A DNA stretch of 64,000 bases. It comes from Actinomycetes bacterium. Lineage in GTDB: Bacteria > Actinomycetota > Thermoleophilia > BMS3ABIN01. This document shows, one piece after another, positions 1 to 64,000 of this stretch. A program made the translations under genes and the position numbers. How positions within the stretch are numbered: the first letter of the stretch is position 1; every line of letters begins with the position of its first letter. The notes below the pieces were generated by a model. The model was not told where the DNA came from, did not search any database, and saw only the letters and a list, made by a program, of their open reading frames with translations. The DNA is taken from positions 16,602 through 80,601 of the forward strand of contig JAJYIM010000003.1 in the NCBI GenBank assembly GCA_021790115.1. Reading direction: 5' to 3'.

Positions 1-1
1 C

Positions 2-481
2 AAGATTGCGATAAACTCAGCCGCGCTGGAGAACCCCGGCGTGATCGGCCGCTGCTCGAAGCGTTTCGGGGCGCAGTGCATCGTGGTGGCCATTGACGCC
101 AAACTGGTTCAGGCGGAGCCGGAAAAGAAGTGGGAGGCGTTCGTGCACGGGGGCCGCATCGCTACCGGCTGCGACGCTGTCCAGTGGGCAATTGAGGCGG
201 CCGGGCGGGGCGCCGGAGAAATCCTGCTCACCAGCATGGACACGGATGGCACCAAGCAGGGCTACGATATTGACCTGACGCGGGCGGTAACCACGGCCGT
301 AAATGTGCCCGTGATTGCCTCCGGCGGCGCCGGCAACCTTGACCATTTGGTCGAGGTAGTTAAAAAAGCAAATGCTGACGCCGTGCTGGCGGCCAGTATC
401 TTTCATTACGGAACTTATTCCATTGCTCAGGCCAAGGAGCACATGGCGGCCGCCGGGATACCGATGCGGCTGACAAAATAA
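2..481 (+). CDS. hisF: imidazole glycerol phosphate synthase cyclase subunit HisF, C-terminal part (5' truncated by window edge)
   Basis: Translation ...[23 protein letters not shown]...[16 protein letters not shown]... matches the HisF (beta/alpha)8 barrel C-terminal half. TAA stop at 479-481. Confidence 0.85.
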
Positions 482-530
482 CAGGTTTATTACAAGCTTC
501 TCACGGTGATCGTGTTTTCCCGTCATCCGC

Positions 531-578
531 TTTGGGTTTCCCAATATCCAAAATCCACCATCCACAATCCGCTTTTAT
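531..578 (+). repeat. heptamer-tandem intergenic element copy A (ATCCAAA ATCCACC ATCCACA ATCCGC), upstream of metK
   Basis: Four ATCCANN heptamers in tandem ending ATCCGC. Same architecture as copies at 22.9, 39.7, 43.7, 46.1 and 48.3 kb. Confidence 0.6.
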
Positions 579-687
579 GGCTTTTAAAAGACGTTGCTGC
601 TAGACTTGAACGAAACTGTAATTCTCAAGCTCAGTCATCTTCCAAATCGTTGAGGGTGTGGAGGGCTGTTACTGTCTGGAGGCAGCC

Positions 688-1941
688 ATGGCGGAAAAAA
701 ATTACCTTTTCACTTCGGAATCAGTCACTGAAGGGCACCCTGATAAAATCGCCGATCAGATATCTGACGGCGTTCTCGACGCCGTTCTTAAGGATGACCC
801 GTTCGGCCGTGTCGCGTGCGAAACTCTGGTTACAACCGGTCTGGTTGTGGTTGGCGGCGAGGTTACGACCGAGACGTATGTTGACATTCCCAGGCTGGTG
901 CGCGAAACAATTCTTGACATAGGCTACACGCGCGCCAAATATGGCTTTGACGGTGACACCTGCGGGGTAATTGTCGCCCTGGATGAGCAGTCGCCTGATA
1001 TCGCTCAAGGTGTCAACCAGGCTTTTGAGGTCCGCACTGACGCAGACGACGAAGATCCACTCGATCTTCAAGGCGCAGGTGACCAGGGCATGATGTTTGG
1101 TTATGCCTGCAATGAGACGCCTGAGCTGATGCCGATGCCGATCCTGCTGGCCCACCAGCTGGGCAAGCGGCTGGCCGAGGCGCGCAAGAGCGGCGTGCTG
1201 CCGTATCTGCGCCCCGATGGCAAGACCCAGGTCACAGTCCGTTATGAAAATGACAAACCGGTGGAAATCCAGACCGTGGTTATCTCCACGCAGCATAAAC
1301 CGAATATTGACATTGAAACGATGCTAAAGCCCGACCTGATCGAGCATGTTGTGACGCCGGTCCTGCCGGAGTCAATGTACGACCCCAAGCAGATTCAAAT
1401 TCTGGTAAACCCCACGGGAAAGTTCGTCATCGGCGGCCCCATGGGCGACTGTGGCCTCACGGGACGGAAGATAATCGTGGATACCTATGGCGGCGCCGCC
1501 CGCCATGGCGGGGGAGCTTTCTCGGGCAAGGATCCGACTAAAGTGGACCGCTCCGCCGCTTATGCCTGCCGTTACGTGGCCAAGAATATCGTGGCGGCGG
1601 GTCTGGCGGAAAAGTGCGAAGTGCAGGTGGCTTACGCGATCGGCGTCGCTCATCCTGTCTCCATCATGGTCGAATGTTTTGGCACGGAGAAGATTGCCCT
1701 GGAGAAGATGAGGGATTTGATCAAAAAGCATTTTGACCTCCGGCCGGCCGCAATTCTGCGCGACTTGGATCTGCGGCGTCCTATCTACCAAAAGACGGCT
1801 GTCTATGGCCACTTCGGTCGCCATGACCACGATTTTACCTGGGAGCGCACCGACAAGGCCGAGGTCCTGCGCAGTGATGCCGGCTTGGCTAAGGCTGCCA
1901 AGCAGAAGGAAAGAGACGCCTCGTTGCGGGCAGTGGAATAG
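688..1941 (+). CDS. metK: S-adenosylmethionine synthetase
   Basis: [27 protein letters not shown]..., GHPDK motif, full-length MetK similarity. Start placed at the ATG giving MAEKNY; the ORF opens 30 nt earlier. Confidence 0.9.
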
Positions 1942-1990
1942 TATGGCAGATACTGGATACCGGATGCTGGATACTGGATAAACCGAGAAT
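1942..1990 (-). repeat. heptamer-tandem intergenic element copy B (reverse orientation), between metK and priA
   Basis: Reverse complement reads GGTTTATCCAGT ATCCAGC ATCCGGT ATCCAGT ATCTGCC. 7-nt periodicity. Confidence 0.6.
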
Positions 1991-2141
1991 CGGTCACCGG
2001 AAGGGCCCTATCCTTCTCGAGGTTTATGCTGAGCTTCGCGAAGCGCTCGGGATGAGAAGCCAATCATATGTTGAAATGGCGCCGGCCGGCGCCATTTTCA
2101 TGTGTGCCGTTGACGTCCGCGCCGCGGGTTATAATGATGGC

Positions 2142-4412
2142 ATGAATTCTGCTTCAGGGACTGCCGGCGTCCATATTCAGATCAAGACCCGTTCTCTGGA
2201 TAAGCCGTTCCACTATAGCGTGCCCTCTCGCCTGAGAGGCAAGTTGACGAAGGGCTCGGTAGTGCTAGTGCGGTTCGGCCGCCAGTGGGCACTGGGAATT
2301 GTGACATCGCTGGAGGTTTTACCAGGTCTGCCTCCGGCAAAGCTGGTTGATATTGAAGACATTGTAGACTATCCGGCCATCCCGGCCGCACTGATTGATC
2401 TGGCCCTTTGGATCTCCGAGTACTATTATTGCTCACCCGCTGCGGCCCTGGGGTTGACTTTGCCACCGGGTGGCTTGCCGGGCCTGAAGCGAGCTGAAAA
2501 TGGCGGTTATTTGCTGAAGGCAGCGCCGATTAAACCAAAAACCGCCAGGTTTGTACGCCTGACGGAGCCACGAGCCAATGAGGCGGGGGAGGGGAAGGCG
2601 CAGCGCCGCGTTCTGGATGTTCTTAACGATGCCGGAGATCTGCCACTGGCGGAGCTCCGCGGCCGGGCAGGGGTGAGCGCCTCGCCGGTACAGACACTGG
2701 CGCGCCGCGGACTGGTCGAGATTTACGAGACAAAAATCAGCCGCAGCTGGTCTCGCTATTACAGCGGCAAGCCGGGCGGGAGCGGGCAGGACACCGCTGA
2801 CATGAGGCCGCTTAAGCTGAACCCTCCCCAGCGGGCGGCGCTGAAGGCCATCGCCGCCCGTCTGGAAGAGCCGGATGAGCGTCAGCGGAGCCGCCCGATA
2901 CTCCTGCAAGGGGTAGCGGGAGCAGGCAAGACCGAGGTTTATATTCGTGGCATTGAGGCCGCGGTGAAACTTGGCGGATCGGCCATAATCCTGGTGCCGG
3001 AAATATCACTTACGCATCAGTTGATCAAACGCCTGCAGAGGCGGTTTGGCCTGCGCGTCGGAGTTTACCACAGCGCCCTTGGTTTCGGTGAGCGCTTTGA
3101 TGAATACTCGCGCATCCGGGCCGGAGAAGTTGACGTGGTCGTCGGCCCCCGCTCGGCTCTGTTTGCACCCCTGCCTCACTTGAAGCTGATCATTATTGAC
3201 GAGGAGAACGACAGCTCATTCAAGCAGGAAAACGACCCCCGTTACGACGCCCGCCGGGTAGCGCTGCAACGGGCACGGCTGGAGGGCGCGGTGTTGGTTT
3301 ATGGCACCGCCACTCCCAGCCTGGAGAGCTATTTCCGCGTGCGCGACCGCTACATTCTTCCGGAGCGGGCGACTGGAGCGGCGATGCCCGAGGTGGAAAT
3401 TGTTGACATGCGCAAGGAGAATGACATGGTATTCAGCCGTCGGCTGTTGGACGGCATAAACGCGGCGGTCGGCGCCGGTGAAAAGGTAATCCTGTTGCTT
3501 AACCGCCGCGGCTACGCCAGCTACCTGCAATGCAGTCATTGTGGTCATGTTTGGGAATGCGGTAACTGTGATGTTTCGTTAACTATTCATGCTCGTGCGC
3601 GAATGCTGCTCTGTCATCACTGCGGCGCCAGTGAGCCGCTGCCGCATACCTGCCCGGTTTGCGGCTCAGCCGGACTGCGGCGCTGGGGGGTGGGCACAGA
3701 ACGCCTGGAGGAAGAGCTCAGGCGCCGCTTTCCCGAAGCTCCCGTTTACCGCCTGGATGCAGACACTTCCCAGGGGTATGGCGAAGGCCCGCGCATTCTG
3801 GAAAAATTCGGCAGCCCCGGCGCCGCCGTGCTGCTGGGCACACAGATGGTGGCCAAGGGGCACCACTTTCCTGCCGTCACCCTGGCGGCAGTCATCAATG
3901 CCGATCTGGCTTTGCAGTTCCCGGAATTTAGGGCTGAAGAGCAGACTTTTGCCATTTTAATGCAGCTGGCAGGCCGCAGCGGCCGCGCCGACAAGCCGGG
4001 AAAAGTCCTGATCCAGACGTGGAATGCGGACATTGATTGTATTAAAATGGCCGCGAACCAGGCAGTTAACGAGTTTTACCAGGCAGAGCTTGAGCGCCGC
4101 CGGCGGTTGAGTTATCCGCCTTATATCAACCTGATTAACGTTATCTGTTTGTCGCGCAGTAACGGCCGGCCACGCCAGGCGGCTGAGTTTCTGAAGCAAA
4201 AGCTCGCGGCTGCCGCGGACGGGGAAAAGCTGCTGGGGCCGGCCGACTTGTTTCGCCTGCAGGGTTGGTCACGCAGTCAAATTTTGGTAAAGACATGTAA
4301 CATAGAGCGTTGCTTAGCCGCCTTCAGGCCTGTAGTCGAGAAATTCCGGCAGCCTTTTTCTGCAAAGGGAATCAGGATTGTGGTTGATGTGGATCCTCAA
4401 TGGCTGTCATGA
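2142..4412 (+). CDS. priA: primosomal protein N' (replication restart helicase PriA)
   Basis: Walker A GVAGAGKTEVYI, DEEN(H)-box IIIDEENDSSF, Cys4 zinc-binding cluster CSHCGHVWECGNC...CHHCG...CPVCG, ~760 aa. Alternative upstream start at 2052. Confidence 0.85.
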   Translation: MNSASGTAGVHIQIKTRSLDKPFHYSVPSRLRGKLTKGSVVLVRFGRQWALGIVTSLEVLPGLPPAKLVDIEDIVDYPAIPAALIDLALWISEYYYCSPAAALGLTLPPGGLPGLKRAENGGYLLKAAPIKPKTARFVRLTEPRANEAGEGKAQRRVLDVLNDAGDLPLAELRGRAGVSASPVQTLARRGLVEIYETKISRSWSRYYSGKPGGSGQDTADMRPLKLNPPQRAALKAIAARLEEPDERQRSRPILLQGVAGAGKTEVYIRGIEAAVKLGGSAIILVPEISLTHQLIKRLQRRFGLRVGVYHSALGFGERFDEYSRIRAGEVDVVVGPRSALFAPLPHLKLIIIDEENDSSFKQENDPRYDARRVALQRARLEGAVLVYGTATPSLESYFRVRDRYILPERATGAAMPEVEIVDMRKENDMVFSRRLLDGINAAVGAGEKVILLLNRRGYASYLQCSHCGHVWECGNCDVSLTIHARARMLLCHHCGASEPLPHTCPVCGSAGLRRWGVGTERLEEELRRRFPEAPVYRLDADTSQGYGEGPRILEKFGSPGAAVLLGTQMVAKGHHFPAVTLAAVINADLALQFPEFRAEEQTFAILMQLAGRSGRADKPGKVLIQTWNADIDCIKMAANQAVNEFYQAELERRRRLSYPPYINLINVICLSRSNGRPRQAAEFLKQKLAAAADGEKLLGPADLFRLQGWSRSQILVKTCNIERCLAAFRPVVEKFRQPFSAKGIRIVVDVDPQWLS

Positions 4413-4504
4413 ATATAGTCAACGGAAGGCTGAATGAAAGTAAAAGCCATCGTGGGCCCTGGATTGAAAATTTTGTTATGGCGATGTGGAAAAGGATTTA
4501 GCTA

Positions 4505-5032
4505 GTGGGGATTGATGAAAAAACCAAGGCAGCGGCCTGGCAGCAGATCAGGCAGTTCGGCGATCCGGTTTTAAAAGAAGAGTCGCGGCTGGCAAAGCCA
4601 GGCGTAGATATGCGGCAGCTGGCGGAACGCATGATCAAGATCATGTACGCGGCAGACGGCGTCGGCTTGGCGGCGCCGCAGATCGGGATCCTGCAAAAAA
4701 TCATCGTTTTCCGTTTCGGTAAAGACGAGCCCAAGGTGCTGCTAAATCCGGAGGTTACCTGGCGATCCGAAGAAGTCATCACAGAGCCGGAAGGCTGCCT
4801 CAGTCTCGCCAACCTCGCAGTCGATGTGCCTCGCGCCGCCAGCATCAAAGTCAAAGGGCAAGACCTCGATGGCGAGGAGCATGAGTATGAGCTGGAGGGC
4901 CTGCAGGCGCGCATCCTTCAGCACGAGATTGATCACTTAAACGGCGTCATGATAAACAGCCGCACCAGCAGGGAACAGCGCAAGGACCTGATGGCCCGGC
5001 TGAGACAGGTAAAACTCCCCGGCGAGCGGTAG
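4505..5032 (+). CDS. def: peptide deformylase
   Basis: Motifs GVGLAAPQIG, EGCLS and HEIDHLNG. GTG start. Directly followed by fmt. Confidence 0.9.
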   Translation: MGIDEKTKAAAWQQIRQFGDPVLKEESRLAKPGVDMRQLAERMIKIMYAADGVGLAAPQIGILQKIIVFRFGKDEPKVLLNPEVTWRSEEVITEPEGCLSLANLAVDVPRAASIKVKGQDLDGEEHEYELEGLQARILQHEIDHLNGVMINSRTSREQRKDLMARLRQVKLPGER

Positions 5033-5037
5033 ACCTG

Positions 5038-5979
5038 GTGAAAATTGCCTTTGCCGGCACACCCCGGTTTGGCGCCCTGGTGTTGGAGGCGCTTATCGCT
5101 TCCCGCCATAAGGTCGTGGTGGTGTTCGCCCAGCCGGACCGCCCCGCCGGACGCAGCCGCCGGGTGACGCTGCCGCCGGTCAAGAAACTGGCGCTTGCTG
5201 CCGGGCTGCCCGTGGAGCAGCCGGAAAGCATCAACTCCCCAGAGGCAATTTGGCTACTGGAAAAGCTCGACGTCAATATCTTGGTCATAGCTGCTTTCGG
5301 CCAGATTCTCAAAAATGACCTGCTGGATGCCGTTCCCTGCATTAACGTGCATGGCTCGCTGCTGCCCAAGTACCGGGGCGCGGCGCCGGCGGAGCGCGCC
5401 ATTATGAATGGGGAGCGGGAAACCGGGGCATCGATCATGAAAGTCGTGCTGGCGCTTGATGCCGGCGAGGTTTTCTTAAGGAAAAAAGTCATCATTGATG
5501 ATGAGGATGATGCCGGCTCCTTATCCGAAAAAGTGGCGCGGGCCGGGGGGGTAGCGCTGGTGGAAGTGCTTGACCAGTTCGAAGCCGGCGCGCAGAAAGG
5601 TGAAGCGCAGAATGAATCAAAAGCCACTTACGCCGGGAAAATCATGCCGGCCGAGCGCCGCATCAACTGGTCTTTGCCGGCCCGCCGGATATTTAATCAA
5701 GTGAGGGCTTTATCACCACATATCGGGGCCTTTTCAAAAATCGACGGCAAAGTGTTGAAAATCTGGCGGGTTGCCCCCGCCGCCGCGACAGCGCCGTCTG
5801 AGGGCGCATCCGTGGGCGCCGCCGGCGCGGCCGTCATCGACGGGGAAAAGCTTTACATCCGATGCGGCGACGGCCTGCTTGAGATTATCGGGCTGCAGCC
5901 GGGAGACAAACGGCGCATGAGCGCCGCTGAGTTTTTACGGGGTTACAACCGGTTAATTCGTGGCGCCATACTGCGCTGA
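5038..5979 (+). CDS. fmt: methionyl-tRNA formyltransferase
   Basis: MKIAFAGTPRFGALVLEAL... and formyltransferase core NVHGSLLPKYRGAAP. GTG start 6 nt after the def stop. Confidence 0.9.
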   Translation: MKIAFAGTPRFGALVLEALIASRHKVVVVFAQPDRPAGRSRRVTLPPVKKLALAAGLPVEQPESINSPEAIWLLEKLDVNILVIAAFGQILKNDLLDAVPCINVHGSLLPKYRGAAPAERAIMNGERETGASIMKVVLALDAGEVFLRKKVIIDDEDDAGSLSEKVARAGGVALVEVLDQFEAGAQKGEAQNESKATYAGKIMPAERRINWSLPARRIFNQVRALSPHIGAFSKIDGKVLKIWRVAPAAATAPSEGASVGAAGAAVIDGEKLYIRCGDGLLEIIGLQPGDKRRMSAAEFLRGYNRLIRGAILR

Positions 5980-6081
5980 GCGCCGCTGATTACGGTTTGT
6001 TATAATCTTTTTCGGTACGGGGACGGGGGTTTCGGGCAACTGCCGCACCTGTTTGACCCTGAAGTGGTTTATGAATAGAGC

Positions 6082-6158
6082 CGGGGCGTGGCGCAGCTTG
6101 GTAGCGCGCTTGCTTTGGGAGCAAGAGGCCGGCGGTTCAAATCCGCCCGCCCCGACCA
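6082..6158 (+). tRNA. tRNA-Pro: tRNA-Pro (anticodon TGG)
   Basis: Cloverleaf: acceptor CGGGGCG/CGCCCCG, D-arm GCGCAGCTTGGTAGCGC, anticodon stem CTTGC/GCAAG with loop TTTGGGA (anticodon UGG, G37), T-arm GGCGGTTCAAATCCGCC, discriminator A plus encoded CCA. Confidence 0.85.
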
Positions 6159-6230
6159 GGTTTTCTTCCTTAACCTGAGAATAGTAATATTCAACTTTTG
6201 TTAACGCCGGCTTTGGGCCAGCGCGCCTTT

Positions 6231-6272
6231 CACCGGGCTTCCGGCAACGAAGCCGGGCCGCTAATTTTTTCC
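6231..6272 (+). terminator. putative intrinsic terminator downstream of tRNA-Pro
   Basis: GC hairpin CCGGGCTTCCGGCAACGAAGCCGGG followed by TAATTTTTTCCGCTTTTTG (T-tract). Confidence 0.45.
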
Positions 6273-6399
6273 GCTTTTTGTCGATGAGCAAGCAACGTTG
6301 CAGAACAAGCGTTTGACAAGGCACACTTTGAAAAAATAACTGACCATTCAACTGAGCAGGTGCTCTGATTGCTTCAACAGACAGCTCACTTAACATCAA

Positions 6400-7317
6400 T
6401 CACTTGACGTCAATCACGACCTTGCCCTTGGGGTGAACCGTCTCCAGGAACGTCATCGCATCGCCGGCGGCATCAAGTGGGAACGTTTTTTCCACGTGCA
6501 CTTTAATGCTGTCTTCGTCCACCAGCTGCGCCAGCCTGCCCAGGCGCTCGGTAGTTATCTCAAAATGTTGATAAATGGCTCTAACCTGGTGCTTTTGCAT
6601 CAGCTCCTCGTCAGGATCTTCCAGCGAGGAAACAATCATTCCTCCCGGCTTTAAAACCTTAAGTGAGCGCCGGTAAACATCGCCGCCGACCAGGTCATAA
6701 GCTGCATCATAATCATGGATTATGTTTTCAAACCGCTGTGCTTTGAAATCAATGGCCTCGTTGGCGCCCACATCTCTTACGTAGTCAAATTCATCGGCTG
6801 CGCAGGTGACGGCCACGTAAGCGCCCTGATGCGTGGCGATCTGAACCGCAATGCTGCCGATGCCGCCGGCGCCTCCCTGGATGAGAATCTTCTTTTCCTC
6901 TGAAAGTTGAAAATACTCCGTCAGCGCCTGCACGGCCATGACGCCTGCCAGCGGCAATGCTCCGGCTTCCGTCTCGTTTATTGTTTTCGGTTTTAACGCT
7001 ACCGAACGCGGCTCGGCCAAGTCATACTTGGCGAACGACCCCGTGCCGCCGTTAAAAAATCAAGCCATGCCGTAAATCTCGTCGCCGGGGCGAAAGCCGG
7101 CCACATCCTTCCCCACCGCCGCGACTGTCCCGGCAAAGTCTCCTCCTAAAGTGGCGGGGAGCGGCGCCCCCATGCCGCCGGCGGTCCTGATTTTCCAGTC
7201 GAACGGATTAACGCCGGCTTCGTGAACTTCCACCAGCAACTTTCCAGGCGCGACGGCAGGCGGTAGTGCCCCTAATCCTGTGGAAAAACAAAATGGCGTA
7301 GAATTCCGGGTGAACAA
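6400..7317 (-). pseudogene. Zn-independent quinone oxidoreductase / MDR-family NAD(P)H oxidoreductase (Qor-like), interrupted by an in-frame TGA at 7060-7062
   Basis: N-terminal ORF (7063-7317: ...GAPLPATLGGDFAGTVAAVGKDVAGFRPGDEIYGMA) and C-terminal ORF (6400-7020: ...ILIQGGAGGIGSIAVQIA...) are in the same frame. They are separated only by one TGA codon: ...EIYGMA*FFNGGTGSFAKYDLAEPRS... The Rossmann GGAGGIG motif is intact. Confidence 0.7.
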
Positions 7318-7518
7318 AGGTCCGAAAGGACATAAACCGGAAAGGACTACGCCATGGAAAATCTTATCACGAGTACCAGCAAGACTACAGCAACCCTCGA
7401 CCTGACCCTGCTGATCCGCGGCAGGATCAGACAGTCCATCGAGAACATCCTTTATGAGGAACTGGCCATCGCCTTAGGAGCCGATAAATCCGAACGCACA
7501 GATGAGCGAAAGGGCTGC

Positions 7519-8547
7519 CTAGTAAGCGTCTTCATCCTTGATTACTTCTTCTTGCAACAGGCGGCTCTTAAAGACCCCGTAAACCCAGAGCTGGTAGCCA
7601 ACCACCAGTGGCATGAAGATGATCAGCGCCGCTGCAATGATCACAAGAGCGTAGGTGCTGGCGGCGGCATTGGCGATTGTAACGCTGTTGGCGCCGCTGC
7701 TCGTCGAGGGAAGCATGTTCGGATAGAGCCCGGCCAAGGCAAAAAAGACAAACACGACGATGGCGGCGGCAGATGACAAGAACGCCGCCAGGTCATTTTT
7801 AACCAGCAGAAAATATTTGTTTAAAAACACGGCGGCAACGGTAGCAAACGGAACCGCCAGCCAGGCAGGATGGTTGACATAATTGCCATAAAGTGTGGTC
7901 GCGTATCCAGTGTAAACCGCGAAAGCCGCTCCCACAAGCAGCAGCAAGTACCAGGTTCTGCCGGCCGCCGCTTCCGCCCGCCCTTTTAAATCGCCGCTCG
8001 TTTTTGCCGACAGCCACAGGGCGCCGTGATGCAAAAACAGGGCCAGGAACAACAGGCCGGCAAGCAGACTGTAGGGATTAAGAAAAGACAGCGCCGAGCC
8101 CGCAAAACCGTCACTTCCCAACGCAAGCCCCCGGAAAATATTGCCGAAGACAAGGCCAAAAAGAAAGGCGGGGGCGATACTTCCCAAAGCAAAGGCTGTA
8201 TCCCAGGCCCTGGCCCAGTGGCGGTGCTTCAGCTCGCCTCTGAAGTCGAAAACAACCCCGCGCAGGATCAGCGCCGCGACCAGAATCCCGAGCAGCGAAT
8301 AAAAACTGCTGAAAATGGAGGCGTAAGCATTAGGGAATGCCGCGAACGTGACCGCCCCGGCGGCAATCAGCCAGACCTCGTTGCCGTTCCAGACGGGGCC
8401 GATGCTGTTGATCATCAGCCGCCGCTCATCGCTGCTCCTGGCCAGAAAGGCGGAAAGCATGCCGACGCCAAAATCAAAGCCGTCCAGGGCAAAGTAGCCG
8501 GCCCAGAGAAATCCCCACAGGGCAAAGAGCAGGATCTGGAGCCTCAT
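7519..8547 (-). CDS. cydB: cytochrome bd ubiquinol oxidase subunit II
   Basis: MRLQILLFALWGFLWAGYFALDGFDFGVGML..., polytopic membrane protein. Start overlaps the cydA stop (ATGA). Confidence 0.9.
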   Translation of the reverse strand: MRLQILLFALWGFLWAGYFALDGFDFGVGMLSAFLARSSDERRLMINSIGPVWNGNEVWLIAAGAVTFAAFPNAYASIFSSFYSLLGILVAALILRGVVFDFRGELKHRHWARAWDTAFALGSIAPAFLFGLVFGNIFRGLALGSDGFAGSALSFLNPYSLLAGLLFLALFLHHGALWLSAKTSGDLKGRAEAAAGRTWYLLLLVGAAFAVYTGYATTLYGNYVNHPAWLAVPFATVAAVFLNKYFLLVKNDLAAFLSSAAAIVVFVFFALAGLYPNMLPSTSSGANSVTIANAAASTYALVIIAAALIIFMPLVVGYQLWVYGVFKSRLLQEEVIKDEDAY

Positions 8548-9896
8548 CTTGGCCTCCGCAGTTTTTCAGGACTGATAATCCGGGCCAGGTCTTCATCCGG
8601 CCCTTTTTTGGCGAATCTGGCTAAAAGGTAAACGTCAGTTACCGTCAGGCCGGAGTATAACAGACCTAATCCAATGATTGAGGTTAAAACCTGAGCAGTT
8701 GAGACATTAGCGGAGACGCCGTTGGCGGTGCGGAAAATATGATAGACGATCCAGGGCTGGCGGCCCACTTCCGCCACCACCCAGCCCAGCTCACAGGCGG
8801 CGTAGGGGAGAGGCAATGCGGCCAGCATTATCCAGAGGAACCGCCGCCGCCGGATAAATCCGGGCTTGCGGATATAGTAAACTGCCGCCAGGCCAAGCAG
8901 CATGAACAGCAGCCCCAGACCCACCATCAGCCGGAAGCTGATAAAAACGGGAATGACGGGCGGTCTCTCGTTGACGGGTATGTCATTCATCCCGGTTACC
9001 TTGCCGTTAAGGCTGTGTGTCGCCAGCAGGCTTTCGCCCCAGGGCAGAGATAGCGTTTGGATCAAGTTTTTGTTATGGCCGGGCCAGGGGATAACCAGCA
9101 GGTTATAGTCGGCCGGCTGTTTTGTGTCCCAATAGGATTCCATTGCTGCCAACTTGGCCGGCTGTGTCTGCGCCACTTCGTAAGCGTGCTCGTCCCCGAC
9201 CAGAAAGACCAGGAAAGAACTGACGAGGCCAAAGATGGCCGCCATCTTGAATGATTTGAGGAAAAAATCACTGTGCCGCTTGAGCAAATGATAAGCGGAA
9301 ATGCCGGTGACAAAAAAGGCGGCCACCACGAAGCCGGCGAACATCGTGTGCAGGAATTTAAGCCAGCCATACGGATTTGTGAAAAAGGCCAGGAAGTCCA
9401 CCATGCGCACGCGCCCCTGGCTGATCTGCTCGCCCACCGGGTGCTGCATCCAGCTGTTGGCAAGCAGAATCCAGAGGGCGGAAAGGTTTGCCCCCAGCAC
9501 CAGCATCCAGGCGGCAAACAAGTGTGTCTTTCTGGAAACGCGGTTCCAGCCCAGCACCCAGACGCCAATGAATGATGACTCCAGGAAAAAGGTGAGCAGC
9601 GATTCGATCGCCAGCGGGGCACCAAAAACGTCCCCGGCAAAGCTGGAGAACCGGGACCAGTTCATGCCGAACTGAAACTCGAGGAAGAGGCCGGTGGCGA
9701 CGCCGAGGGCAAAGTTGATCAGAAACAGCCGGCCCCAGAATTTTGTCATCTTCAGGTAAAGGCGGCTGCCGCTGCGCACGTAGCTGGTCTCCATAATCGC
9801 CACCAGCACGGAAAGTCCCAATATCAAAGGGACAAATATGAAATGGAACATCGTGGTCAGGCCGAACTGGATCCGGCTCAGCTCCAGTGTGTTCAT
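8544..9896 (-). CDS. cydA: cytochrome bd ubiquinol oxidase subunit I
   Basis: MNTLELSRIQFGLTTMFHFIFVPLILGL..., conserved CydA N-terminus and Q-loop region. 450 aa. Confidence 0.9.
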   Translation of the reverse strand: MNTLELSRIQFGLTTMFHFIFVPLILGLSVLVAIMETSYVRSGSRLYLKMTKFWGRLFLINFALGVATGLFLEFQFGMNWSRFSSFAGDVFGAPLAIESLLTFFLESSFIGVWVLGWNRVSRKTHLFAAWMLVLGANLSALWILLANSWMQHPVGEQISQGRVRMVDFLAFFTNPYGWLKFLHTMFAGFVVAAFFVTGISAYHLLKRHSDFFLKSFKMAAIFGLVSSFLVFLVGDEHAYEVAQTQPAKLAAMESYWDTKQPADYNLLVIPWPGHNKNLIQTLSLPWGESLLATHSLNGKVTGMNDIPVNERPPVIPVFISFRLMVGLGLLFMLLGLAAVYYIRKPGFIRRRRFLWIMLAALPLPYAACELGWVVAEVGRQPWIVYHIFRTANGVSANVSTAQVLTSIIGLGLLYSGLTVTDVYLLARFAKKGPDEDLARIISPEKLRRPR

Positions 9897-9917
9897 CGGG
9901 CAGCGGCTTCCTCTCCG

Positions 9918-11552
9918 TCACCGGCCGGCGGCCGGCTCAAAGCGGCAATCCGTGACGGGCTCGGCGGCCAGGCTTCCGGGCAACGACGTGGGATTTGGCC
10001 AGGCGCAGCCGCCCCGGGCCAGCAGCACTTCAGCATTCTGTGGGCCCATTGTGCCGGCGGCATAATTGGGAAAATCATCAGCCGGCAGGGATTGCCAATA
10101 CTCAAGAACGGGCGTCAGAATCGTCCAGGCAGCCTCCACCTGATCGGCGCGCATGAAAATGGTGGCGTCGCCCATCATCAAATCCCAAAGCAGGGTTTTG
10201 TAGGCATCCGGCAATGGCTCGCGGAAGGCGTCCCCGTAATTGAAATGCATGCTTACCGGCTGCAGGATAAGCTGCGCCCCCGGCTTCTTTGCCTGGAATC
10301 TCAAGGATATTCCTTCCTGCGGCTGAATGCAGAGAACCAGCGCCGCCGGCAGCCAGTTGCCGGCGGCCTCGGGAGGGAAAGATTGATGCGGCACCTGGCG
10401 AAAATGAATCACGATTTCCGACACCTGCTGGGCCAGCCGCTTGCCCGTGCGCAGGTAAAAGGGCACGTCTTGCCAGCGCCAATTGTCAACAAACAACTTC
10501 ATGGCGGCAAATGTTTCCGTGTTTGAGTCAGGGGCTACGCCCGGCTCCTGCCGGTATCCCGGCACCTGCTTGCCGTTGATTGTCCCGGCCCCGTACTGGC
10601 CGCGCGTCGCGAACTCCCAGACGGAATTTGACGGAATCTGGCGCACAGCGTGCAGAACGTCAACTTTCTTGTTCCGCAGCTCATCGGCGTCGAAGGAAAC
10701 AGGCGGCTCCATCGCAATCAGGCAAAGCAGTTGCAGCAGATGATTTTGCACCATGTCGCGCAGGGCGCCGGCGCCCTCGTAATAGCCGCCGCGGCGCTCC
10801 AATCCCACCTGCTCAGCCACTGTAATGGTGACGTAGTCAATATAGCGGCGGTTCCAGACAGGCTCGAACAAGACATTGGCAAACCGCAGGGCGAGGATGT
10901 TGCGCACGGTCTCCTTGCCCAGGTAATGGTCAATCCGGAATATCTGCGGCTCGTCAAACCTGCTTGAGATGGTGTGGTTGATTTCAAGCATCGATTTGAG
11001 ATCATGCCCGATAGGTTTTTCCACCAGGATGCGTGATTGCTTTCTTTTGCGGGCCAGCCGGGCCTTGCCCAGCATGTCGGCGATGACGCCGAAGAAACGG
11101 GGGGGAGTGGCGAGGTAAAAAATGCTGAGCGCCTTGCGCTCCCACTTTCTTTCCAGCCGGTCGAGGCGGTCCGCCAGTTGCGCAAATGCTTGTTTATTGG
11201 TAAAGTCCGCCCTAAAGTAACTAAAATGGCTGCCGAACTCTTTCCAGTCTTTCCCCCGGAGTTGGTGCTGGGCAAAGCGCTTGGCCCCGCTCCGGAACCG
11301 CTCCAGCAGCTCGTCTTCTCTGATCTGGACTGCGTCTACGATGACAATGGCAAAATAATCAGGCAGGCAGCCATCCTTAAAGAGGTCAAACAGCGCCGGC
11401 ACCAGCTTGCGCCAGGCCAGGTCGCCGGCCCCGCCGAAGATCACGAGCACGGTGGGCTCAGACGGCGGTTGATAGGAAGAAAGACCCGTTAGCGCGACTG
11501 CAGCTGACCCTTTTCGCTTTTGTGCTCTTGCTTGTGTTTTGACGGTTTGCAT
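9918..11552 (-). CDS. zwf: glucose-6-phosphate 1-dehydrogenase
   Basis: VIFGGAGDLAWRKLVPALFDL (dinucleotide-binding motif), RIDHYLGKE (substrate/catalytic motif), 544 aa. Lies 25 nt after nuoN and 21 nt before cydA on the same strand. Confidence 0.9.
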   Translation of the reverse strand: MQTVKTQARAQKRKGSAAVALTGLSSYQPPSEPTVLVIFGGAGDLAWRKLVPALFDLFKDGCLPDYFAIVIVDAVQIREDELLERFRSGAKRFAQHQLRGKDWKEFGSHFSYFRADFTNKQAFAQLADRLDRLERKWERKALSIFYLATPPRFFGVIADMLGKARLARKRKQSRILVEKPIGHDLKSMLEINHTISSRFDEPQIFRIDHYLGKETVRNILALRFANVLFEPVWNRRYIDYVTITVAEQVGLERRGGYYEGAGALRDMVQNHLLQLLCLIAMEPPVSFDADELRNKKVDVLHAVRQIPSNSVWEFATRGQYGAGTINGKQVPGYRQEPGVAPDSNTETFAAMKLFVDNWRWQDVPFYLRTGKRLAQQVSEIVIHFRQVPHQSFPPEAAGNWLPAALVLCIQPQEGISLRFQAKKPGAQLILQPVSMHFNYGDAFREPLPDAYKTLLWDLMMGDATIFMRADQVEAAWTILTPVLEYWQSLPADDFPNYAAGTMGPQNAEVLLARGGCAWPNPTSLPGSLAAEPVTDCRFEPAAGR

Positions 11553-11577
11553 TTTCCTTCCTTGTCTCGAGGAGCTG

Positions 11578-13005
11578 TTATTTCAGGGCGGCCGTCTTCT
11601 GTATCATGTCAATCAACGGCGCAGGATAAACACCCAGCCAGAAAATCACCGCCAGCAGCGCCGTCAGCATCAGGCTGCCGGCCCAGGGACAGGAAGCGGT
11701 GGCCTCGCCTGAGCTTGCCCCGCGCGGCCGCATGTACATCACCACGACCAGCCGCAGATAATAATAAAGGCTGATGCCGCTGCCGGCCACGAGCGAAAAG
11801 ACAAGCAGCCACAGCGATGAGCCCACGCCCGCGTCCAGCAGGTAGAACTTGCCGATAAAACCGGCTGTCAGCGGGATCCCTGCCAATGAAAAAAGCATGG
11901 CGGCAAATATCGCCGCCAGCCAGGGGCGGCGCCAGAAAAGCCCGCGGTAATCTTCCACGGCGTCTGCTTCGCGGCCGCGGCAAGGCGTCATCCCTACCAC
12001 TCCAAACGCACCCAGCGTTGTCGCCGTATAGGCAGACAGGTAAAAAGTGACGGCGGTGATGGCAAGGGGGCCGCTGGCCAGAAAAGCAACCAACAGATAA
12101 CCGAGATGAGCAATAGAAGAATATGCCAGAATCCTTTTTACGTTGTCCTGAGTTAGCGCCAGCAAATTACCGGCCAGCATTGAGGCAATGGCAATCAGCG
12201 CAAACATCAGAAACAGGTGCGCCTGCGGCCGGATGCCGACCTGGCTGAAGAACCTCAGCGCCAGGGCAAAGACGCCAACCTTGGAAACCGTGGCCACAAA
12301 CGCTGTCACCGGCGCCGGCGCTCCCTGATAAACATCCGCAGTCCACATGTGAAACGGCACCAACGCCAGCTTGAAACCAAGGCCAACCGCGAGCAAACCA
12401 AGGCCGGTTGTAAACAAGACACCGGCGTTCGCATCGGCTAAAGCCGCCATGCGGGAAAACTGCATGGTTCCTGTTTGATCATAAATGAAAGCCATGCCAA
12501 AAAGAAGAACAGAAGTTGATACCGAAGCCAAAATCAGGTACTTGACACCGGCTTCAATATTAAGGCGGCCGCGCGGGTAAGCAATCAGGATAAAGAGGGA
12601 TGAGCTGAGCAGCTCCAGCCCCAGGAACAGCGAAGCAAAGTGGCTGCTGGCGGCCATGACGGCGGCGCCAAGGGCGGCCAGCAGCAGCAGCAGGTAAAGT
12701 TCCTCCTGTTGCCCCTGCTGTTTGCGCAGATAGACAAAGGAAAAAACTGCCACAACAAACGTTGCCGCCAGGATGACGCCGGTATAAAACAGGGCGTAGC
12801 CGTCAACAACAAGGAGCGAGGTTACCCGGCGCGGGCCGCTACCAGCCGCCAACGGCAGCATCGCGGCGGCGGCCGTCAGCCCTGCCAGTGTGATCAGCAA
12901 GACCAGGATGTGGCTGCGGTAAACCGAAACCGCCAGCATGATCAGGACCACAGTTGCGGCAAGCACCGTCAGCGGCAACAGCGAGATAAAATCCTGGCCG
13001 CTCAA
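11578..13005 (-). CDS. nuoN: NADH-quinone oxidoreductase subunit N
   Basis: 14-TM antiporter-like subunit, last gene of the nuo block. Overlaps the nuoM stop. Confidence 0.85.
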   Translation of the reverse strand: MSGQDFISLLPLTVLAATVVLIMLAVSVYRSHILVLLITLAGLTAAAAMLPLAAGSGPRRVTSLLVVDGYALFYTGVILAATFVVAVFSFVYLRKQQGQQEELYLLLLLAALGAAVMAASSHFASLFLGLELLSSSLFILIAYPRGRLNIEAGVKYLILASVSTSVLLFGMAFIYDQTGTMQFSRMAALADANAGVLFTTGLGLLAVGLGFKLALVPFHMWTADVYQGAPAPVTAFVATVSKVGVFALALRFFSQVGIRPQAHLFLMFALIAIASMLAGNLLALTQDNVKRILAYSSIAHLGYLLVAFLASGPLAITAVTFYLSAYTATTLGAFGVVGMTPCRGREADAVEDYRGLFWRRPWLAAIFAAMLFSLAGIPLTAGFIGKFYLLDAGVGSSLWLLVFSLVAGSGISLYYYLRLVVVMYMRPRGASSGEATASCPWAGSLMLTALLAVIFWLGVYPAPLIDMIQKTAALK

Positions 13006-14567
13006 GAACCGCTCCCCGGTTTTGTGGCGCCTGCCTGGGGGTCCTTGTGCGCCACCGCGCCTGATGCTTCCGGCTGATGGTGCCCGGGCGCGTAACTGCC
13101 GAGCTTTTTCAGAGCTCCGCGCGCTGTACTTAAAACCGGCTGCGGGTAGAGGCCCAGTGCAGTGATCACCACAATCATGACCGCCATGATCGCGCTTTCA
13201 CGCAGGTTGTAATCAGGCAGTTGCCGGTGGTGCTTGTTCCGGCCCAGAAACACCCGCTGAACCAACCAAAGGGCGTAGACCGTGGAAACGATAAAACCAA
13301 GCGACGCCAGCACTGCCAGCGGAATGCTAACCTGGTAAACGCCCAGGAGCACCAGGAATTCACCGACAAAATTTCCCAGCCCCGGCAGCCCCAGCGAAGC
13401 GAGCGCAAACAGCAGCCCGGCTCCGCTCAGCCGCGGCATCACTGACCAAAGGCCACCCATGCGGTCAAGATCGCGCGTATGGATGCGGTCCTGGAGGTCG
13501 CCCACGATCACGAACAGCGCCCCGGTGCTGACCCCGTGCGCAATCATGATGACAATTGCTCCCTGCAGAGCCAGCTGGTTCCAGGCAAAGATCCCCAGCA
13601 GCACGAAACCCATGTGGCTGATGCTGGTGTAAGCGACCATGCGCTTAAGGTCAGTCTGGGAAAATGCCAGCAAGGCGCCGTAAATGATGCCCGCTACCGC
13701 CAGCGACATCGCCAGCGTGGAAAAATCAGAGGCGGCGCGGGGAAAAAGCGGCAGCAAAAAACGGAGCATGCCAAAAGCGCCCACTTTCAGCACCAGGCCA
13801 GCCAGGGCAACGCTGCCTGCCGTAGGCGCCTCTGTGTGGGCGTCGGGCAGCCAGGTGTGCAGCGGTAGCACCGGCAGCTTCACGGCAAAGGCGATGAAGA
13901 ACCCCAGCATCAACGCCATTTCCGTGAACGATGACATCGGTGTTCCCAACAGCCCGAGATAATCAAAAGTGTAAACGCCGCTGCTGTTTGCATGAGCAAA
14001 ATAGAGGCCCAGGATCGCCACCAGCATCACGAGGCTGCTGGCCTGGGTAAAGATAAAAAATTTAAGCGCCGCGTAAACGCGGTTCTGGTGCCCCCAGATG
14101 CCAATCAGAAAATAAAGCGGCACCAGCATCAGCTCCCAGAAAAAATAAAACAGAAACAGGTCAACAGCTAAAAAAACGCCGTCAATCGCCGCCAGAATCC
14201 AGAGCAGGTTAAAATGGAAAAATCCAACCCGGTGCTGGATGCCCTGCCACGAGGCGGCCACGGCCACGATCCCGAGAAAGCTTGTCAGCAGAATCATCAA
14301 CAGGCCAACGCCGTCCAGGGCCAGGTGAAACCTGGCGCCCCAGGCCGGGATCCAGGGCAGATTAAGCTCAGCCAGCCACTGTCCCGGAGCAGCCACAGCC
14401 AGGTTTCCGTGGCTAAAAAAGCCAATCCAGAGGCCGGTCAGCGCCGCCAGTTGCACCAGCAGCGTTATCAGCGAAATCCAGCGCGGCCAGGCATTGCCCC
14501 ACCGGGCCGAAAACCAGGCCAGCAGGCCTCCGGCAAGCAGCCACAGAATTAGCCAGGCCAGGATCAC
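13002..14567 (-). CDS. nuoM: NADH-quinone oxidoreductase subunit M
   Basis: Antiporter-like subunit, 521 aa, conserved NuoM core (…WLPDAHTEAPTAGSVALAGLVLK…). Confidence 0.85.
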   Translation of the reverse strand: MILAWLILWLLAGGLLAWFSARWGNAWPRWISLITLLVQLAALTGLWIGFFSHGNLAVAAPGQWLAELNLPWIPAWGARFHLALDGVGLLMILLTSFLGIVAVAASWQGIQHRVGFFHFNLLWILAAIDGVFLAVDLFLFYFFWELMLVPLYFLIGIWGHQNRVYAALKFFIFTQASSLVMLVAILGLYFAHANSSGVYTFDYLGLLGTPMSSFTEMALMLGFFIAFAVKLPVLPLHTWLPDAHTEAPTAGSVALAGLVLKVGAFGMLRFLLPLFPRAASDFSTLAMSLAVAGIIYGALLAFSQTDLKRMVAYTSISHMGFVLLGIFAWNQLALQGAIVIMIAHGVSTGALFVIVGDLQDRIHTRDLDRMGGLWSVMPRLSGAGLLFALASLGLPGLGNFVGEFLVLLGVYQVSIPLAVLASLGFIVSTVYALWLVQRVFLGRNKHHRQLPDYNLRESAIMAVMIVVITALGLYPQPVLSTARGALKKLGSYAPGHHQPEASGAVAHKDPQAGATKPGSGS

Positions 14568-16441
14568 CAGTTCACCATCATCGCCAGGACGACGATCACG
14601 CCGGCGGCAATGCCGGCGGCGTACCAGCGTGTCCGGCCGGTCTGGGTTTTACCTAGCAGCCTTCCCGCACCGGCCGCCGTCCGGGCCATGCCCGTAAAAA
14701 TGAGATCAAGCAGGTCGTTCTTGCCGGCATGGGCAAGACATGTGTAGGGCATGACAATAATACGCTCGTAAATCCAGTCAAAGCCCCAGCCGGCAAACCA
14801 CCAGCGGTGAAGCAGCCTTCCCGGGGCTGAAGCCGCCAGCGCTTCGGCGTGGCTTGGCCGGCGCAAAAACAGGTGGTAGGCCAGGTAAATGCCGGACAGG
14901 CTGGCGGCGGCGGCGATCAGACCGAACGCAAACTGAGCTGTGGCGCTGCCGGCCTGCTGCATGGCCGGCAGGGAGTGATGCAAAAAGCGTGACAAAACCG
15001 GCAGTCCCGGCGCCTCCACAAATCCGCCCGCCAGGGAAAGCACGGCAAGCGCCACCAGGGGTGCCTGCATGGAAAAACCCGGCAGGCTGCCAATACGGCC
15101 GCGGCTGCGTCCAAAAAAGGTAAGGAAAACCATGCGAAAAGTGTAAATGGATGTCAAAAAAGCCCCGGCCAGACCGGCCGCCCACAGCCAAACGCTGCCC
15201 GAGGCCGATGACCAGGCATCCCAAAGGATAAGGTCCTTGCTGTAAAAACCGGCAGTGATGAGCGGCAGCGCAGATAGGGAAGCCGCGCCGGCCAGGAAAG
15301 TCCAGAAGGCAAGCGGAAGCTGTTTGCGAAGTCCTCCCATCCGGAACATGTCATGCTCCTCGCCCAGGGCTTTTATCACCACTCCCGCGCCAAGGAACAA
15401 GAGCGCCTTAAAAAAGGCGTGGGTCATGAAATGGAAGATTGCCGCCGACCACGCGCCCACTCCCAGCGCCAGGAACATGTAGCCGATCTGGCTGATGGTG
15501 GAATAGGCAAGCACCCGCTTGATATCCCTCTGGACAAGAGCGCTAAAACCGGCCAACAGCAGAGTTGCGGCGCCAATTACGGCCACCAGCAGGCGCACGT
15601 GCGGCGCCAGGCTGAAAAGCGCGTTTGTGCGGGCAATCAGGTAGACGCCGGCTGTAACCATGGTGGCGGCATGAATGAGGGCGCTCACGGGAGTGGGGCC
15701 GGCCATCGCGTCCGGCAGCCAGGTTTGCAGCGGCAACTGCGCCGATTTTCCCAAGGCTCCGGTCAGCAGGAGGGCGGCGGCCGCCACCGCTAGGCCGGAG
15801 CCGGCCTGCCAGTGGGCGGAAGCCAGTCGCATCAGCGCCTGGATTTGCAGCGTGCCCAGCTTGTTAAACAGGAGGAAAAGGGCGATTGCCATGGCGGCAT
15901 CGCCCACGCGCGTAACGATAAAGGCCTTGCGGGCGGCCCGGCCGTTGGCGGCGTCCTTGTACCAGAAGCCGATCAACAGGTAGCTGCAAAGGCCCACACC
16001 CTCCCAGCCAAGGTATAGCAGGACGAGATTGTCCGCCAGCACCAGCGTCAGCATGAACCCCACAAACAGGTTCATGTAAGCGAAGAAGCGCCGGCGGCCT
16101 TCATCGGCAGACATGAATCCGCTGGAATAGATATGGATAAGAAAGCTGACAACCGAAATTACGAGGATCATTACCAGCGAAAGCGCATCCAGGTAAAAGG
16201 AAATGCCCGGGTCGAATCCTCCGACCTTCATCCATGTCCACAGCGTTTGGGAGTAGGAGTACCCTGCAGGCGGGGAAATCAGAAAATCGAGGGAAAGCGC
16301 CAGCGACGCCAGCGCCGACAGGCCCACCGATCCGGCGCCGATGGCGGCGCTGCCCCGCCGGCCGAGCCGGCGGCCTCCCAGCGCCAAGAGCGCAAAGCCG
16401 GCAAAAGGAAAGAAGGGTATCAGGAAAAGCAGCCTTAGCAC
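14564..16441 (-). CDS. nuoL: NADH-quinone oxidoreductase subunit L
   Basis: 625 aa antiporter-like subunit with the long C-terminal extension typical of NuoL (…WLPDAMAGPTPVSALIHAATMVTAGVYL…). Confidence 0.85.
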   Translation of the reverse strand: MLRLLFLIPFFPFAGFALLALGGRRLGRRGSAAIGAGSVGLSALASLALSLDFLISPPAGYSYSQTLWTWMKVGGFDPGISFYLDALSLVMILVISVVSFLIHIYSSGFMSADEGRRRFFAYMNLFVGFMLTLVLADNLVLLYLGWEGVGLCSYLLIGFWYKDAANGRAARKAFIVTRVGDAAMAIALFLLFNKLGTLQIQALMRLASAHWQAGSGLAVAAAALLLTGALGKSAQLPLQTWLPDAMAGPTPVSALIHAATMVTAGVYLIARTNALFSLAPHVRLLVAVIGAATLLLAGFSALVQRDIKRVLAYSTISQIGYMFLALGVGAWSAAIFHFMTHAFFKALLFLGAGVVIKALGEEHDMFRMGGLRKQLPLAFWTFLAGAASLSALPLITAGFYSKDLILWDAWSSASGSVWLWAAGLAGAFLTSIYTFRMVFLTFFGRSRGRIGSLPGFSMQAPLVALAVLSLAGGFVEAPGLPVLSRFLHHSLPAMQQAGSATAQFAFGLIAAAASLSGIYLAYHLFLRRPSHAEALAASAPGRLLHRWWFAGWGFDWIYERIIVMPYTCLAHAGKNDLLDLIFTGMARTAAGAGRLLGKTQTGRTRWYAAGIAAGVIVVLAMMVNW

Positions 16442-16444
16442 GGC

Positions 16445-16753
16445 TCAGCCTTTCATTCTGCTTGCTTTGTCGATGTCCAGGGATTTGAGATGGTGATAAA
16501 GCTGCAGCACCAGCGCCAGCCCCAGTGAAACCTCCACTGCCGCCATGGCCAAGATGAAGATGAACATCAACTGCCCGTCGGGCTGCCGCCAGCGGGAGCC
16601 GCCGACAACAAACGCGAGGCCGGACGCGTTTACCATGATCTCAATCGACAACAGCATGAAAATGATGTTGCGGCGCGCCAGCACGCCGGCGAACCCGAGG
16701 ACAAACAGCGCCGCCGCCAGCAGCAGCCCGTAATTGGCGGGGATGGACGCCAT
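16445..16753 (-). CDS. nuoK: NADH-quinone oxidoreductase subunit K
   Basis: 102 aa, 3 TM, ...FMLLSIEIMVNASGLAFVV... Confidence 0.85.
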   Translation of the reverse strand: MASIPANYGLLLAAALFVLGFAGVLARRNIIFMLLSIEIMVNASGLAFVVGGSRWRQPDGQLMFIFILAMAAVEVSLGLALVLQLYHHLKSLDIDKASRMKG

Positions 16754-17301
16754 TAGACTTTCTCTCCATTTGGCCGACCGGAGCCTGGACTGTCGGAGCC
16801 TTCACTGCCGGAGCGGCGGCCCAGGTGGTAGGCTCCCACCAGCCCGGCCAGCAGCAGCAGCGAGGCCAGCTCAACCCCAAGCAGGTATGGCCCAAACAGG
16901 GCGATGCCCACTTCATTTGCGCCCACCACGGCCGTGCCGGCTTTGGGCTCCTGCTCGCCCCCGGAGATAAGGATGTAGATGAGCTCTCCCGCCAGGATCA
17001 GCGCCAGCGCGGCCGGACCCAGCCAGGTCCTCGGCTTGAGCCAGATGCGCTCCACCCGCGCCGCCTGGGGGCCAAGGTTAAGGATCATGATTACGAAAAT
17101 AAACAGCACCATAATCGCCCCGGCGTAGATGATCGCCTCAAGCGCCGCCGCAAAAGGCGCCCCCAGGATGAAAAAAATCAGCGATACGGCCAGCAGCGAG
17201 ACAATCAGGTAAAGGAGCGCGTGAACGGCGTTATAGCGGGTGATCACGGCAAGTGTGGCCACAACCGCAACCGCCGCCGAGATGTAAAAAGTGACGTCCA
17301 A
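16753..17301 (-). CDS. nuoJ: NADH-quinone oxidoreductase subunit J
   Basis: 182 aa membrane subunit between nuoI and nuoK. C-terminal Ser/Gly-rich tail. Confidence 0.8.
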   Translation of the reverse strand: MDVTFYISAAVAVVATLAVITRYNAVHALLYLIVSLLAVSLIFFILGAPFAAALEAIIYAGAIMVLFIFVIMILNLGPQAARVERIWLKPRTWLGPAALALILAGELIYILISGGEQEPKAGTAVVGANEVGIALFGPYLLGVELASLLLLAGLVGAYHLGRRSGSEGSDSPGSGRPNGEKV

Positions 17302-17319
17302 GCTATTCTCCGTAGGTCA

Positions 17320-17835
17320 TTACGGCGCAAGCTCCAGTGGGTCGGTGGGGCGTTCTTCCTCTTGAGCCCCGCCTTTATCCTTGCCGCCAATAGCCACGCC
17401 GGCCACCCGGTAAAAATTATAATCATGATACTTGCCAGGACCGCTGATCAACAGGTCTTCCTTTTCATAAACAAGGTTCTGGCGGTCGTATTCACACATC
17501 TCGAAATCAGGAGTCAGCTGGATGGCGTCAGTGGGGCAGGCTTCTTCACAGTAGCCGCAGAAAATGCAGCGCGAAAAGTTAATCCGGAAAAATGAGGGAT
17601 AACGGCGGCCCTGCCTGTCTTCCGTGGCCTGCAGGGAGATGCAGTCAACCGGGCAGGCGGCGGCGCAAAGATAACAGGCAACGCAGCGCTCCCGGCCGTC
17701 AGGATCGCGGGAAAGGATGATCCGGCCCCGCCATCGCGGCGGCAAGTAATCCTTGTGCTCGGGGTACTGGATCGTGGCACGCTTCCTGAACGCATGCAAA
17801 AAGACCTGCCACATGCTTTTAAACAGGCTAATCAT
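17320..17835 (-). CDS. nuoI: NADH-quinone oxidoreductase subunit I (2x[4Fe-4S] ferredoxin-like)
   Basis: Two CxxCxxCxxxCP motifs: [16 protein letters not shown] and [16 protein letters not shown]. Confidence 0.9.
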
Positions 17836-17843
17836 ATGATCTC

Positions 17844-18797
17844 CTACCGGGTGGCAAGCACGATTCCTCCCGTAACTACCAGATTCAGGAGCGCCAGCGG
17901 CAGCATCACCTTCCAGCCAAACGACATCAGCTGATCGTAGCGAGGCCGGGGAAAGGTGGCCCTGAGCAGAATGAAGAAGCAGATAAAAAACAGCGTTTTA
18001 ATCGCCAGCCATGCCAGCGGCGGCAGCAGCGGGCCCTGCCAGCCGCCAAAGAATAGCACGCAGATGAGGACGGAGATCAGCGTGATGCCCAGGTATTCTT
18101 CCACGAAGAAGAGGGCGAATTTCATCCCTGAATATTCGGCGTGAAAACCGGCAACCAGCTCACCCTCCGCTTCCGGAAGATCAAATGGCAGCCGGCGGGT
18201 CTCGGCAATACCCGCGGTGAGGAAAATAAGCATGCCGGAAAACTGGGGCACCACGTACCAGAGTCCCTTCTGGGCTTCGACAATGTTTTTCAGGTCAAAG
18301 GAGCCGGCCAGCATGACGACACCCATCAGCGACAGGCTCATAAATACTTCATAGCTGAGCATCTGGGCCGCGGCCCGCATGCTGCCCAGCAGCGAGTACT
18401 TGCTGTCCGAGGCCCAGCCCGCCAGAACGACCCCGTACACGGCCAGCGAAGACATCGCCAGGAAAAAAAGCAGGCCGATGTTAAGATCGGCCACTGCAAT
18501 TCCGGGCGCGTAGGTGATTATGGCAAATGTAAGCAGCACGGGAACAATGATTGCAGCCGGCGCCACGACAAACACAGCCGCGTCGGCAAAGGGAGGCACC
18601 CAGTCTTCCTTGGAAAGAATCTTGATCATGTCCGCCAGCACCTGCAGCAGGCCAAACGGCCCGACCCGGTTGGGACCGTACCGGTCCTGCCACAGCGCCA
18701 GCAGCCGCCGTTCCAGCCAGATAAGGCCGGCGCTGACAGAAAGCGCCGCGATGATGACGCCGAAGATCGTGATAAGTGAAATGACTGCGCTATACAT
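17844..18797 (-). CDS. nuoH: NADH-quinone oxidoreductase subunit H
   Basis: 317 aa, 8 TM, conserved ...[26 protein letters not shown]... Confidence 0.9.
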
Positions 18798-18871
18798 TGA
18801 TGCGCTTCCTGTTTGTCAATGCGGTCATGCCTGAACTTTCATCACATGTGACCGCCGGGTGCAGGCCCCCT

Positions 18872-21583
18872 CTACGCACCGCCCGCTCCCTCGGAGACTG
18901 CATTTATCCCGGCAAAAATCCCTGGGCTAACGATGCCCTCCAGTCCCGGCAGGCAAACTGGCACTCCGGCGACGCCAGCCGGCAGGGCGTCAATCAATCT
19001 GACAGGCAGACGAATGAAGCCTGCCGGCGTCTGTAGCTCAACAAGGCCACCGGCTGTGATGTTTAGTCCAGCGGCGTCAGAGGGGCTTAGGGCTAGGTAT
19101 GGGGACGGGGCCAGCTGTCTGATCCCGGGGGAAAAGACACTGAGCTCTTCGGAGCCAAAGATATGATAAAGCGGCACCAGCAGCCACCGGCCGGCGCTAC
19201 GGGAAAACGGGCCGGGCGCCTGCTGAAAATAATGCGGCCGCCGGCGCGCCGGCTCGATCAGGCGCTTGCCCGGATCTCCTCCCCGCAGGGGGCCGCCAAC
19301 TTCTTCCTGGAACTTGTTAAGCGCCTGCGCCGAGTTCCAGCCCGGCTCCCAGTAGCGGGGAATCAGCGGCGGCGGCGGCTGCCCCTGAAAGCCTTCCATG
19401 GAGAATGCTAGCGGGCTGTCACGATCGGCAGGAGACTGGGGCTCGTTGACGCTCAAGTTTGCCGACATCGCCGTGCGGCCGCTGTAGCTTCGCGCCTGGC
19501 GGGCGACTTTCTGGCCGCCGATGCGGAAATCGGCGCCAGGGGCCGCCAGGCCGGCGCCTGTGAAAACAGGCAACTCTTTTTCAAGGTCGCCGATTACATC
19601 GTCAATTGTCTGCCAGGCCGCCTCGGCTGCCGGCGTTATGCCGGCCAACCAACGCCAGCTCTCCATCACATCTCCCAAAGGAGGCATCACCTTGAAATAA
19701 CGCTGCGCCCGGCCTTCGCTGTTTACAAGCGTGCCGTCGCTTTCAGCAAAAGTAGCAGCAGGCAGCACGACTGAGGCCCTCTCTGTGGTTGAGTTATCAA
19801 GGCTGTCAATCGCGATTACGTGGCGGGCTTTAAACAGCCTGTTCACAATGGATGGTTCAGCGCGGCGGTAAAGGTCGTTCTCCAGGATGACAACGGTGTC
19901 GGCCTCGCCACTTTCAACTGCCTCCACGGCGAGGCTGAGGGGGCCGCCCTCCATGAGGGCGGCCCCCATGCTGTTGGCCTCCGGCAACGTCAGGCAAAGG
20001 CCGGCCGGCCGGCCACTCTCAGCCAAAGCCCAGGCCACGTTGGCAGCAGCCTCCAGCACCGCTTCGCTTCCCAGTCCGGCGCCCGAGATAACCAGGGGGC
20101 GCTCCGCTTCCTCAAGGGCGTTTGCAATAGCGGCTGCCAGGGTGCGCTCCTCCGCACCCTGGCCGGCGGCTGCCGGAGCGTCCTGGTCAAGCAGGGAGGC
20201 AACCATAAATCCCAGGCGGGCAATTTCAGCGGGGGCTGCCCGCCAGGCGGCCGTCGCAATAGCGTCCAGCCTGGCGGCCGCCGGCGTAGCGATAAAAAGC
20301 GGTCCCCGCCGCTGCTGAACTGCCCCGCGGCTGGCCGTATCATCCCATGGTGGGATGGCGCCGGCCGCGTCTCTGAGCGGCCTTTGCCGCACAGACTGGC
20401 GCAGGGCCAGGTCCAGCATCGGCGCAAAATTCGTTACGTCCTCGCCCAGAACAAGCACGGCGTCGGACTTGTGTATGTCACCTGGGGGAACGGAGCGCGC
20501 TGGCCCTGTTTGCAGAATCCGGACCGCCAGGCGGGCCAGCCGCTGCCCGCCGTCGCTTACGCCGGACACAAACCTGTCCGGCCCCGCCAGACGGCGCAGG
20601 GCATAATTTGCTTCCAGGGAAGCCCGCGGCGATCCAATCCCAACGATGCCCCTGCATCCGGCAATGATTCCCCGCAGCCGCCTGAGCGCCGCCGCGGCCG
20701 AAACAGGCGCCGGGGCGCCCCCGGCCTTGCGCAGCAAGGGACGGCGCAGGCGCCTGGCGCTGTTTACAAATTCATAACCGAAACGGCCCCGGTCGCAAAG
20801 GAAATAGCCGTTCACCTGGCCATTGAAGCGGTTGCTAATCCGCCTCAGCGAGCCGTAGCGGCTGCCGGGAATGATGTTGCATCCAAGCGCGCAATGCATG
20901 CAGACCGATGGCGCCGTCTGCATGTCCCATTTGCGCGTGTAATGGCGCTTCAGGCTTTTGTCGGTAAAAACGCCCGTGGGGCAGACCTCCGCCAGGTTGC
21001 CGCTAAACTCGCTTTCCAGGACTCCACTCTCATGGCGGCCAAAATATACCTGGCTCCTTAGTGAAAAAGCGCCCAGATCGCTGCCGCCGGCGTAGTCGCG
21101 GTAAAAGCGGACACAGCGGTAGCACTGAATGCAGCGGTTCATCTCGTGGTTGACAAATGGACCCAGATCCTGATTGTGGAACGTCCTTTTCTTGCCACGG
21201 TAACGGCGGCGGCTGTGGCCGGTCATGACGGTCATGTCCTGCAGGTGGCATTCGCCGCCCTCGTCACAGACTGGGCAGTCATGGGGATGGTTCAGCATCA
21301 TTAACTCAATGACGCCGGCGCGGAAGGCGCGTGCCTCCGGGTCGTCAATTGAGATGCGGACGCCCTCACCGGCAGGAGTCATGCAGGCCATTACGATTCT
21401 GCCCCTCGTGTCATGCTCGTCCCGGAACTGCTTGACGGCGCACTGGCGGCAGGCGCCCACCGAATGCAGCGCCGGATGCCAGCAAAAATATGGCAGGTCA
21501 AAACCGAGCGAGAGGCACGCGGCGAGCAGGTTCTGGCCAGCCTCGATTTCATGTTGCTTGTTGTCAACAAAAATGCGCACCAT
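18872..21583 (-). CDS. nuoG: NADH-quinone oxidoreductase subunit G (75 kDa Fe-S subunit)
   Basis: N-terminal 2Fe-2S/4Fe-4S ferredoxin-like cysteine motifs (CWHPALHSVGACRQCAV; HPHDCPVCDEGGECHLQ), molybdopterin-oxidoreductase-like C-terminal domain. 903 aa. Confidence 0.9.
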   Translation of the reverse strand: MVRIFVDNKQHEIEAGQNLLAACLSLGFDLPYFCWHPALHSVGACRQCAVKQFRDEHDTRGRIVMACMTPAGEGVRISIDDPEARAFRAGVIELMMLNHPHDCPVCDEGGECHLQDMTVMTGHSRRRYRGKKRTFHNQDLGPFVNHEMNRCIQCYRCVRFYRDYAGGSDLGAFSLRSQVYFGRHESGVLESEFSGNLAEVCPTGVFTDKSLKRHYTRKWDMQTAPSVCMHCALGCNIIPGSRYGSLRRISNRFNGQVNGYFLCDRGRFGYEFVNSARRLRRPLLRKAGGAPAPVSAAAALRRLRGIIAGCRGIVGIGSPRASLEANYALRRLAGPDRFVSGVSDGGQRLARLAVRILQTGPARSVPPGDIHKSDAVLVLGEDVTNFAPMLDLALRQSVRQRPLRDAAGAIPPWDDTASRGAVQQRRGPLFIATPAAARLDAIATAAWRAAPAEIARLGFMVASLLDQDAPAAAGQGAEERTLAAAIANALEEAERPLVISGAGLGSEAVLEAAANVAWALAESGRPAGLCLTLPEANSMGAALMEGGPLSLAVEAVESGEADTVVILENDLYRRAEPSIVNRLFKARHVIAIDSLDNSTTERASVVLPAATFAESDGTLVNSEGRAQRYFKVMPPLGDVMESWRWLAGITPAAEAAWQTIDDVIGDLEKELPVFTGAGLAAPGADFRIGGQKVARQARSYSGRTAMSANLSVNEPQSPADRDSPLAFSMEGFQGQPPPPLIPRYWEPGWNSAQALNKFQEEVGGPLRGGDPGKRLIEPARRRPHYFQQAPGPFSRSAGRWLLVPLYHIFGSEELSVFSPGIRQLAPSPYLALSPSDAAGLNITAGGLVELQTPAGFIRLPVRLIDALPAGVAGVPVCLPGLEGIVSPGIFAGINAVSEGAGGA

Positions 21584-21590
21584 TATTTGA

Positions 21591-22877
21591 TCACGCGTGT
21601 TTCCACGGGCACCTTTTCTGATGGACGTGGCGCTCGAAATCTTCCCGGAAGAAACGCAGGGCGCTGGCTAGGGGCTCGGCCGCCCCAGGAGCGAGAGCGC
21701 AATAAGTGTGGCCGGGAGCAAGCATGCCCGCCAGCGAAGCCAGCATGTCAATGTCTTCCATCCGGCCCCTGCCGGCTTCGATGTCACCCAGCAGCTGAAC
21801 GATAAACTGCAGGCCTCCCCAGCAAGGAGTGCACCAGCCGCATGATTCCCTGGCAAAGAAACGCTCAAGGTTAAGAACCATGCCAACGGGACAGGAACGG
21901 TCGTCCAGGACGATAATGGTGCCTGTGCCCAGCCGGCTGCCGGCGGCTTCCACAGAACCAAAATCCATCTTCACGTCAAGGTGCGCCGGGGTAAGAAAAT
22001 CCGTCGAAGCGCCGCCGGGCAAAAGGCCGCGCAGGCTGTAACCTTCCTGCATCCCGCCCGCGTGCTCCTCCAGAACTTCTTTTAAGGTCGTTCCCATCGG
22101 CAGTTCCCAGGCGCCCGGGGAGCGGACGCGGCCGCTGGCGCCGTATATTTTCGTGCCGCCCTCGGCGCTGCGGCTCAGCCCCTTAAACCAGCCGGCGCCA
22201 TTGTTGACGATATGCGGAATATTACAGATGGTCTCAACGTTGTTTACGACAGTGGGCTTGCCCCAGAGTCCGGATGTTTGCGGGTAAGGCGGCTTGGAGC
22301 GGGGGTTGGCCCGTTTGCCTTCTATGGCGTTAAGCAGCCCCGTCTCCTCGCCGCAAATATAGCGGCCGCCGCTGATATGAAGATAAAGATCGAGGCTGAA
22401 GCCGGAACCGATGATATTGCGCCCCAGGAGGCCGCGGCTATAGGCTTCGGCGACCGCCTGTTTAAGCTGCCTGGCGGCTAGCCGGTATTCCCAGCGCAGG
22501 AATACAAAGGCAACTTCCGCCTGAACGGCGTAGGCGGCCAGAATCGCACCCTCAACCAGCTGGTGCGGGTCGCCTTCCAACAGCAACCTGTCTTTAAAAG
22601 CGCCGGGCTCCATCTCATCAGCGTTGACAACCAGGTATTTTGGATGGGGCGCATCCTCTCCCATCGGGACGAAGCTCCATTTCTGACCGGCGTCAAAGCC
22701 GGCGCCGCCCCTGCCTTTAAGGCCGGCGTCCTTGACGGCCCCGGTGACCTCCGCCGGCGCCATGCCCTTAAGCGCCTTGCGCACGGCCCGGTAGCCGCCG
22801 TTTTTCTCGTAGGCGGCGATATCCGGCGGCCGGCGCCCAGGACGGATGTTCATTGTCAGAGGCGTTTCCATTTCCAT
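21591..22877 (-). CDS. nuoF: NADH-quinone oxidoreductase subunit F (NADH-binding, FMN, 4Fe-4S)
   Basis: GRGGAGF (NADH/FMN site), C-terminal ESCGWCTPC Fe-S motif. 428 aa. Confidence 0.9.
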   Translation of the reverse strand: MEMETPLTMNIRPGRRPPDIAAYEKNGGYRAVRKALKGMAPAEVTGAVKDAGLKGRGGAGFDAGQKWSFVPMGEDAPHPKYLVVNADEMEPGAFKDRLLLEGDPHQLVEGAILAAYAVQAEVAFVFLRWEYRLAARQLKQAVAEAYSRGLLGRNIIGSGFSLDLYLHISGGRYICGEETGLLNAIEGKRANPRSKPPYPQTSGLWGKPTVVNNVETICNIPHIVNNGAGWFKGLSRSAEGGTKIYGASGRVRSPGAWELPMGTTLKEVLEEHAGGMQEGYSLRGLLPGGASTDFLTPAHLDVKMDFGSVEAAGSRLGTGTIIVLDDRSCPVGMVLNLERFFARESCGWCTPCWGGLQFIVQLLGDIEAGRGRMEDIDMLASLAGMLAPGHTYCALAPGAAEPLASALRFFREDFERHVHQKRCPWKHA

Positions 22878-22948
22878 TGGTTCAAAGTTTCAGGTTTAGG
22901 TTTTGTCCAGCATCCATAATCCAGCATCCAGCATCCGTTTACTCGTAC
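22878..22948 (+). repeat. heptamer-tandem intergenic element copy C, in the 61-nt nuoE-nuoF intercistronic gap
   Basis: GGTTCAAAGTTTCAGGTTTAGGTTTTGTCCAGC ATCCATA ATCCAGC ATCCAGC ATCCGTTTACTCG. Confidence 0.7.
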
Positions 22949-23403
22949 TTATCAAGGATCTCGCCGATTCTGTCCGGGTCGACGTTGGTGTGCAAATCTT
23001 CGTCGATCATCATTGCCGGCGCCCGGTCGCAGGCGCCCAGGCAGACAACCGGCAAAAGAGTGAAGCGGCCGTCTGCGGTTGTCCGGCCCGGGTCGACTCC
23101 GAGGCAGCCGGCAATGTGGCTCATCAACTTCTTCGAATCCATCAGCCAGCAGCTGACGCTGTCACAGGCGAGGATCACGTGCCTGCCCACAGGCCGTCTG
23201 AATATCAAGTTGTAGAAGCTGGCGGTTCCGTCCAGCTCGGCAATGGGCATCTCCAGCAGTTTGCTCAGCTCAGCGATGGCCTCGTCAGAAACCCATCCCT
23301 GGTGGCGCTGCACTATCCTGAGGGCGTCGATGGCGGCTGCCTGCCTGACCGGGTAAGGAGCCATTGCCGCTTCTATTTCCATTTTTACTTCTCTTTTTAA
23401 CAT
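22939..23403 (-). CDS. nuoE: NADH-quinone oxidoreductase subunit E (2Fe-2S)
   Basis: Thioredoxin-like 2Fe-2S motif ACDSVSC...VVCLGACDRAP. 154 aa. Confidence 0.9.
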   Translation of the reverse strand: MLKREVKMEIEAAMAPYPVRQAAAIDALRIVQRHQGWVSDEAIAELSKLLEMPIAELDGTASFYNLIFRRPVGRHVILACDSVSCWLMDSKKLMSHIAGCLGVDPGRTTADGRFTLLPVVCLGACDRAPAMMIDEDLHTNVDPDRIGEILDKYE

Positions 23404-23430
23404 TGTTAGTTTATCTTTGCTGCTTTTCGA

Positions 23431-25188
23431 TTAGCGGTCCACATCCGCCAGGACGTAATCGATGCTTCCCAGGATCGCCAGCAGGTCAGGGATCATGGCG
23501 CCGCCGCTGATAAAGGGGATCATCTGCAAGTGGGGGAAGGAGGGGGTGCGGATGCGCAGCCGGTAGGGTCCGCTGCCGCCATCGCTGATCAGATAGTAGC
23601 TGTTTATCCCTTTCGCCGCCTCAACGGCGGCGGTTGCTTCCCCGGGCGGAATAACAGGCCCCCAGCCGGCCTGAAGAAAATGGGTGATCAGGGTCTCGAT
23701 GTCAGCCAAGGTTCGCTGCTTTGGCGGCGGCGCCGCCAAGGGATGGCCAGCCTTGTATGGCCCTGGGGGCATGTTTTCCACGCACTGGCTGATGATCCTC
23801 AGGCTCTGGCTGATTTCCGCTACCCGCACTGCCGCCCGGTCATAGCAGTCGCCGGCGTCAGCGGTGGGAATGTCAAACTCGAACTGGTCATAACCGCTGT
23901 AGGGGCGCTGCTTGCGCAAATCCCATTCCAGCCCGCAGGCGCGCAGTCCGGGGCCGGTGACGCCCCACTCGACTGCTTCCTTAAGCGAGTAGGCGCCAAT
24001 GCCCTTGGTGCGGGCCTTGAAAATGCGGTTCTGCATTACGATGCGGTCATATTCCTGCAGCCGCCGGGGCAGATAAGCCAGAAAGTCACGCACTCCCGCG
24101 TCCCAGCCCCGGGGCAGGTCCTGGGCGACACCGCCGATGCGGAACCAGTTGGGGTGCATGCGGTCCCCGCAGATGGCGGCAATGATGTCAAAGAGGCGTT
24201 CGCGGTCGGTAAACATGTAAAACACCGGCGACATCGTCCCCACGTCCTGGGCAAAGGTGCCGTACCAGACCAGATGGCTGGCGATGCGGAACAGCTCCGA
24301 CAGCATCACCCTGATCACCTGCGCCCGCTCCGGGACCTCGATGCCGGCCAACTGCTCCACCGCCATCACGTACGGCAGGTTGTTCAGAACGCCGCCCAGA
24401 TAGTCAATGCGGTCAGTGTAAGGAATGTAAGTATGCCAAGTCTGCCGCTCGCCCATTTTTTCCGCGCCGCGGTGGTGATAGCCAATATCAGGAACAGCGT
24501 CAACGATCACTTCACCGTCCAGCTGCAGAACGATGCGCAACAGGCCATGCGTGCCAGGGTGCTGCGGGCCGACATTGAGGAAAAGAAAATCTGTATCACC
24601 GTGGCGCCGGCTGATGCCCCAGTCCTCAGGACGAAACTTGAGCGCCTGCTCCTCTTTCTCTTCCCTGGCTTCAGGCAGCCGGTACGGCTCCATTTCGGTG
24701 GCCCGGGCGGGATGCTCCTTCCGCAGCGGGTGGCCTTCCCAGGTGGGCGGCATCAGGATGCGGCGCAGGTGCGGATGCCCGTTAAAGACAATGCCAAACA
24801 TGTCCCAGGCTTCCCGCTCATACCAGTTGGCTGCGGGCCAGATATTGACAATGCTTTGGGCGGCGGGGCTTTCCCCCTTCAACGCAGTTTTGACGCAAAT
24901 ATCCTCAGCGCGGTCAAGGGAGAAAAGATGGTAGGCGAGCGTAAAATCACCCTCCGGCTGGTCACGGCGGTGGCTGCGCAGGCGCTCATCGATGGCGGTC
25001 AGGTTGTAAAGCATTGGGAAGGGGCTGCCGGCCTCGCTTTTTAGATACCGTAACAGCTGTGGCAATTTGTCAGCGGGCGCCCAGATAACGGGGGGGCCGC
25101 CCTGCACCTGCTGGCGGGTGAAACCCGGGCCGCCGAATTTCTGCTCGGCTGCCGCAAGTGCATCGGCGCTGCTTTCCTGGACTTTCAC
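23431..25188 (-). CDS. nuoCD: NADH-quinone oxidoreductase subunit C/D fusion
   Basis: 585 aa: N-terminal ~170 aa NuoC-like (30 kDa subunit) fused in frame to the NuoD 49-kDa domain ([16 protein letters not shown]... to C-terminal ...YVLADVDR). Confidence 0.85.
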
Positions 25189-25193
25189 CTTGC

Positions 25194-25829
25194 CTAGACC
25201 TCGCCGGGGGGCCTGAGCCTGTCGGTTTTTTGCCTCTCGGCACGCATGCGGTCGCGGCGGGCGGGAAATGGGGGGCGCACAGTATCCTGCCGGGCGGCAT
25301 GCCAGCTAAGCGGCCGCCGCTCCCGTCCGACAGCGCTGCTGAGCATCAGCAGCCCTTCCATGAAAGCATCGGGGCGGGGGGGACAACCGGGCACGTAAAC
25401 GTCGACGGGCAGAAACTTGTCAACTCCCTGGACAACGCTGTAAATGTCGTACATGCCGCCGGAGTTGGCGCACGAGCCCATTGAGATCACCCAGCGCGGC
25501 TCCATCATCTGCTCGTAGAGAAGCTTGATGATGGGCGCCATTTTCGCAAAGACGGTGCCGGCAATTACCATCAGGTCAGCCTCCCTGGGCGTTCCCCTGA
25601 TCACCTCGGCGCCAAAGCGGGCGATATCATACTTGCTGGTAATGCAGGTGGCCATCTCCACGTAGCAGCATGAAAGGCCGAAGTTAAAAGGCCAGATTGA
25701 GTTTTTGCGGCCCCAGGAGATCAGATCCTGAAGCCGGGAGAGCAAAAGCACGCGCCCAACCGTCTCTGCCGGCGAATCTGTCCAGGCCGCCATTTTGGCG
25801 CCTTCTCCGTCTCCGGCCGAAGCGATCAT
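25194..25829 (-). CDS. nuoB: NADH-quinone oxidoreductase subunit B (4Fe-4S N2)
   Basis: CCYVEMA...[10 protein letters not shown]...GCPPRP cysteine ligands. Has a ~50-aa Arg-rich C-terminal tail beyond the conserved core. Confidence 0.85.
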
Positions 25830-26266
25830 GACCTGCCTTTTTCCGGTGGTCCGGCGTTACCGCCGCCCGGCCGGAGCCCAGCACCCGGCTTTGGCCGCCG
25901 CGGTCCCCAATCAAGGGCGCCCTGCCGCCACAGATACGCCAACGCCGCGCCGAGGATGCCGATAAAGACGACAATTTCAATATATCCCTGCCAGCCGGCG
26001 GCGCGGATGGCGACAGCCCAGGAAATAATAAACATGGCCTCCAGATCAAAGATGACAAAGAAAATCGCGTTCTGATAAAACTTGACATCAAAGCGCACCC
26101 GCGCAGTACCCGTTGATATAATCCCAGATTCGTATGGTTTGCCGGTCTCTGTTTCCCGGTGCCGTTGCCCGAGGATGTAGGAAAGCGCCAGCAGCCCCCC
26201 GGTGATGAACACGGTCGCGCCAAAATAAACAGCCAGCGGCCAAAGCGGAATCCGGGCTACGTCCAT
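25826..26266 (-). CDS. nuoA: NADH-quinone oxidoreductase subunit A
   Basis: 3-TM NuoA core (…[21 protein letters not shown]…) plus a Gly/Pro-rich C-terminal tail. Start overlaps the gnd stop by 10 nt. Confidence 0.85.
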
Positions 26267-27663
26267 TGCGTGTGAAAAACCCCCTCCGCATCCACGCGCT
26301 CGTACTTATGGGCGCCGAAATAATCGCGCTGCGCCTGGATCAGATTGGCAGGCAGCCGGGCGCTGCGGTAGCCGTCAAAATACGCCAGGCAGGCCATGAA
26401 GGCCGGCGACGGAATATGCAGGCGGGCGGCGGCGCTGGCAACATCGCTCAGGGCGTCAAGCCGTTTCCGCGCTTCGCCACCGATCTCCCTGTCCAGGAGA
26501 ATATTGGGCAGGTCCGGCCGCTGCCGGTAAGCCGCGCGGATAGTTTCCAGCAGGCTGGCCCTGATGATGCAGCCGCCGCGCCAGATGCGGGCGACCGCCT
26601 CCAGGTCGAGGCCGTAACCATATGAATCCGAAGCCCTTTTCAAATGGGCCATTCCCTGGGCGTAGGCGATAATGACGGCAGCATAAAAAGCATCCCTGAG
26701 CCGGGACAGAAACTGGTCCCGGCCGCCCTCCAGGCCATGGCCGGCGCCGCCCAGCGCGCCCGCGGCGGCCAGCCGCTCGCTTTTAAAAGCAGACAGGTTG
26801 CGCATGGCAACGGCGGCGTCCATGGCCGGCGCCGGCACGCCCAGGTTCATGGCGTCCTGGGATGTCCACATTCCCGTTCCCAACTGTTTTGCTTCGTCGC
26901 GAATCATGTTGACAAGAGGGTTGCCAGTGTCATCATCAACCCTGGCGAGGATGTCAACAGTTATCTCAAGCAGGAAAGAGGCAGCCTCGCCCTGGTTCCA
27001 GTTGCCAAAAGCAGCCTGCATCTGAGCAGCGCTCAGACCCAGGCCCTGCTTCATCAGGTCGTAGGATTCGGCAATTAACTGCATCACGGCGTATTCGATG
27101 CCGTTATGGACCATCTTGACGTAGTGGCCGGCCGACCGCGGCCCTAGGTAGGTGACGCAAGGATCGCCGCCCACCCGGGCGGCGGCCGCCTCGAGGACGG
27201 ACTGCACCTGCCCGTAGGCTTTCTTGCTGCCGCCCGGCATGATGCTGGGGCCATGCCGGGCGCCGCTCTCGCCGCCGGAGACGCCGGCGCCCATGAAGTG
27301 GATGCCACTGCCGGCCAGCATCTGCTCGCGGCGGTCGGTATCCTTGAAAAAAGAGTTGCCGCAGTCGATAATCAGGTCGCCAGGCTTTAGCAGCGGCAGC
27401 AGATCGCCAATGACGGCGTCCACCGGCGGCCCTGCCGGAACCAGCATCATCACCGCCCGGGGCTGGCGCAGCGCCGAAACAAGCTCCGCCGGGCTTTGAG
27501 CCGCCAGGACCGGCCGGCCGGCGGCCTCTTCCCGCATGGCTTGCAATTGGGACTGGTCCTTGTCGTAACCTGCGACGCTGAAGCCATGGTCGGCAATGTT
27601 GAGAACCAGGTTGCGTCCCATCACTCCCAGGCCGATCATGCCGATCTCGTATTGCCCGCTCAT
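26257..27663 (-). CDS. gnd: 6-phosphogluconate dehydrogenase (decarboxylating)
   Basis: N-terminal Rossmann IGMIGLGVMGRNLVLNI, 468 aa, full-length similarity to the Gnd family. The residues aligned to the NADP 2'-phosphate-binding N-R-S/T motif are D-K-D. Confidence 0.9.
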   Translation of the reverse strand: MSGQYEIGMIGLGVMGRNLVLNIADHGFSVAGYDKDQSQLQAMREEAAGRPVLAAQSPAELVSALRQPRAVMMLVPAGPPVDAVIGDLLPLLKPGDLIIDCGNSFFKDTDRREQMLAGSGIHFMGAGVSGGESGARHGPSIMPGGSKKAYGQVQSVLEAAAARVGGDPCVTYLGPRSAGHYVKMVHNGIEYAVMQLIAESYDLMKQGLGLSAAQMQAAFGNWNQGEAASFLLEITVDILARVDDDTGNPLVNMIRDEAKQLGTGMWTSQDAMNLGVPAPAMDAAVAMRNLSAFKSERLAAAGALGGAGHGLEGGRDQFLSRLRDAFYAAVIIAYAQGMAHLKRASDSYGYGLDLEAVARIWRGGCIIRASLLETIRAAYRQRPDLPNILLDREIGGEARKRLDALSDVASAAARLHIPSPAFMACLAYFDGYRSARLPANLIQAQRDYFGAHKYERVDAEGVFHTQWT

Positions 27664-27730
27664 GGTGACCTCCTAAGATTGCATTCGTCCCGGCTGCGCA
27701 ACGCAACAAAGGACGCAATTAATCCTTACT

Positions 27731-29473
27731 TCAAAAATCCAGCTTCACGTTTCGAACGATCTCTTCCACCCGCGCCAGCCCTTCTTTCGGGTCGCCGCCC
27801 AAATGCACCCGCATCACCTTTCTGCCATGGCGGCGCAGAGCCATGAAGTCGCCGAGCGCCTGCGCCTGCTTAAAGACGCTAAATCCGTAGGCCGCGCCGG
27901 GAATCAGGGCGTCCTCGGCGTCATCGCAGGTAAGCTGCAAAAACAGGCCGCCGGCCGGACCGCCTTTGTGAAACTGGCCCGTTGAGTGCAGGAACCTGGG
28001 GCCAAAACCCACAGTCACCGCCAGGTGCAGCCTGTCCCGGAGGGCGGCCTGCAGCCGGGCCAGAACGTGCGCAGTGGCCTTATCTTCAGCCAGATAAGCC
28101 ATCAAGGCCAGGTAGCCACCAGGCCGCCCTTCACTTAAAAAAGAACCGATAGCCTCGGCAACCGTGACAACCGGCGGCTTAAAGCTCTCGTAGTAGACGC
28201 CGAGCGGCGCCTCCACCAAAAGCGGGGTCTCCGGCGGCAGTTCTCCGGTTTTTGCCACCTGGTCCAGCAGGCGGTTGGTATTGTCCTTGCTTTCCTGAAC
28301 ATTGGGCTGATCAAACGGATTGACGCCCAAGACAATGCCGGCAACGGCGGTGGCTGCCTCCCAGCGGAAAAACTCCTGCCCCAGCTGATATGGCTCATCA
28401 ATCCTGATCGTCACAACCGGCTGGCCGGCGGCTTTTAGCTTGTCCACGGCCGCTTCCAGGGCGGGGTCACCGCCTGCCCAAAGATAAACAAACAGCCGGT
28501 CAGTGCCGTAAACACCGGGGGAGCCGACCGCCTCGCCGGCCACCGGCAGCAGGCCTCTGCCTTTTTTCCCAGTGCTTTCCGCCAGCAACTGCTCCAGCCA
28601 CATGCCCAAGGGAGCGATTGACTCTGCCGACAGAAACGTCACCTTATCCCGACCCTGAAGCGCCAGCTCGCCAAGAGCCGCCCCCAGCACCAGGCCGGGA
28701 TTTGCCTGGACCGGGACTTCCGCGGCGCAGGCGCGCTGCATGCCAAGCGCCTGCTTAAGCAACGCTTCCGTGTCCGCGCCCGCCAAGGCGGCTGGCACGA
28801 GGCCGAAGAACGACAGGGCCGAATAGCGCCCGCCAATGTCGGGAAAATTTAAGAAGACGTGGCGAAAATCCCTGCCGGCGGCCGATTGGGCCAGCGGGGA
28901 TCCAGGGTCGGTGATGGCGATAAAATTTTCTCCTGCCCGCCCGCCCTTTGCCTCTGAGACCCGCCGGAAAAAATATTCTGCAAAAGCCCGCGGCTCGGCC
29001 GTGGTGCCGGATTTGCTGGCAACGATAAAGATGGTCTCCGTCAGCGGGGCTTCCTTTTCTATCTTTAGAATAGTCGCCGAATCTGTCGTATCCAGCACCG
29101 TCAGCGGCAGCCCCTGGTTTTTCCCGGGAAGAATTTTGGCCATCACCAGCGGCGCCAGGCTGCTTCCTCCCATGCCCATGTGAACCACACGGCGAAAGCC
29201 GGCAGCCAGTACTTCCTGCCTCAGTTTTAAAAGCAAATCCTGGTTGGCCGCCATGGTTGCAGCGGCGTCAAGCCAGCCGAGGGAATCTCCAACCTGACTG
29301 TGCTCTTTGGCGTTCCCGCTCCACAGCGAGGCATCCTTGCGCCAAAGCCGCCCGCCAATATCTGCGTCTTTAAAGCCGTCCAGCCGGACCTCAACCGCCT
29401 GGCGGTACGAGCCCAGATCAAGCGTCTGCCGGCCGGCCACTTTCACAACCGCATCATTTTCTTTCTTTACCAT
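27731..29473 (-). CDS. pgi: glucose-6-phosphate isomerase
   Basis: 580 aa. C-terminal PGI signature ...VGFGPRFLHSTGQFHKGGP... and sugar-isomerase (SIS) domains. Confidence 0.75.
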   Translation of the reverse strand: MVKKENDAVVKVAGRQTLDLGSYRQAVEVRLDGFKDADIGGRLWRKDASLWSGNAKEHSQVGDSLGWLDAAATMAANQDLLLKLRQEVLAAGFRRVVHMGMGGSSLAPLVMAKILPGKNQGLPLTVLDTTDSATILKIEKEAPLTETIFIVASKSGTTAEPRAFAEYFFRRVSEAKGGRAGENFIAITDPGSPLAQSAAGRDFRHVFLNFPDIGGRYSALSFFGLVPAALAGADTEALLKQALGMQRACAAEVPVQANPGLVLGAALGELALQGRDKVTFLSAESIAPLGMWLEQLLAESTGKKGRGLLPVAGEAVGSPGVYGTDRLFVYLWAGGDPALEAAVDKLKAAGQPVVTIRIDEPYQLGQEFFRWEAATAVAGIVLGVNPFDQPNVQESKDNTNRLLDQVAKTGELPPETPLLVEAPLGVYYESFKPPVVTVAEAIGSFLSEGRPGGYLALMAYLAEDKATAHVLARLQAALRDRLHLAVTVGFGPRFLHSTGQFHKGGPAGGLFLQLTCDDAEDALIPGAAYGFSVFKQAQALGDFMALRRHGRKVMRVHLGGDPKEGLARVEEIVRNVKLDF

Positions 29474-29825
29474 GCCGGCGCTCCGGTGATGTTCGCGATG
29501 CGCCCGTCATGACTTTTTTGATAATATGTAGTGTTGTGTCATAATGTTTTTAATCAGTTTACGTACTTTGCCAAATTTAGGCAAGCGCACGGTGTGCTCA
29601 AAAAGAACACGTTGAAAAGACTTTCCCCGGCAGGCAGAAACAAAAACCTGCAGGCCGATGAGCGTAAGTTGATATCAATCCTATATTTAATATATCGCCG
29701 CCGCTCCCCGCCGTTTGCTTCCAGGTCGCCGATCCCTTCTTGCTGTGATATCTTAGAATTCACCGTAGAGTCTGTCCCGACCTCCGGAGGCTGCCCTGGT
29801 TACCACTGCTAATGCTCTTACCTGC
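29474..29825. promoter_or_regulatory. 352-bp AT-rich divergent intergenic region between pgi (-) and the CDP-alcohol phosphatidyltransferase gene (+)
   Basis: Local GC ~45% versus ~64% for the window. Several short hairpins (TTGCCAAATTTAGGCAA; GGCAGGCAG...CCTGCAGGCC). No convincing ORF. Confidence 0.4.
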
Positions 29826-30401
29826 TTGCGCATTCTTGCCATGCCGGCAATTTTCCTGCTTGTGCTGCTTTCCGGCGGAGCCAGCAACATTGCGATGGCA
29901 ATTTTTCTGGCGGCGGCCCTAACAGACTTCCTCGATGGCCGCCTGGCGCGGCTAACCGGCACCGTCACCGAGCTGGGCAAATCACTCGATCCCGTAGCTG
30001 ACCGGATTTTTGTCGGCGGCACAATTATCGCCCTGACGGTTTCCGGCAGATTGCCGGTTCCCGGCATGGCTTTAATCGCTGTCCGGGATATCTCCATGAT
30101 TGTTGGGTATAAACTGTTCAAGCGCCGCGGCGTCATCATCAGGGTATCCAGACTGGGTAAGACTTACACGGCCGTGTTGATGCTCGCGGTGACGATGGCT
30201 CTGGCCGACATCGGCCCCGGGCGCTGGCATGCGGCTGTTTTCGGGATCTGGCCCTGGCTGTTTTGGGCCGGCGTTGGCGGCTCTTTGTTAACGGGCGCCG
30301 CCTATCTGTCAAAGGCATTTAAGAGCCTGCCCCGGCGGGCTGCTCGCGACGAGGTGGCGGCAAGCTTGGGCAAACGGCAGGAGAAAAGCCGGGGCGGTTG
30401 A
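29826..30401 (+). CDS. CDP-alcohol phosphatidyltransferase family protein (candidate eukaryote-like cardiolipin synthase / PgsA-like)
   Basis: CAP motif D-x2-DG-x2-AR-x8-G-x3-D-x3-D: ALTDFLDGRLARLTGTVTELGKSLDPVADR. 191 aa, ~5 TM. Confidence 0.8.
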   Translation: MRILAMPAIFLLVLLSGGASNIAMAIFLAAALTDFLDGRLARLTGTVTELGKSLDPVADRIFVGGTIIALTVSGRLPVPGMALIAVRDISMIVGYKLFKRRGVIIRVSRLGKTYTAVLMLAVTMALADIGPGRWHAAVFGIWPWLFWAGVGGSLLTGAAYLSKAFKSLPRRAARDEVAASLGKRQEKSRGG

Positions 30402-30443
30402 TTTTCAACCCGGCGAGCCAGGCTGTCAGCCCCGGGAATTTGT

Positions 30444-30471
30444 TTTCAACTGCAAGGGGTTGCAATATAAT
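30444..30471 (+). promoter_or_regulatory. candidate sigma70-like promoter (TTTCAA-16-TATAAT) for the nucleotidyltransferase/PMM-like gene
   Basis: TTTCAA at 30444-30449 and TATAAT at 30466-30471, ~135 nt upstream of the ATG at 30606. Confidence 0.35.
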
Positions 30472-30605
30472 TAATCTCCTGAAGCCGGGCTTAAGATGGA
30501 ACCCATTGCGATAGGCTGCTTGGAGCAAGGCCGAGCGCGAAAAAGCTTTGCCGTCCTCTGTGGCAGAAATACCTATCGAGACAGGCTCACCAAGGAAAGG
30601 ATTAA

Positions 30606-33119
30606 ATGAAGGCGGTAGTGATGGCCGGGGGAGAGGGCACGAGGCTGCGGCCGCTCACCAGCAACCAGCCCAAGCCCATGGTCCCCATCGTGAATAAGCC
30701 GTGCATGGAGCACATCATCGAGTTGTTGAAGCAGCACGGCCTCAACGACATCGTTGTCACCGTTGCCTTCCTACCTCAAAGCGTGCGCGCCTATTTCGGC
30801 GACGGCACTTCTCTGGGCGTCTCCATTGCATATTCCGTGGAGGAAAGCCCCCTTGGGACAGCAGGCAGTGTCCGCAACGCCGCCGAGCACCTTGACGAGA
30901 CTTTTATCGTCATCAGCGGCGACGCCCTCACGGACTTCAATCTTGGCGAGATCATAAATTTTCATAACAGCAAGCAGTCACTGATCACGATCGCCCTGAA
31001 ATCCGTTGAGAATCCGCTTGAGTTTGGCGTTGTTATCATCGATGACGAGAACCAGATCAAACAATTCCTGGAAAAACCCAGTTGGGGCCAGGTTTTTAGC
31101 GATTATGTCAACACCGGCATTTACGTCCTTGAACCGGAGATCTTTGATTATATTCCCGAGGGCGAAAAATATGATTTCAGCCAGCAGTTTTTCCCCAAGA
31201 TGCTGGAGCGGGGCAAGCCAATGTTCGGCTACCCTTGCGACGGCTACTGGCAGGACATCGGTAACGTCAACCAGTACCTGAGGGCAAACCACGACGCGCT
31301 CGACGGCAAAGCGAAATTAAACATCCCCGGAATCAGGCTGCAGGAAAATATTTATATCGGCGAGAAGCTGAATCTTGACAGCCTTGACAACATCCGCGGC
31401 CCGGCACTGATCGGCAATTACGCCAAAATCGATCCGGAAGCGAAGATACAGCCCTATTCCATTTTTGGCAACAACGTCGTTGTCAAGGACAATGCCGAGA
31501 CAGATCATTGCGTCGTTGATTCCAATACCTATATCGGCTCAGGCGCCAAGATAAGCGGCTCCCTCATCGGCAAGAACTGTGAAATCAAGCCAAGCGCCAC
31601 CATTCATGCCAACGCCGCCATCGGCGATGAATGCAGTATTGGCGAGCACAGCATGATTGCCAGCAATGTCAAGATTTATCCCTTCAAGGTGATTGAAGCC
31701 GGCGCCCACGTCTACAGCAGCATTATCTGGGAGTGGCGGGCGCTGAGCACGCTGTTTGGCAAGGATGGCGTTTCCGGCCTGGTGAATGTTGACATCACCA
31801 CGGAGCTGGCGCTGAAGCTGGGTATGGCGTATGGAACAGCTCTTGATAAAGGCGCTCAGGTGACCTGCAGCCGGGATGAGCATCCGGCTTCCCGCATGAT
31901 CAAGCGGGCGATCATCGCGGGGCTTACTTCGACGGGGGTGGGGGTGCGGGACCTCAGGGTAACGCCGGCCGCGGTCAACCGCTTCAGCCTAAAAAGCGGC
32001 CGCGCCGCCGGCGGCATTCATGTGCGGGCGTCAGCCTGGCATCCCGAGCTAATGCAGATCCTCTTCTTCGAGCCGCCGGGAAGTCCAATCTCGCAGGCAA
32101 CCGAGCGCGAGATAGAAAAGTATTACAATCAACATAATTACCGCCGCGCATTTTACTCTGAGATTGGCCAGATTGTCTACCCGGCCCGCTCCACGGAGGA
32201 ATACATCCAGGGCCTGCTCTCCAGTTGGGACACGGACAAGATCCGCTCCCGCGGCTTTCGTTTTTTGCTCGATTACAGTTTCAGCTCCGCCTCGCTGATC
32301 GCCAGCCGCATGCTTTCCAGGCTGGGGGCAGAGATTATCGCCCTGAACGCCTTCCTGGATGAAGATAAAAGTTCAACCATATCATCACGGTATGAGGCCA
32401 GCTCTGGACGCATGCAGAAGCTGGTTCTCTCGGCTGGCGCCGACATGGGAATTACAATCGACAATGCGGCCGAGAAAATATTTCTTGTGGATGAGCATGG
32501 CGCTGAGATATCAACTGAAAAAACCCTGTTCTTGCTGCTCAGGTTGATTGCCGCTTCAGAAGGCAGGGGAAAAATTGCGGTGCCGCTAACAGTGTCACGG
32601 CTGGCCGAGGACCTGGTGGAGGGGACAGGCTGCGAAATACTGAGGACCAAAGTGTCCCAGGCGGCTTTAACCGAGGCGGCTTCCCGGCAGGACGTTATCT
32701 TTGCCGGCGCCATCGGTGGCGATTACATCTTTCCCAGGTTTCTGCCGGCGCAAGACGCGCTGATGAGCATGGGCAAGGTGCTGGAGCTGCTGGCGCTTTC
32801 AGAAAAACCGCTGTCGCAGCTGGTGGCGGATATCCCCGGCACAACCCTGCTGCATGAAACAAAAAGCTGCCCCTGGTCGCTTAAGGGCGCCGCCATGCGG
32901 GAAATTTCTGAAAGCGTTCTGGATGAAGAAAACGTGGACAGGCTGGATGGCGTCAAGGTTTTTTATGACGAGGGCTGGGTGCAGATATTGCCGTCTCCCG
33001 ATGAGCCCCTGTTTGAGATTTTTGCGGAAGGGGACACAGTCGACGATTCCCGTGAGCTGCTGGAGCGTTTTTCAGCCAAGCTCGACGAGGTGATGGCGGC
33101 GCACGAGCAGGAAGTCTAG
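30606..33119 (+). CDS. sugar-phosphate nucleotidyltransferase (GlmU/ManC-like) - left-handed beta-helix - phosphohexomutase(PGM/PMM)-like fusion protein
   Basis: N-terminus [27 protein letters not shown] (NTP-transferase G-loop), hexapeptide-repeat segment (~res 250-380), C-terminal 4-domain phosphohexomutase fold. PMM catalytic motifs look degenerate: TASHNP -> RASAWHP, DGDGDR -> DNAAEK, RPSGTEP -> LPSPDEP. Confidence 0.75.
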
Positions 33120-33141
33120 CTTCTCGCATTCCGCATCAGGA

Positions 33142-33756
33142 TTAGGACTGTTCTGCGCAGCTAGGCGCCGCCTGCTCTTCCGAGGTTCTGGCAATCACCT
33201 GTTTGCTTATACTTCTTAACGCTTCAAACACTCCTTCACCGGTAAGGGCGCAGGACTCTACCGACGGCGAGCCGGTCTGGTTAAGCAGTTCGTTCAGGTC
33301 CTGGACACGGAAGATATCGGTCAGGTCCCGCTTGTTGTACTGCATCACCAGCCCCAGATCAAGGGGGCTGTCACCCTGGTCTGCGAGATTGTCCCACATG
33401 TTGAGGTACGCTTCCACGTTGTCGTCGAGCCGGTCCAACTGGGAGTCAACCACGAAGACGATGCCGTCAACGCCCTGGATTACCAGCTTGCGGCTGGCGT
33501 TATATTGCGGCTGCCCGGGCACGGTGTACAAATGGAATCTGGTTTTCAGGCCCCGGACCTTATCCAGTGTCAGCGGCAAAAAATCAAAGTAGAGGGTTCT
33601 TTCTTCCTCCGTGGCAATGGAGACGAGCTTGCCTTTCACCTGCGGCGTGATCTTCCTGTAGACGTACTGGATACTCGTGGTTTTGCCGCCGAGGGCGCAG
33701 CCGTAATAGACAATCTTGTAATTGATCTCACCTGCTGCCAGATTAATCAGCGCCAC
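33142..33756 (-). CDS. mglA: MglA-family Ras-like small GTPase
   Basis: MALINLAAGEINYKIVYYGCALGGKTTSIQYVY...TRFHLYTVPGQPQYNASRKLVIQGVDGIVFVVDSQ...QYNKRDL. Very close in pattern to Myxococcus/Thermus MglA (P-loop, Thr switch I, PGQ switch II, NKxD). Start overlaps the upstream roadblock gene. Confidence 0.85.
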   Translation of the reverse strand: MALINLAAGEINYKIVYYGCALGGKTTSIQYVYRKITPQVKGKLVSIATEEERTLYFDFLPLTLDKVRGLKTRFHLYTVPGQPQYNASRKLVIQGVDGIVFVVDSQLDRLDDNVEAYLNMWDNLADQGDSPLDLGLVMQYNKRDLTDIFRVQDLNELLNQTGSPSVESCALTGEGVFEALRSISKQVIARTSEEQAAPSCAEQS

Positions 33757-34300
33757 GGCGTTCTCCTTGGGCGTTAAAAAGTTCGTCGATGGCCTGCCTG
33801 ATCCCTTCGGCGCAGCCCGGCTCCTCGTCCATGCTGCCGGGCTTGTCTGGCAGCATATTGAGGGCCTCGCAAAGGGAGCGGGCCGCCCTTGCGGCTAGCA
33901 GGCGCACCTTGCCTAGTTCTGTGACCCTGCCAAAGCATATCACCAGCAGAACATCCCCGGTAACCTGTTCAATATATACCTTGATTCTGCTTCCTTCCTG
34001 GAACATGACGCTAAAATCGTAGTCGTCCATCATCTGCGTCAGCTGGCGCGTTGCGGCAAATGAACCGGAAGCAAGTGAAGCCAGCGAGTCAATATCGCCC
34101 TTAAACCCCGCAGCAGAGTAATACATTATGGTCTGGCCACTGGTTGTGATCAGGCCCAGAAACTGCGCCAGCAGCTCTTCGCTCAGCTGCCGGAGAACGC
34201 GGTCGGCGGCTTCCAGCTGGGACTTTAAGACTGTTTGGTTTCTGCTCAAAAAATAGCTCCCCAAATTTCGCCTCAAGCGGCGCGGGTTTCCTTTTTGCAA
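33743..34300 (-). CDS. mglB: MglB-like roadblock/LC7-domain protein (GTPase-activating partner of MglA)
   Basis: Roadblock/LC7 fold pattern ...LGLITTSGQTIMYYSAAG...SRIKVYIEQVTGDVLLVICFG... Sits immediately upstream of mglA with a 14-nt overlap (classical mglBA order). TTG start. Confidence 0.7.
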   Translation of the reverse strand: MQKGNPRRLRRNLGSYFLSRNQTVLKSQLEAADRVLRQLSEELLAQFLGLITTSGQTIMYYSAAGFKGDIDSLASLASGSFAATRQLTQMMDDYDFSVMFQEGSRIKVYIEQVTGDVLLVICFGRVTELGKVRLLAARAARSLCEALNMLPDKPGSMDEEPGCAEGIRQAIDELFNAQGERRGAD

Positions 34301-34479
34301 ACGAGGCGCAAAACGACGGGGGGAAATATTTTTTCTCTTTGCCGCCGGCCCGGTTGCTTGCCTTCATTACTGCTATCGGCAATGATGCCGGCCGTCCCTA
34401 GTTCCTCTAAGGGTAAAGTTGAACCTTTGCCCGTGGGAGAATATAATGACATTAAAGTCTGCTGACCCGGGAGGTCAAG

Positions 34480-34749
34480 TTGGTTAATCTACCAGAACTT
34501 TCGAGCCTGTCCGACCAGGACCTTAAAAAAATGATCCATGAGCTCGCTTCCCAGGAACAAGAGCTAAGTTACCAGCGCCGCATTTTACATGGCAAGATCG
34601 ATATTCTCAGGGCCGAGCTGGTTCAAAGGCTTTCCCGGAAAAGGGGAGAGGGGGAATCCTTGATAAACGACGACGATGTGACGATGCTTAGTGAGATTCT
34701 CTCCCGCAGGGAACCTTTTCCCATGGGCGGCACGCCCAGCGGCAAATAA
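34480..34749 (+). CDS. hypothetical small coiled-coil protein (89 aa)
   Basis: TTG start with a GGGAGG RBS 5 nt upstream. Heptad-rich LSDQDLKKMIHELASQEQELSYQRRILHGKIDILRAELVQRL. Divergent from mglBA. Confidence 0.5.
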   Translation: MVNLPELSSLSDQDLKKMIHELASQEQELSYQRRILHGKIDILRAELVQRLSRKRGEGESLINDDDVTMLSEILSRREPFPMGGTPSGK

Positions 34750-34926
34750 CGCCGCTGACCGCAGCCGGTGGTTCGCAAAAAGGCGGCGGCACTATGCCGG
34801 GCTTTGAGATAGGCTCCAGGATCCATACCACTAAGAATCTGTCTCGAAAGGTTGTTCGCAGCGAGGCCGGCCGCAGCAGAATATATGCCTTTTGAGATAG
34901 ATTCTAAAGAGAAAAGGGGAGTTGCT

Positions 34927-35181
34927 GTGCCCGACCGAGTTATCCCGGCAATTGAGAGGCTTTTTAAGGACCTTGGCGTTGAAGTAGTCGAAGAAAGGGT
35001 CCTTCATTTTGTCATCCAGGAAATACATGACGGCAAAACACTGGCAGAGGCTCTGGAAGAGCCCTACGTAAAAAATAACACCACTGCCGCCTGGCGGCGC
35101 CAGGTGCTTGAGCGGCCCCAGCTGGTCAAGGCGGTCGAGGAAGAAATTCAGAAGTCATTTAAAGCGCGCGGCGGCGGGTAA
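34927..35181 (+). CDS. hypothetical small acidic protein (~84 aa from GTG; ORF open from 34852)
   Basis: AAAGGGGAG RBS 7 nt before the GTG. VPDRVIPAIERLFKDLGVEVVEERVLHFVIQEIHDGKTLAEALEE... Precedes the FHA gene by 5 nt. Confidence 0.4.
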   Translation: MPDRVIPAIERLFKDLGVEVVEERVLHFVIQEIHDGKTLAEALEEPYVKNNTTAAWRRQVLERPQLVKAVEEEIQKSFKARGGG

Positions 35182-35186
35182 GATTC

Positions 35187-35654
35187 ATGACCAGGGTCTA
35201 TTGTCAAGAATGCGGCTACCGGAACACAGCAGAGGGCAAGTACTGCAGCAAATGCGGGGCGCTGCTGCCGGAAGCAGACGCCGGCTCGGAAACGACGATC
35301 AGGTTCTCTCCCGAGGCAGATGAAGAGCCGGACACCGCCGAGGTCGGTGAAATCACCAGCGAGGGCGTTTCCCTGGTTGTCCGCAGCGGCGGCGGCATGG
35401 CCGGAGAAAGTTTTAGCCCACAGAAAGATGAAACCACTATCGGCCGCCATCCCGACAGCGATATTTTCCTCGATGACATTACCGTCTCGCGGAGGCATGC
35501 GCTGCTGATTCATAAAAGCGGCGGATACTTTATCCAGGACCGCGGCAGCCTGAACGGCACCTATGTCAACCGGGTGCGGGTCGAGACCCAGAAGCTTTCT
35601 GATGGCGACCAGCTTCAGATTGGAAAGTACAAGCTAACGTTTATCGAGCGATGA
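35187..35654 (+). CDS. zinc-ribbon + FHA-domain protein
   Basis: N-terminal CQECGYRN...CSKCG zinc ribbon. C-terminal FHA core TTIGRHPDSDIFLDDITVSRRHALL...GSLNGTYVNRVRV. 155 aa. Confidence 0.85.
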   Translation: MTRVYCQECGYRNTAEGKYCSKCGALLPEADAGSETTIRFSPEADEEPDTAEVGEITSEGVSLVVRSGGGMAGESFSPQKDETTIGRHPDSDIFLDDITVSRRHALLIHKSGGYFIQDRGSLNGTYVNRVRVETQKLSDGDQLQIGKYKLTFIER

Positions 35655-36370
35655 TCAGCCAGCAAGGCGGGAAGGGCGCGCCATCAAAACCCTTGACTAT
35701 CGGCGCTGTCGTCAATCTGCTAAAGCCCGACTTCAACAACGTTAGCATTAGCAAGATTCGCTACCTTGAAGACGAAAAACTGATATCACCCCGGCGGACG
35801 CCCGGAGGCTACCGCCTTTTTTCCAAGGCTGACATCGAGCGATTGCGCACGGTGCTCACCCTTCAACGCGATGAATTTCTGCCGCTCAAGGTTATCCGTC
35901 AGGAGCTTTCCCGGAAAGGAACGGTGGCCGTCCGGCCTGCCGGCACCCGCCGCTTTAAAAAAATCAGCCTGCAAACACCGGCTTCTGAATCCCGCTCCTA
36001 CACCCTCGATGAGGCCCTGGAAACAGCAGGAGCAGATGCCAAATTGGTCAGGGAGCTTGAGGATTATGGCCTGATTGCCGGCGTCTCGGAAGGCGGCGTC
36101 AAACACTACGATCAGACGGACGTGGAAGTAATGGCGGCTGCTTCGGATCTGGCCCGCTATGGCGTCGCTGCCAGGAATCTGCGCACACTCAAAAGCTCTG
36201 TTGACCGCGAATCTTCTTTGTTGTTACAAATACTTGCGCCGGCGCTGCACTCCCGGAATCCACAGGCGCGCAAACAGGCAATTGCGGCGCTGGAGAATTT
36301 GGCAACTGTCTCTTCCCACCTTAAGCACCTGCTGTTGATCAAAGACTTGCGGAATTTTACCTCCGGTTGA
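35651..36370 (+). CDS. MerR-family transcriptional regulator (FHA-associated, Rv1828-like)
   Basis: N-terminal MerR HTH LTIGAVVNLLKPDFNNVSISKIRYLEDEKLISPRRTPGGYRLFSKADIERL. Start overlaps the FHA gene stop. 239 aa. Confidence 0.8.
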   Translation: MISQQGGKGAPSKPLTIGAVVNLLKPDFNNVSISKIRYLEDEKLISPRRTPGGYRLFSKADIERLRTVLTLQRDEFLPLKVIRQELSRKGTVAVRPAGTRRFKKISLQTPASESRSYTLDEALETAGADAKLVRELEDYGLIAGVSEGGVKHYDQTDVEVMAAASDLARYGVAARNLRTLKSSVDRESSLLLQILAPALHSRNPQARKQAIAALENLATVSSHLKHLLLIKDLRNFTSG

Positions 36371-36419
36371 CTCATCCGCCACGCGCCCGAAGCACAAGGC
36401 TAAACAGAAAGGAGAACTA

Positions 36420-36935
36420 ATGGACCTTGCCGCCAGAATTCGCGACATACCCGATTTCCCCAAAAAAGGCATCATTTTTAAAGACATTACGCCGCTGCTT
36501 CAAGATGCGGAATCGCTCCGTTATGCCGTAGATCAGATGGCCGAGTTTGGAGTGGGGAGGAAGGTTGACATTGTCCTTGGGGCTGAGGCCAGGGGGTTTA
36601 TCCTGGGCGCGACGCTCGCTTACACGCTGGGGGCGGGTTTTGTGCCGGCCAGAAAGCCGGGAAAGCTGCCGTTCACCACAGTGGCCACGGAATACGAGCT
36701 GGAATACGGCACCGACAGCCTGGAAATTCACGAGGACGCCATCAGGCCCGGGAGCCGCGTGCTTGTACACGACGACCTGCTGGCCACCGGGGGCACCGCC
36801 AGGGCCAAATGCGACCTGGTCGAAAAGCTGGGCGGAGAAGTAGTGGGGCTCGCTTTCATCATCGAGCTTTCATTTCTGAGCGGCAGGGAAAAGCTGAAAG
36901 ACTACGACCTGCTCAGCCTGGTAAAAGTGGCGTAG
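36420..36935 (+). CDS. apt: adenine phosphoribosyltransferase
   Basis: PRPP-binding motif VLVHDDLLATGGTARA, full-length Apt similarity. 171 aa. Confidence 0.9.
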   Translation: MDLAARIRDIPDFPKKGIIFKDITPLLQDAESLRYAVDQMAEFGVGRKVDIVLGAEARGFILGATLAYTLGAGFVPARKPGKLPFTTVATEYELEYGTDSLEIHEDAIRPGSRVLVHDDLLATGGTARAKCDLVEKLGGEVVGLAFIIELSFLSGREKLKDYDLLSLVKVA

Positions 36936-36960
36936 GGGCGACCCGGCGGGTCGCCCCTAC
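36933..36960. terminator. perfect GC-rich palindrome GTAGGGGCGACCCGGCGGGTCGCCCCTAC between convergent apt and the RlpA-like gene
   Basis: 13-bp inverted repeat around a GGC centre. An inverted near-identical copy lies at 37368-37395 inside the downstream gene. Confidence 0.5.
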
Positions 36961-37011
36961 GCCCACTTGTCAAAAAGCATTTTTACCTGTGACATGATGT
37001 CCCCGGTAAAT

Positions 37012-38082
37012 TTAGTCATAGATTTCCGCCGTCACGTAACCGATGCCATCCAGCCCCAACGACTGGGCGGCGGCGTAAGAGAGGTCAAGGATGCGGCCGC
37101 CGACGTACGGTCCGCGGTCGTTTATCCTGACAAAAACTGAGCGGCCGTTGAAGCTGACCTTCAGCCAGGTTCCAAAAGGCAGGGTCTTGCTGGCCGCCGT
37201 GTATGCGTACATGTTGTAAGTCTCGCCGCTGGCGGTGCTCTGACCGTTAAAGCCGGGCCCATACCAGCTGGCCACTCCGGCCAGGGTTATGCCCGAGGGC
37301 TTTAGACCGGATGGCGGGCTATCGCCAACATCAATTGTTGCCGGGCCTGTTCCCGTTGCTGGCCCGGCAGTAGGGGCGACCCGCCGGGTCGCTCCTTCTT
37401 CTCGCGCCTGTGCCTGGGCCAGTGCGGCAGTGGCGGCGTTGATATTGTACAGATCGGCATCTATTTTGGCCTGCAGTTGCTCTTTTTGCGCCTCCAGTCC
37501 GGCAAGGTTTGCGGCGCTGTCCTGTTTAAGCGCATCGACCTGTTTTTGAAGCGCCCGCACCTCTTCAGCCTGCGACTTAACCCTGTCAACAAGCTTTTGG
37601 TCATTTTCAGAAATGGTCGCCAGGTAAGAAAAACGGGAAAGGGCATCCGCGAAGCTTTCACTTGACAAAATCACTGAATAGGCGTCATCATTGCCGAGCT
37701 TGTAGATGGCCGACAGCCTGCCATTAAACATATTTAATGAGTTGTAATAAGCGTTCTCAGCTTCGTCAAGGCGGTCATTGGCATCCGCCAGCTGAAGCCG
37801 GCGCTGACCCAGGTATTGCTCGGCGTCGGCGATATTCAGGTCCAGCACCGCCATCTGCGAGCGGTCCTGCGCCAGCGCCACTTGCTGATATTCAATCCTG
37901 GCGGCAATATCGGCTGAACTTGCCTGGGAAGAACCGGTTCCAACCGAATTGTCCGGAAGCTGCTGAGCCAGTGACAAAGAGGCAACCGTGAATGTAAACG
38001 CAGCTGCAATTATTGCGGCGAGCAGCACCTTGCTTAATTTTCCTGTGCAGATGTTTTTCAAATTATGAGGACCGTTAACCAC
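37012..38082 (-). CDS. secreted coiled-coil protein with C-terminal RlpA-like double-psi beta-barrel (DPBB) domain
   Basis: N-terminal TM/signal (LLAAIIAAAFTFTV), long coiled coil (res ~60-230). C-terminal GITLAGVASWYGPGFNGQSTASGETYNMYAYTAASKTLPFGTWLKVSFNGRSVFVRINDRGP...GRILDLSYAAAQSLG matches RlpA/DPBB_1. Confidence 0.75.
   Translation of the reverse strand: MVNGPHNLKNICTGKLSKVLLAAIIAAAFTFTVASLSLAQQLPDNSVGTGSSQASSADIAARIEYQQVALAQDRSQMAVLDLNIADAEQYLGQRRLQLADANDRLDEAENAYYNSLNMFNGRLSAIYKLGNDDAYSVILSSESFADALSRFSYLATISENDQKLVDRVKSQAEEVRALQKQVDALKQDSAANLAGLEAQKEQLQAKIDADLYNINAATAALAQAQAREEGATRRVAPTAGPATGTGPATIDVGDSPPSGLKPSGITLAGVASWYGPGFNGQSTASGETYNMYAYTAASKTLPFGTWLKVSFNGRSVFVRINDRGPYVGGRILDLSYAAAQSLGLDGIGYVTAEIYD
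37368..37395. repeat. second (inverted) copy of the GGGGCGACCCGSCGGGTCGC palindrome, inside the RlpA-like CDS
   Basis: GTAGGGGCGACCCGCCGGGTCGCTCC is the reverse complement of the 36933-36960 copy with 2 mismatches. The two copies bracket the DPBB-coding 3' end of the gene. Confidence 0.5.
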
Positions 38083-38323
38083 GCTCGTACTATCGTCTTC
38101 AAAGTAAAAGAGTTTAACAGTTAATAAAGGCGGAGCAACAGGGCCAGTTTGTTATTAGCTTAGTTCTGTTCACCATGTTTACATAAGATATATTATCGTG
38201 CATGGCTGGGGGCGCTGCTTTTATATGGGCACCGCCATCCTAGCTTATCAGCTATTGCGGACATCTCCATGCGGTTAGATTCTCCCGTTGCTATACTAAC
38301 GGGAATAATCTAATTCTGGAAAA

Positions 38324-39745
38324 ATGCTGGACAAAATACAGAACTCCATACCAGGTATAAGCACCAAAGTGGCTTTGTCACGCGGCATAGTTGCTCTCAG
38401 CGGCCGGATTGGCCATGGCGGCACAACGCTTCCCGGGCGCGTCGTCCGCGTTCTGGACGGCGATATTGCCCCGCGCCTGGGACGCAAGCTGGATCAGGGA
38501 TGCGTACTCGTTTCAGCAACCAATGGTAAAACTACAACCAGCGCCATGATTGCCGCGATTTTAAAAGAAAGCGGTCTGGTTGTAGCTAGGAACCGGGAGG
38601 GAGCCAATCTGGCGGCAGGGGTGGCCACAGCACTGCTGAAGAACGCCTCTTTGGCGGGCAGGCCCACTGCCGATATCGGCCTATTTGAAGTTGACGAGGC
38701 CGTATTTCCCGCGATAGCCGGGCAGCTTGATCCCCGGGCAGTGTTGCTTATGAACCTGTTCAGGGACCAGCTCGACCGCTATGGAGAGCTTGAGCATATT
38801 GCAGACATGTGGCGGGATGCAGTAAAGAAACTGGATCAGCGCCGGACAATCGCGATCGTCAACGCTGATGATCCCCTGGTGGCGGAAATGTCGAAGCTGA
38901 AGCGGGACGCCTTCCTTTGTTTCGGTATTGAGGACTCAACCGCCGGCGGCCTTGTCATGCAGCATGCATCCGACTCAAAGTACTGCACTGTTTGCGGAAC
39001 GCCGTTCAAATATGAAGTCCTTTTCATGGGGCATCTGGGCAAATACCACTGTCCAAATTGCGGCAACCGGCGCCCCTCCCCAACCATTTTTGCCGAAAAC
39101 GTGCATTTGGACGGCATGCGCGGCTCCTCTTTTGACCTGGTTACGCCAGATTGGCGCCAGGCTGTCGCTGTTGCCCTGCCCGGCCTTTACAACGTCTATA
39201 ACGCTCTGGGCGCAGCTGCCTGCTGTTTTGGCCTGAAGGTGGCTCCAGACCAAATCAAAAACGGCCTGAAGTCTTTTGGCGCTGCCTTTGGCAGAGTTGA
39301 GCGGCTGATAATTGGCGAAAAGAAAGTCTGCCTGCTTCTTGTAAAAAATCCCGCCGGTTTTAACGAGGTCGTGCGCACCCTCCTGATCGAGCCGGGCCAA
39401 AAAAACCTGCTGCTGGCATTAAATGACAAGATTGCCGACGGACGCGACATCTCATGGATCTGGGACGTTGACCTGGAGGCGCTGGCCGGCGAGGTGCTGA
39501 GTGCCACCTGCAGCGGCACCAGGGCCGCCGAAATGGCGATGCGGCTAAAATACGCCGGCCTGAACGCAAAAACGCTTAAGGTCAGGCCAGATCTTAAAAC
39601 GGCCCTCAGGGTGGCCCTGGCCCATACAAAGGATGATGAAACACTCTACGTGCTGCCTACCTATACAGCCATGCTGGCCCTCAGGCAGACCATCCACAAG
39701 CATTTTCAGACCGAAAATGAAATGGCAGACCTGGTATGGAAGTAA
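38324..39745 (+). CDS. murT: Mur-ligase-family lipid II isoglutaminyl synthase subunit MurT
   Basis: Mur ligase ATP-binding VSATNGKTTTSAMIA. MurT-specific Cys4 ribbon YCTVCGTPF...YHCPNCG. C-terminal DUF1727-like region. 473 aa. Confidence 0.8.
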   Translation: MLDKIQNSIPGISTKVALSRGIVALSGRIGHGGTTLPGRVVRVLDGDIAPRLGRKLDQGCVLVSATNGKTTTSAMIAAILKESGLVVARNREGANLAAGVATALLKNASLAGRPTADIGLFEVDEAVFPAIAGQLDPRAVLLMNLFRDQLDRYGELEHIADMWRDAVKKLDQRRTIAIVNADDPLVAEMSKLKRDAFLCFGIEDSTAGGLVMQHASDSKYCTVCGTPFKYEVLFMGHLGKYHCPNCGNRRPSPTIFAENVHLDGMRGSSFDLVTPDWRQAVAVALPGLYNVYNALGAAACCFGLKVAPDQIKNGLKSFGAAFGRVERLIIGEKKVCLLLVKNPAGFNEVVRTLLIEPGQKNLLLALNDKIADGRDISWIWDVDLEALAGEVLSATCSGTRAAEMAMRLKYAGLNAKTLKVRPDLKTALRVALAHTKDDETLYVLPTYTAMLALRQTIHKHFQTENEMADLVWK

Positions 39746-39805
39746 ACCGGATGCTGGATGGTGGATGGTGGACAAACCCGAAACCTTAAACCCGAAACCG
39801 AAGTA
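39745..39805 (-). repeat. heptamer-tandem intergenic element copy D (reverse orientation) between murT and gatD
   Basis: Reverse complement reads CGGTTTCGGGTTTAAGGTTTCGGGTTTGTCCACC ATCCACC ATCCAGC ATCCGGTTTAC. Confidence 0.7.
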
Positions 39806-39836
39806 GCGGATCGCCGGTAAAACCAACAATAAGAGG

Positions 39837-40574
39837 ATGCAAATGGAACTAAGGATTGCCCATCTTTACCCGGAACTGATGAATATTTATGCCGATCGCG
39901 GCAACATCATTACGCTGGTCAGCCGTTGCCGCTGGCGCGGCGTCGACGTGCGCGTCGATAATTTTGGCCCCGGAGAGACACCCGCCTGGCGTGAGTATGA
40001 CTTCTTCTACCTTGGCGGCGGCCAGGACCGCGAGCAGCGCCTGGTGGCGCGCGACCTTGCCTCCAAGGGCGCCGGATTGGCCGATGCCGTTGAGCGCGGC
40101 GCAGCTCTGCTTGCAATTTGCGGCGGTTTCCAACTGCTGGGCCAATACTACCGCACGTCAGCCGGCGAGACCATGGAAGGCGTGGAACTGTTTAAAGCTT
40201 ACACCGTTGCGGGACGAAGGCGGCTGATCGGCAACGTGGTGGTGGAGTCCCGCATGGACGGCAATATCTTTGAGCTGGCCGGGTTCGAGAACCACTCCGG
40301 GAAAACCTATCTGACTGAGGAAGGCCAGCCGCTGGGCCGGGTTGTTGCCGGCTTCGGCAACAATGCCGAAGACAAAACCGAGGGAATAATATACCGGAGC
40401 GCCATCGGCACCTATTTGCACGGGCCCCTGCTTCCCAAGAACCCGGAGCTGGCCGATTTCCTCCTGCAGCGCTCGCTCCGGCGCCGCTACGGGGCCGAAG
40501 CTGTTCTTGCGTCTTTGGAAGACGGCCTGGAGCGCGAGGCTCACTCAGTGGCGATCAAACGGGCCGGGCGCTAA
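39837..40574 (+). CDS. gatD: glutamine amidotransferase GatD (CobB/CobQ-like GATase partner of MurT)
   Basis: ...YADRGNIITLVSRCRWRG...LLAICGGFQLLGQYY... (catalytic Cys in ICGGFQ). Adjacent to murT. 245 aa. Confidence 0.8.
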   Translation: MQMELRIAHLYPELMNIYADRGNIITLVSRCRWRGVDVRVDNFGPGETPAWREYDFFYLGGGQDREQRLVARDLASKGAGLADAVERGAALLAICGGFQLLGQYYRTSAGETMEGVELFKAYTVAGRRRLIGNVVVESRMDGNIFELAGFENHSGKTYLTEEGQPLGRVVAGFGNNAEDKTEGIIYRSAIGTYLHGPLLPKNPELADFLLQRSLRRRYGAEAVLASLEDGLEREAHSVAIKRAGR

Positions 40575-40585
40575 AGCGCGGCCTT

Positions 40586-40625
40586 TCCTTGCCCATGATC
40601 TTTTCGCTCGGCCTCGCTGCGAACA
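40586..40625. repeat. 37-nt GC-rich repeat unit (CCTTGCCCATGRTCTTTTCGCTCGGCCTCGCNNCGAA), copy 1, between convergent gatD and proS
   Basis: Near-identical to 53046-53082 (35/37 identical). Confidence 0.6.
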
Positions 40626-40631
40626 GCGATT

Positions 40632-42359
40632 CTAAGAACTCTCTTCCGAAGCGGACTCACATTCCGCCTCGCCCTCAAGGGTTTTGAGCAGGCCGATGAT
40701 TTCCCGGGCCGCCACACCGGCCTCAAATTTGTACTCTTCCCCCCCGCGCCGGAGCTGCACTTCGACAGCGCCGCCGGCAATGGCCCGCTTGCCAACCGTG
40801 ACCCGCACCGGGCATCCCAGCAGCTCGGCCTCGGCGAACTTGACGCCGGGCGAGACGGCGCGGTCATCAAGAAGCACCTCAATTCCTGACGACATCAGCT
40901 CCGAGTATAGCTTCTGCGCCATCGCAGCCTGCCGGCTGTCGGCAGGCTGCACCAGCACAAGATGAGCAGCAAACGGGGCAATTGCGGGCGGCCAGACAAT
41001 CCCCATTTCATCCGCCAGCTGCTCGATGGCGGCGGCGGCCACACGGGCCGGGCCGATGCCGTAACTACCCATGATTACGGGCTTCTCTTTGCCCCGTTCG
41101 TCCAGGTAGCTGGCCCCGAGGGGCTGACTGTATTTAACGCCCAGCTTGAAAATGTTTCCAATCTCGATACAGCGCTCCAGTTTGAGGGAGGCGTTGCAAT
41201 GCGGGCACTTTTCTCCCTGGCGCACGCGCCTGATATCAGCAAACTCGGCCTGAAAGTCCTGTCCGGGCACCACGCCCCCAACGTGGAAGCCGTTCCGGTT
41301 TGCGCCAACGATATAGACGCCCTCCTCCAAGCCTTTGTCGGCAACCTTGCGGATAGCCAGTTTGAGCGGCCCGGTAAATCCGGTCCCGGCGCCCGTGATC
41401 TCTTTAATCTCTGCCGGCTCTGCCAGGCGGTAGCCTCCGATCAGGCGCGCCAGCTTCGATTCCATCAGCTCCTGATCGCCCCGGACCATCGCCAGCACCG
41501 GGCCTGCGTCCGTTATGAGCAGCAATGATTTAATAAGAAGATCAGGCGTAACATTGAGGAATGCAGAGACTTGTTCGATCGTGCGCGCGTTTGGCGTTTC
41601 AATTTCTTTCATCCCCGCCGCCGGAAACTGCGGCTGGGCCGGCTGGGAGCGGGCCAGCTCCATATTGGCTGCGTAGCCGCAGGCCGGGCAAAGCGCCACT
41701 TCATCCTCACCAGCGCTGCTGGGCGCCATGAACTCATGCGCGGTGGCTCCTCCCATCATGCCTGGATCGCTTTCAACCATGTAAAACCTGACGCCCGCGC
41801 GCCCAAAGATGCGCTTGTATGCCTGGATGTGGAGCTGGTAGCTTTTCTCCAGAGCTTCCTCATCGGCGTCAAAGCTGTAGGAGTCTTTCATAATGAACTC
41901 GCGCGTTCTAAGAACGCCGCTCTTGGGCCGGGCTTCATCGCGCAGCTTTGTCTGAATCTGATACCAGACCTGCGGCAGGTCGCGGTAGGAACGGATCTCG
42001 CGGGCGGCCAGCCAGGTGACGATCTCCTCATGGGTCATCCCCAGGACCATGTCGCGTCCCCCCCGGTCCCTGAGCCGGAACATCTCCTCGCCGATCTCAC
42101 TGTAGCGCCCGCTCTCCTGCCAGATCTCCGCCGGCTGCAGCACCGGCATCGACAACTCCTGAGCGCCAATGGCGCTCATCTCCTCACGAATAATTTTGTT
42201 AACCTTGTTAATTACACGCAGTCCCAGAGGCAGATATATGTAAAGACCGGCTGCCAGTTGGCGCACCAGGCCGGCGCGGATCATCAGCTTATGGCTGGCA
42301 GCCTCCGCCTCAGCGGGATTTTCTTTCTGTGTGGGGAAAAACAATTTTGACGCACGCAT
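40632..42359 (-). CDS. proS: proline--tRNA ligase (bacterial type with editing INS domain)
   Basis: 575 aa. MRASKLFFPTQKENPAEAEAASHKLMIRAG..., class II motifs and anticodon-binding C-terminus. Confidence 0.9.
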   Translation of the reverse strand: MRASKLFFPTQKENPAEAEAASHKLMIRAGLVRQLAAGLYIYLPLGLRVINKVNKIIREEMSAIGAQELSMPVLQPAEIWQESGRYSEIGEEMFRLRDRGGRDMVLGMTHEEIVTWLAAREIRSYRDLPQVWYQIQTKLRDEARPKSGVLRTREFIMKDSYSFDADEEALEKSYQLHIQAYKRIFGRAGVRFYMVESDPGMMGGATAHEFMAPSSAGEDEVALCPACGYAANMELARSQPAQPQFPAAGMKEIETPNARTIEQVSAFLNVTPDLLIKSLLLITDAGPVLAMVRGDQELMESKLARLIGGYRLAEPAEIKEITGAGTGFTGPLKLAIRKVADKGLEEGVYIVGANRNGFHVGGVVPGQDFQAEFADIRRVRQGEKCPHCNASLKLERCIEIGNIFKLGVKYSQPLGASYLDERGKEKPVIMGSYGIGPARVAAAAIEQLADEMGIVWPPAIAPFAAHLVLVQPADSRQAAMAQKLYSELMSSGIEVLLDDRAVSPGVKFAEAELLGCPVRVTVGKRAIAGGAVEVQLRRGGEEYKFEAGVAAREIIGLLKTLEGEAECESASEESS

Positions 42360-42562
42360 CAGCCTGGAACCTCTTCATTTTTTTGAATTGTAGGAATCAT
42401 ACAACAATTTTACTTCTGCGAGCGCCATACCGCGGTTCCCCGGAAGACGGCCAAGGCGGTGTTTCAAGGAACAGCGAAAATTTGCTAGAATAAGAAATTG
42501 TAGCGTAATGGAGCTCGATTTTACCGTGACGCAATCGGTTCCTAGCGCTATCTTTCGCATGA

Positions 42563-42588
42563 GCCGGGGCGCGCCGCGCCCCGGCCTT
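42563..42588 (-). terminator. GC-rich palindromic hairpin immediately downstream of the ispG stop
   Basis: GCCGGGGCGCG(C)CGCGCCCCGGC, ~10 nt after the ispG stop codon. No strong U-tract. Confidence 0.35.
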
Positions 42589-42594
42589 ATGCTG

Positions 42595-43665
42595 TTAAGG
42601 TCGGGAGGCACGCTGACTTTGCCGCGCTTTTTCGATCTCCTCAAAGAGAGCCTCCACCAGCAGGGCGGCGGGCGCTTTTTTCACCGGCTTCCCGTGTGCG
42701 AAAATGAGGCCCTCTCCCCTGCCGCAGGCGATGCCGAAATCGGCATGGCGGGCCTCGCCGGGTCCATTGACAACGCAGCCCATCACTGCTACTTCAAAAC
42801 TGGAGCCGTACTCTTGCAGCCGTTGTTCAACCTGAAGTGCAATTGCTTCCACGTCAACCTCGCTTCTGCCACATGTAGGACATGCTATTAAATTGGGACC
42901 GCGCTGGCGCAGCCCCAGGCTCTTCAGGATTTCATAAGCGGCCCGGACTTCTTCAACGGGGTCACCCGTCAGCGACACCCTGATCGTGTCCCCCACTCCT
43001 TGAGCCAGGAGCGCCCCGATACCGACGGCGCTTTTGACAACGCCGGCCCTGATGGTGCCCGCCTCCGTTATCCCGAGATGGATCGGGTAGCTGATGCCGG
43101 CCGCCAGAGCCAGGTTGGTGTCAATAGTCTCGCGCACGGATGATGACTTAGCCGACACCTTGAATTCTGTAAATCCGAGATCCTCAAACATATGCACGTA
43201 TTCAAGCGCAGTGTTAACCAGCGCCTGAGACCGGTCCCTTTCCGCCAGCTGGCACATTTCTTTTGGCAGGGAGCCAGAGTTGACGCCGATGCGAATGGGC
43301 GCCGCAGCTTCCTGGGCGGCTTTGATTACTTCCGCCACCTTCGCGCGGCTGCCGATGTTGCCGGGATTAATGCGCACCCCGGCCGCGCCCGCAGCCAGGG
43401 CGCCAACCGCCAGCCGCGCATGAAAGTGAACGTCCGCCACAACCGGCAGTGGCGACTCGGCGATGATTCCCCCCAGTTGGCTCAGGGCGGCTTCATCAGG
43501 CAAGGCCACGCGCACGATCTCGCAGCCGTAAGCCGCCAGGCTGCGGATCTGGCCCAGGGTGGCTTCGGCGTCGCGGCTGTCGGTATTGGTCATTGACTGC
43601 ACCGACACCGGCGCACCACCGCCAACGGCAACATTGCCTACATGGATTTGGATTTTGCTGGCCAT
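42595..43665 (-). CDS. ispG: 4-hydroxy-3-methylbut-2-en-1-yl diphosphate synthase (GcpE)
   Basis: VGNVAVGGGAPVSVQSMTNTDSRDAEATLGQI..., C-terminal 4Fe-4S Cys ligands (CPTCGR...C). 356 aa. Confidence 0.9.
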   Translation of the reverse strand: MASKIQIHVGNVAVGGGAPVSVQSMTNTDSRDAEATLGQIRSLAAYGCEIVRVALPDEAALSQLGGIIAESPLPVVADVHFHARLAVGALAAGAAGVRINPGNIGSRAKVAEVIKAAQEAAAPIRIGVNSGSLPKEMCQLAERDRSQALVNTALEYVHMFEDLGFTEFKVSAKSSSVRETIDTNLALAAGISYPIHLGITEAGTIRAGVVKSAVGIGALLAQGVGDTIRVSLTGDPVEEVRAAYEILKSLGLRQRGPNLIACPTCGRSEVDVEAIALQVEQRLQEYGSSFEVAVMGCVVNGPGEARHADFGIACGRGEGLIFAHGKPVKKAPAALLVEALFEEIEKARQSQRASRP

Positions 43666-43830
43666 AATGAGACTAGTTCCGAGTTCCGAAAGATTATAAC
43701 GATTGTTTTCTATTTATCAAGTGAATTTCTGGTTTTAGGTTTTTATCCAGCGTCCATGATCCAGGATCCACCATCCGGGTTTTTGTGTTTATCCACCATC
43801 CACCATCCAATGTCCGGTTTACGGATTTAG
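43666..43830 (+). repeat. heptamer-tandem intergenic element copy E (tandemly duplicated core) between rseP and ispG
   Basis: AGTTCCGAGTTCCGAAAG...GGTTTTAGGTTTTTATCCAGC GTCCATG ATCCAGG ATCCACC ATCCGGGTTTTTGTGTTTATCCACC ATCCACC ATCCAAT GTCCGGTTTACGG. Two heptamer arrays in tandem. Confidence 0.75.
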
Positions 43831-44883
43831 GCCGAACCCCGGCCCCATCAGCTTCTGGATATCATTCATTAACCCCATGATAAACAGGAGCGCGAACAAG
43901 GCCAGGCCCACAATGGAAACCCTTTCAAAAGTCTCCCTCCGGATTGGCGAGCCCTTCACTTTCTCAATCAAGTTAAAAAGCACGTGCCCTCCATCGAGCG
44001 GCAGCAGCGGCAGCAGGTTGAAGATGGCCAACTGCAGGCTGATAAGGCCAAGGACGCGAATGTAGATTCCCCAGCCCAGGCTGATCGTTTCTGAGGAGAT
44101 GGCAACAATGCCGATCGGCGAGGAAAGCTGCGAGCGGCTTTGCGCGCTGACAAAAAGGTTTTTTATTGCTACAAAAACCTCCTTCGTGATAAAACCAAGG
44201 TCGGAAACCGCATCCTTGCCCGCCTGAAAGATTGGCATTGGCAATGTGCCCACCAGGTCCTGACCAAAACCAATTCCCAATTGCCCCTGGCTGGAATTGT
44301 CCGGATCGCGGCCGACCGTGGCGCTAATTACCATTTGCCGGCCGCCCCGTTCCACCGCCACAGTTACTTTTTGATCTGGGTGCCTCTGGAGGAATGAGCG
44401 CATCGCCTCCGGATCATTGGAGCGGACCCCATTTATCGCCAACACCTTGTCACCAGACTGGATGCCGGCGGCCTGCGCCCCGGAACCGGAGACCACCTGC
44501 GCCACTGTCGTGTTCGGGCGAAAGTCCGGCACTCCCTGATAATAAAAAACAAAAAAAAGCAGCCCCGCGATGAGCACGTTCATCAGCGGCCCGGCGGCAA
44601 TTGTCAGCACTCTTTGCCAGACCGGCTGGGAGAAGTAAGCGCGCCCCTCCTCACCCGCCGGAACCTCTTCCTCCCGGGTCATCCCCATGATTTTTACGTA
44701 TCCTCCCAAGGGGATGAAGCCAACGCCGTATTCTGTCTCTCCGATTTTCTTTTTAACAAGAGCCGGCGGAAAGCCAATGTAGAACTTTTCGGCCTTCATG
44801 CCAAATGACTTGGCTGCGAGGAAATGGCCGGACTCATGAAACAAAATCAGCAGGCCAATGCCGATGATTGAGATAAAAACAAG
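43819..44883 (-). CDS. rseP: RIP metalloprotease RseP (site-2 protease, M50 family, PDZ domain)
   Basis: HESGHF zinc motif in TM1, PDZ segment (...GIQSGDKVLAINGV...), second LDGG motif region. Start placed at the internal ATG giving MLVFISIIG...; the ORF opens at 45000 and would overlap dxr. Confidence 0.8.
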   Translation of the reverse strand, partial: LVFISIIGIGLLILFHESGHFLAAKSFGMKAEKFYIGFPPALVKKKIGETEYGVGFIPLGGYVKIMGMTREEEVPAGEEGRAYFSQPVWQRVLTIAAGPLMNVLIAGLLFFVFYYQGVPDFRPNTTVAQVVSGSGAQAAGIQSGDKVLAINGVRSNDPEAMRSFLQRHPDQKVTVAVERGGRQMVISATVGRDPDNSSQGQLGIGFGQDLVGTLPMPIFQAGKDAVSDLGFITKEVFVAIKNLFVSAQSRSQLSSPIGIVAISSETISLGWGIYIRVLGLISLQLAIFNLLPLLPLDGGHVLFNLIEKVKGSPIRRETFERVSIVGLALFALLFIMGLMNDIQKLMGPGFGLNP

Positions 44884-44896
44884 CATGACCGCCAGC

Positions 44897-46042
44897 CTAA
44901 CCGATAAGGGCCTCAGCCTGGCGGCGGGCCTCAGCGTCAATCGCCTCAATTTCCTCGAAACTGGCAAGGCGGGTGGGCAAGCCGCCGTCCATGGCGGCAA
45001 GGGCGCCTTCTACCACGGCGGCAATGCCCGGGAATCCGACACGGCCGGTGAGGAAGGAAGCCACAGCTATTTCATTGGCGGCGTTAAGCGCTATGGGAGC
45101 GCCGCCGCCGCGCCTGCCGGCTTCGACAGCCAGTTGCAGGCAGGGAAACGCTTCCAGATCGGGCTTGAAAAAAGTCAGCTCTTTTTGCTTTATCAGATCC
45201 AGCTTTGGCATCTTTACCGGCCGGCGCCGGGGATAACCAAGGGCGTAGGCAATCGGCAGCTTCATCGACGGCAGTCCCAGTTGCGCCAGAACCGAACTGT
45301 CGGCAAACCTGACCAGCGAATGAATCACCGACTGCGGGTGAACGATTACCTCGATGTCATCGTAGCCGACGCCAAACAGATAATGAGCCTCGATTACCTC
45401 CAGGCCCTTGTTCATCAGCGTAGCTGAATCAATCGTGATCTTGTTGCCCATTTGCCAGCGGGGGTGCAAGAGCGCCTGATCGCGCGTGACTGACTCCAGC
45501 TGTTCGCGGCTGAGGCCAAAGAAAGGACCCCCCGACGCGGTCAGCATGATGCGCTCGGGCAGGGGCTGCCCCTCCAAACACTGGAAGATGGCGCTGTGTT
45601 CGCTGTCAACAGGCAGTATGCGGGCGCTGCGCTTGCGGGCCATCTCCATCACAAGTGCGCCGCCGATAACCAGGCTCTCCTTGTTGGCCAGCGCCAAATC
45701 CAGGCCGTGCTCCAGGGCTGCGATCGTCGCTTCCAGGCCGGCCGCGCCAACCACCGCGTTTAACACCAGATCGGCCTCGGTCTCGTCCACCAGACCATGA
45801 ATACAGCCGGGGCCGGCGCAGACAGTCACGCCGGGCAGGGCTTCGGCAACTTTGCCGCCGGTGTTTTCATCCATGATGGCGACGCTTTTTACCGAGAACT
45901 GCCGCGCCTGCTCAATCAGCAGTAGGAAGTTGGCGCCGGCGGCCAGGCCGGCAACTTCCAGCTCCGGGTCCTCGGCAATGACCTCAAGCGCCTGGGTGCC
46001 GATCGATCCTGTTGATCCGAGTATAAGTATGCGTTTTGGCAC
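44897..46042 (-). CDS. dxr: 1-deoxy-D-xylulose 5-phosphate reductoisomerase
   Basis: RILILGSTGSIGTQALEVI NADPH motif, full-length Dxr. GTG start. 381 aa. Confidence 0.9.
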   Translation of the reverse strand: MPKRILILGSTGSIGTQALEVIAEDPELEVAGLAAGANFLLLIEQARQFSVKSVAIMDENTGGKVAEALPGVTVCAGPGCIHGLVDETEADLVLNAVVGAAGLEATIAALEHGLDLALANKESLVIGGALVMEMARKRSARILPVDSEHSAIFQCLEGQPLPERIMLTASGGPFFGLSREQLESVTRDQALLHPRWQMGNKITIDSATLMNKGLEVIEAHYLFGVGYDDIEVIVHPQSVIHSLVRFADSSVLAQLGLPSMKLPIAYALGYPRRRPVKMPKLDLIKQKELTFFKPDLEAFPCLQLAVEAGRRGGGAPIALNAANEIAVASFLTGRVGFPGIAAVVEGALAAMDGGLPTRLASFEEIEAIDAEARRQAEALIG

Positions 46043-46047
46043 AATCT

Positions 46048-46127
46048 CTGCCCGAGTTTAAAGTTCCAAGTTTAGGGTTGGTTAAATCCATCATCCAGGA
46101 TCCAGGATCCACCATCCGGTTTCACGT
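46048..46127 (+). repeat. heptamer-tandem intergenic element copy F between cdsA and dxr
   Basis: GAGTTTAAAGTTCCAAGTTTAGGGTTGGTTAA ATCCATC ATCCAGG ATCCAGG ATCCACC ATCCGGTTTCACG. Confidence 0.75.
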
Positions 46128-46916
46128 TTATCTTCCCACCATGGCGGTCACGATGTAATAAGCCGCCACTGCGGCAAACAGGAGGGAGTCAAAGCGGTCC
46201 AGGATGCCGCCATGCCCCGGAATTATCGTACCCGCATCCTTGACTTGCGAAGCCCGTTTCACGTAAGACTCGAACAGGTCGCCCAACGGCGCGGCAATGG
46301 CAAGGACAAGACCAAGAACAAAAAACTGGCCCGAGGTCATCCATCCCAGCGACTTGCCCGCCACCAGCACCACCAGAATCGTTCCCAGAAAGCCGGCCAA
46401 AGTTCCCTCGACGGTCTTCTTCGGCGAGACCACCGGGGAAACCTGATGCTGGCCGTAAAAATGCCCCACGGCGTAAGCCACGGTGTCGGATGTCCAGGTA
46501 GCAAGCAGGACGACAATAGCCAGGCTGATGCCGTAGGCGGGGTTTCGCAAGAGCAACAGGTGAGCGAAGCCAACACTGACATAAAAAGAACCAAAGAAAG
46601 TGACCGCCATTTCTTCCACCATTTCCGGCCTCAGGCCCCGGATGGCATGAAAGAGAAACGTTACGCCAAAAAGCAGCACAGCGCCACGCAGTGCGCCTTC
46701 AAGCTGGCCGGTATAAGCACCCAGCAAGATAAAGACTGCGCCCAGATAGCCGGCCAGACGGACCGGCTTGTATTTCCTCGTCATCCGGTAAAATTCATGC
46801 AGCCCCAGCAAAGTCAGCAATATCAGGGAAACCAGCAGGGCAATGCCGCCGGTGTAAATGACTATGATTGCCAGGGGAACGCCCAGGATGCCAATTAAGG
46901 CCCTCGTGATCAGCAT
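46128..46916 (-). CDS. cdsA: phosphatidate cytidylyltransferase
   Basis: 262 aa polytopic membrane protein. C-terminal CTP-transferase signature ...SYVKRASQVKDAGTIIPGHGGILDRFDSLLF. Confidence 0.85.
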   Translation of the reverse strand: MLITRALIGILGVPLAIIVIYTGGIALLVSLILLTLLGLHEFYRMTRKYKPVRLAGYLGAVFILLGAYTGQLEGALRGAVLLFGVTFLFHAIRGLRPEMVEEMAVTFFGSFYVSVGFAHLLLLRNPAYGISLAIVVLLATWTSDTVAYAVGHFYGQHQVSPVVSPKKTVEGTLAGFLGTILVVLVAGKSLGWMTSGQFFVLGLVLAIAAPLGDLFESYVKRASQVKDAGTIIPGHGGILDRFDSLLFAAVAAYYIVTAMVGR

Positions 46917-46922
46917 GGCCGC

Positions 46923-47666
46923 CTACCGGGCTCCAAAACGGCGGCTGCGAAAATTGAATTCATCGAAGGCGGCAGCCAGATCATCCAGCCCAAAGTCGGG
47001 CCACAATTTGTCGGAAAAGTAAAGCTCGCTATAGGCGCATTGCCACAGGAGAAAATTGCTTATTCTTTGCTCGCCGCTGGTGCGGATCAGCAACTCGGGG
47101 TCGTGCATCTCTGGCGCATACAGAAACTTTGCAAATTCCGGCTCGCCGCCGGTAAAGCCGTAGGCGGCGGCCGTCCGCGCCGCATCCGCGATCTCGGCCC
47201 GGCCTCCATAATTGAACGCCACGTACAAGCTCATGGCACAGTTGGCGCCGGTGAGGCTCTCCGCCCAGTCGATCTGGCCGCGGACGCCCGCCGGCAGTTC
47301 GGCGCGCCGGCCGATAAACCTGACCCGCACCTGCTGCTCGTGAAGCTCAGGCACTTCCTTTTTTATCAGCTCACTGAACATTTCCATTAGCGCATCAACC
47401 TCTGTTTTTGGCCGCCGCCAGTTTTCGGTTGAAAAAGCATAGACGCTCAGCTCGCGGACGCCAGCCTTGCGAGCAGCGCGTATCGTGCGCTTTAGCGCCT
47501 TGGCGCCTTCCCGATGCCCGGCGATGGCCGGCAGCTGCCTGCGCTCCGCCCAGCGGCCATTGCCATCCATAATCACGGCCACATAACGCGGCCCGCCGGT
47601 CAATAAAAAATCTTCGCGTCTGGATTTCCGCCGGCGAAGATTCTTGAGGAGGTAAAACCAGCTCAT
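46923..47666 (-). CDS. uppS: undecaprenyl diphosphate synthase (cis-prenyltransferase)
   Basis: HVAVIMDGNGRWA and ...SVYAFSTENWRRP motifs. 247 aa. Confidence 0.9.
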   Translation of the reverse strand: MSWFYLLKNLRRRKSRREDFLLTGGPRYVAVIMDGNGRWAERRQLPAIAGHREGAKALKRTIRAARKAGVRELSVYAFSTENWRRPKTEVDALMEMFSELIKKEVPELHEQQVRVRFIGRRAELPAGVRGQIDWAESLTGANCAMSLYVAFNYGGRAEIADAARTAAAYGFTGGEPEFAKFLYAPEMHDPELLIRTSGEQRISNFLLWQCAYSELYFSDKLWPDFGLDDLAAAFDEFNFRSRRFGAR

Positions 47667-47667
47667 C

Positions 47668-48234
47668 TTACACCTCCAGGATCTCCGCCTCCTTGTGTTT
47701 GAGCAGGTCGTCGATCTGCTTCACGTGCTCGTCCGTGACTTTCTGCAACTCATCTTCCGCCCAGTGAAGCTCGTCCTCGGAAATCTCTCCTTCTTTTTGC
47801 AACTTCTTGATCTCATGAATGACGTCGCGGCGGATATTCCTGACGGCAATACGCCCGTTTTCCGCCAGGCCTTTAACAACTTTTACCAGCTCGCGGCGGC
47901 GCTCCTCAGTCAGCTCCGGGATTGACAGGCGGACTACATTTCCATCATTGTTTGGGTTGAGCCCCAGCTCTGACTCCATAATTGCATGCTCGATCTCCTT
48001 GATGACAGCCTTGTCATAAGGGGTGATAACCAGCAGCCGTGCTTCCGGGGAGCTAATGTTGGCCAATTGCTTCAGCGGCGTCCTGGCTCCGTAATAATCT
48101 ACAGTGATGCGGTCCAGCAAGGTGGTGGAGGCCCGGCCGGTGCGAATGGAATTAAACTCGTTCTGGCAGGCGGCGACGGTCTTATTCATCCGCTCCCCCC
48201 CGTCATTCAGGAATTCCTCCACCATTTCATTCAT
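47668..48234 (-). CDS. frr: ribosome recycling factor
   Basis: 188 aa, ...RTGRASTTLLDRITVDYYG...LSIPELTEERRRELVK... Confidence 0.9.
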   Translation of the reverse strand: MNEMVEEFLNDGGERMNKTVAACQNEFNSIRTGRASTTLLDRITVDYYGARTPLKQLANISSPEARLLVITPYDKAVIKEIEHAIMESELGLNPNNDGNVVRLSIPELTEERRRELVKVVKGLAENGRIAVRNIRRDVIHEIKKLQKEGEISEDELHWAEDELQKVTDEHVKQIDDLLKHKEAEILEV

Positions 48235-48249
48235 GCAACCCTGCCCTTT

Positions 48250-48325
48250 ATTAATTGCAACCAGGATTAATTATAATCCAATATCCAATATCCAACGTCC
48301 AACAGCCAAAGTCCGGTTTACGATC
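48250..48325 (+). repeat. heptamer-tandem intergenic element copy G between pyrH and frr
   Basis: CCAGGATTAATTATA ATCCAAT ATCCAAT ATCCAAC GTCCAAC AGCCAAA GTCCGGTTTACG. Confidence 0.7.
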
Positions 48326-49073
48326 TTACTATCGTTCCCGCCCTTTCGCCAGACAGCACCCGCTGGATGTTTTGCCTGTCGGCCATATTAAATACAAAAA
48401 TGGGCAGCTTGTTGTCCATACAGAGCGACAACGCAGTGGTATCCATCACCTTCAGGCCGCGCTCGATTGCCTCCAAATGCGTGACCTCGGGCAAGAAGGC
48501 TGCCTGGGGGTTGACTTCCGGATCGGAATCATAAACGCCATCGAACTTGCGCTTCGCCATCAGGATTGCCTCGGCATTTATCTCAAGGGCCCGCAACGCC
48601 GCGGCGGTATCTGTGGTGAAGTAGGGATTCCCGGTGCCAGCTGCAAAGATGACAACCCGCTTTTTTTCCAAATGGCGGATAGCGCGCCGGCGGATGTACG
48701 GTTCAGCTACCTCTTGCATGTGAATCGCGGAAAGCACGCGGGTCTCCAGGTTTATTTTTTCCAGGCCATCCTGAAGCGCGAGGGCGTTAAGGACAGTGGC
48801 AATCATGCCCATGTAGTCACCGGTGGCGCGGTCCATGCCGTGGGCGCTGCCGGCGACCCCGCGGAAAATATTGCCGGCGCCAACGACAATGGCAATTTCT
48901 ACCTGGCGCGCAGCCGCCGCATTGATCTGCTCGCAAATTGAATTAATCTTTTCAGGGTCGATGCTGTGCCGGTCTTCACCTTGAAGCGCCTGGCCTGAAA
49001 GCTTGATCAACACCCGCCTGAAGACAGCCGGTGCAGCAGCCTGGCCGGTCGAAGATCTGGTGCTTCCGGACAA
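48318..49073 (-). CDS. pyrH: UMP kinase
   Basis: ...RVLIKLSGQALQG...VVGAGNIFRG... amino-acid-kinase fold. 251 aa. Confidence 0.9.
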   Translation of the reverse strand: MSGSTRSSTGQAAAPAVFRRVLIKLSGQALQGEDRHSIDPEKINSICEQINAAAARQVEIAIVVGAGNIFRGVAGSAHGMDRATGDYMGMIATVLNALALQDGLEKINLETRVLSAIHMQEVAEPYIRRRAIRHLEKKRVVIFAAGTGNPYFTTDTAAALRALEINAEAILMAKRKFDGVYDSDPEVNPQAAFLPEVTHLEAIERGLKVMDTTALSLCMDNKLPIFVFNMADRQNIQRVLSGERAGTIVRS

Positions 49074-49670
49074 CTAGCCCTTGCCCAGCTCGAAGCGGGC
49101 GAACCGCTTGATCTCGATGTTCTCACCCAGTTTCCCGACCAGCTCTCCCCGCAGCTGTTCGACTGTCAACTTATCGTCCTTGACAAAAGGCTGCTCCAGG
49201 AGGCAGACCTGCTGGTAGTATTTATCCAGCTTCCCCTGGGCAATTTTTTCGAGGATGTTTTCAGGCTTGCCGGTTTCCCTGGCTTGCTCCTTGTAAATGC
49301 AGAGCTCTGCCTCTGTCTCGTCGGCGGGCACGTCATCGCGGCCGACATACTTGGGGTCTGCGGCCGCCACGTGCATGGCGACATCGTGAACGAAAGTCTT
49401 AAATTCCCCCGTTTTGGCAACAAAATCAGTCTCACAGCCAATCTCGACAAGAACCCCAATTTTGCCGCCGGCATGGATATAGCTGTCAACCAGTCCCTGG
49501 GTAGTCGTGCGGCCGCTGCGTTTTGCGGCAGCGGCAAGGCCTTTGGTCCTCAACAGCCGCACAGCCTCCTCAACGTCGCCGCCTGATTCCGCCAGGGCTT
49601 TCTTGCAATCCATCATTCCGGCCCCGGTCTGGTCCCGCAGTTGTTTTACTTCTTTGGCGCTAACTGCCAC
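49074..49670 (-). CDS. tsf: translation elongation factor Ts (short form)
   Basis: MAVSAKEVKQLRDQTGAGMMDCKKALAESGGDVEEAVRLLRTKG... UBA-like N-terminus. 198 aa. Confidence 0.9.
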   Translation of the reverse strand: MAVSAKEVKQLRDQTGAGMMDCKKALAESGGDVEEAVRLLRTKGLAAAAKRSGRTTTQGLVDSYIHAGGKIGVLVEIGCETDFVAKTGEFKTFVHDVAMHVAAADPKYVGRDDVPADETEAELCIYKEQARETGKPENILEKIAQGKLDKYYQQVCLLEQPFVKDDKLTVEQLRGELVGKLGENIEIKRFARFELGKG

Positions 49671-49705
49671 TTGAACACCTCGCTGGCTTCCATGCTTTCT
49701 GGCTT

Positions 49706-50782
49706 CTATTCCTGTTCCTTGTTTTCTGTTTGTTTGCCACCCTCATCGCCGGCTTTCTTTTCATCATCCGCGGCCGCCTTTGGCTTTCTCATTGAAGGAG
49801 CCTTACTTTTTGACGGGCCAGTTTTTGACTTGGCGACAGCCTTAGGCTTAACTTGAGCTTTGGCAGCAGATGCTTTCCCCTGCTTGGCATCAGTTTTTTC
49901 TGCTTTCGCCGCCGGCTTCCGGGCCGTTTTTACCGGGGCATCTGCTTTCGCCGGGGCGGCTTCCCCTTTTGCTCCGGCGCCGGCTCCTGCCGCGGCGGCC
50001 ATTTCTGCCTGGGTCTTGACGGTTTCCTCAGCCGCAGCCTTCGCTTCAGCTTCTTGCTTGGCGGCGGCGGCCGCGGCCGCCTGCACCTCTTTCTCCAAAA
50101 AGAGTTGCCTGCCCTCAACGACGCCATCGGCGATAGCCCTGATAATGAGGGCGCAGGAACGAATGGCGTCATCGTTTCCAGGAATGACGAAATCGACTTC
50201 GTCAGGATTGCAGTTGGTATCAACCAACGCCACCACCGGCACCCCCAGCTTCCTGGACTCGCGAATTACAATGGTCTCGCGGCGCGGGTCGATCACAAAC
50301 ACGGCCGCCGGCAGCTTATCCATGTCTGCCACGCCGCCCAGGTTTTGCTCCAGTTTGCGCAGCTCTGCCAGCCGGTTCATCTGCTCTTTGGTGGGAAGGA
50401 GGTCGAGCTGGCCCTCGTCCCGCAGCCGCCGCAATTCATGCATCATTTTGATGCGCTGAGAAATCGTCGCATAGTTGGTAAGAAGACCTCCCAGCCAGCG
50501 GTGGGAAACAAAGGGCATGCTGGCCCGCTGCGCTTCTGCGGTGATGGTGTCCTGGCACTGTTTCTTGGTGCCCACAAACAGCACCATTTTGCCATCGGCG
50601 GCCAGCCCCCGGACGAAGTCGTACGCTTCCTCAATCAGCCTGATCGTCTTTTGCAGGTCGATGATGTAGATCCCGCCGCGCTCCGTGAAGATGTAAGGCT
50701 TCATGCGCGGATTCCAACGGCGGGTCTGGTGTCCGAAGTGGACGCCTGATTCCAGCAGTTCCTTCATTGTTACAGCAGGCAA
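49706..50782 (-). CDS. rpsB: 30S ribosomal protein S2 with ~110-aa Ala/Lys-rich C-terminal extension
   Basis: MPAVTMKELLESGVHFGHQTRRWNPRMKPYIF... S2 core (~245 aa). Low-complexity tail AAAAAAAKQEAEAKAAAEE...KAQVKPKAVAKSK... Confidence 0.9.
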   Translation of the reverse strand: MPAVTMKELLESGVHFGHQTRRWNPRMKPYIFTERGGIYIIDLQKTIRLIEEAYDFVRGLAADGKMVLFVGTKKQCQDTITAEAQRASMPFVSHRWLGGLLTNYATISQRIKMMHELRRLRDEGQLDLLPTKEQMNRLAELRKLEQNLGGVADMDKLPAAVFVIDPRRETIVIRESRKLGVPVVALVDTNCNPDEVDFVIPGNDDAIRSCALIIRAIADGVVEGRQLFLEKEVQAAAAAAAKQEAEAKAAAEETVKTQAEMAAAAGAGAGAKGEAAPAKADAPVKTARKPAAKAEKTDAKQGKASAAKAQVKPKAVAKSKTGPSKSKAPSMRKPKAAADDEKKAGDEGGKQTENKEQE

Positions 50783-50994
50783 ACCGAGATCCTTTCACTC
50801 GACTTTAAATTGCCGCTCCTCGACTGGCGGCTGCGGCAGGGCGGCTTCCGCCGCAGCGTTTTTTGCATTCAAACACGGGCGACGGCCATGTGGCCGCGCC
50901 TAGAGCTACGGTATTTTAACATATAAAAAAGTTCCGAGTTTTGAGTCCGCCCCGCAACCGCCGGCTGCGGGGCATGTATGATAGCCTACACGGC

Positions 50995-51393
50995 ATGTCA
51001 GAAGAACAAATCAAATCGATTTTAGTGGTGACAAGAACAATCGCTATTGTCGGCGCCTCTCCCAATCCCGCCAGGCCCAGTCATAAGGTGGCCGAATATC
51101 TGATCAGGCATGGCTACGATGTCATCCCGGTCAGACCTAAAGTCAACGAAATCCTGGGCAGGAAGTGCTATGCTACCCTTGAGGACATCCCTGCCCATGT
51201 TGATATTGTGGACGTTTTCCGCCGGCCGGAGGCCTGTCCTGAGGTGGCCCGCGCAGCGGTTGCCATCGGCGCCCGGGTGCTATGGCTGCAGGAAGGAATC
51301 GTCAGCGGGGAAGCCGCCCGGATTGCCAGGTCTGGCGGCCTGGTGGTATTTATGGACCGCTGCATCAAAAAGGCGCACCAGGAATTTCTGTGA
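50995..51393 (+). CDS. CoA-binding domain protein (YccU/YneT family)
   Basis: ...IAIVGASPNPARPSHKVAEYLIRHGYDVIPVRP...DIVDVFRRPE... Rossmann-like CoA-binding fold. ORF opens at 50941; start placed at the ATG giving MSEEQ. Confidence 0.7.
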   Translation: MSEEQIKSILVVTRTIAIVGASPNPARPSHKVAEYLIRHGYDVIPVRPKVNEILGRKCYATLEDIPAHVDIVDVFRRPEACPEVARAAVAIGARVLWLQEGIVSGEAARIARSGGLVVFMDRCIKKAHQEFL

Positions 51394-51454
51394 TCCCTAT
51401 CCTGTCTTTCAGTGTAAAAATATTATTATTACAGGTGGTATAGTATAATAAGAT

Positions 51455-51907
51455 ATGCCCGAGCCGCGAAAGCCAATCAAACGCCTGATTAATCTGAAAA
51501 CCTCACGTAAAGGTATCCGTCAGGTTCTTGGCGACCTGGAAGCCGACATCATGGAGCTTCTCTGGAAAAGCAGCCCCGCCAGCGTCCGCGAGATTCACGG
51601 GAAGCTGGCAAAGAAACGCTCAATTGCCTACACCACCGTCATGACAGTAATGAGCCGGCTGGCGGAAAAAGGCCTGCTCAGGCGCGAACATCACGGACGG
51701 GCATACCTTTACTCCCCCACCCAAAGCCGGGAAGAATTTTGCTCTGACACCATCAGCACGGTGATGACAGGCCTGCTCGGAGGTTTTGGTGAGCCGGTGC
51801 TGTCGCACTTTGTCGATACTGTAGGTTCTAAAGACAGGAAGAACCTGGACGAGCTGATTCGTCTGGTTGAAGCCAAGAAAAGGAATACGGAAAAATCGGC
51901 TACCTGA
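51455..51907 (+). CDS. BlaI/MecI/CopY-family transcriptional repressor
   Basis: Winged-helix N-terminus ...LGDLEADIMELLWKSSPASVREIHGKLAKKRSIAYTTVMTVMSRLAEKGLLRREHHGRAYLYSP... 150 aa. Followed by an M56 peptidase gene. Confidence 0.8.
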   Translation: MPEPRKPIKRLINLKTSRKGIRQVLGDLEADIMELLWKSSPASVREIHGKLAKKRSIAYTTVMTVMSRLAEKGLLRREHHGRAYLYSPTQSREEFCSDTISTVMTGLLGGFGEPVLSHFVDTVGSKDRKNLDELIRLVEAKKRNTEKSAT

Positions 51908-51996
51908 CGCTGACTATCTCCTACCTTGTCATCCTTGCCGGCCCCTGGATTATCAAGCGCTGGCTGGCCGGCCATCTGCGCCCGCGCACGGTAGCC

Positions 51997-53103
51997 TTGC
52001 TTTATTTTTTTTCAATCATGGCTGCCGGCCTGGCGACATGCGTCAGCTTGGCCCTGGTCTTGCTGAGGTTTCTGTCCGCTTCTTTGCTGGTGGAAATGGG
52101 AAACGCCTGCGGCGGAATTTTCGCATTCGGGCATGGCTTTCTGGCAACAAGCCACTGGAACTACCTGCTTGCCGCAGGGCTGGCGGCAGTGTTTCTGCTC
52201 CAGCTTACATTTCTGCTCGGCGGCGGCGCCAGGCTGCTTCGCGCCAGCTACCGCCTGGGGAAAAAACATCTTTTGGCCGGGACCCGCTGTCCGGCACTTC
52301 CTCGCATAACGGGCAAATCCTGGGCCGGGCACGTTTATCTAACTTCAGCTACAACCGTGGAAGCGCATACTTCAGGATTGATCCGGTCCCGGATCCACAT
52401 CTCCCAGGCCATGGTCCGCCGGCTTCCTGGGGATGAGCTTATGGCTGTCATCTATCACGAGAGGGCCCACTGCTCAGGCAAGGACAATTTCCTGGCAGCG
52501 GCGGCCAAAACGGTTTCGCTCGCCATGTTTTATCTTCCCGGACCACGCATGGCCTACCAGGAAATGCGCATCTACCTGGAGAAGGCGGCCGACAGAACAG
52601 CCGCCGCTCAAACCGGCGGCCCGCTGGTAATTGCTAGGGCCCTGGCCCGCATTGCCACTGCCGGGCAAATATTCAGCAAAGAAGTTCCGGCCATGCCTGC
52701 CTCCGGTCATGGGGACGTAACCTCCCGCCTGCAGGTGCTGGCCAATGACTATCGGGAAAACGGCAGCGGATGGAAGCGCCTGTGCCTTTTTATTCTCCTG
52801 GCTGCGGCTGCGCTTGCCTTTTTCTCCGTCAGCGCCCTGGTCGTTACCGGCGCCGACCAGCGCCAGGCTTTTATTTGCTACATGAAGCACCAGCAGGGCG
52901 GCGCGGGCGTTTGCAAGCTAAGAGCCTATTTCGATAGGCGTATTCTGCTGCGGCCGGCTGCAAAGACCATCGGCGGCGTCCTCGGAGCAAAAAGTCCTCG
53001 ACGTACCGCAGCGGGTACGACTGCGGGCTTTTTACTCCTGCATCCTTGCCCATGGTCTTTTCGCTCGGCCTCGCAACGAATTACCTATCGAAATAGGCTC
53101 TAA
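51997..53103 (+). CDS. BlaR1-like M56-family membrane metallopeptidase (no C-terminal sensor domain)
   Basis: HExxH zinc motif AVIYHERAH, multiple TM segments, downstream of a BlaI-family repressor. TTG start; the frame is open upstream to 51871, so the true start may be non-canonical or overlap the repressor stop. The last ~20 codons are made of two short repeat elements. Confidence 0.65.
   Translation: MLYFFSIMAAGLATCVSLALVLLRFLSASLLVEMGNACGGIFAFGHGFLATSHWNYLLAAGLAAVFLLQLTFLLGGGARLLRASYRLGKKHLLAGTRCPALPRITGKSWAGHVYLTSATTVEAHTSGLIRSRIHISQAMVRRLPGDELMAVIYHERAHCSGKDNFLAAAAKTVSLAMFYLPGPRMAYQEMRIYLEKAADRTAAAQTGGPLVIARALARIATAGQIFSKEVPAMPASGHGDVTSRLQVLANDYRENGSGWKRLCLFILLAAAALAFFSVSALVVTGADQRQAFICYMKHQQGGAGVCKLRAYFDRRILLRPAAKTIGGVLGAKSPRRTAAGTTAGFLLLHPCPWSFRSASQRITYRNRL
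53046..53082. repeat. 37-nt GC-rich repeat unit copy 2 (inside the 3' end of the BlaR1-like ORF)
   Basis: CCTTGCCCATGGTCTTTTCGCTCGGCCTCGCAACGAA. Compare 40586-40625. Confidence 0.6.
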
Positions 53104-53282
53104 ACCACTGACTCGATCATTCACCGCACTTGAAGAAGTAGCCTGCTAATCATTTTCGCATTGACATGGGCTTGCTCAACAGCCAATGACTGCCGGCGGC
53201 GGAAAAACCATCAGCCTGTGGATAAAGCACGTCCCATAGGCAGGTTGGAAAACCCGCCATCTACCAAAGTTTTACCATCTTT

Positions 53283-53819
53283 CTAATCAGCCGCCTCTTC
53301 CAGCAGCCAGCACTCGATGACGTCTGAGAAGCAATCATCTTCCTGAATCTCAAATCCGCGACAATCGCAGCTTGCGGCGCTAGAAGCTGGGAAGTCCCTG
53401 CATCTCCCCAGATTACGGCTTCGGCAATCCAGCTGCCTGTCGGAAAGCTTCAGGATGTCGCCGCCGCCGGTGTCTTCCGTGTTTAGCCCGCCGAAAGGCG
53501 TGCCTGCGCTGGTTCCGGCGATGGCGCCCCTCTGCTCTTGGCGGGTTGAATCCGTGGCGCTGCGCAGCTTCCAGGCAGCTACCCAAACCATCTTGTCTTC
53601 CGGGGCGATGATTAGAAATCTTTCTAGCCAAGTATCATCCTGCATCTGCGGAATGACCGTGCATGTTATCCCAAAAGCAGTCATGAGGCCTCCCTTTCCG
53701 CCCAAATACGTCTTATTAAACCGAGTATTTCCACTTTTGCTTCTTACTAACACTTTCGGCCGGCTGGAAGAAGGCGATAAATATTTTTCCCGCAAGGATT
53801 TGCAGCCGGCTGCAATCAT
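53283..53819 (-). CDS. hypothetical Cys-rich acidic protein (weak call; real start may be the internal Met giving ~133 aa)
   Basis: ORF only. C-terminal CxC...C...C pattern and acidic tail. No recognisable family. Confidence 0.25.
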   Translation of the reverse strand: MIAAGCKSLREKYLSPSSSRPKVLVRSKSGNTRFNKTYLGGKGGLMTAFGITCTVIPQMQDDTWLERFLIIAPEDKMVWVAAWKLRSATDSTRQEQRGAIAGTSAGTPFGGLNTEDTGGGDILKLSDRQLDCRSRNLGRCRDFPASSAASCDCRGFEIQEDDCFSDVIECWLLEEAAD

Positions 53820-53851
53820 GCCGGCCCGGGATGCACAAGAGGAGGTTAATT

Positions 53852-54508
53852 CTAAGACTGCCCGGCGAGGGCGTCTTTAGCCTGTTTTAGGCAGTGGATG
53901 ACTTCCTCGTCAGTTACCTGGGTGAAGTTGCGATAAAACTCCCCCACAGCGCCAAAATATGAAGGGGTAGAAAGGCAGGCAACCTCGTCCGCCATCTTGT
54001 CCAGCTTTTTTTTAACCCGCGGGGAGGCAACAGGAATAACACAGTCTATTTTCGCGGCGCCGGCATTCCTGACCGACTGAAGCGCCGCCATCATCGTGTA
54101 CCCGGTGGCGACGCCGTCGTCAACCACCAGCGCCGTTTTGCCGCTCACATCAGGGGCGGTATCAACGCCACGGTACTTCAGATAGCGGCGTTTTATCTCT
54201 TCTTTTTGCAGCTCGGCTTCTTCCCGGATATAACGGTCGCTGACCTCGTAGAGCCTGACCGTGTTCTCATCCAGCAGCAGGTTGCCATCTGAGTCTACCG
54301 AGCCAATCGCCAGCTCTGGATTTAATGGGGCTCCAATTTTACGTGTCACCCAGACGTCAAGCGGCAGCTTTAGCGCCAGCGCAATCTCCAGGGCGACAAC
54401 GACGCCTCCCCGAGGCAAACCTAAAACAATGCCGCCAGTCCCATCAGCGAATGATTCCACCAAAGAGACCATCCGTTGACCCGCGTCTTTTCTGTCTTCA
54501 AAAAACAT
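53852..54508 (-). CDS. phosphoribosyltransferase-family protein (type I PRTase, COG1926-like)
   Basis: PRPP-binding motif ALVVDDGVATGYTMMAA. N-terminal ...GGIVLGLPRGGVVVA... 218 aa. Confidence 0.7.
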   Translation of the reverse strand: MFFEDRKDAGQRMVSLVESFADGTGGIVLGLPRGGVVVALEIALALKLPLDVWVTRKIGAPLNPELAIGSVDSDGNLLLDENTVRLYEVSDRYIREEAELQKEEIKRRYLKYRGVDTAPDVSGKTALVVDDGVATGYTMMAALQSVRNAGAAKIDCVIPVASPRVKKKLDKMADEVACLSTPSYFGAVGEFYRNFTQVTDEEVIHCLKQAKDALAGQS

Positions 54509-54609
54509 TCTTCCCCCGTAGTTGCAGCACGAAGTTTGACCTGCACTTACGTATTACGCGGCTCGAGCAAATATTACCTGCATCGTTCCCAAAAAACAGC
54601 ATCAAGTTC

Positions 54610-55638
54610 TTAAACAAGCAACCCGCCCGTGGCCCTGGCTCCCATTGACAACCACTCCGGATGGGGAGCGTCAGGCAAAAATCTGGCGGCGCTGGCGATC
54701 ATGGCGGCGTTGTCCGTGCAAAGCTCCGGTGGCGGAATCCTCAAGCTGATGCCGCGTGAAGTACATTCCTGCCCCAGCCGCCGCCGCAGCACGGTGTTGG
54801 CGCTTACACCACCGGCAAGACAAATTTGACTGCAGTTCAGTGATCGGGCAGCGGCGATAACTTTTTTAACCAAGGCTGAAATTACTGCTTTTTGGTAGGA
54901 TGCAGCGATGTCAGCGCGGCGCCGCTGAACCATTTCCGCGCCGGCATCCCTCAGGTAATAGTAAAGGGCGGTCTTCACGCCGCTAAAACTGAAATCAAAA
55001 TTTCCGGCGCGGTCAAGGCCGATGGGAAAACTGGCAAAGGCGGGGTCTCCAGAAGACGCCAGGGCGTCCAGCGCTGCGCCCCCCGGGTAATCCAGGCCCA
55101 ACAGCCTGGCGCCCTTGTCGAGCGCCTCCCCGGCCGCATCATCAAGCGTTCGGCCTATCAATCTGAAATCACGTTCCGCGGCAACGTAAATCATTGAAGT
55201 GTGGCCTCCGGAAGCAATCAGGCATAAAAAGGGAGGCGATGCGGGCTCGGGCTGCAGATAATTAGCGGCGATGTGGCCTTCCAGGTGACTTACCCCGACC
55301 AGCCCGGCGCCGCATGCAAATGCGATCGCCTTGGCCGTGGCTACGCCAACCAGCAAGGCTCCGATCAGCCCCGGCCGCGTTGTCACAGCAAGGCGCCGGA
55401 TCTGCCCCAACTCCACGCCCGCTACGGTCAGCGCCTCGGCCACCACCAGATTTATCAGCTCGAGGTGGCGCCTCGAAGCTACTTCCGGAACCACACCGCC
55501 ATAACGGGCATGGAACCGGGTTTGCGAGGAAACAATGTTAGCCAGCAGATTATCCCCATCGAGAATGGCGGCGCAGGTGTCGTCACAGGAAGTTTCAATA
55601 GCCAGGATCAAGCCGACATGTCCTCTGAATCCTTCCAC
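54610..55638 (-). CDS. tsaD: tRNA N6-adenosine threonylcarbamoyltransferase
   Basis: LILAIETSCDDTCAAIL... Kae1/TsaD ASKHA fold, metal-binding HxxxH region. 342 aa. Confidence 0.9.
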   Translation of the reverse strand: MEGFRGHVGLILAIETSCDDTCAAILDGDNLLANIVSSQTRFHARYGGVVPEVASRRHLELINLVVAEALTVAGVELGQIRRLAVTTRPGLIGALLVGVATAKAIAFACGAGLVGVSHLEGHIAANYLQPEPASPPFLCLIASGGHTSMIYVAAERDFRLIGRTLDDAAGEALDKGARLLGLDYPGGAALDALASSGDPAFASFPIGLDRAGNFDFSFSGVKTALYYYLRDAGAEMVQRRRADIAASYQKAVISALVKKVIAAARSLNCSQICLAGGVSANTVLRRRLGQECTSRGISLRIPPPELCTDNAAMIASAARFLPDAPHPEWLSMGARATGGLLV

Positions 55639-56060
55639 ATGATGAGCGCATCCTCTCCATTATCACTGTAATAACCTTTGCGCAAGCCCGTGCAGATAAA
55701 ACCGAAACTCTCGTACATTTTAATGGCGCCGCGGTTGGACTTTCTCACTTCCAGCGTATAACCGCGGTGCTTTGCCTGGCCGCATAGCTCGAAAATCTGC
55801 TCCAGCAGCTCCGTGGCGATATATCTGCGGCGGTAACCTTTGTTAACGGCCAGATCGAGCAAATGCCACACCTCGACATACTGAGTGGCAATCGTATAGC
55901 CGACCACGCGGCCGTCAACTTCAGCCACCAGGCATATGCTTGCGTCTTTGGCAATCTGTGTTAAAAAAGTATTGGCGGACCAGGGCCGAGGGAAGGAAGA
56001 CTCTTCAATCTGAATAACTTCCTTCAGGTCAGCGAGGCGCATGGGCCTGATTATTGCCAT
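55608..56060 (-). CDS. rimI: ribosomal-protein-alanine N-acetyltransferase (GNAT)
   Basis: GNAT motifs ...VVGYTIATQYVEVWHLLDLAVNKGYRRRYIATELL... Sits between tsaB and tsaD. 150 aa. Confidence 0.85.
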   Translation of the reverse strand: MAIIRPMRLADLKEVIQIEESSFPRPWSANTFLTQIAKDASICLVAEVDGRVVGYTIATQYVEVWHLLDLAVNKGYRRRYIATELLEQIFELCGQAKHRGYTLEVRKSNRGAIKMYESFGFICTGLRKGYYSDNGEDALIMWKDSEDMSA

Positions 56061-56782
56061 GGCTGTCTCTTTCTCAAGAGTACGGTCTTGTCTGCGTCCG
56101 GCTCCCTGACGTACTCAGGGAGCACCTCCATAAGATCCTGCGGGCTGTACTTTTTTTTACATCCTGCTTCCGGTAAATGATGAGCCGCCTGCACCTGATG
56201 GCGCTTGTCCTGAGGCGGCAGCGCCTGAATAGCCGGCGCAGAATAAAAGATCTCCGGGTAAGCAAGCACGCCGTCGCCGGCGGCGACCATGGGGCCGGAA
56301 GCCGCCTTCGTGACAACTTCCACCAGATCTCCCGGATCCAAACAATAAATCTCCGAAAGCGGAGTAACCTTTCGGTTGTGCTTTCTGTAAATTTGGGCGA
56401 AAACCTGGCCGCGCCGGGCATTGATCGCCGCCATCAGCAGCGGCTGGCCCTGCAAGCCCGGGGAACCGGCCGCGCCAGCCGCAAGCGCTGCCAGCGAGCT
56501 TGACCCCTGAAGCGGAATACCGAGCGATTGGGACAACGCCCGGCAGGTTGCAATGCCAACCCTGAGGCCGCTAAAATTTCCCGGCCCGGTTCCGACGGCG
56601 ATAAACTCCAGCCGGCGGGCATCAATATTTTGCCGGCCAAGCAGCTGCTCGACAGCAGGAAACAGCATCTCCAGATGCGACCTGCCTGCCTCGAAAGAGA
56701 TGCTGCCAATTACATTTTCGCTATTGCCTAGCGCAATACTACAAATTTCAGTGGCGGTGTCAATGGCGAGTGCCAGCAACAA
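56051..56782 (-). CDS. tsaB: tRNA threonylcarbamoyladenosine biosynthesis protein TsaB (YeaZ)
   Basis: MLLALAIDTATEICSIALG... inactive Kae1-like paralog. 243 aa. Confidence 0.85.
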   Translation of the reverse strand: MLLALAIDTATEICSIALGNSENVIGSISFEAGRSHLEMLFPAVEQLLGRQNIDARRLEFIAVGTGPGNFSGLRVGIATCRALSQSLGIPLQGSSSLAALAAGAAGSPGLQGQPLLMAAINARRGQVFAQIYRKHNRKVTPLSEIYCLDPGDLVEVVTKAASGPMVAAGDGVLAYPEIFYSAPAIQALPPQDKRHQVQAAHHLPEAGCKKKYSPQDLMEVLPEYVREPDADKTVLLRKRQPWQ

Positions 56783-57230
56783 GCTCCTCCAGGCTTTTTT
56801 TCAGGTCTTCCCTGGGCCGCAAAAATGAAATGCGGCGGCTATGCTCATCAACATGCTCCAGCTTCACGACAACAGCCGGCTCTTCCAGAAAAAGCTTTGC
56901 CTGCTCCGGCCATTCGATAAAGGTAATGGCGTCCTTATCAAAGAAAGGCTCCAAATCAACAGCGTCATCAGCGTCAAAGCCGTCAAGCCGGTAGAGGTCA
57001 AGATGATGAATGGTTGCCCGGCCGGCATAGGTTTGAGCAATTGTAAAGCTGGGGCTGGTCACGAGCTCGCCAACCCCCAGTTCATGAGCGGCGGCCCTGA
57101 TAAACACGGTCTTGCCGGCACCAAGCTGACCGGAAACGAAAACAACGTCGCCTGGTTTAAGCAGCCGCGCCAGGCTGGCCGCCATTGCTGCCGTCACGGC
57201 CACGGAGCTTGAGACAATGCTCAACATCAA
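56760..57230 (-). CDS. tsaE: tRNA threonylcarbamoyladenosine biosynthesis ATPase TsaE (YjeE)
   Basis: Walker A VSGQLGAGKT, ...SPSFTIAQTY...HLDLYRL... 156 aa. Confidence 0.85.
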   Translation of the reverse strand: MMLSIVSSSVAVTAAMAASLARLLKPGDVVFVSGQLGAGKTVFIRAAAHELGVGELVTSPSFTIAQTYAGRATIHHLDLYRLDGFDADDAVDLEPFFDKDAITFIEWPEQAKLFLEEPAVVVKLEHVDEHSRRISFLRPREDLKKSLEELVAGTRH

Positions 57231-57937
57231 AACAGGCCCAGTTGCCCGCCACCGGCATCGTCTTTAATGCCCCCTTCCGCGCCGGTCTCACTTTCTGCCA
57301 CAGGTTTAGGATGCCTGCTGTCATCCTTCGGTCTTCGCCGGGCCGCCCCCCGCGCATTTGCCCCAATAATAACGGCGAGCCGGTCAAAATCTGCTTCCAG
57401 TCCTTTTAAGTTTGACGGCGAGTAAAGGGCGGCGGCCGGATGAAAGACAGGAAACAACAGCGCCGGCTGCTGAGGGCCGGGCATTTTCTGCAGGGCGCCG
57501 TGCACTCTGGAAATGCCATCCGGCCTGCCGCTCAGAAGCTTGGTGGCGAAGTTGCCTAAAGTGCAAATGACGCCCGGCCTGACCAGAGAGATCTGCCTCT
57601 CAAGAAAGGCCCGGCACTTTTCGATCTCGTCCGGCTGCGGATCACGGTTACCGGGTGGACGGCATTTTAGTACGTTAGCGATGTAAACATCACCGCGGCT
57701 CAGGCCCATCTGACCCAGCAGCCTGTCAAGCAGCCCGCCAGCCTTCCCCGCAAAAGGCTCGCCCAGCCTGTCTTCGTGGTAGCCAGGAGCCTCGCCCACA
57801 AACATCAGCCCGGCAGAGCAGCTGCCGGCGCCAAAAACAGTGTTGGTGCGGCTTGTGTGGAGTGAGCACCGGCGGCAGGAGCCGACCTCCTGCCGGAGCG
57901 CTTCCAGGGCGCCTGAGCGCGAGCGGGCGTCAGCCAC
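57227..57937 (-). CDS. uracil-DNA glycosylase, family 4 (UdgA-type, Fe-S)
   Basis: CRRCSLH...TNTVFGAGSCSAGLMFVGEAPGYHEDRLGEPFAGKAGGLLD...NVLKCRPPGNRDP...HPAAALY signature. The ORF opens at 58138, but that extension overlaps a bona fide FmdB gene. Start tentatively the GTG at 57937. Confidence 0.7.
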   Translation of the reverse strand: MADARSRSGALEALRQEVGSCRRCSLHTSRTNTVFGAGSCSAGLMFVGEAPGYHEDRLGEPFAGKAGGLLDRLLGQMGLSRGDVYIANVLKCRPPGNRDPQPDEIEKCRAFLERQISLVRPGVICTLGNFATKLLSGRPDGISRVHGALQKMPGPQQPALLFPVFHPAAALYSPSNLKGLEADFDRLAVIIGANARGAARRRPKDDSRHPKPVAESETGAEGGIKDDAGGGQLGLF

Positions 57938-58148
57938 AGCTGGAACAGGCGCTACTTGAACAGGAGCCGCAATTTTTCCCAGAGCTACCGCCAGCACCCT
58001 GGGACGAAAATGAAAACGAGGAGAGCAACCGGTCCAGCTCAGTCGAGCCGCAGGCAGGGCATGCCAACCCCGCCTCAGCATCGGGCGACCGAACCAGCTC
58101 TTCAAACCCGCTCTGGCAAGAGCGGCAATAAAATTCATAAATTGGCAT
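57930..58148 (-). CDS. FmdB-family zinc-ribbon protein (putative regulatory protein)
   Basis: MPIYEFYCRSCQSGFEELVRSPDAEAGLACPACGS... canonical FmdB CxxC...CPxCG signature. 72 aa with a Ser/Cys-rich tail. Confidence 0.75.
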   Translation of the reverse strand: MPIYEFYCRSCQSGFEELVRSPDAEAGLACPACGSTELDRLLSSFSFSSQGAGGSSGKNCGSCSSSACSSCG

Positions 58149-58364
58149 GATAATCTAACCTATGTTTTATCCTGCAAAACAAGGCGTTACTTAAATCGCC
58201 CCGCTCAATTTAACTCTAGTTTATAAAAATGGCCTTTGCAAGAATGCCGCCCGTGCATTATTCTTTTTAATAATGGTTTGAAGTAACCTTGAGTTTGGCA
58301 ATGCAGATCAATTCCAGCCAGCCAATGTCTGGTATCTCCCTGAGAACTGGAACGGAGGAAGACT

Positions 58365-59342
58365 GTGCAAAACGTCCTAAGCGAAAGTCCTTTCGGCGCC
58401 GGCGGCTTCGCCGGCTCACTCACCGGCCAAGATAAAGGTCGCACCAACCTTCCCCCGGGCACGGGCGCCTCTGGGGGGGCCACAACTGTAACCCGCACCA
58501 TTGCTGATATCCGCGCCAGGATGGAGGCGTGCGCAAAAGATGGTGTGCTTGTCGGCCTCGTGCCTACCATGGGATTTTTTCATGAGGGCCATTTGAGCCT
58601 GATGCGTGCCGCCCGCCCCGAATGCACGCTGGTGGTGGTAAGCATTTTTGTAAATCCGATCCAGTTTGGCGCCGGCGAGGATTTTAACACCTATCCGCGC
58701 GACTTTGACCGCGACTTTGAGATGGCCGCCGCCGCGGGCGCCGACATCATCTTTGCGCCGGCGGCAGCCGAGCTTTATCCTGACGCCTTTGACACTATGG
58801 TTGTGCCGGGAAACCTTGCCGAGGGCCTCTGCGGCGCCGCCCGCCCCGGACATTTCCGGGGCATTGCCACCGTGGTCGCCAAGCTGTTTAACATCGTCAG
58901 GCCCGGCATTGCCTATTTTGGCCAGAAGGACGCCCAGCAAGTCGCAGTGATCAGGCACATGGCCCGGGACCTGAATTATAATGTGGGAATCAGGGTATGC
59001 CCTACTGTCAGGGAGCCGGACGGGCTGGCAATGAGCTCCCGGAATATTTACTTAAGCAAAGATGAGCGCAGCCAGGCGTCCGTTCTTTACGAAGCATTGC
59101 TTGAAGCAAAGGCAGCCGCGTCCGCCGGCCAGACAAGCGCAGCCGGCATAAGGCGGCAGATAAAAAGAAAAATCGCCAGCCAATACCTGGCAGACCTGGA
59201 GTATGTCGGAATTGTAAGCCCCGATACACTGGAGCCTGTCTCTGAAATAAAGGCAGAAGTTCTGGCCGCCGTGGCCGCAAAGTTTGGCCGCGCCAGGCTG
59301 ATTGATAGCATGACCCTGTCACCGGGAGGAGACAATGCTTAG
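58365..59342 (+). CDS. panC: pantoate--beta-alanine ligase (with ~45-aa N-terminal extension)
   Basis: PTMGFFHEGHLSLMRAAR (HIGH-type motif), ...GQKDAQQVAVIRHM... GTG start with a GGAGGA RBS 8 nt upstream. 325 aa. Confidence 0.85.
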   Translation: MQNVLSESPFGAGGFAGSLTGQDKGRTNLPPGTGASGGATTVTRTIADIRARMEACAKDGVLVGLVPTMGFFHEGHLSLMRAARPECTLVVVSIFVNPIQFGAGEDFNTYPRDFDRDFEMAAAAGADIIFAPAAAELYPDAFDTMVVPGNLAEGLCGAARPGHFRGIATVVAKLFNIVRPGIAYFGQKDAQQVAVIRHMARDLNYNVGIRVCPTVREPDGLAMSSRNIYLSKDERSQASVLYEALLEAKAAASAGQTSAAGIRRQIKRKIASQYLADLEYVGIVSPDTLEPVSEIKAEVLAAVAAKFGRARLIDSMTLSPGGDNA

Positions 59343-59730
59343 AACAATGCTAAAAAGCAAGATTCATTGTGCCACGGTTACGGCTGCCAGAATTGAGTAT
59401 GAGGGCAGCATCACTATTGACCAGGATCTGCTCGAGGCTGCCGGCATCTTTCCGTATGAGCAAGTCCATGTCCTGGACCTGGATAACGGCGCCCGTCTGA
59501 CCACCTACGCCCTGCCCGGCGGTTCCGGCGAGGTCTGCATAAACGGCGCCGCCGCCCGGCTTGTAAGGACTGGCGACCGGGCCATCATATTGGCTTATGC
59601 ATCATTGCAACCCGGGGAGCTGGAAGAATTTGAGCCACTTGTGATCCGGGTGGATGAAAATAACAACCCTGTTTCAGCGGCCAAAATACAGCCGGCATTG
59701 AACCAGGCCCAAGGCAGGCTCCGGCAATGA
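59335..59730 (+). CDS. panD: aspartate 1-decarboxylase (pyruvoyl-dependent)
   Basis: MLRTMLKSKIHCATVTAARIEYEGSITIDQDLLEAAGI... Gly-Ser self-cleavage site. Overlaps the panC stop. Confidence 0.9.
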   Translation: MLRTMLKSKIHCATVTAARIEYEGSITIDQDLLEAAGIFPYEQVHVLDLDNGARLTTYALPGGSGEVCINGAAARLVRTGDRAIILAYASLQPGELEEFEPLVIRVDENNNPVSAAKIQPALNQAQGRLRQ

Positions 59731-60182
59731 CTGTAAAAAAGAAGCCTCAGGCTGGCGGCTCCGAAGGGGTGTACACTCATGAGCTTGAATATTTGCTGCG
59801 GGAAGAACTTGATCTTGCCGACATAACCGCCGGCGTTGCCGCGGCGGTAACAAAAAGTGGCTTCAACAGCGGCTCGGCAACGGTTTTCGTGCCGGGAGCT
59901 ACCGGCGCCGTCACTTGCCTTGAGTATGAGCCGGGAGTGATCGCTGATTTTAAAGACGCGCTGGAGCGGATTGCGCCGCGCTCCATGCAATATGAGCACA
60001 ACCGCTTCCAAGCCGACGGGAACGGCCATTCCCATGTGCGGGCCGGGCTCCTGGGGCCTTCGTTGGCCATCCCGTTTGTGGATGGGCAGCTGACCCTGGG
60101 GGTTTGGCAGCAGGTTACCCTGGTTAATTTTGACAACCGCAGCCGCAGGCGGCGGGTCATCGTTCAGGTCATCGGCGCCTGA
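59727..60182 (+). CDS. YjbQ/UPF0047-family protein (secondary thiamine-phosphate-synthase-like)
   Basis: ...YEHNRFQADGNGHSHVRAGLLGPSLAIPFVDGQLTLGVWQQVTLVNFDNRSRRRRV... matches the YjbQ signature. 151 aa. Confidence 0.75.
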   Translation: MTVKKKPQAGGSEGVYTHELEYLLREELDLADITAGVAAAVTKSGFNSGSATVFVPGATGAVTCLEYEPGVIADFKDALERIAPRSMQYEHNRFQADGNGHSHVRAGLLGPSLAIPFVDGQLTLGVWQQVTLVNFDNRSRRRRVIVQVIGA

Positions 60183-60190
60183 CTGTCACA

Positions 60191-61477
60191 GTGGCTCCCG
60201 TTCTCCAACTTGCACTTGATTTTCTCGACCTCCCCCGCGCCCTGGCCGTGGCTGCAGAAGCCGTCCGTGGCGGCGCAGACTGGCTGGAGGCAGGCACGCC
60301 GCTAATTAAAAGCGAGGGGCTGGAAGCAGTGCGCGAGCTGAAGCGCAGCTTTCCCGGCAGGGTGATAGTGGCCGACCTGAAAACGATGGACGCAGGCCGC
60401 TTTGAAATGGAATCGGCGGCAAAAGCCGGCGCCTGCATAGCCGGGGTCCTGGGCGCCGCTTCTGATGCAACCATCACTGAATGCATCGAAGTTGGCGGCA
60501 ATTACGGCCTTGAGATCATTGTTGACATGATTGAGGTGCCGGATCCTGTACAGCGCGCCCGCGAGGTGGAGCAGATGGGCGCCGATTATATTGGCATCCA
60601 TACCGCGATTGACCAGCAAATGCGCGGGGAAGCCCCCATGGACCTGCTGCGCCGGGTGAAGGCGGCGGTGGAGATGCCGGTTGCCGTCGCGGGCGGCATC
60701 AATTCAGAAACGGCCGCTGAAGCAGCCCGGGCGGGAGCCGATATCGTCATTGTCGGCGGAGCAATCATCAAGGCCGCCGATGCCGAAGCCGCGGCCCGCC
60801 AGATAAAGCAGGCGATATCAACAGGCAAAGGCGTAAAGACCACTCTCTACAAACGGGCAACGGTCAAATCGATTCGCACGGCGCTGGCGCATGTGTCCAC
60901 AGCCAATCTCTCCGACGCCATGCACAGAAGTGGAGATCTCCCCGGCTTAAAACCTGTCTTTCCTGGAATCCGGCTGCAGGGGCCGGCGTTGACCGTGAGG
61001 ACTTTCCCCGGAGACTGGGCCAAGCCGGTGGAAGCCATCGACCTTGCCCGCGAGGGAGATGTGCTGGTGATCGATGCCGGCGGTGCCGGCCCTGCTGTCT
61101 GGGGCGAACTGGCCACTCACAGCGCCCTCAAGCGCGGCCTGGCAGGGGTTATCATTATTGGCGCCGTCAGGGACACGCCGGAAATTCGCGAGCTTGGATT
61201 CCCCGTCTTTGCAAGCATGGTGACGCCCACGGCCGGGGAGCCAAAAGGGTTTGGAGAAATTGGTGTGCCAGTGATGGCCAGCGCCGTCAAGATCAATCCC
61301 GGGGATTGGCTTGTTGGCGATGACGACGGCCTGGTCCGCCTGCCAAAAGCAAAGGCGGCCGAGATTGCCAACCGGGCGATGGACGTGCTGGAGCGGGAAA
61401 ACCGCCTGCGGCGCGAGATAGAGGACGGCAGCACGCTCAGCCAGGTCGCCTACCTGGAAAAGTGGGAAAAAACCTAG
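60191..61477 (+). CDS. fusion protein: 3-hexulose-6-phosphate synthase/OMP-decarboxylase-like (HPS/KGPDC) domain + RraA-like (4-hydroxy-4-methyl-2-oxoglutarate aldolase / RNase E regulator family) domain
   Basis: N-terminus LQLALDFLDLPRAL...VADLKTMDAG...IGIHTAID...VAVAGGINSE (ribulose-phosphate-binding barrel, HPS-like). C-terminus ...TANLSDAMHR...VLVIDAGGAGPAVWGELATHSALKRGLAGVIIIGAVRDT... (RraA/MenG fold). 428 aa. Confidence 0.75.
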   Translation: MAPVLQLALDFLDLPRALAVAAEAVRGGADWLEAGTPLIKSEGLEAVRELKRSFPGRVIVADLKTMDAGRFEMESAAKAGACIAGVLGAASDATITECIEVGGNYGLEIIVDMIEVPDPVQRAREVEQMGADYIGIHTAIDQQMRGEAPMDLLRRVKAAVEMPVAVAGGINSETAAEAARAGADIVIVGGAIIKAADAEAAARQIKQAISTGKGVKTTLYKRATVKSIRTALAHVSTANLSDAMHRSGDLPGLKPVFPGIRLQGPALTVRTFPGDWAKPVEAIDLAREGDVLVIDAGGAGPAVWGELATHSALKRGLAGVIIIGAVRDTPEIRELGFPVFASMVTPTAGEPKGFGEIGVPVMASAVKINPGDWLVGDDDGLVRLPKAKAAEIANRAMDVLERENRLRREIEDGSTLSQVAYLEKWEKT

Positions 61478-61543
61478 CGCTTAATCAAGTTCAAGAACTT
61501 CATAAACATCTGCTTTGCGGCCGGCCGCAGTAAATAAAATACG

Positions 61544-61563
61544 CCTATTGAAATAGGCTCTAG
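61544..61563. repeat. palindromic CCTATTGAAATAGG(CTCTAG) motif overlapping the stop of the ANTAR regulator gene
   Basis: Perfect 5-N4-5 inverted repeat. Related copies at 53084-53102 (CCTATCGAAATAGGCTCTA) and 30572-30589 (CCTATCGAGACAGGCTCA). Confidence 0.5.
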
Positions 61564-62138
61564 AGGAAATCACTGGTTTCTACTATCATCCCGGCCAACT
61601 GGGCCATCTTCACATTGCGGCAGGAGCTTTGTTTCTGCAGCAGCTTGAAGGCTTCCTCCTCAGAAAGTCCCTGCCGTTTCATGATGATGCCCTTGGCCCG
61701 TTCCACCAATTTCCGCGTTTCCAGCGCCTCCTGCAAGGTGTCCACCTCTTTTCTGAGCCGCTGAAGTTCGCTGAAGCGGGAGGCCGCCAGGGCGATGGCG
61801 GGCCTCAGCGTTGCCTCCATGACGGGCTTTGTCAGGTAAGACGCTACCCCGATTTCATTGGCTTCCTTGACTAAATCTTCTTCGCTAAAGGCAGACAATA
61901 TGATGATCGGCATTGGCGTTTTTGTCAGTATGGCTTTGGCCGCGGCGAGCCCGTCCATTCCCAGCATTTTTATGTCCATGATAGCCAGATCGGGATTTGT
62001 CTTGGCCGCCATGGCGACCGCCTCGGAGCCTGTTTTGGCTTTTCCCACTACCTCATGCCCAAGATGCGCAAGCATCGTCTCCAAACCCATTGCCTCCAGC
62101 GCCTCGTCTTCGGCGATCAGTATTTTAAAGCTTTTCAC
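61560..62138 (-). CDS. ANTAR-domain response regulator (PdtaR/AmiR-like)
   Basis: Receiver domain ILIAEDEALEAMGLE...LAIMDIKMLGMDGL (phospho-acceptor Asp). C-terminal ANTAR ...LVERAKGIIMKRQGLSEEEAFKLLQKQS... 192 aa. Confidence 0.85.
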   Translation of the reverse strand: MKSFKILIAEDEALEAMGLETMLAHLGHEVVGKAKTGSEAVAMAAKTNPDLAIMDIKMLGMDGLAAAKAILTKTPMPIIILSAFSEEDLVKEANEIGVASYLTKPVMEATLRPAIALAASRFSELQRLRKEVDTLQEALETRKLVERAKGIIMKRQGLSEEEAFKLLQKQSSCRNVKMAQLAGMIVETSDFL

Positions 62139-62186
62139 GGCTAAGCGTCTCCCCCGCCCTGTTGACTAACTGGCGCACGTAAGCGT

Positions 62187-63812
62187 TCAGGCAGGAAGAG
62201 GGAGGCGGATGTCTGCTTTACAACCATTGTCAAAACTGATATCCCAGTCGCCACCCAGATCGTCCCTGACTAGATTATTAATGATCTGCGTACCCAGGCC
62301 CTGCCCGGACGTCGCTTTGGGGCCGGTTGATTCCGAGCCTGTGTCTCTGTAACCAATTCTTATTATATCATTGCTTTCTCTATTGAAAAAAATAGAGACA
62401 TGTCCTCCCTGCCCGCCGAAACCATGTTTCATGCTGTTGATGATCAGCTCATTAATGATAATAGCCAGCGAGGTCGCCAGCTTTGCCGGCAGCTTGAATT
62501 CGGGTCCCCGGACCTCGAGCCCGATTTCGGCGGCGCTGTTTGCCGCAACCGTTGAGAGGGCAACCTGCCGGATCATGTTTACGATTTCAACATCGCTATT
62601 GGTCTTGCCTGTCAGCAGGCGCTGCACCTGAGCGATGCTGTTAATTCTGGTGAGATTGTCCCCGATCACTTTGATCGCCTCTGGGCTGTCCGATTTGATG
62701 AGCTGCATTGACAAAACCGAACTGAGGGCGGCGAGGTTATTGGCAATCCGGTGCTGGGTCTCCATCAGCAGGGTTGCCATCTGATCACTGCGCTGCTTTT
62801 CGAGGCTGATCTCTCTAGACATATTATTAAAGTTATCGGACAAAACCGACAACTCATCCCGCCGTTTTTGTGGCGGCAAATTGATGGCCTCGCCGGCGGC
62901 CATGCGCTGGCTCGCCTCTGTAATTCTTTCAACAGGACGGCTGACCAGGCGCGCCAGGTAATGGGCGATGAAGAGCCCGATGGAAAGAGCAGCGACGACC
63001 AGGCCCAGCAGGGGGCTATTGGAACCGGAGCTGCCCTGAGCGGGCTCCTCAACCACCAGCGCCGCTGCCGTCTTGCCGCTCAAACCGGCCAGCGGATAAA
63101 AGCCCTTTCTCAGTGAAGTTCCGGCGGCAGAAGTCGTCCTGGCTATTGTTTGGCCTTGAGCAAGGGCATTAAGATCCTGACCGGAAAGCGGAAAAATGGC
63201 AACCGCGGGACCATTCCAATGCGCGCCATCCAAGAAAATCCAATAGGCGCGGTCCGGGCCTCCTTTGATTACGTCGACGGCTGAGGAAGCATCAACCGAT
63301 ACGGACAGAAGGCCTACGGTTGCCCCTCCATTCTTGACTGGCGAAAGCACCGTCGCTTGCGGTCTTCCGTCTTTTACGGTCAGGCCGGAATAAGCGCGGC
63401 CGCTTTGCAACGATGACAGGCCCAAGGCATTAAAATAAGCGTTTACATCAGTTATATAGGAAGCCACTGCCCTGTCGGGAATCGCCCTGCCGTCGCTGCC
63501 GGTTGCCGGACCCATTGCCACAACTCCCCGGCTGGCGATGTCTGCCATGACGTTCGGCGTTTCGGCCGCCAGGTTGACGACCGCAAGCGACCGTTCCAGG
63601 CGCCGGTCGAACTCCTGCTTCACCACGTTATATGATTCGTCCATCCTCAAGGAACTTTCTTGCGCGCTCCTGTCTCCAGCCTGATTGAACGAGTAAAAAG
63701 AAGCAAGGGCGAGAATCACCGAAGCCAAAGCCAGGTATGAAAGCATCAGCTTCAGATGGAGCGGAAAAAAGCGCCTTCGCATCAGGGGAACCGACTGCAT
63801 CGTGAGGCTCAA
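62187..63812 (-). CDS. membrane sensor histidine kinase with HisKA_2-type H-box (PdtaS-like kinase core), extracytoplasmic sensor domain and HAMP
   Basis: H-box THRIANNLAAL (HisKA_2), HATPase_c ...IINELIINSMKHGF...GQGLGTQI... N-terminal TM, ~250-aa periplasmic region, second TM and HAMP-like linker. Adjacent to the ANTAR RR. 541 aa. Confidence 0.8.
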   Translation of the reverse strand: MSLTMQSVPLMRRRFFPLHLKLMLSYLALASVILALASFYSFNQAGDRSAQESSLRMDESYNVVKQEFDRRLERSLAVVNLAAETPNVMADIASRGVVAMGPATGSDGRAIPDRAVASYITDVNAYFNALGLSSLQSGRAYSGLTVKDGRPQATVLSPVKNGGATVGLLSVSVDASSAVDVIKGGPDRAYWIFLDGAHWNGPAVAIFPLSGQDLNALAQGQTIARTTSAAGTSLRKGFYPLAGLSGKTAAALVVEEPAQGSSGSNSPLLGLVVAALSIGLFIAHYLARLVSRPVERITEASQRMAAGEAINLPPQKRRDELSVLSDNFNNMSREISLEKQRSDQMATLLMETQHRIANNLAALSSVLSMQLIKSDSPEAIKVIGDNLTRINSIAQVQRLLTGKTNSDVEIVNMIRQVALSTVAANSAAEIGLEVRGPEFKLPAKLATSLAIIINELIINSMKHGFGGQGGHVSIFFNRESNDIIRIGYRDTGSESTGPKATSGQGLGTQIINNLVRDDLGGDWDISFDNGCKADIRLPLPA

Positions 63813-63872
63813 TTCAATTCCCCCTGCTCATGATGAAATCAGTCCGTTATAGAAGCGACGGAGCTTTGAGTC

Positions 63873-64000
63873 CTACGAGGGAGTTTGAGCAAGATGAATC
63901 TTTCTGGCATAACCCAAGAAGGATGAAATCGCGACAAATGCGCAGACGATACCCAGTAGAGGAAGCGTCGCCATAGCCAGCGGCATCAAACCAAGGTTGG
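63873..64000 (-). CDS. 3' end (C-terminal ~41 codons) of a membrane protein gene continuing beyond the window
   Basis: Minus-strand frame reads ...NLGLMPLAMATLPLLGIVCAFVAISSFLGYARKIHLAQTPS* (hydrophobic TM). Confidence 0.3.
   Translation of the reverse strand, partial: NLGLMPLAMATLPLLGIVCAFVAISSFLGYARKIHLAQTPS

Follow-up and report, generated by a model that had tools for sequence, protein, structure and literature searches.

What are the tandem heptamers that fill intergenic gaps in this stretch of actinobacterial DNA, and do they belong to a family of repeats already described? A search of the whole stretch analysed (64 kb, hereafter the window) recovered every array that an earlier, sequence-only reading had reported: eight ATCCANN arrays in seven gaps, at 546-573(+), 1948-1982(-), 22905-22939(+), 39746-39773(-), 43745-43779(+), 43791-43818(+), 46086-46120(+) and 48276-48317(+). 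That reading had placed all copies strictly between genes, with an exact 7-nt period, and had named the genes around them. Each of these points held, with TRF returning period 7 in every copy and the gene identities being correct at all seven gaps (hisF/metK, metK/priA, nuoE/nuoF, murT/gatD, rseP/ispG, cdsA/dxr and pyrH/frr). The pattern ATCCNNNATCCNNNATCC, allowing <=1 mismatch, matched the window 20 times, as against 0.24 matches expected, and 0 of 100 shuffles contained >=20 matches. All elements lie between co-directional genes: seven of the 20 such gaps in the window hold one, versus 0 of 10 other gaps (p=0.038). The copies are as follows.

524..580, + strand: copy 1, hisF/metK; arm GCTTTGGGTTTCCCAAT, units ATCCAAA ATCCACC ATCCACA ATCCGCT (546-573), then flank TTTATGG; the ATCC strand is the mRNA sense (the "promoter-proximal" configuration), ~25 nt before the extended -10-like metK box TGCTAGACT.
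1942..1993, - strand: copy 2, metK/priA, beginning 4 nt past the metK stop codon; mRNA UAG UAUGGCAGAUACU GGAUACC GGAUGCU GGAUACU GGAUAAA CCGAGAA UCGG.
22878..22941, + strand: copy 3, nuoE/nuoF, making up the entire 61-nt gap (8.5 heptamers); mRNA UAA AC GGAUGCU GGAUGCU GGAUUAU GGAUGCU GGACAAA ACCUAAA CCUGAAA CUUUGAA CCA AUG.
39743..39804, - strand: copy 4, murT/gatD, inserted into an ancestral gene overlap; mRNA UAA ACC GGAUGCU GGAUGGU GGAUGGU GGACAAA CCCGAAA CCUUAAA CCCGAAA CCGAAGU, then a 28-nt non-periodic stretch with AAGAGGA, then the gatD AUG.
43730..43779, + strand: copy 5a, ispG-proximal half of the rseP/ispG gap; arm TGGTTTTAGGTTTTT, units ATCCAGC GTCCATG ATCCAGG ATCCACC ATCCGGG.
43780..43823, + strand: copy 5b, rseP-proximal half of the same gap; starts TTTTTGTGTTT, then ATCCACC ATCCACC ATCCAAT GTCCGGT TTAC, where TTA (43819-43821) is the rseP stop codon read on the opposite strand.
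46054..46130, + strand: copy 6, cdsA/dxr; arm GAGTTTAAAGTTCCAAGTTTAGGGTTGGTTAA, units ATCCATC ATCCAGG ATCCAGG ATCCACC ATCCGGT, followed by TTCACGTTTA, which closes with the cdsA stop codon.
48262..48322, + strand: copy 7, pyrH/frr; units ATCCAAT ATCCAAT ATCCAAC GTCCAAC AGCCAAA GTCCGGT (48276-48317), then TTTAC, which holds the pyrH stop codon; identical in the independent assembly L001.

The copies had been described as heptamers enclosed by conserved flanks. Their periodic order stands, but the left arm is not an unrelated flank: GTTTNNN arrays gave 8 matches in the window against 0.18 expected, and the arm units share their register with the ATCC units. Because the arm is itself 7-periodic and in the same register, each element is one continuous heptamer tract, composed in the window of two unit families, ATCCANN and GGTTTNN. 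In mRNA sense, the layout is stop codon, AC(C), (GGAUNNU)4-6, (AAACYNN)2-4 and next start codon, with the register unbroken from the stop codon through to the arm. Copies 3, 4, 5b, 6 and 7 preserve the other proposed flank, CCGGTTTAC, well, and copies 1, 2 and 5a only loosely; in copies 3, 4, 5b and 7, the upstream gene's TAA stop codon falls within it. Arrays start 0-9 nt past the stop codon and are associated with TAA stops (5/6 versus 17/58, p=0.016). Boundaries are shared across loci: the 5' ends read UAA-AC(C)GGA, and at the other junction ATCC follows GGTTT. Neighbouring units are identical more often than in shuffled units (6 versus 2.3 expected, P=0.015).

The window elements showed no RNA fold (z of -0.4 to +1.1 against shuffled controls) and neither inverted repeats nor inverted termini, such that the covariance model once proposed for them would capture sequence only. 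In the transcript, the elements of the window form a single-stranded spacer devoid of structure, and its A/C-rich 3' part adjoins the following start codon. Before nuoF and ispG, which have no Shine-Dalgarno sequence, the arm reaches the AUG; the lack of that sequence and the TAA association hint at a role in termination or initiation.

A search of Rfam gave no match at E<=1, and the absence of hairpins and inverted repeats, together with the 7-nt unit, sets the elements apart from REP, BIME, ERIC and MIRU. Identification as a new RNA class, a REP, a MITE or a MIRU was rejected. Like REP and BIME, the elements are short, abundant and intercistronic, but they are direct repeats without a palindrome, and no RAYT transposase was seen. 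Like MIRU, they reside in an actinobacterial host, occupy intercistronic operon gaps with a bias towards one orientation, adjoin stop and start codons and differ in their number of tandem copies; however, MIRU units are 46-100 bp long with small ORFs overlapping the flanking stop and start codons, whereas the unit here is 7 nt and keeps no reading frame. The sequence-only reading was thus right to exclude these families, but in recognising no named family at all it missed a class, already in the literature, that behaves alike in genomes: the heptanucleotide long simple-sequence repeats (SSRs), the STRRs and the GGGAATC/GGGGAYT repeats (PMC4692102, PMC4679880).

The STRR (short tandemly repeated repetitive) heptamers of the cyanobacteria Calothrix and Nostoc, for which PMC4692102 cites Mazel et al. 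1990, are reportedly amplified in tandem, dispersed in non-coding DNA and restricted to particular lineages. Their units are said to be CCCCAGT, TTGGTCA and CAACAGT, which are unrelated to those in the window. Both groups comprise several heptamer unit families within one lineage, although in differing phyla; placement from stop to start codon is not known for STRRs. Closer in position are GGGAATC of Xanthomonas and GGGGA(C/T)T of Nostoc, tandem heptameric SSRs at hundreds of dispersed intergenic loci, which lie between aligned ORFs and rarely between divergent ones, adjoin the 5'-neighbour ORF, overlap stop codons and consist of ~4-5 units, with lengths varying among related genomes (Rehm et al. 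2015, PMC4692102). As with the elements analysed here, the coding strand is the G-rich one where these repeats overlap a stop codon or lie 0-50 nt from it, and the non-coding strand is G-rich where they immediately precede an ORF; related genomes fill the same gap with repeats differing in length and sequence, some as inverted pairs; and no link to mobile-element genes was seen (PMC4692102). Unlike GGGNATC, the window unit (NNTGGAT / GRAACTN) has two degenerate positions, belongs to a different host lineage and forms composite tracts that combine two unit types, always in one order, and share a boundary motif. Similar in placement to the AAACYNN arm before nuoF and ispG are the TAACTGA direct repeats of marine Beggiatoaceae, cyanobacteria and Bacteroidetes, which are intergenic, occur in 2-6 copies running in the direction of the downstream gene, and abut start codons that lack canonical ribosome-binding sites (MacGregor 2015, PMC4679880); those arrays are pure, of a different unit and confined to the start-codon side, whereas the window tracts are composite. 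According to Mrazek 2007, as summarised in PMC4679880, heptanucleotides are the commonest class of long SSR and are proposed to arise by polymerase slippage.

Lineage restriction, earlier raised as a possibility, is borne out by comparison with related genomes. Arrays occur at 12-14 per 100 kb in the window and in the close relative L003, versus 0 per 99 kb in distant members of the lineage and 0.11 per 100 kb in other phyla, the sub-clade sequence behind these statistics amounting to only ~100 kb rather than whole genomes. Intergenic DNA has a raised autocorrelation at lags 7 and 14 in every sub-clade genome (0.28-0.30), but not in distant relatives (0.254) or other phyla. In the distant members, whose cdsA is 69-80% identical, none of the gaps holds an array; they measure 2-31 nt, or murT and gatD overlap. 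Close relatives hold arrays in the same gaps with differing unit counts or types: rseP/ispG has a double array in the window and a single one in L003, and metK/priA has GGAUACU units in the window, GGGUGGA or GGAUGGU in L206 and a decayed array in L207. Other units are ACGTTTC in B_ACT_02 and AGTTTCN/GAAACTN in L208 and L209. By these comparisons, the elements are recent.

A possible source of such insertions is a non-autonomous mobile element of an undescribed type, with the arrays as cargo or scar, inserting immediately behind stop codons or at targets resembling GTTTA/TAAAC and producing a ~10 bp target duplication. The murT/gatD insert is bracketed by two copies of the ancestral overlap ATGGAAGTAA; the composite architecture and boundary motifs are common to loci, formerly tiny gaps were filled independently, the same gap can hold opposite orientations in two genomes, and in two unrelated metagenome contigs (GC 47%) an ORF stop codon is followed by TAAACCGGA(C/T)+(NNTGGAT)n. 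Yet the duplication was found at this one site only, and no other type of insertion into overlapping genes could have survived. The copies are too divergent for recent transposition and have no terminal inverted repeats or sub-terminal hairpins, and no transposase, reverse transcriptase or RAYT was found in the ~64 kb window and ~170 kb of relatives; on balance, we consider this origin quite unlikely. The sole exception to the absence of such enzymes is one unrelated recombinase in L209.

The elements are probably lineage-specific, STRR-like heptanucleotide long SSRs that grow by slippage, and we read them as kin to the cyanobacterial STRRs and the GGGNATC repeats of Xanthomonas and Nostoc, with a new type of unit. 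It is because their position rules match those of GGGAATC and GGGGAYT that they are assigned to this known family as a variant. The assignment draws on enrichment, exact period 7, continuous register and the similarity of adjacent units; on raised autocorrelation and unit turnover at the same gaps; on the empty gaps of distant members and the murT/gatD insertion with its duplicated overlap; and on finding no fold, inverted repeat, Rfam match, transposase or reverse transcriptase in the window. Each element is a single tract of 8-12 units that drift, 5' to 3' in mRNA sense, from GGAUNNU to AAACYNN or GAAACUN. The tracts entered intercistronic gaps originally of 0-30 nt or overlapping, and did so in one narrow sub-clade of an uncultured lineage of Actinomycetota, whose MAGs carry the labels Thermoleophilia or Actinomycetes; under this model, they would then have grown, shrunk and homogenised by replication slippage in a 7-nt register. 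Selection, which we infer to be the cause of the position and orientation rules, would remove copies harming genes or promoters, leaving two configurations: one with the G-rich strand transcribed and the tract beginning at the upstream gene's stop codon, the other with the C-rich strand transcribed and the tract just upstream of a promoter or start codon. Slippage in situ is insufficient by itself, because separate loci share boundaries and the order of unit types; some copy-and-paste step is needed. The short gaps of this lineage's essential operons are filled with 7-base repeats, a counterpart of the poorly understood heptamer repeats of cyanobacteria and Xanthomonas.

Counting against the SSR interpretation, alongside the TAA association and the missing Shine-Dalgarno sequences, arrays keep the same gap and orientation in genomes whose proteins differ by 6-17%, where neutral intergenic DNA should be unrecognisable. 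This persistence could reflect selection for function or concerted evolution of the arrays. An RNA-level function, as a single-stranded platform or spacer, is possible, and the arrays may affect expression. In one such reading, the elements would be cis-acting RNAs in which the GGAUNNU array is read by a repeat-reading protein (GGA-binding CsrA-like, KH or S1-type), the AAACYNN arm is an unstructured ribosome landing site independent of a Shine-Dalgarno sequence, and coupling, re-initiation or differential decay sets relative cistron expression. The start of sense-oriented arrays directly after stop codons, the arm extending to the AUG of nuoF and ispG, retention at the same gaps in L003 and L206, and copies at least as unstructured as shuffled controls are consistent with this idea, and a similar one has been proposed for TAACTGA repeats (PMC4679880). 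Moreover, inverted array pairs in some relatives form long hairpins (z -2.3 to -6.0), comparable to those of REP/BIME, whose base brings stop and start codons together, a geometry that suits translational coupling. However, the orientation bias from which RNA function had been argued, although correctly counted (GGAU on the mRNA in six of seven gaps, hisF/metK excepted), is not significant alone (two-sided p=0.125), nor across genomes (~8/11 independent gaps, p=0.23). In addition, the pyrH/frr array is inverted in L003, units differ among genomes (GGAU, ACGUUUC, AGUUUCN), distant relatives operate the same essential operons without arrays, and the sequence examined yielded no candidate for the binding protein. 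We regard a dedicated RNA element as unlikely.

Alternatively, the repeats could act through G-quadruplexes (G4s), as proposed for GGGAATC/GGGGAYT; here, four or more GG tracts on the transcribed strand would form a two-tetrad G4 of RNA or DNA affecting transcription, decay or translation. Arrays of 4-6 units provide the minimum that a G4 requires, the coding strand downstream of stop codons is the G-rich one, matching PMC4692102, and ViennaRNA with G4 energies placed a minimum-energy G4 in copies 4 and 5 and in the L206 metK/priA array, versus 0-9 of 100 shuffles. But a G4 was predicted in just 3/9 arrays, most units have only GG, in contrast to GGGNATC, and two-tetrad G4s are weak. Since the units that sister genomes carry in the same positions (ACGTTTC, AGTTTCN) are not G-rich, G4 formation cannot explain the whole family, and we think it very unlikely as the basis of these elements.

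The apparent exception upstream of metK is a conserved second, promoter-proximal configuration: in 3/3 genomes (window, L206, L207), ATCC reads in the sense direction and the array immediately precedes an extended -10 box. This arrangement bears on the possibility that the repeats are DNA-level binding arrays (operators or nucleoid-protein sites) or promoter-modulating SSRs. Copy 1, its orthologues and the second L206 array sit ~25-35 bp upstream of -10 boxes, and CGGAACT repeats adjoin the rpsB and ispG promoters in two genomes. Most copies, however, are inside operons with no promoter-like site, a 7-bp spacing puts successive sites on different helix faces, and unit sequences vary among genomes, making such a role highly improbable. 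Three smaller features lie in the regions concerned.

43675..43689, + strand: AGTTCCG x2, mRNA CGGAACU CGGAACU, 9 nt upstream of the ispG AUG.
43693..43720, - strand: promoter-like site TTGATA-16-TATAAT (11/12 matches), rseP/ispG gap.
50924..50950, + strand: AAGTTCCGAGTTTTGAGTCC, arm-type unit fragment, rpsB/CoA-binding divergent region.

The AGTTCCG pair belongs to the same GRAACUN unit superfamily as the elements and is kept in L003. The last feature, previously taken for a partial left arm, is better described as a fragment of the GGTTT/AGTTC unit type; it is kept at the same position in L003, adjoining the rpsB extended -10 box TGTTAAAAT. The promoter-like site falls in the non-repeat part of its gap and is a neighbour of the repeat, outside it.

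The ATCC-type heptamers form a genuine dispersed family. A regular-expression scan of the window recovered eight arrays in seven gaps (hisF–metK, metK–priA, nuoE–nuoF, murT–gatD, rseP–ispG, which holds two, cdsA–dxr and pyrH–frr), six on the plus and two on the minus strand, with four to six ATCC-type units per array; at all seven places named in the sequence-only reading, the heptamers stand in tandem, built around a constant ATCC core with two or three positions that vary. The pattern ATCCNNNATCCNNNATCC, with at most one mismatch, occurs 20 times in the 64 kb, against 0.24 expected from dinucleotide-preserving shuffles, and Tandem Repeats Finder gives a period of 7 for all copies, whose units run head-to-tail at exactly 7 nt; the earlier description of a dispersed family with an exact 7-nt period was thus a good one. 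That description also joined to the heptamers a left arm, made of GTTT-type sequence. Both parts are present, and the arm pattern GTTTNNNGTTTNNNGTTT has eight matches (0.18 expected), six of them within elements; but the arm is not a separate, non-repeat flank, since it is itself 7-periodic. Cut into 7-nt registers from the stop codon, the gaps resolve into a single continuous tract, as in this example:

nuoE–nuoF gap, mRNA sense: UAA AC GGAUGCU GGAUGCU GGAUUAU GGAUGCU GGACAAA ACCUAAA CCUGAAA CUUUGAA CCA AUG

NCBIfam confirms the identity of the surrounding genes (hisF, metK, priA, nuoE, nuoF, murT, gatD, proS, ispG, rseP, dxr, cdsA, uppS, frr, pyrH, tsf and rpsB), and the remaining window genes have housekeeping functions by Pfam. 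Among about 30 intergenic gaps of at least 40 nt, the elements occupy 7 of 20 that are co-directional and 0 of 10 that are divergent or convergent (hypergeometric p = 0.038). In six gaps the G-rich strand, which carries GGAU, lies on the mRNA, and the tract starts 0–9 nt past the stop codon. The orientation bias from which an RNA-level function had been argued is therefore correctly counted at six of seven, but taken alone it has a two-sided p of 0.125. Nor is the hisF–metK copy the exception that it had seemed, because it is ATCC-sense in all three genomes compared (the window, L206 and L207) and sits directly upstream of TGnTAGACT; promoter-proximal copies have the opposite strand sense to arrays adjoining stop codons.

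Read in reverse complement, the conserved flank CCGGTTTAC gives G-UAA-ACCGG in four copies, stop codon included, and TAA precedes five of the six sense elements as opposed to 17 of 58 other genes (p = 0.016). We considered whether the stop codon is an intrinsic part of the element. The TAA bias is true of this genome, but arrays in its relatives follow TGA, TAG and TAA alike, so that the stop codon is not a feature of the family. The arrays also create or extend wrong-strand open reading frames (window 43642-43830, 22903-23400 and 1733-1981, all on the plus strand), and in naive ORF calling these compete with the real genes nuoE and rseP. For the annotation of metagenome-assembled genomes, the practical point is that such arrays widen intergenic gaps and yield spurious ORFs.

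The phylogenetic range of the arrays is narrow. By dxr, the nearest genomes are the metagenome-assembled 'Thermoleophilia bacterium B_ACT_02' (loci L002 and L207) and 'Actinomycetes bacterium DBS2-1.bin96' (L003), at 83–84% identity, with all others at 63% or less; a cdsA search delimits a lineage of about 55 clusters, none below 69% identity, beyond which identity falls to 47%. Two Logan contigs from SRR13170411 match the window without a single difference. Array density per 100 kb is 12.5 in the window, 14.2 in L003 and 5.7 in the close relative L206; the figure is 0 for distant relatives (99 kb) and 0.11 for other phyla (946 kb). Likewise, the autocorrelation of intergenic DNA at lags of 7 and 14 nt is raised, at 0.28–0.30, in all genomes of the sub-clade but shows no rise in distant relatives or other phyla. 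Five distant members of the lineage (L200-L204; cdsA identity 69–80%) keep the gene order from rpsB to proS and have no arrays: their cdsA–dxr gap is 2–31 nt, their rseP–ispG gap measures about 15 nt except in L203 and L201 (66–177 nt), and their murT and gatD overlap wherever they are still adjacent. In one of them, a phage-like block (L202:16071-20798, with HNH_3, PDDEXK_1, AAA_24 and SMC-like domains) replaces gatD-murT downstream of proS, which may be an integration hot spot.

The murT–gatD gap preserves the trace of an insertion. The ancestral overlap of the two genes reads GGTATGGAAGTAAGAATC; the window has ATGGAAGTAA|ACCGG...element...|ATGGAACTAAGG. Because overlap sequence lies on both sides, the element is an insertion with the 10-nt overlap duplicated. 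The window and L003 have this insertion in common, and L003 has a 14-nt double unit there. The assignment to MITEs was nevertheless rejected, since there are no terminal inverted repeats and the duplication of about 10 bp is confined to this gap.

Comparison of four loci (rseP–ispG, metK–priA, murT–gatD and hisF–metK) with L003, L206 and L207 revealed that both the number and the sequence of units differ between related genomes at the same position. The rseP–ispG gap has a single array in L003 and two in the window, and the pyrH–frr array of L003 is oriented oppositely to that of the window and adjoins the frr start codon. In L206, GGGUGGA and GGAUGGU units come directly past the metK stop codon, and a second, ATCC-sense array precedes the -10 box of priA by about 35 nt. 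The B_ACT_02 genome is without ATCC units and has ACGTTTC or GTGAAAC arrays immediately past TGA stop codons. Two further close relatives (L208 and L209) have inverted pairs of the form stop-(AGTTTCN)n-loop-(NGAAACT)n-start, which give long hairpins on folding (z -2.3 to -6.0), and there are similar hairpins in the hisA–hisF gap of L207 (z -3.3) and the cdsA–dxr gap of L002 (z -2.7).

Inverted array pairs forming hairpins in close relatives
L208:3272-3362, inverted-pair hairpin
L209:7387-7479, inverted-pair hairpin
L209:8790-8891, inverted-pair hairpin
L207:8755-8870, inverted-pair hairpin (B_ACT_02)
L002:9910-10005, inverted-pair hairpin (B_ACT_02)

The base of these hairpins joins the upstream stop codon with the downstream start codon, and at these gaps the start codon has no visible Shine-Dalgarno sequence ahead of it. 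Because the arm of the window elements, which the mRNA reads as AAACYNN or GAAACUN, is the counterpart of the right half in the relatives' hairpins, and CUGGAUA and CUGGAAA units are a single base apart, the GGAU units would appear, from their sequence, to be a derived variant of a single GRAACUN superfamily. A motif CGGAACU(C)GGAACU is kept at two places in two genomes (window 43675-43689 and 50924-50950, and their equivalents in L003), one 9 nt ahead of the ispG AUG and the other immediately before the extended -10 box of rpsB (TGTTAAAAT); beyond mere repeat debris, this motif may serve as an operator or in a leader.

The window elements themselves lack such structure. On neither strand does any element gap outdo its shuffled counterparts in folding (z -0.36 to +1.13), and apart from incidental GGATCC palindromes in copy 6 the elements contain no inverted repeats, which excludes REP and BIME, with their imperfect palindromes and stable stem-loops; only the inverted array pairs of L002, L207, L208 and L209 have stem-loops of that kind. 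MIRU was rejected as well, its ORF-bearing unit of 46–100 bp overlapping the flanking stop and start codons and the unit here being 7 nt; MIRU-like coupling through small ORFs in the arrays was likewise dismissed, since their frames and lengths differ between copies. The earlier separation from REP and MIRU thus stands. In Rfam there is no match over the elements at the gathering threshold or at E ≤ 1, a tRNA at 6082-6155 being the sole match in the window. The only good promoter-like site in the element gaps, TTGATA-16-TATAAT before ispG, is in the non-repeat part; no terminator-like sites occur in these gaps, and the TTTAC flank was dismissed as a -35 box on account of its unfitting distance to -10-like boxes.

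The main rival explanation is a role at the RNA level, in which the tracts would provide a spacer without structure between cistrons, a landing site for ribosomes or a platform for proteins. The arrays do present GGAU motifs, to be compared with CsrA/RsmA-titrating RNAs that display A(N)GGA in hairpin loops, but here they are unstructured. The GCUGGAU unit presumably resembles the 3' region of 16S rRNA (GCUGGAUCACCUCC), to which the mRNA would be identical and not complementary, and that rRNA segment is partly in helix 45 within the ribosome. We regard a role at the RNA level as unlikely; the series of hairpin and linear arrays in sister genomes makes it testable.

Among known heptamer repeats, the cyanobacterial STRR1-3 families have the units CCCCAGT, TTGGTCA and CAACAGT, from which, as from TAACTGA, the window units differ; to our knowledge, the origin and function of heptamer repeats are both unexplained thirty-five years after the description of STRRs. 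In their 7-nt tandem units, their dispersal over loci far above chance and their variation between relatives at a given locus, the window arrays behave as heptanucleotide long SSRs of the STRR type. As cited in PMC4679880, Mrazek et al. (2007) found heptanucleotides to be the most abundant class of long SSRs and Actinobacteria to be among the genomes richest in them, and proposed polymerase slippage as the cause. TAACTGA repeats abut start codons that are without ribosome-binding sites (MacGregor 2015, PMC4679880). The closest likeness is to the GGGAATC/GGGGAYT repeats of Rehm et al. (2015, PMC4692102), which have about four units and no known function, fill the same gaps at different lengths in related genomes, and occasionally form inverted pairs. 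Like the window elements, they are non-coding, prefer aligned ORFs, are under-represented between divergent ones, and adjoin the 5'-neighbour ORF, to the point of overlapping its stop codon. Unlike them, the window elements have no G3-4 tracts, their NNTGGAT units containing GG only; and since a two-tetrad G4 is predicted in the minimum-energy structure of just three of nine arrays and the sister genomes' units are not G-rich, the G4 hypothesis of Rehm et al. is not transferable as a general explanation.

The heptamers alone are not diagnostic of the element, because unrelated perfect heptamer SSRs match them too: among the matches listed for a generic ATCCANN pattern (3.5 units) in viral contigs, we find perfect SSRs whose flanks are unrelated, and many of these belong to a single phage family. 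In this family (L069, L072, L074-L076 and many others among the matches listed; IMGVR_UViG_3300045988_*), a perfectly conserved (ATCCAGA)4 has identical flanks, …GCGCCCGTAATCCA[ATCCAGA]4AGAAGAAGTAGGCGGCGAGCC…, with three to five units in a few members. A flank-anchored scan of metagenomes, in a collection nearly devoid of the lineage, returned 11 loci, including two genuine look-alikes on unrelated contigs of 47% GC (L195:513-640 and L196:6640-6700, minus strand). In both, TAAACCGGA(C/T)(NNTGGAT)n stands in sense orientation past the stop codon of an ORF; the L195 array has co-directional ORFs on either side and GTTT-type (CCAGTTT) heptamers after it. The density of the elements, and not strictly their architecture, is therefore unique to the sub-clade; judged from these two contigs, the sporadic occurrences elsewhere could reflect horizontal spread or convergence.

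How the tracts arise and spread calls for two processes. Neighbouring units share their variable triplet six times, against 2.3 expected from shuffled units (P = 0.015), a likeness characteristic of units duplicated by slippage. Slippage leaves unexplained the shared boundary UAA-AC(C)GGA, as well as the constant order in which the unit types follow one another at unrelated loci; there is therefore a step of dispersal too. Signs of its machinery are absent from the window: the elements have neither inverted termini nor hairpin, and NCBIfam and Pfam find no transposase, reverse transcriptase or obvious RNA-binding partner among the genes. The elements fit best among the heptanucleotide long SSRs or STRRs, as a new form specific to this lineage, and not as a new RNA class or a known type of mobile element. 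The most likely account, which we consider reasonably probable, is that tracts enter intercistronic gaps that were formerly minimal, would then grow and turn over by slippage in a 7-nt register, and would be filtered by selection into two tolerated configurations.

A more elaborate alternative, which we think quite improbable, holds that the tracts propagate themselves as 'intercistronic spacer modules' and have been domesticated by the lineage to tune expression ratios within operons. The hairpin base in the relatives, by setting the stop codon beside the start codon, would provide structure-mediated translational coupling; in the window, the 5' half would have been replaced by a non-complementary GGAU array, which a heptad-periodic RNA-binding protein or the ribosome itself might read, and unit number would tune ratios in nuo, the isoprenoid/rpsB-proS cluster and murT-gatD. 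If true, the spread of such modules needs a mechanism of mobility that uses neither inverted termini nor a hairpin. The arrays stand inside essential, universally conserved operons, with one clear insertion splitting two overlapping genes, and the sister genomes constitute an unusually clean natural series, in which one and the same position is empty, holds inverted arrays that form hairpins, or holds a linear GGAU array. This series makes testable both the effect of an array on the expression ratio of neighbouring cistrons and the route by which it reaches new sites without inverted termini.

Three other features of the window deserve mention. In the proS–ispG gap (window 42360-42594, minus-strand sense), a hairpin that is rich in GC and resembles a terminator (GCCGGGGCGCGGCGCGCCCCGGC) precedes a block of roughly 60 nt (CATGCGAAAGATAGCGCTAGGAACCGATTGCGTCACGGTAAAA...). 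This block has no Rfam match and is near-identical in L002 and L003 amid diverged intergenic DNA; it may be a small RNA or a proS leader. The rpsB product (49706-50782, minus strand) is an S2 protein of 358 aa, greatly extended at its C terminus, and also matches the NCBIfam 'sunset domain variant' model at 297 bits, well under the cut-off of 710. Finally, a zinc-type alcohol dehydrogenase is divided between two adjacent minus-strand ORFs (6400-7020 and 7060-7317; ADH_N and ADH_zinc_N / ADH_zinc_N_2), probably through a frameshift, pseudogene formation or an assembly error.

Follow-up and report, generated by a model that had tools for sequence, protein, structure and literature searches.

The locus analyzed here raises the question of why genes of the oxidative pentose-phosphate pathway (PPP) bracket the genes of respiratory complex I and lead into those of a cytochrome bd oxidase, and whether these genes act as one unit. 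We refer to the whole stretch of DNA that was analyzed, 64 kb from an actinobacterium of the Thermoleophilia, as the window.

Gene Organization of the Locus

The open reading frame listing and the Pfam and NCBIfam matches defined an unbroken run on the minus strand, from 29473 to 7519, in the order pgi-gnd-nuoABCDEFGHIJKLMN-zwf-cydAB. The original prediction described 20 co-directional genes with tiny gaps; the common strand and the tight spacing held, but the number of genes is 18, because nuoC and nuoD form one fused gene. With nuoCD counted as one, the nuo block (11578-26266, minus strand) comprises 13 genes. No pgl gene and no genes of the non-oxidative branch were found in the 64-kb window. 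Our literature search found no published description of the pgi-gnd-nuo-zwf-cydAB arrangement, which agrees with the earlier statement that it was not known as a described operon. The features are as follows, all on the minus strand.

29474-29825, minus: upstream intergenic region, AT-rich, divergent between pgi and pgsA (sequence read)
27731-29473, minus: pgi, phosphoglucose isomerase, 580 aa (PF00342; NF007080)
26257-27663, minus: gnd, long-chain 6-phosphogluconate dehydrogenase, 468 aa (TIGR00873)
26257-26266, minus: 10-nt overlap of gnd stop and nuoA start, CAATGGACGTAG (coordinates)
25826-26266, minus: nuoA (PF00507)
25194-25829, minus: nuoB (PF01058)
23431-25188, minus: nuoCD, fused, 585 aa (PF00329 and PF00346; NF008728)
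22939-23403, minus: nuoE, 154 aa, short form (PF01257)
21591-22877, minus: nuoF, 428 aa (Pfam; best PDB match E. coli NuoF)
18872-21583, minus: nuoG, 903 aa, long, E. coli-like (TIGR01973, 612 bits; Pfam)
17844-18797, minus: nuoH (PF00146)
17320-17835, minus: nuoI (Fer4 families)
16753-17301, minus: nuoJ (PF00499)
16445-16753, minus: nuoK (PF00420)
14564-16441, minus: nuoL (PF00361 and PF00662)
13002-14567, minus: nuoM (PF00361)
11578-13005, minus: nuoN (PF00361)
9918-11552, minus: zwf, glucose-6-phosphate dehydrogenase, 544 aa (TIGR00871; PDB alignments)
11331-11333, minus: Zwf codon Ala74 (PDB alignments; clade comparison)
8544-9896, minus: cydA, cytochrome bd oxidase subunit I, 450 aa (PF01654)
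7519-8547, minus: cydB, cytochrome bd oxidase subunit II, 342 aa (PF02322; TIGR00203)

The gaps were 67 nt for pgi/gnd, -10 nt for gnd/nuoA, 25 nt for nuoN/zwf, 21 nt for zwf/cydA, and -4 nt for cydA/cydB, and every distance previously claimed (the last four junctions) matched the measured one. The widest internal gaps were nuoG/nuoH (74 nt) and nuoE/nuoF (61 nt), so that the full range was -10 to 74 nt. The 25-nt gap between nuoN and zwf is considered to be real because zwf has a good ribosome-binding site at its 11552 start (AAGGAAGGAAA-ATG), and the next possible start does not occur before codon 35.

Of the bifunctional transaldolase/PGI family, the pgi product has only the isomerase half: it matched positions 371-946 of NF007080 with 662 bits and shares 60% identity with residues 367-944 of the fused Tal-PGI proteins from two related loci, L091 and L082; no transaldolase domain was found anywhere in the 64-kb window. 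The fused NuoCD scored 992 bits against NF008728 (cut-off 840), and such a fusion is a hallmark of clade E, or E. coli-type, complex I (Spero 2015, PMC4453560). The closest solved structure for NuoF is likewise the E. coli enzyme (531 bits, vs. 404 for Thermus and 401 for M. smegmatis), and the second Glu of its C-G-E-E-T motif (22341-22355) corresponds to E. coli Glu183 in the alignment, an NADH-type site. The window shares with clade E nuo operons (PMC4453560) the 13 genes in the canonical order nuoA-B-CD-E-F-G-H-I-J-K-L-M-N, the fused NuoCD, the short NuoE, the long NuoG, and the NADH-site motif. It differs in that nuo is not free-standing, with the gnd stop overlapping nuoA and zwf following nuoN, and in that the host is not a proteobacterium. 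CydA matched PF01654 over its full length (560 bits), and the NCBIfam models of E. coli CydA (522 and 514 aa) in two stretches, with 410 bits vs. a cut-off of 968. CydB scored 255 bits against TIGR00203 (cut-off 117).

Promoter Region and Transcription

Across the region upstream of pgi lies a divergent neighbor on the plus strand, pgsA, identified with Pfam. This region is the sole non-coding room for a promoter, a role that it would presumably fill. It contains a palindrome, CTTGCCTAAATTTGGCAAAG, at 29566-29585 and segments conserved with the related locus L081, and no match to a Rex-box was found upstream of the cluster. Because gnd overlaps nuoA by 10 nt, nuo has no non-coding space for a promoter of its own, and this overlap probably couples the translation of nuoA to that of gnd. 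No terminator-like hairpin was found at any junction of the 18-gene run; from this result and the spacing, we infer that the 18 genes form a single transcript.

Conservation and Origin of the Cluster

The original prediction would have been contradicted by a lack of synteny in every relative. The synteny search found the cluster in relatives: the full pgi-gnd-nuo-zwf-cydAB arrangement occurs in four genomes of an uncultured Thermoleophilia lineage (relatives belong to GTDB order BMS3ABIN01), namely the window genome, JAJYLW01 (L080), JACWAD01 (L081 and L016), and JACWAM01 (L094 and L085). For JAJYLW01, the upstream half was read up to nuoK, and the Zwf of that contig (P0003) is a member of the same clade. 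The gnd/nuoA overlap of -10 was identical in L080, L081, L094, and the window. At L001, nuoG-N-zwf-cydAB was seen; L091 and L083 have tal/pgi-HAD-nuo-zwf, a cluster without gnd; and L093 has pgi followed directly by nuoA, gnd being absent from the cluster. The deeper relatives thus retain pgi…nuo…zwf without gnd or cydAB. In every member of the Zwf clade of the window, nuo or cyd adjoins zwf, whereas this was found at none of the out-clade Zwf loci, 77 of them from species-representative genomes and 80 from metagenomes. The arrangement is therefore beyond chance. Among these 157 out-clade loci, gnd-zwf or pgi-gnd-zwf was common.

In a neighbor-joining tree, the nuo-linked Zwf proteins formed one clade, as did the NuoCD proteins, and the linkage of nuo and zwf arose once. 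The outgroup L082 has tal/pgi-HAD-gnd-zwf-pgl, and its Tal-PGI and HAD proteins share 64% and 57% identity, respectively, with those flanking nuo in L091. The closest out-clade nuo operons, L089 (Ardenticatenaceae, Chloroflexi) and L088 (GCA_973848165.1), stand alone. The likeliest history is that a clade E nuo operon entered an older PPP operon at the junction between gnd and zwf. Operons of the form tal/pgi-(HAD)-gnd-zwf-pgl, found in L082, several Chloroflexi, and many metagenome loci, encode orthologs of the Pgi (isomerase half), Gnd, and Zwf of the window, and the genes follow each other in the same order and direction. In the window, however, the nuo genes keep gnd and zwf 14.7 kb apart, there is no transaldolase domain, HAD gene, or pgl, and cydAB occupies the place that pgl has in L082.

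Cofactor Sites of Zwf and Gnd

The Zwf of the window scored 608 bits against TIGR00871 (cut-off 401), with the catalytic motifs EKPIG and RIDHYLGKE intact. In PDB alignments, Ala74, preceded by Asp73, aligns in the beta2-alpha2 loop with the Arg that binds the 2'-phosphate in NADP+ enzymes (R46 in L. mesenteroides, R50 in E. coli, and R72 in human). This position is Ala or Val in all seven nuo-linked clade Zwf proteins and Arg in 97% of 113 sister homologues. Of the 544 columns, only 17 discriminate the clade, this one among them. The absence of this Arg is a published marker of NAD+-using glucose-6-phosphate dehydrogenases (G6PDHs), and R50A lowers the NADP+ preference (PMC8546961, PMC4807051). 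It is a predictor rather than proof, because the Arg is also missing at about 18 of 75 out-clade Zwf loci and R50 is not conserved in actinobacterial G6PDHs (Fuentealba et al.). The NAD+-preferring G6PDHs of P. putida (ZwfB), K. hansenii, and B. cepacia (Volke et al., 2021, PMC8546961) similarly lack the R50 equivalent, but the window Zwf, whose use of NAD+ is a prediction, belongs to another subfamily and carries Asp immediately ahead of the missing Arg. The nearest solved structure of its subfamily, PDB 9emm, has F-A-R-R in this loop.

Gnd scored 584 bits against TIGR00873 (cut-off 427), and the NCBIfam model that it matches bears the name "NADP-dependent." It has Y33-D34-K35-D36 (27556-27567) in place of the Y-N-R-T/S/L of NADP+ enzymes (vs. 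PDB 2w90 and 2iyp). In engineered 6-phosphogluconate dehydrogenases, A30D/R31I/T32I and A30E/R31I/T32D switch the enzyme to NAD+ (PMC5009329). The D-K-D motif occurs throughout the 120 nearest homologues, some of which are encoded in ordinary gnd-zwf operons, and is a trait of a wider Gnd subfamily, not an adaptation specific to the cluster; with the positive Lys kept, it may confer dual specificity. These residues predict that Zwf and Gnd use NAD+ or, failing that, no longer prefer NADP+. The suggestion that the dehydrogenases possibly produce NADH thus finds support in the loss of the Zwf Arg within the nuo-linked clade, the Gnd motif, and the GEET motif of NuoF, but is weakened by the subfamily-wide occurrence of the Gnd motif.

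A Proposed Composite Operon and Its Possible Electron Sink

We consider the best explanation, with a probability of roughly 60%, to be a composite operon in which PPP enzymes and complex I are co-transcribed and the dehydrogenases feed NADH to complex I. In an ancestor of this uncultured Thermoleophilia lineage, the 13-gene clade E nuo operon would have lodged at the gnd|zwf junction of a tal/pgi-HAD-gnd-zwf-pgl operon, with a cydAB pair following zwf in most members. All 18 genes would most likely be transcribed from the ~350-nt region upstream of pgi. Pgi would regenerate glucose-6-phosphate from fructose-6-phosphate, and Zwf and then Gnd would oxidize it with NAD+, yielding NADH. The co-encoded complex I would oxidize this NADH, reduce the membrane quinone pool, and pump protons, and when O2 is present the bd oxidase would re-oxidize the quinol.

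The last step is where the original prediction, a module from glucose-6-phosphate to O2, may be overstated, although its tight cluster is borne out and is conserved in relatives. The cydAB pair is the least stable part of the cluster: it is missing in L083, the deepest clade member, and lies 406 nt from zwf in L085, and cydA is frameshifted in L016. The nearest described relatives, ACT_02 and ACT_11, originate in the deep, anoxic layer of an acidic pit lake and carry sat, aprAB, qmoABC, two dsrAB copies, and Wood-Ljungdahl genes, with dsr and qmo expressed (PMC9326234). The O2 endpoint is uncertain because of this variable link and the anoxic water of the relatives. It is possible, though we favor it less, that the same composite operon serves anaerobic or micro-oxic acidophiles in which complex I reduces menaquinone for anaerobic respiration, with sulfate or sulfite (via Qmo/Dsr) or others as acceptors, and the bd oxidase mainly scavenges or protects against O2. 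Anaerobic respiratory enzymes are enriched in gammaproteobacterial genomes that encode a clade E complex I, and fumarate respiration in E. coli requires complex I (PMC4453560). However, the cydAB frames of the window are intact just past zwf, no sulfate-reduction genes were found in the 64-kb window, and its organism may differ in lifestyle from ACT_02 (Zwf 82% identical).

Because the linkage has a single origin, its conservation could partly reflect inheritance. A frozen accident, in which nuo landed once in a PPP operon and never separated, with separate internal promoters and no functional coupling, is rather unlikely in our view. It would fit the unstable flanks, where gnd, HAD, the Tal domain, and cydAB are each present in some members and absent from others, and the nuo operon of L086, a nested clade member, which stands alone with its own nuoA start. 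In the sole published metatranscriptome of a relative, that of ACT_02, nuoB reached 151 TPM and nuoA and cydA/cydB were at 0, data too sparse to judge. Long spacers at nuoN/zwf in L016 (303 nt) and zwf/cydA in L085 could be promoter sites, although they look like secondary insertions of repeats. Against this reading, the pgi…nuo…zwf bracket is retained even where identity has fallen to 66% for Zwf and 76% for NuoCD and the neighboring genes have changed, and the gnd/nuoA overlap kept in four genomes requires that gnd and nuo, at least, be co-expressed or that gnd contain a promoter. Furthermore, the loss of the NADP+ Arg in Zwf coincides exactly with the nuo-linked clade, which a neutral insertion would not predict.

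That the dehydrogenases still make NADPH and are co-expressed with the respiratory chain against respiration-derived reactive oxygen species is very doubtful: the name of the Gnd model, the Lys kept at the Arg position, and the presence of zwf in the oxidative-stress regulons of many bacteria are outweighed by the clade-specific Arg loss, by the Asp ending beta2 in both Zwf and Gnd, which disfavors a 2'-phosphate, and by NuoF, which cannot take NADPH if the GEET Glu acts as it reportedly does in E. coli, so that NADPH would not connect to the co-encoded complex I.

The composite operon has partial parallels in known systems. In Streptomyces, Rex-controlled nuo/cyd regulons express complex I and bd oxidase jointly according to the NADH/NAD+ balance. 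The window pairs the same two complexes, but its coupling would be physical co-location, with no Rex-box match upstream and, unlike in actinobacterial cydABDC operons, no cydDC after cydB. Gluconobacter oxydans has a catabolic, partly NADH-yielding cyclic PPP, and the proposed logic is similar, an oxidative PPP closed by Pgi being a respiratory electron source. Its PPP genes are not known to lie within a respiratory operon. Its NAD+-dependent Gnd, Gox1705 (PMC5574463), is a short-chain enzyme, unlike that of the window, and the organism is an obligate aerobe. If the composite operon is as proposed, the PPP enzymes of this lineage would supply NADH to respiration rather than NADPH to biosynthesis.

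Gene Organization of the Cluster

The ORF listing of the window contains an uninterrupted run of 18 ORFs on one strand, identified with Pfam and NCBIfam profiles as pgi, gnd, nuoA, nuoB, a fused nuoCD, nuoE to nuoN, zwf, cydA, and cydB, in that order. The main features are as follows.

29473–7519, minus strand: the 18-gene run, pgi to cydB
11578–26266, minus strand: nuoA–N, lying between gnd and zwf, which are therefore not neighbors here
11552, minus strand: ATG start codon of zwf, preceded by a strong ribosome-binding site

The spacings in the original prediction were exact: gnd runs 10 nt into the start of nuoA, nuoN and zwf are separated by 25 nt, and zwf and cydA by 21 nt, and cydA overlaps cydB (by 4 nt). 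Its count of 20 genes, however, must be lowered to 18, because nuoC and nuoD form a single gene of 585 aa (NF008728, 992 bits, cut-off 840), in which both PF00329 and PF00346 were matched. The spacing between pgi and gnd is 67 nt, and the widest gap within the cluster is 74 nt (nuoG/nuoH). A later zwf start, which would widen the nuoN–zwf gap, was rejected: no other start codon occurs upstream of codon 35, and a strong ribosome-binding site precedes the ATG at 11552.

Equivalogs of zwf and gnd are both present, respectively (TIGR00871, 608 bits, cut-off 401; TIGR00873, 584 bits, cut-off 427). The pgi product is the isomerase half alone of the bifunctional transaldolase/PGI family: it matched positions 371–946 of the NCBIfam profile and aligns to residues 367–944 of the fused Tal-PGI proteins of relatives. 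In tblastn searches of the 64-kb window, no match was obtained for pgl (query, Pgl of the outgroup locus L082) or for transaldolase (queries, the Tal domains of L082 and of the relative L091), and these genes may lie elsewhere in the genome. All nuo subunits, A–N, are present in the canonical order (A, B, CD, E, F, G, H, I, J, K, L, M, N; Pfam). Both CydA and CydB are full length (PF01654, 1–418 of 418; PF02322, 1–302 of 302) and adjoining, and CydA scores below the E. coli-type equivalog (NF011677, 410 bits, cut-off 968). Nothing cyd-related, neither cydDC nor cydX, was found downstream of 7519.

The cydB gene is followed by a broken quinone-oxidoreductase-like gene, a tRNA-Pro gene, and fmt/def/priA/metK. 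The genes in the remainder of the window are those of an ordinary core chromosome (rpsB-tsf-pyrH-frr-uppS-cdsA-dxr-rseP-ispG-proS, murT/gatD, and an FHA/MerR pair), and the neighbors on the pgi side are the same genes in the related metagenome-assembled genome (MAG) B_ACT_02. From these surroundings, we conclude that the cluster resides on the chromosome and has been passed on vertically in this lineage. Four flanking features were also recorded.

6400–7317, minus strand: Zn-dependent alcohol dehydrogenase/quinone-oxidoreductase-like gene, broken by an in-frame TGA (7060–7062) and seemingly without a normal N-terminus; the B_ACT_02 homolog (locus L016, 15097–15957) is in a single frame and looks intact
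7354–7776, plus strand: ORF considered as a transposase remnant that would mark a rearrangement scar, and rejected, with no Pfam match and conserved only as the antisense shadow of cydB
30606–33119, plus strand: fused sugar-nucleotidyltransferase/phosphomutase of 837 aa, 92–93% identical to its counterparts in two relatives (L080 and L081); this conservation is unusually strong, since the adjoining PgsA and Pgi are only 69–74% identical
33142–34300, minus strand: small Ras/Arf-like GTPase paired with a Roadblock/LC7-domain protein (an MglA/MglB-like module), in the same place in L081

Conservation of the Cluster in Related Genomes

The synteny that the original prediction required of relatives was found: three other genomes carry the full cluster, and in each of them gnd and nuoA overlap by the same 10 nt. 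These are represented by JACWAD010000009 (B_ACT_02, loci L081 and L016), JACWAM010000082 (loci L094 and L085), and JAJYLW010000021 (locus L080), which was read up to nuoK and whose Zwf falls within the clade of nuo-linked proteins. In a further locus, L001, nuoG–N-zwf-cydAB was seen. MAGs of the clade are GCA_014874175.1, GCA_014874265.1, GCA_021787475.1, GCA_021790075.1, GCA_054636075.1, GCA_023382335.1, and the JAJYXB01 assembly. The closest species-representative genomes are MAGs labeled Thermoleophilia or Actinomycetes. An origin in acetic acid bacteria (Gluconobacter or a relative), suggested by the fused Tal/PGI match and the E. coli-type nuo operon, was rejected, because the genome scan put the locus among Thermoleophilia MAGs. 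B_ACT_02 (GCA_014874175.1), assigned by its authors to Actinobacteriota, Thermoleophilia, and BMS3ABIN01 (order and family), comes from the deep, anoxic layer in Cueva de la Mora, a pit lake whose water is acidic and rich in metals (PMC7563247), and the same authors reported sulfate-reduction and Wood-Ljungdahl genes in this MAG and a sister MAG (PMC9326234).

Deeper relatives carry other versions of the arrangement. One (L091/L083) has a fused Tal-PGI of 946 aa, a HAD hydrolase, nuoA–N, and zwf, without gnd or cydAB. In another (L093), nuoA directly follows pgi; at 5437–8961 of this locus (GCA_054636075.1), nuoF is short (385 aa) and nuoG is split into pieces of 473 and 268 aa, reflecting either a decaying complex I or poor assembly. 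In L086, also a clade member, the nuo operon stands alone, and a different, divergent pentose-phosphate pathway (PPP) operon lies about 5 kb away. This operon (L086, 1–9357; GCA_023382335.1) comprises tkt, a short-chain gnd (338 aa), zwf (456 aa), tal, and pgi on the opposite strand, ∼5 kb 5′ of nuoA, with cytochrome b-like genes in between, so that PPP and nuo genes are again neighbors in another configuration.

The cydAB end of the cluster varies among the relatives. The cydA of B_ACT_02, the closest relative (L016, 11657–13005), is frameshifted, with residues 1–103 in one frame and 104–450 in another, which points either to a pseudogene or to a fault in the assembly. Long spacers were considered as a sign of separate operons and rejected: the apparent zwf–cydA spacer of ∼330 nt in L016 results from this frameshift, the actual distance being 21 nt. 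Enlarged spacers between nuoN and zwf in L016 (9698–10000) and between zwf and cydA in L085 (11600–12005) contain short, GC-rich, repeat-like units (…CCTGAGCGAAG…GGATGATC…), of which no copy occurs in the window; they look like small mobile or REP-type insertions.

Among loci with a Zwf relative outside the clade, nuo or cyd genes were beside zwf in 0 of 77 genome loci and 0 of 80 metagenome loci. Many of these loci have gnd-zwf or pgi-gnd-zwf instead, gnd and zwf being adjacent in 26 of the 80 metagenome loci. The scan of JGI metagenomes, used as a negative background only, yielded no further clade members above 61% identity.

Origin of the Arrangement

In neighbor-joining trees, the nuo-linked Zwf proteins all fell into one clade, and so did their NuoCD proteins. 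The outgroup locus L082 has the order tkt-rpiB-…-tal/pgi-HAD-gnd-zwf-pgl, and identity to the nuo-flanking counterparts in L091 is 64% for its Tal-PGI protein and 57% for its HAD protein. Beyond the clade, the most similar nuo operons show 70–74% NuoCD identity, with Chloroflexi, Nitrospirota, and Acidobacteria among the named matches, and the two that were examined both stand alone. The simplest reading is a single event, in which a tal/pgi-HAD-gnd-zwf-pgl operon received a clade E nuo operon between its gnd and zwf genes. The Tal domain, HAD, gnd, and pgl would then have been lost in a lineage-specific manner, and cydAB gained downstream of zwf.

Complex I Type and Cofactor Signatures

Fusion of NuoC and NuoD is almost exclusive to clade E (PMC4453560). 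Given the fused NuoCD, a short NuoE, a long NuoG, and a NuoF whose best structural match is that of E. coli, the nuo operon appears to belong to clade E as defined by Spero et al. (2015), an assignment made by these marks. The NuoF scores were 531 bits for E. coli, 404 bits for T. thermophilus, and 401 bits for M. smegmatis. NuoF also retains the motif C-G-E-E-T, the second Glu of which aligned to E. coli Glu183, a residue that reportedly (work of Morina et al. from 2011) excludes NADPH. Judged from these residues and those described below, complex I looks NADH-specific, and both dehydrogenases look NAD+-capable.

Alignment to solved glucose-6-phosphate dehydrogenase (G6PDH) structures places Ala74 of Zwf, immediately preceded by Asp73, at the site of the β2–α2 loop Arg that binds the 2′-phosphate of NADP+ (R46 in L. 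mesenteroides, R50 in E. coli). This position is Ala or Val in seven of seven nuo-linked clade proteins and Arg (“V-D-R-V”) in 97% of the 113 next-closest homologs, and it is one of only 17 columns among 544 that discriminate the clade. When species-representative loci were counted, the Arg was absent from all five nuo-linked loci examined (four genomes); among the unlinked loci, 55 had it and ∼18 did not. Volke et al. (PMC8546961) used the same Arg to sort G6PDHs as NAD+-using and noted that, of the known enzymes, those with the highest NAD+ specificity are without it. The substitution R50A reduces the NADP+ preference of E. coli G6PDH (Fuentealba et al., PMC4807051), although the same authors cautioned that R50 is not conserved in actinobacterial G6PDHs.

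In NADP+-specific long-chain 6-phosphogluconate dehydrogenases, an Asn-Arg-Thr/Ser motif follows β2, and its Arg binds the 2′-phosphate. In Gnd, the motif Y-D-K-D (Asp34-Lys35-Asp36) stands against Y-N-R-L and Y-N-R-T in NADP+-dependent structures (PDB 2w90 and 2iyp, respectively). At the same three positions, the substitutions A30D/R31I/T32I and A30E/R31I/T32D reversed the preference of the Moorella 6-phosphogluconate dehydrogenase (6PGDH) to NAD+ (PMC5009329). Lys35 may permit dual cofactor use. At the residues encoded by 27556–27567 (Gnd 33–36), all 120 nearest long-chain 6PGDH homologs (P0121–P0240) have Asp-Lys/Arg/Gln-Asp/Glu and not the NADP+ motif Asn-Arg-Thr. The named matches with this Asp-type motif include Chloroflexi, Planctomycetes, and Bacteroidetes; nonetheless, their automatic annotation is “NADP-dependent.” By this comparison, the D-K-D motif is a property of a wide subfamily and not of the cluster, and the clearest, clade-specific cofactor signal is that of Zwf. 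The “NADP-dependent” name of Gnd in NCBIfam is only a label. Such names are probably wrong or too narrow for this Zwf clade and for the D-K-D 6PGDH subfamily, the whole of which may be misnamed.

Transcription and Regulation

The cluster has the features expected of an operon: it lies on one strand, its gaps range from −10 to 74 nt, and consensus scans found no terminator-like hairpin at any internal junction. With the gnd stop overlapping the start of nuoA, the nuo genes have no noncoding promoter space of their own, as a free-standing operon would. The region 5′ of pgi is AT-rich over ∼350 nt and is also upstream of the divergent pgsA. A 20-nt palindrome, CTTGCCTAAATTTGGCAAAG (29566–29585), lies ∼95 nt 5′ of the pgi start; it is partly kept in L081 and may serve as the operator of some regulator. 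A Rex operator 5′ of pgi was considered and rejected, since the sole match in the window falls within another gene and is at chance level. A sigma-70 consensus scan 5′ of pgi gave no minus-strand promoter candidate, this consensus being uninformative for Actinobacteria, and an Rfam search of the whole window detected tRNA-Pro only, with no leader or riboswitch. The published TPM values for B_ACT_02 are 151 for nuoB and 0 for nuoA, cydA, and cydB, and are too sparse to judge a single transcript (PMC9326234, supplement). In the metagenome of this relative, nuoA and nuoB are about twice as abundant as cydB (PMC9326234, supplementary table), which could point to an additional nuo operon in B_ACT_02. 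We infer that the 18 genes would be co-transcribed from upstream of pgi and that translation of nuoA would be coupled to that of gnd.

Proposed Function and Implications

The oxidative PPP is usually taught as a biosynthetic supply of NADPH, apart from respiration. The cluster suggests another role, in which glucose-6-phosphate would be oxidized to ribulose-5-phosphate with the formation of two NADH. Complex I would use this NADH to reduce the quinone pool, and with oxygen present, the bd oxidase would re-oxidize the quinol. Since the relatives come from an anoxic environment, an acceptor other than oxygen may often serve as the quinol sink. Pgi would close a cyclic PPP, provided that the non-oxidative branch is encoded elsewhere. 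A bolder reading is less likely than not, with a probability of roughly 0.35: the oxidative PPP has become a dedicated NADH-generating respiratory pathway, hard-wired to complex I through the operon and gnd/nuoA translation; G6PDH switched from NADP+ to NAD+ when the operons merged; and sugar oxidation by the cyclic PPP is a main energy source, as opposed to glycolysis plus the TCA cycle. If true, this would be a natural fusion of a pathway with the respiratory chain.

In function, the closest analogy is with Gluconobacter, whose catabolic PPP has an NAD+-dependent Gnd; at the enzyme level, it is with the Arg-less, NAD+-preferring G6PDH isozymes of Pseudomonas and its relatives. A full-text literature search turned up no account of a cluster with the order pgi-gnd-nuo-zwf-cyd, or of PPP genes with a nuo operon inside them; papers on related MAGs score nuo, cyd, and PPP genes separately, leaving the linkage unremarked (PMC9326234). 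Every enzyme belongs to a well-known family, and what is unusual is how the genes are arranged and how this arrangement correlates with the substitution in Zwf. This is a clean, conserved, and testable case, not a new mechanism.

In this lineage, a complete complex I operon is conserved inside a PPP operon, and G6PDH lost its NADP+-binding Arg at the same evolutionary point. The case ties cofactor specificity to gene neighborhood in a way that can be tested and illustrates the merging of large operons. If the predictions hold, it would be genomic evidence that some bacteria use the PPP mainly as a source of NADH for the respiratory chain, and it adds a concrete hypothesis on the energy metabolism of the never-cultured Thermoleophilia of acid mine lakes.

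What the first reader, a model, noticed from the sequence alone, without database searches (positions are those of the whole stretch)
27556..27564. Gnd carries D-K-D where NADP-specific 6PGDHs have the 2'-phosphate-binding N-R-S/T motif
The segment GFSVAGYDKDQSQ aligns to E. coli Gnd GYTVSIFNRSREK. Loss of the Arg and gain of acidic residues in this loop is the classical determinant of NAD+ preference in Rossmann-fold dehydrogenases. An NAD+-linked 6PGDH translationally coupled to nuoA would deliver NADH straight to complex I.
Basis: inference. Interest (0 to 1): 0.55.

Follow-up and report, generated by a model that had tools for sequence, protein, structure and literature searches.

The report
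NAD-type 6PGDH wired to complex I
The 6-phosphogluconate dehydrogenase and the glucose-6-phosphate dehydrogenase here both carry NAD-type rather than NADP-type cofactor pockets and bracket a complete complex I operon followed by cytochrome bd oxidase, so this uncultured bacterium probably burns sugar phosphate through the pentose phosphate pathway to make NADH for respiration; no enzyme assay exists yet.

Summary
Codons 27564-27556 (minus strand) encode D34-K35-D36 of a 468-aa long-chain 6PGDH. These residues align without gaps to the N-R-S/T triplet that binds the 2'-phosphate of NADP in E. coli, Geobacillus, yeast, human and sheep enzymes, and the AlphaFold model places them in the beta2-alpha2 loop.

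The motif is not a one-off. All 119 readable loops among the 120 closest homologues have D-x-[D/E/N/A]. In a wider sample the Asp co-varies with a GxGxxG fingerprint (NADP types have GxAxxG) and with Pro in place of coenzyme-site Lys75. These are the most discriminating positions in the whole protein, and they mark an old subfamily that is everywhere annotated "NADP-dependent".

Published mutagenesis and the NAD-preferring D-R-D enzyme of Gluconacetobacter support NAD+ preference.

The operon pgi-gnd-nuoA..N-zwf-cydAB, including the gnd/nuoA overlap, recurs in related metagenome-assembled genomes.

No kinetics exist, and nothing supports direct channelling of NADH.

Verdict: partly supported, a new variant of a known kind, of moderate interest.

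The parts
27556..27564 (-). Codons for D34-K35-D36, the beta2-alpha2 loop of Gnd. This is the position of the N-R-S/T 2'-phosphate motif of NADP-specific 6PGDHs.
   Evidence: translation; ungapped alignments to PDB 6PGDHs; AlphaFold2 secondary structure.
27616..27633 (-). Dinucleotide fingerprint G11-L-G-V-M-G16 (GxGxxG). NADP-type long-chain enzymes have GxAxxG.
   Evidence: Co-variation with Asp34 in 90 sequences: 37 G/D against 49 A/N/R.
27436..27438 (-). Pro76, at the position of coenzyme-site Lys75 of the sheep enzyme (VKAG becomes VPAG).
   Evidence: It is the second most discriminating column between D-type and N-type enzymes. Lys75/76 is listed as a coenzyme-site residue in PMC8900737.
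26257..27663 (-). gnd, a long-chain decarboxylating 6-phosphogluconate dehydrogenase of 468 aa. An AGGAGG Shine-Dalgarno sequence lies 6 nt before the ATG.
26257..26266 (-). 10-nt overlap of the gnd stop (TAG) with the nuoA start (ATG) in ATGGACGTAG, consistent with translational coupling.
   Evidence: The same overlap occurs in L001 and L082, and a 16-nt overlap in L089.
27731..29473 (-). pgi (glucose-6-phosphate isomerase, 580 aa), the first gene of the operon, 67 nt upstream of gnd.
   Evidence: it matches the PGI half of NF007080. Synteny.
11578..26266 (-). nuoA-B-CD(fused)-E-F-G-H-I-J-K-L-M-N, a complete NADH:quinone oxidoreductase (complex I) operon. NuoF keeps the ICGEETGL NADH-site motif.
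9918..11552 (-). zwf (glucose-6-phosphate dehydrogenase, 544 aa), 25 nt after nuoN.
   Evidence: (TIGR00871 608 bits against a cut-off of 401).
11331..11336 (-). Zwf D73-A74. Ala74 replaces the 2'-phosphate Arg (E. coli R50, L. mesenteroides R46), and Asp73 precedes it.
   Evidence: Role of R50 from PMC4807051.
11427..11429 (-). Zwf Ala42, at the position of E. coli K18 (beta1-alpha1 loop, the second NADP cation).
   Evidence: PMC4807051.
7519..9896 (-). cydA-cydB, cytochrome bd quinol oxidase, 21 nt after zwf. These are the last genes of the operon.
   Evidence: Conserved after zwf in L084-L088.

Best explanation
Gnd here is a long-chain (dimer-type) 6-phosphogluconate dehydrogenase whose adenosine pocket is built for NAD+ rather than NADP+. 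Asp34 directly after beta2 would hydrogen-bond the 2'/3'-hydroxyls of the adenine ribose and repel a 2'-phosphate. Asp36 adds further negative charge. The GxGxxG turn and the replacement of Lys75 by Pro complete an NAD-type pocket, and Lys35 probably only stacks on the adenine. The enzyme belongs to a large, old and biochemically uncharacterised subfamily (D-x-D/E/N loop, GxGxxG, Pro76) that annotation pipelines label 'NADP-dependent'. In this lineage of uncultured, probably actinobacterial, organisms a complete nuo operon sits between gnd and zwf of an ancestral PPP operon. The Zwf of this lineage has additionally lost both NADP-binding cations. The resulting transcription unit pgi-gnd-nuoA..N-zwf-cydAB would co-express an NADH-yielding oxidative pentose phosphate branch, with Pgi able to recycle fructose-6-P, together with the proton-pumping NADH dehydrogenase and a high-affinity terminal oxidase. 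Sugar-phosphate oxidation would then feed the respiratory chain through the free NADH pool. What is shown: the motif, its position, its co-variation, the Zwf substitutions and the conserved synteny and overlap. What is inferred: the cofactor preference, co-transcription and the physiological flow of electrons.
For: Position of the motif. Subfamily signature: 119 of 120 nearest homologues have a D-x-[D/E/N/A] loop, with DKD in 82. In 90 long-chain enzymes from many phyla the pattern is G13/D34 in 37 sequences against A13/N34/R35 in 49, with only 3 intermediates. Across all 468 columns the best discriminators are positions 34, 76 (P against K), 13 (G against A), 32, 35 and 36, all in the coenzyme pocket. 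Position 35 is Arg in 96% of N-types but only 50% Lys and otherwise variable in D-types, which indicates relaxed constraint on the phosphate-binding role. A neighbour-joining tree built only on residues 51-468 recovers the D-types as one large clade plus a small one. Experimental precedents come from the literature. Asn32/Arg33/Thr34 bind the 2'-phosphate, and the Asp-Arg-Asp enzyme of G. diazotrophicus prefers NAD+ and was proposed to feed the respiratory chain (PMC8900737). Thermotoga N32D shifts the NAD/NADP specificity ratio from 0.0015 to 1, and N32E/R33I/T34I shifts it to 96 (PMC5090862). The Moorella saturation screen selected A30D/R31I/T32I (ratio 61) and A30E/R31I/T32D (ratio 18) (PMC5009329). 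Zwf: FAIVIVDAVQ aligns to L. mesenteroides FAIVGTARQA, and GGAGDLA aligns to E. coli GAKGDLA. E. coli K18A/R50A no longer discriminates between NAD and NADP (PMC4807051). Only the seven closest Zwf homologues lost the Arg, and those with long enough contigs are nuo-linked. Synteny: pgi-gnd-nuoA with overlapping codons occurs in L001, L082 and L089. nuoN-zwf(-cydAB) occurs in L084-L088, L090 and L091. The ancestral-like tal/pgi-gnd-zwf-pgl arrangement occurs in L083. Gene spacing ranges from -10 to +74 nt throughout the operon. NuoF has the canonical NADH site motif.
Against: No kinetic or structural data exist for any long-chain D-x-D enzyme that I could find. A basic residue (K35) remains in the loop, and Thermotoga N32D on its own gave only equal use of both cofactors, so a dual-specificity enzyme is possible. 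Most D-type gnd genes are not next to nuo, and in Bacteroidota they are paired with a Zwf that keeps the Arg. The motif therefore does not by itself imply a dedicated link to complex I. Cofactor preference in G6PDH is known not to be fully predictable from these two loops (PMC4807051). Co-transcription is inferred from spacing only, since the promoter and terminator scans were uninformative. Only 64 kb of the genome is visible, so a second NADP-type gnd or zwf, or a transhydrogenase, cannot be excluded. In this lineage the Lys equivalent to sheep K260, a 6PG phosphate ligand by my recollection, is Leu, so substrate handling may also differ.
Confidence: 0.65

Rival explanations
1. Gnd, and perhaps Zwf, is a dual-specificity enzyme that still makes physiologically relevant NADPH. 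Under this reading the placement of the oxPPP genes with nuo and cydAB reflects co-regulation of an oxygen or oxidative-stress response (NADPH for antioxidant systems, the bd oxidase for O2 scavenging), not a supply line of NADH to complex I.
For: Lys35 is retained in the loop. Thermotoga N32D alone gives a 1:1 specificity ratio (PMC5090862). [quoted passage not shown] Cytochrome bd is the oxidase encoded in the operon.
Against: Three independent pocket changes in Gnd (D34/D36, G13, P76) and the loss of both cations plus the gain of Asp73 in Zwf all point the same way. Position 35 is free to vary to Q, V, L or T in the subfamily, which argues against a phosphate-binding role. The acid-x-acid combination was selected for NAD+ use in Moorella (PMC5009329). 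The gene physically sandwiched with the dehydrogenases is the NADH-specific complex I, whose NuoF site is canonical.
Confidence: 0.22
2. The D-K-D loop is a neutral phylogenetic signature, and the enzyme is NADP-dependent as the NCBIfam and PGAP names state. The adjacency to nuoA would then be a historical accident of an insertion.
For: The protein scores far above the cut-off of models named 'NADP-dependent phosphogluconate dehydrogenase'. Database names of homologues say the same.
Against: Those names are propagated from HMMs that span both loop types and were never tested on D-type members. Asp at this position raised the Km for NADP 460-fold in a long-chain homologue (PMC5090862). The differences between the subfamilies concentrate in the coenzyme pocket rather than being spread over the protein. 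The insertion, including the overlapping stop and start codons, is conserved in lineages that have diverged to 70-74% (Gnd) and 66-82% (Zwf) identity.
Confidence: 0.05
3. The module is the oxidative half of a dissimilatory ribulose-monophosphate cycle. Formaldehyde would be fixed by hexulose-6-phosphate synthase and oxidised to CO2 through Pgi, Zwf and Gnd, with the NADH going to complex I. Storage-sugar catabolism would not be the main purpose.
For: An HxlA (hexulose-6-phosphate synthase)/RraA-like fusion lies at 60191-61477 (TIGR03128 227 bits against a cut-off of 200). The operon contains exactly Pgi, Zwf and Gnd, the enzymes of that cycle. NAD-linked 6PGDH (gndA) is known from the methylotroph Methylobacillus flagellatus (cited in PMC5574463).
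Against: The hps gene is 30 kb away and in another transcription unit. No 6-phospho-3-hexuloisomerase was seen in the window. Hps/RraA fusions are widespread in non-methylotrophs. Relatives carry a GH15 glucoamylase/trehalase next to the operon, and a nucleotidyltransferase/phosphohexomutase fusion lies beside it here, which points to sugar metabolism.
Confidence: 0.08

Closest known systems
Gluconacetobacter diazotrophicus 6PGDH (Gd6PGD, PDB 6VPB)
   Same: [quoted passage not shown] Its authors proposed that its NADH is passed to the respiratory chain because the PPP is the main catabolic route (PMC8900737). It also has a GxGxxG-type fingerprint, as described for that cluster.
   Different: It is a short-chain, tetrameric, membrane-associated enzyme of about 330 aa. 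It shares only about 33% identity and TM 0.55 to the model. The window protein is a 468-aa long-chain enzyme with the duplicated helical domain and the C-terminal tail. The window protein is below the cut-off of the short-chain model TIGR00872 (232 against 297 bits). The Gd gene is not known to lie in a nuo operon.
Canonical long-chain NADP-specific 6PGDH (E. coli Gnd 3FWN/2ZYA, Geobacillus 2W8Z/2W90, sheep 1PGO, human 2JKV)
   Same: The fold and length are the same (TM 0.92-0.94, 46-52% identity). The catalytic Ser/Lys/His/Asn/Glu residues and the tail Arg/His are the same. The HMM family is the same.
   Different: These enzymes have N-R-S/T, GxAxxG and Lys75. The window enzyme has D-K-D, GxGxxG and Pro76. 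The Lys260 equivalent is Leu in the window lineage.
Engineered NAD-preferring 6PGDHs (Thermotoga N32E/R33I/T34I; Moorella A30D/R31I/T32I and A30E/R31I/T32D)
   Same: The same three loop positions are changed. An acidic residue at the first position, and in one selected mutant at the third position as well, reverses preference by 10^3 to 10^4-fold (PMC5090862, PMC5009329).
   Different: These are laboratory mutants with a hydrophobic middle residue. The natural subfamily here mostly keeps Lys or Arg, or uses Gln, Val, Leu or Thr, and also changes the fingerprint and position 76.
Bacillus subtilis GntZ, and the NAD-linked 6PGDHs used from Methylobacillus flagellatus, Gluconobacter and Bradyrhizobium
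   Same: They are natural 6PGDH isozymes that prefer NAD+ and serve catabolic rather than anabolic roles (PMC4518329, PMC5574463).
   Different: GntZ belongs to a gluconate operon. The others are, to my knowledge, short-chain enzymes. I did not align any of them here, and none is reported inside a respiratory-chain operon.
G6PDHs lacking the NADP cations (E. coli K18A/R50A mutant; Fuentealba 'group III' with Asp before the Arg/His)
   Same: The window Zwf has Ala at both cation positions and Asp at the preceding position. The double mutant cannot discriminate between NAD+ and NADP+, and Asp before position 50 is noted in a natural group (PMC4807051).
   Different: Most natural relatives keep V-D-R. 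Only the nuo-linked lineage has V/L/M-D-A/V. None of these has been characterised.

Membership tests
Long-chain decarboxylating 6-phosphogluconate dehydrogenase (TIGR00873 / NF006765) | Whole-protein HMM score above the curated cut-off | tested here: met
   NF006765 scores 613 bits (cut-off 413) and TIGR00873 scores 583.8 bits (cut-off 426.7).
Long-chain decarboxylating 6-phosphogluconate dehydrogenase (TIGR00873 / NF006765) | Rossmann NAD_binding_2 domain plus duplicated all-helical 6PGD domain and C-terminal tail, about 470 aa | tested here: met
   Pfam PF03446 and PF00393. AlphaFold2 model with pLDDT 90. Foldseek TM 0.93 to 2W90 over 468 columns.
Long-chain decarboxylating 6-phosphogluconate dehydrogenase (TIGR00873 / NF006765) | Catalytic and substrate residues (sheep S128, K183, H186, N187, E190, Y191, K260, R287, R446, H452) | tested here: inconclusive
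   GVSGGE at 127-132, KMVHNGIEY at 183-191, R288 and RDYFGAH at 446-452 are present. The K260 equivalent is Leu261 in the window and its five closest relatives. Residue roles are from my recollection of the sheep-enzyme literature.
NADP-specific 6PGDH (EC 1.1.1.44 sensu stricto) | Asn-Arg-Ser/Thr 2'-phosphate-binding triplet in the beta2-alpha2 loop | tested here: not met
   D34-K35-D36 occupies the aligned positions. The feature is defined in PMC8900737 and PMC5090862.
NADP-specific 6PGDH (EC 1.1.1.44 sensu stricto) | GxAxxG fingerprint and coenzyme-site Lys75 | tested here: not met
   GLGVMG and Pro76.
NAD+-preferring 6PGDH (EC 1.1.1.343) | Acidic residue at the first loop position after beta2, with a GxGxxG fingerprint | tested here: met
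   Asp34 directly follows strand 30-33. The fingerprint is GLGVMG. The criterion is as stated in PMC5090862 and PMC8900737.
NAD+-preferring 6PGDH (EC 1.1.1.343) | Measured kinetic preference for NAD+ over NADP+ | not testable with these tools
   This requires recombinant enzyme assays. No characterised member of the long-chain D-x-D subfamily was found in the literature searches.
Short-chain tetrameric 6PGDH (TIGR00872, gnd_rel; the group holding the characterised NAD-preferring enzymes) | About 300-340 aa with a single helical hemi-domain, and an HMM score above the cut-off | tested here: not met
   TIGR00872 scores 232 bits, below the cut-off of 297. The protein is 468 aa. TM normalised to the query is only 0.55 to 6VPB, 10GW and 8IHE.
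Glucose-6-phosphate dehydrogenase (TIGR00871), NADP-preferring type | Arg in the beta2-alpha2 loop (E. coli R50 / L. mesenteroides R46), with or without Lys/Thr/Ser at E. coli position 18 | tested here: not met
   The family HMM is met (608 bits against 401), but Ala74 and Ala42 occupy these positions and Asp73 precedes. Roles are from PMC4807051.
Proton-pumping NADH:quinone oxidoreductase (complex I, nuo operon with fused NuoCD) | Full subunit set in one operon, a NuoCD fusion, and a NuoF NADH/FMN site | tested here: met
   NuoA, NuoB, NuoCD (NF008728 992 bits against 840) and NuoN HMM hits. ORFs of the expected sizes for E-M. NuoF has the ICGEETGL motif. NuoK was inferred only from a 311-nt gap.

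The most novel reading that the evidence does not exclude
In a lineage of uncultured (probably actinobacterial) organisms the oxidative pentose phosphate branch may have been converted wholesale into a respiratory fuel line. Both dehydrogenases would be NAD-specific, and their genes are spliced around a complete complex I operon and followed by cytochrome bd. One mRNA would then encode a self-contained 'sugar phosphate (or, with the nearby Hps, formaldehyde) to proton-motive force' module running as a cyclic oxPPP. Gnd, translated in register with NuoA, might even associate physically with complex I. A corollary is that a very large subfamily of long-chain 6PGDHs in Bacteroidota, Acidobacteriota, Chloroflexota, Planctomycetota and other phyla is mis-annotated as NADP-dependent. 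If so, the NADPH budgets assumed in metabolic models of these phyla would be wrong.
Probability: 0.25. Interest if true: 0.7.

Novelty: new variant of a known kind. Interest (0 to 1): 0.5.

Why it matters
The oxidative PPP is treated almost universally as the cell's NADPH generator, and annotation pipelines name every long-chain Gnd 'NADP-dependent'. If the D-x-D/GxGxxG/Pro76 subfamily prefers NAD+, then one or both oxPPP steps yield NADH in many environmental phyla. That would change redox balances in genome-scale models and the interpretation of 13C-flux data. It would also offer natural long-chain NAD-dependent 6PGDHs, and possibly G6PDHs, for biocatalysis and enzymatic fuel cells, where such enzymes have had to be engineered. 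The operon found here, with dehydrogenases bracketing complex I and followed by cytochrome bd, is unusually explicit genomic evidence that a bacterium uses the oxPPP as an energy-yielding catabolic route. It also gives a directly testable system: two enzymes to assay and one transcript to map.

Tried and rejected
1. I looked for a Rex (NADH-sensing repressor) operator, TTGTGAAN4TTCACAA with up to 3 mismatches, in the window. There were 0 matches against 1.6 expected by chance, so there is no support for Rex control.

2. The Rfam scan of the whole window found only one tRNA, at 6082-6155. There is no riboswitch or leader upstream of pgi.

3. The sigma-70 promoter and intrinsic-terminator scans of 7000-12000 and 25500-30700 gave nothing interpretable. 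Operon boundaries therefore rest on gene spacing and synteny.

4. Alignment of the regions upstream of pgi in the window, L001, L082 and L089 showed only weak conservation. A palindrome at 29566-29585 and GTAAAC/GGAAAC repeats in the relatives were not pursued.

5. The exact look-up of the window's own Gnd found nothing on record, and the cluster look-up gave no organism names. Taxonomy therefore rests on one 'Actinobacteria bacterium' label for a syntenic Zwf and on actinobacterial-style neighbours.

It gave a similarity-biased sample, so I do not quote a frequency for the D-type subfamily.

7. Maturana et al. 2021 (Wellcome Open Res 6:48), the main paper on the evolution of cofactor preference in 6PGDHs, is not held. 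Its content is known to me only through citations.

8. Literature searches for gnd or zwf inside nuo operons, and for characterised long-chain NAD-dependent 6PGDHs with this motif, found nothing.

9. I considered whether the protein might be another beta-hydroxyacid dehydrogenase. This is rejected by its HMM scores and by its full-length structural match to 6PGDH.
Full report
**1. The observation**

The ORF at 26257-27663 on the minus strand encodes a 468-aa protein beginning MSGQYEIGMIGLGVMGRNLVLNIADHGFSVAGYDKDQSQ. The reverse complement of 27556-27564 is GACAAGGAC, which encodes D34-K35-D36.

The protein is a decarboxylating 6-phosphogluconate dehydrogenase.
- NCBIfam NF006765 scores 613 bits (cut-off 413) and TIGR00873 scores 584 bits (cut-off 427).
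- The best solved relative is Geobacillus 6PGDH 2W8Z/2W90 at E 7e-157.

HMMER alignments are ungapped across the N-terminal 100 residues. SVAGYDKDQSQ lies on SVAVYNRLREK (Geobacillus), TVCAYNRTQSK (yeast Gnd1) and VVCAFNRTVSK (human), and the aligned E. coli 3FWN stretch has equal length. DKD therefore occupies exactly the Asn32-Arg33-Thr/Ser34 positions.

An AlphaFold2 model (pLDDT 90, pTM 0.89) has strand beta2 at residues 30-33 and helix alpha2 at 37-47. DKD is therefore the beta2-alpha2 loop, and Asp34 is the first residue after beta2. Foldseek matches long-chain 6PGDH structures at TM 0.92-0.94.

**2. The motif marks a subfamily**

Among the 120 closest homologues (61-74% identity; named ones include Anaerolineae, Caldilineae, Ardenticatenaceae, Gemmataceae and Bacteroidetes MAGs), every readable loop starts with Asp. 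The counts are DKD 82, DRD 10, DQD 7, DKE 6 and DVD 6, with a few others.

In that set plus a few extra sequences (90 in all) the loop co-varies almost perfectly with the dinucleotide fingerprint.
- 37 sequences have Gly13 with Asp34.
- 49 sequences have Ala13 with Asn34 and Arg35.
- 3 sequences are intermediates.

D-types come from Bacteroidota (Pedobacter, Sphingobacterium, Chryseobacterium, Hymenobacter, Adhaeribacter), Acidobacteriota, Chloroflexota, Armatimonadota and Nitrospirota. N-types come from Bacilli, streptococci, cyanobacteria, Verrucomicrobiota, Actinomycetes and Proteobacteria.

I ranked all 468 alignment columns by how well they separate the two groups. The top positions are:
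- 34, which defines the groups;
- 76, which is Pro in 95% of D-types and Lys in 71% of N-types, and is the coenzyme-site Lys75 of the sheep enzyme;
- 13, which is Gly against Ala;
- 32, 35 and 36.

Arg35 is 96% conserved in N-types. In D-types position 35 is Lys in half and otherwise Arg, Gln, Val, Leu, Thr and others, as expected if it no longer has to hold a phosphate. A neighbour-joining tree computed on residues 51-468 only, which excludes fingerprint and loop, still groups the D-types into one large clade plus a small second one. The feature is therefore old and inherited.

**3. What the literature says about these positions**

- In sheep 6PGDH complexes, Asn32, Arg33 and Thr34 bind the 2'-phosphate and define NADP specificity. 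Asp in place of the Asn hinders placement of the phosphate (PMC8900737).
- In long-chain Thermotoga 6PGDH, N32D alone raises the Km for NADP+ 460-fold and moves the NAD/NADP specificity ratio from 0.0015 to 1. N32E/R33I/T34I reaches a ratio of 96 (PMC5090862, Table 1).
- A saturation-mutagenesis screen in Moorella 6PGDH selected A30D/R31I/T32I (ratio 61) and A30E/R31I/T32D (ratio 18), the latter an acid-x-acid loop like DKD (PMC5009329, Table 2).
- The natural short-chain enzyme of Gluconacetobacter diazotrophicus has Asp-Arg-Asp, prefers NAD+, and was proposed to supply NADH to the respiratory chain (PMC8900737, section 4.1).
- The same review describes the long-chain cluster as having the Asn-Arg-X motif of NADP-specific enzymes, and GxGxxG as typical of the mainly tetrameric NAD cluster.

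I found no paper that describes or assays a long-chain D-x-D enzyme. The key evolutionary paper by Maturana et al. 2021 was not available to me.

**4. The check on Zwf**

Zwf (9918-11552, minus strand; TIGR00871 608 bits) aligns to Leuconostoc G6PDH with FAIVIVDAVQIREDE on FAIVGTARQALNDDE, and with FGGAGDLA on FGGTGDLA (E. coli: FGAKGDLA).
- Ala74 replaces the 2'-phosphate Arg (L. mesenteroides R46, E. coli R50).
- Ala42 replaces E. coli K18.
- Asp73 sits just before position 74.

Among the 120 nearest Zwf homologues most have V-D-R. Only the seven closest (66% identity or more) have lost the Arg, reading IVDA, ILDA, IMDV or SVDA. In Bacteroidota the Zwf next to a D-type Gnd keeps G-R. The double NAD-type signature is therefore specific to the window's lineage.

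**5. Genomic context**

On the minus strand the genes run pgi (27731-29473), gnd, nuoA (25826-26266), nuoB, fused nuoCD, nuoE-N (down to 11578), zwf, cydA (8544-9896) and cydB (7519-8547). Gaps range from -10 to +74 nt, apart from the 311-nt space where the small nuoK lies.

gnd has an AGGAGG 6 nt before its ATG. The nuoA ATG lies inside the end of gnd (caATGGACGTAG), giving a 10-nt overlap.

The arrangement recurs in related assemblies.
- pgi-gnd-nuoA-B-CD-E-F-G... with a 10-nt overlap occurs in GCA_021787475.1 (L001, Gnd 74% identical) and GCA_014874175.1 (L082, 70%). A 16-nt overlap occurs in an ENA contig (L089, 70%).
- nuoL-M-N-zwf-cydAB occurs in L084 and in a lineage labelled 'Actinobacteria bacterium' (L086-L088, Zwf 72%), where a GH15 glucoamylase/trehalase follows. 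nuoN-zwf without cyd occurs in L090 and L091.
- A 66%-identical Gnd (L083) sits in a conventional tkt-rpiB-tal/pgi-HAD-gnd-zwf-pgl operon, and D-type gnd genes elsewhere are usually followed directly by zwf.

The simplest history is that a nuo operon was inserted between gnd and zwf.

NuoF (21591-22877) has the canonical GGRYICGEETGL NADH-site motif. By established knowledge of complex I, that site uses NADH and not NADPH.

The flanking genes are metK, priA, def, fmt, pgsA, a nucleotidyltransferase/phosphohexomutase fusion, an FHA protein next to a MerR regulator, murT/gatD, proS, ispG, rseP, uppS, frr and rpsB. They are housekeeping genes with an actinobacterial flavour.

**6. Most likely mechanism**

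Shown:
- a long-chain 6PGDH whose adenosine pocket differs from NADP-type enzymes at precisely the residues that contact the 2'-phosphate and adenine;
- a Zwf lacking both NADP cations;
- a conserved, tightly spaced gene string that places them around complex I and ahead of cytochrome bd.

Inferred:
- Both dehydrogenases reduce NAD+.
- The string is one transcript.
- The overlap couples NuoA translation to Gnd translation.
- Glucose-6-P, from storage sugars or recycled from fructose-6-P by Pgi, is oxidised to ribulose-5-P plus CO2, yielding 2 NADH. Complex I re-oxidises the NADH while pumping protons, and the bd oxidase reduces O2.

NADH would travel through the free pool. Nothing indicates channelling. 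I put about 0.65 on this account as a whole, and about 0.75 on 'Gnd prefers NAD+' alone.

**7. Rivals**

- Dual specificity with a stress-response rationale for the operon (0.22). It is favoured by the retained Lys35 and by the 1:1 result for N32D alone. It is disfavoured by the convergence of three pocket changes in Gnd and three in Zwf, and by the variability of position 35.
- A neutral signature, with the enzyme NADP-dependent as annotated (0.05).
- A dissimilatory RuMP cycle using the Hps/RraA fusion at 60191-61477 (0.08). This is compatible with the main model but weakly supported.

**8. Comparison with what is known, and novelty**

The enzyme works like the NAD-preferring 6PGDHs (EC 1.1.1.343), but it is not a member of the short-chain group that contains the characterised ones. 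It is a member of the long-chain family and fails the features that define that family's NADP-specific majority.

NAD-linked oxPPP feeding respiration is a known idea, from acetic acid bacteria and from methylotrophs. Two things appear new. One is a widespread natural long-chain D-x-D/GxGxxG/Pro76 subfamily. The other is an operon in which both oxPPP dehydrogenases bracket nuo and precede cydAB. I rate this a new variant of a known kind, with interest about 0.5. It is a clear, testable case with consequences for annotation and for redox modelling, but it is not a new mechanism and it lacks biochemical proof.

Noticed in passing
window 26881-26883 (Gnd Leu261): In the window and its five closest, nuo-linked relatives the conserved Q-K-G-T-G motif reads Q-L-G-T-G. 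The Lys lost is the equivalent of sheep 6PGDH Lys260, which by my recollection is a ligand of the 6-phosphate of the substrate. About 110 of the other 114 homologues keep the Lys. This may mean altered substrate affinity or specificity in this lineage.
   Followed up: partly
window 60191-61477 (+): This ORF is a bifunctional hexulose-6-phosphate synthase (HxlA)/RraA-like fusion (NF005442 588 bits against a cut-off of 593; TIGR03128 227 against 200). Together with Pgi, Zwf and Gnd it would supply most of a dissimilatory RuMP cycle. No 6-phospho-3-hexuloisomerase was seen in the window.
   Followed up: partly
window 9918-11552 (Zwf N-terminus, about 11460-11552): Zwf in the nuo-linked lineage is 529-544 aa against about 505-512 aa in other homologues. 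It carries a basic N-terminal extension of about 30 residues (MQTVKTQARAQKRKGSAAVALTGLSSYQPPSEP) ahead of the Rossmann fold.
   Followed up: no
window 30606-33119 (+) and 29826-30401 (+): An 837-aa fusion of a sugar-1-phosphate nucleotidyltransferase with a phosphohexomutase (PGM/PMM) lies next to pgsA, divergent from the operon. The same neighbours are conserved in L001 and L082. The fusion could link hexose-1-phosphate pools to glucose-6-P.
   Followed up: no
window 29474-29825; L001 3291-3562; L082 7775-8254: The 350-bp region upstream of pgi is AT-rich and holds an imperfect palindrome CTTTGCCAAATTTAGGCAAG (29566-29585). The relatives carry tandem GTAAAC/GGAAAC-type repeats in the equivalent region. 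These are possible regulator sites. No Rex operator was found.
   Followed up: partly
loci L004, L005, L008, L013, L019, L021, L025, L026, L034, L044 (Bacteroidota): Here a D-type Gnd is directly followed by a Zwf that keeps the canonical Gly/Ala-Arg loop. The two oxPPP steps may therefore use different cofactors in these organisms. All are annotated 'NADP-dependent'.
   Followed up: partly
proteins P0142-P0254 (Zwf homologues from Acidobacteriota, Nitrospirota, Thermoguttaceae and others): A very large Zwf clade has V-D-R, with Asp immediately before the phosphate-binding Arg, together with GG[AG]GDL. Its cofactor preference appears to be unstudied.
   Followed up: no
L089 789-5155: In one relative a Kiwa defence pair (KwaA/KwaB) and a type I restriction-modification system (HsdM/HsdS) lie immediately upstream of pgi. 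The left boundary of the operon is therefore a variable region.
   Followed up: no
L086 14109-15905 and the equivalent positions in L087 and L088: A GH15 glucoamylase/trehalase (TREH_N plus Glyco_hydro_15) lies convergent to cydB in the 'Actinobacteria bacterium' lineage. This hints that storage glucans or trehalose are the carbon source for the module.
   Followed up: no
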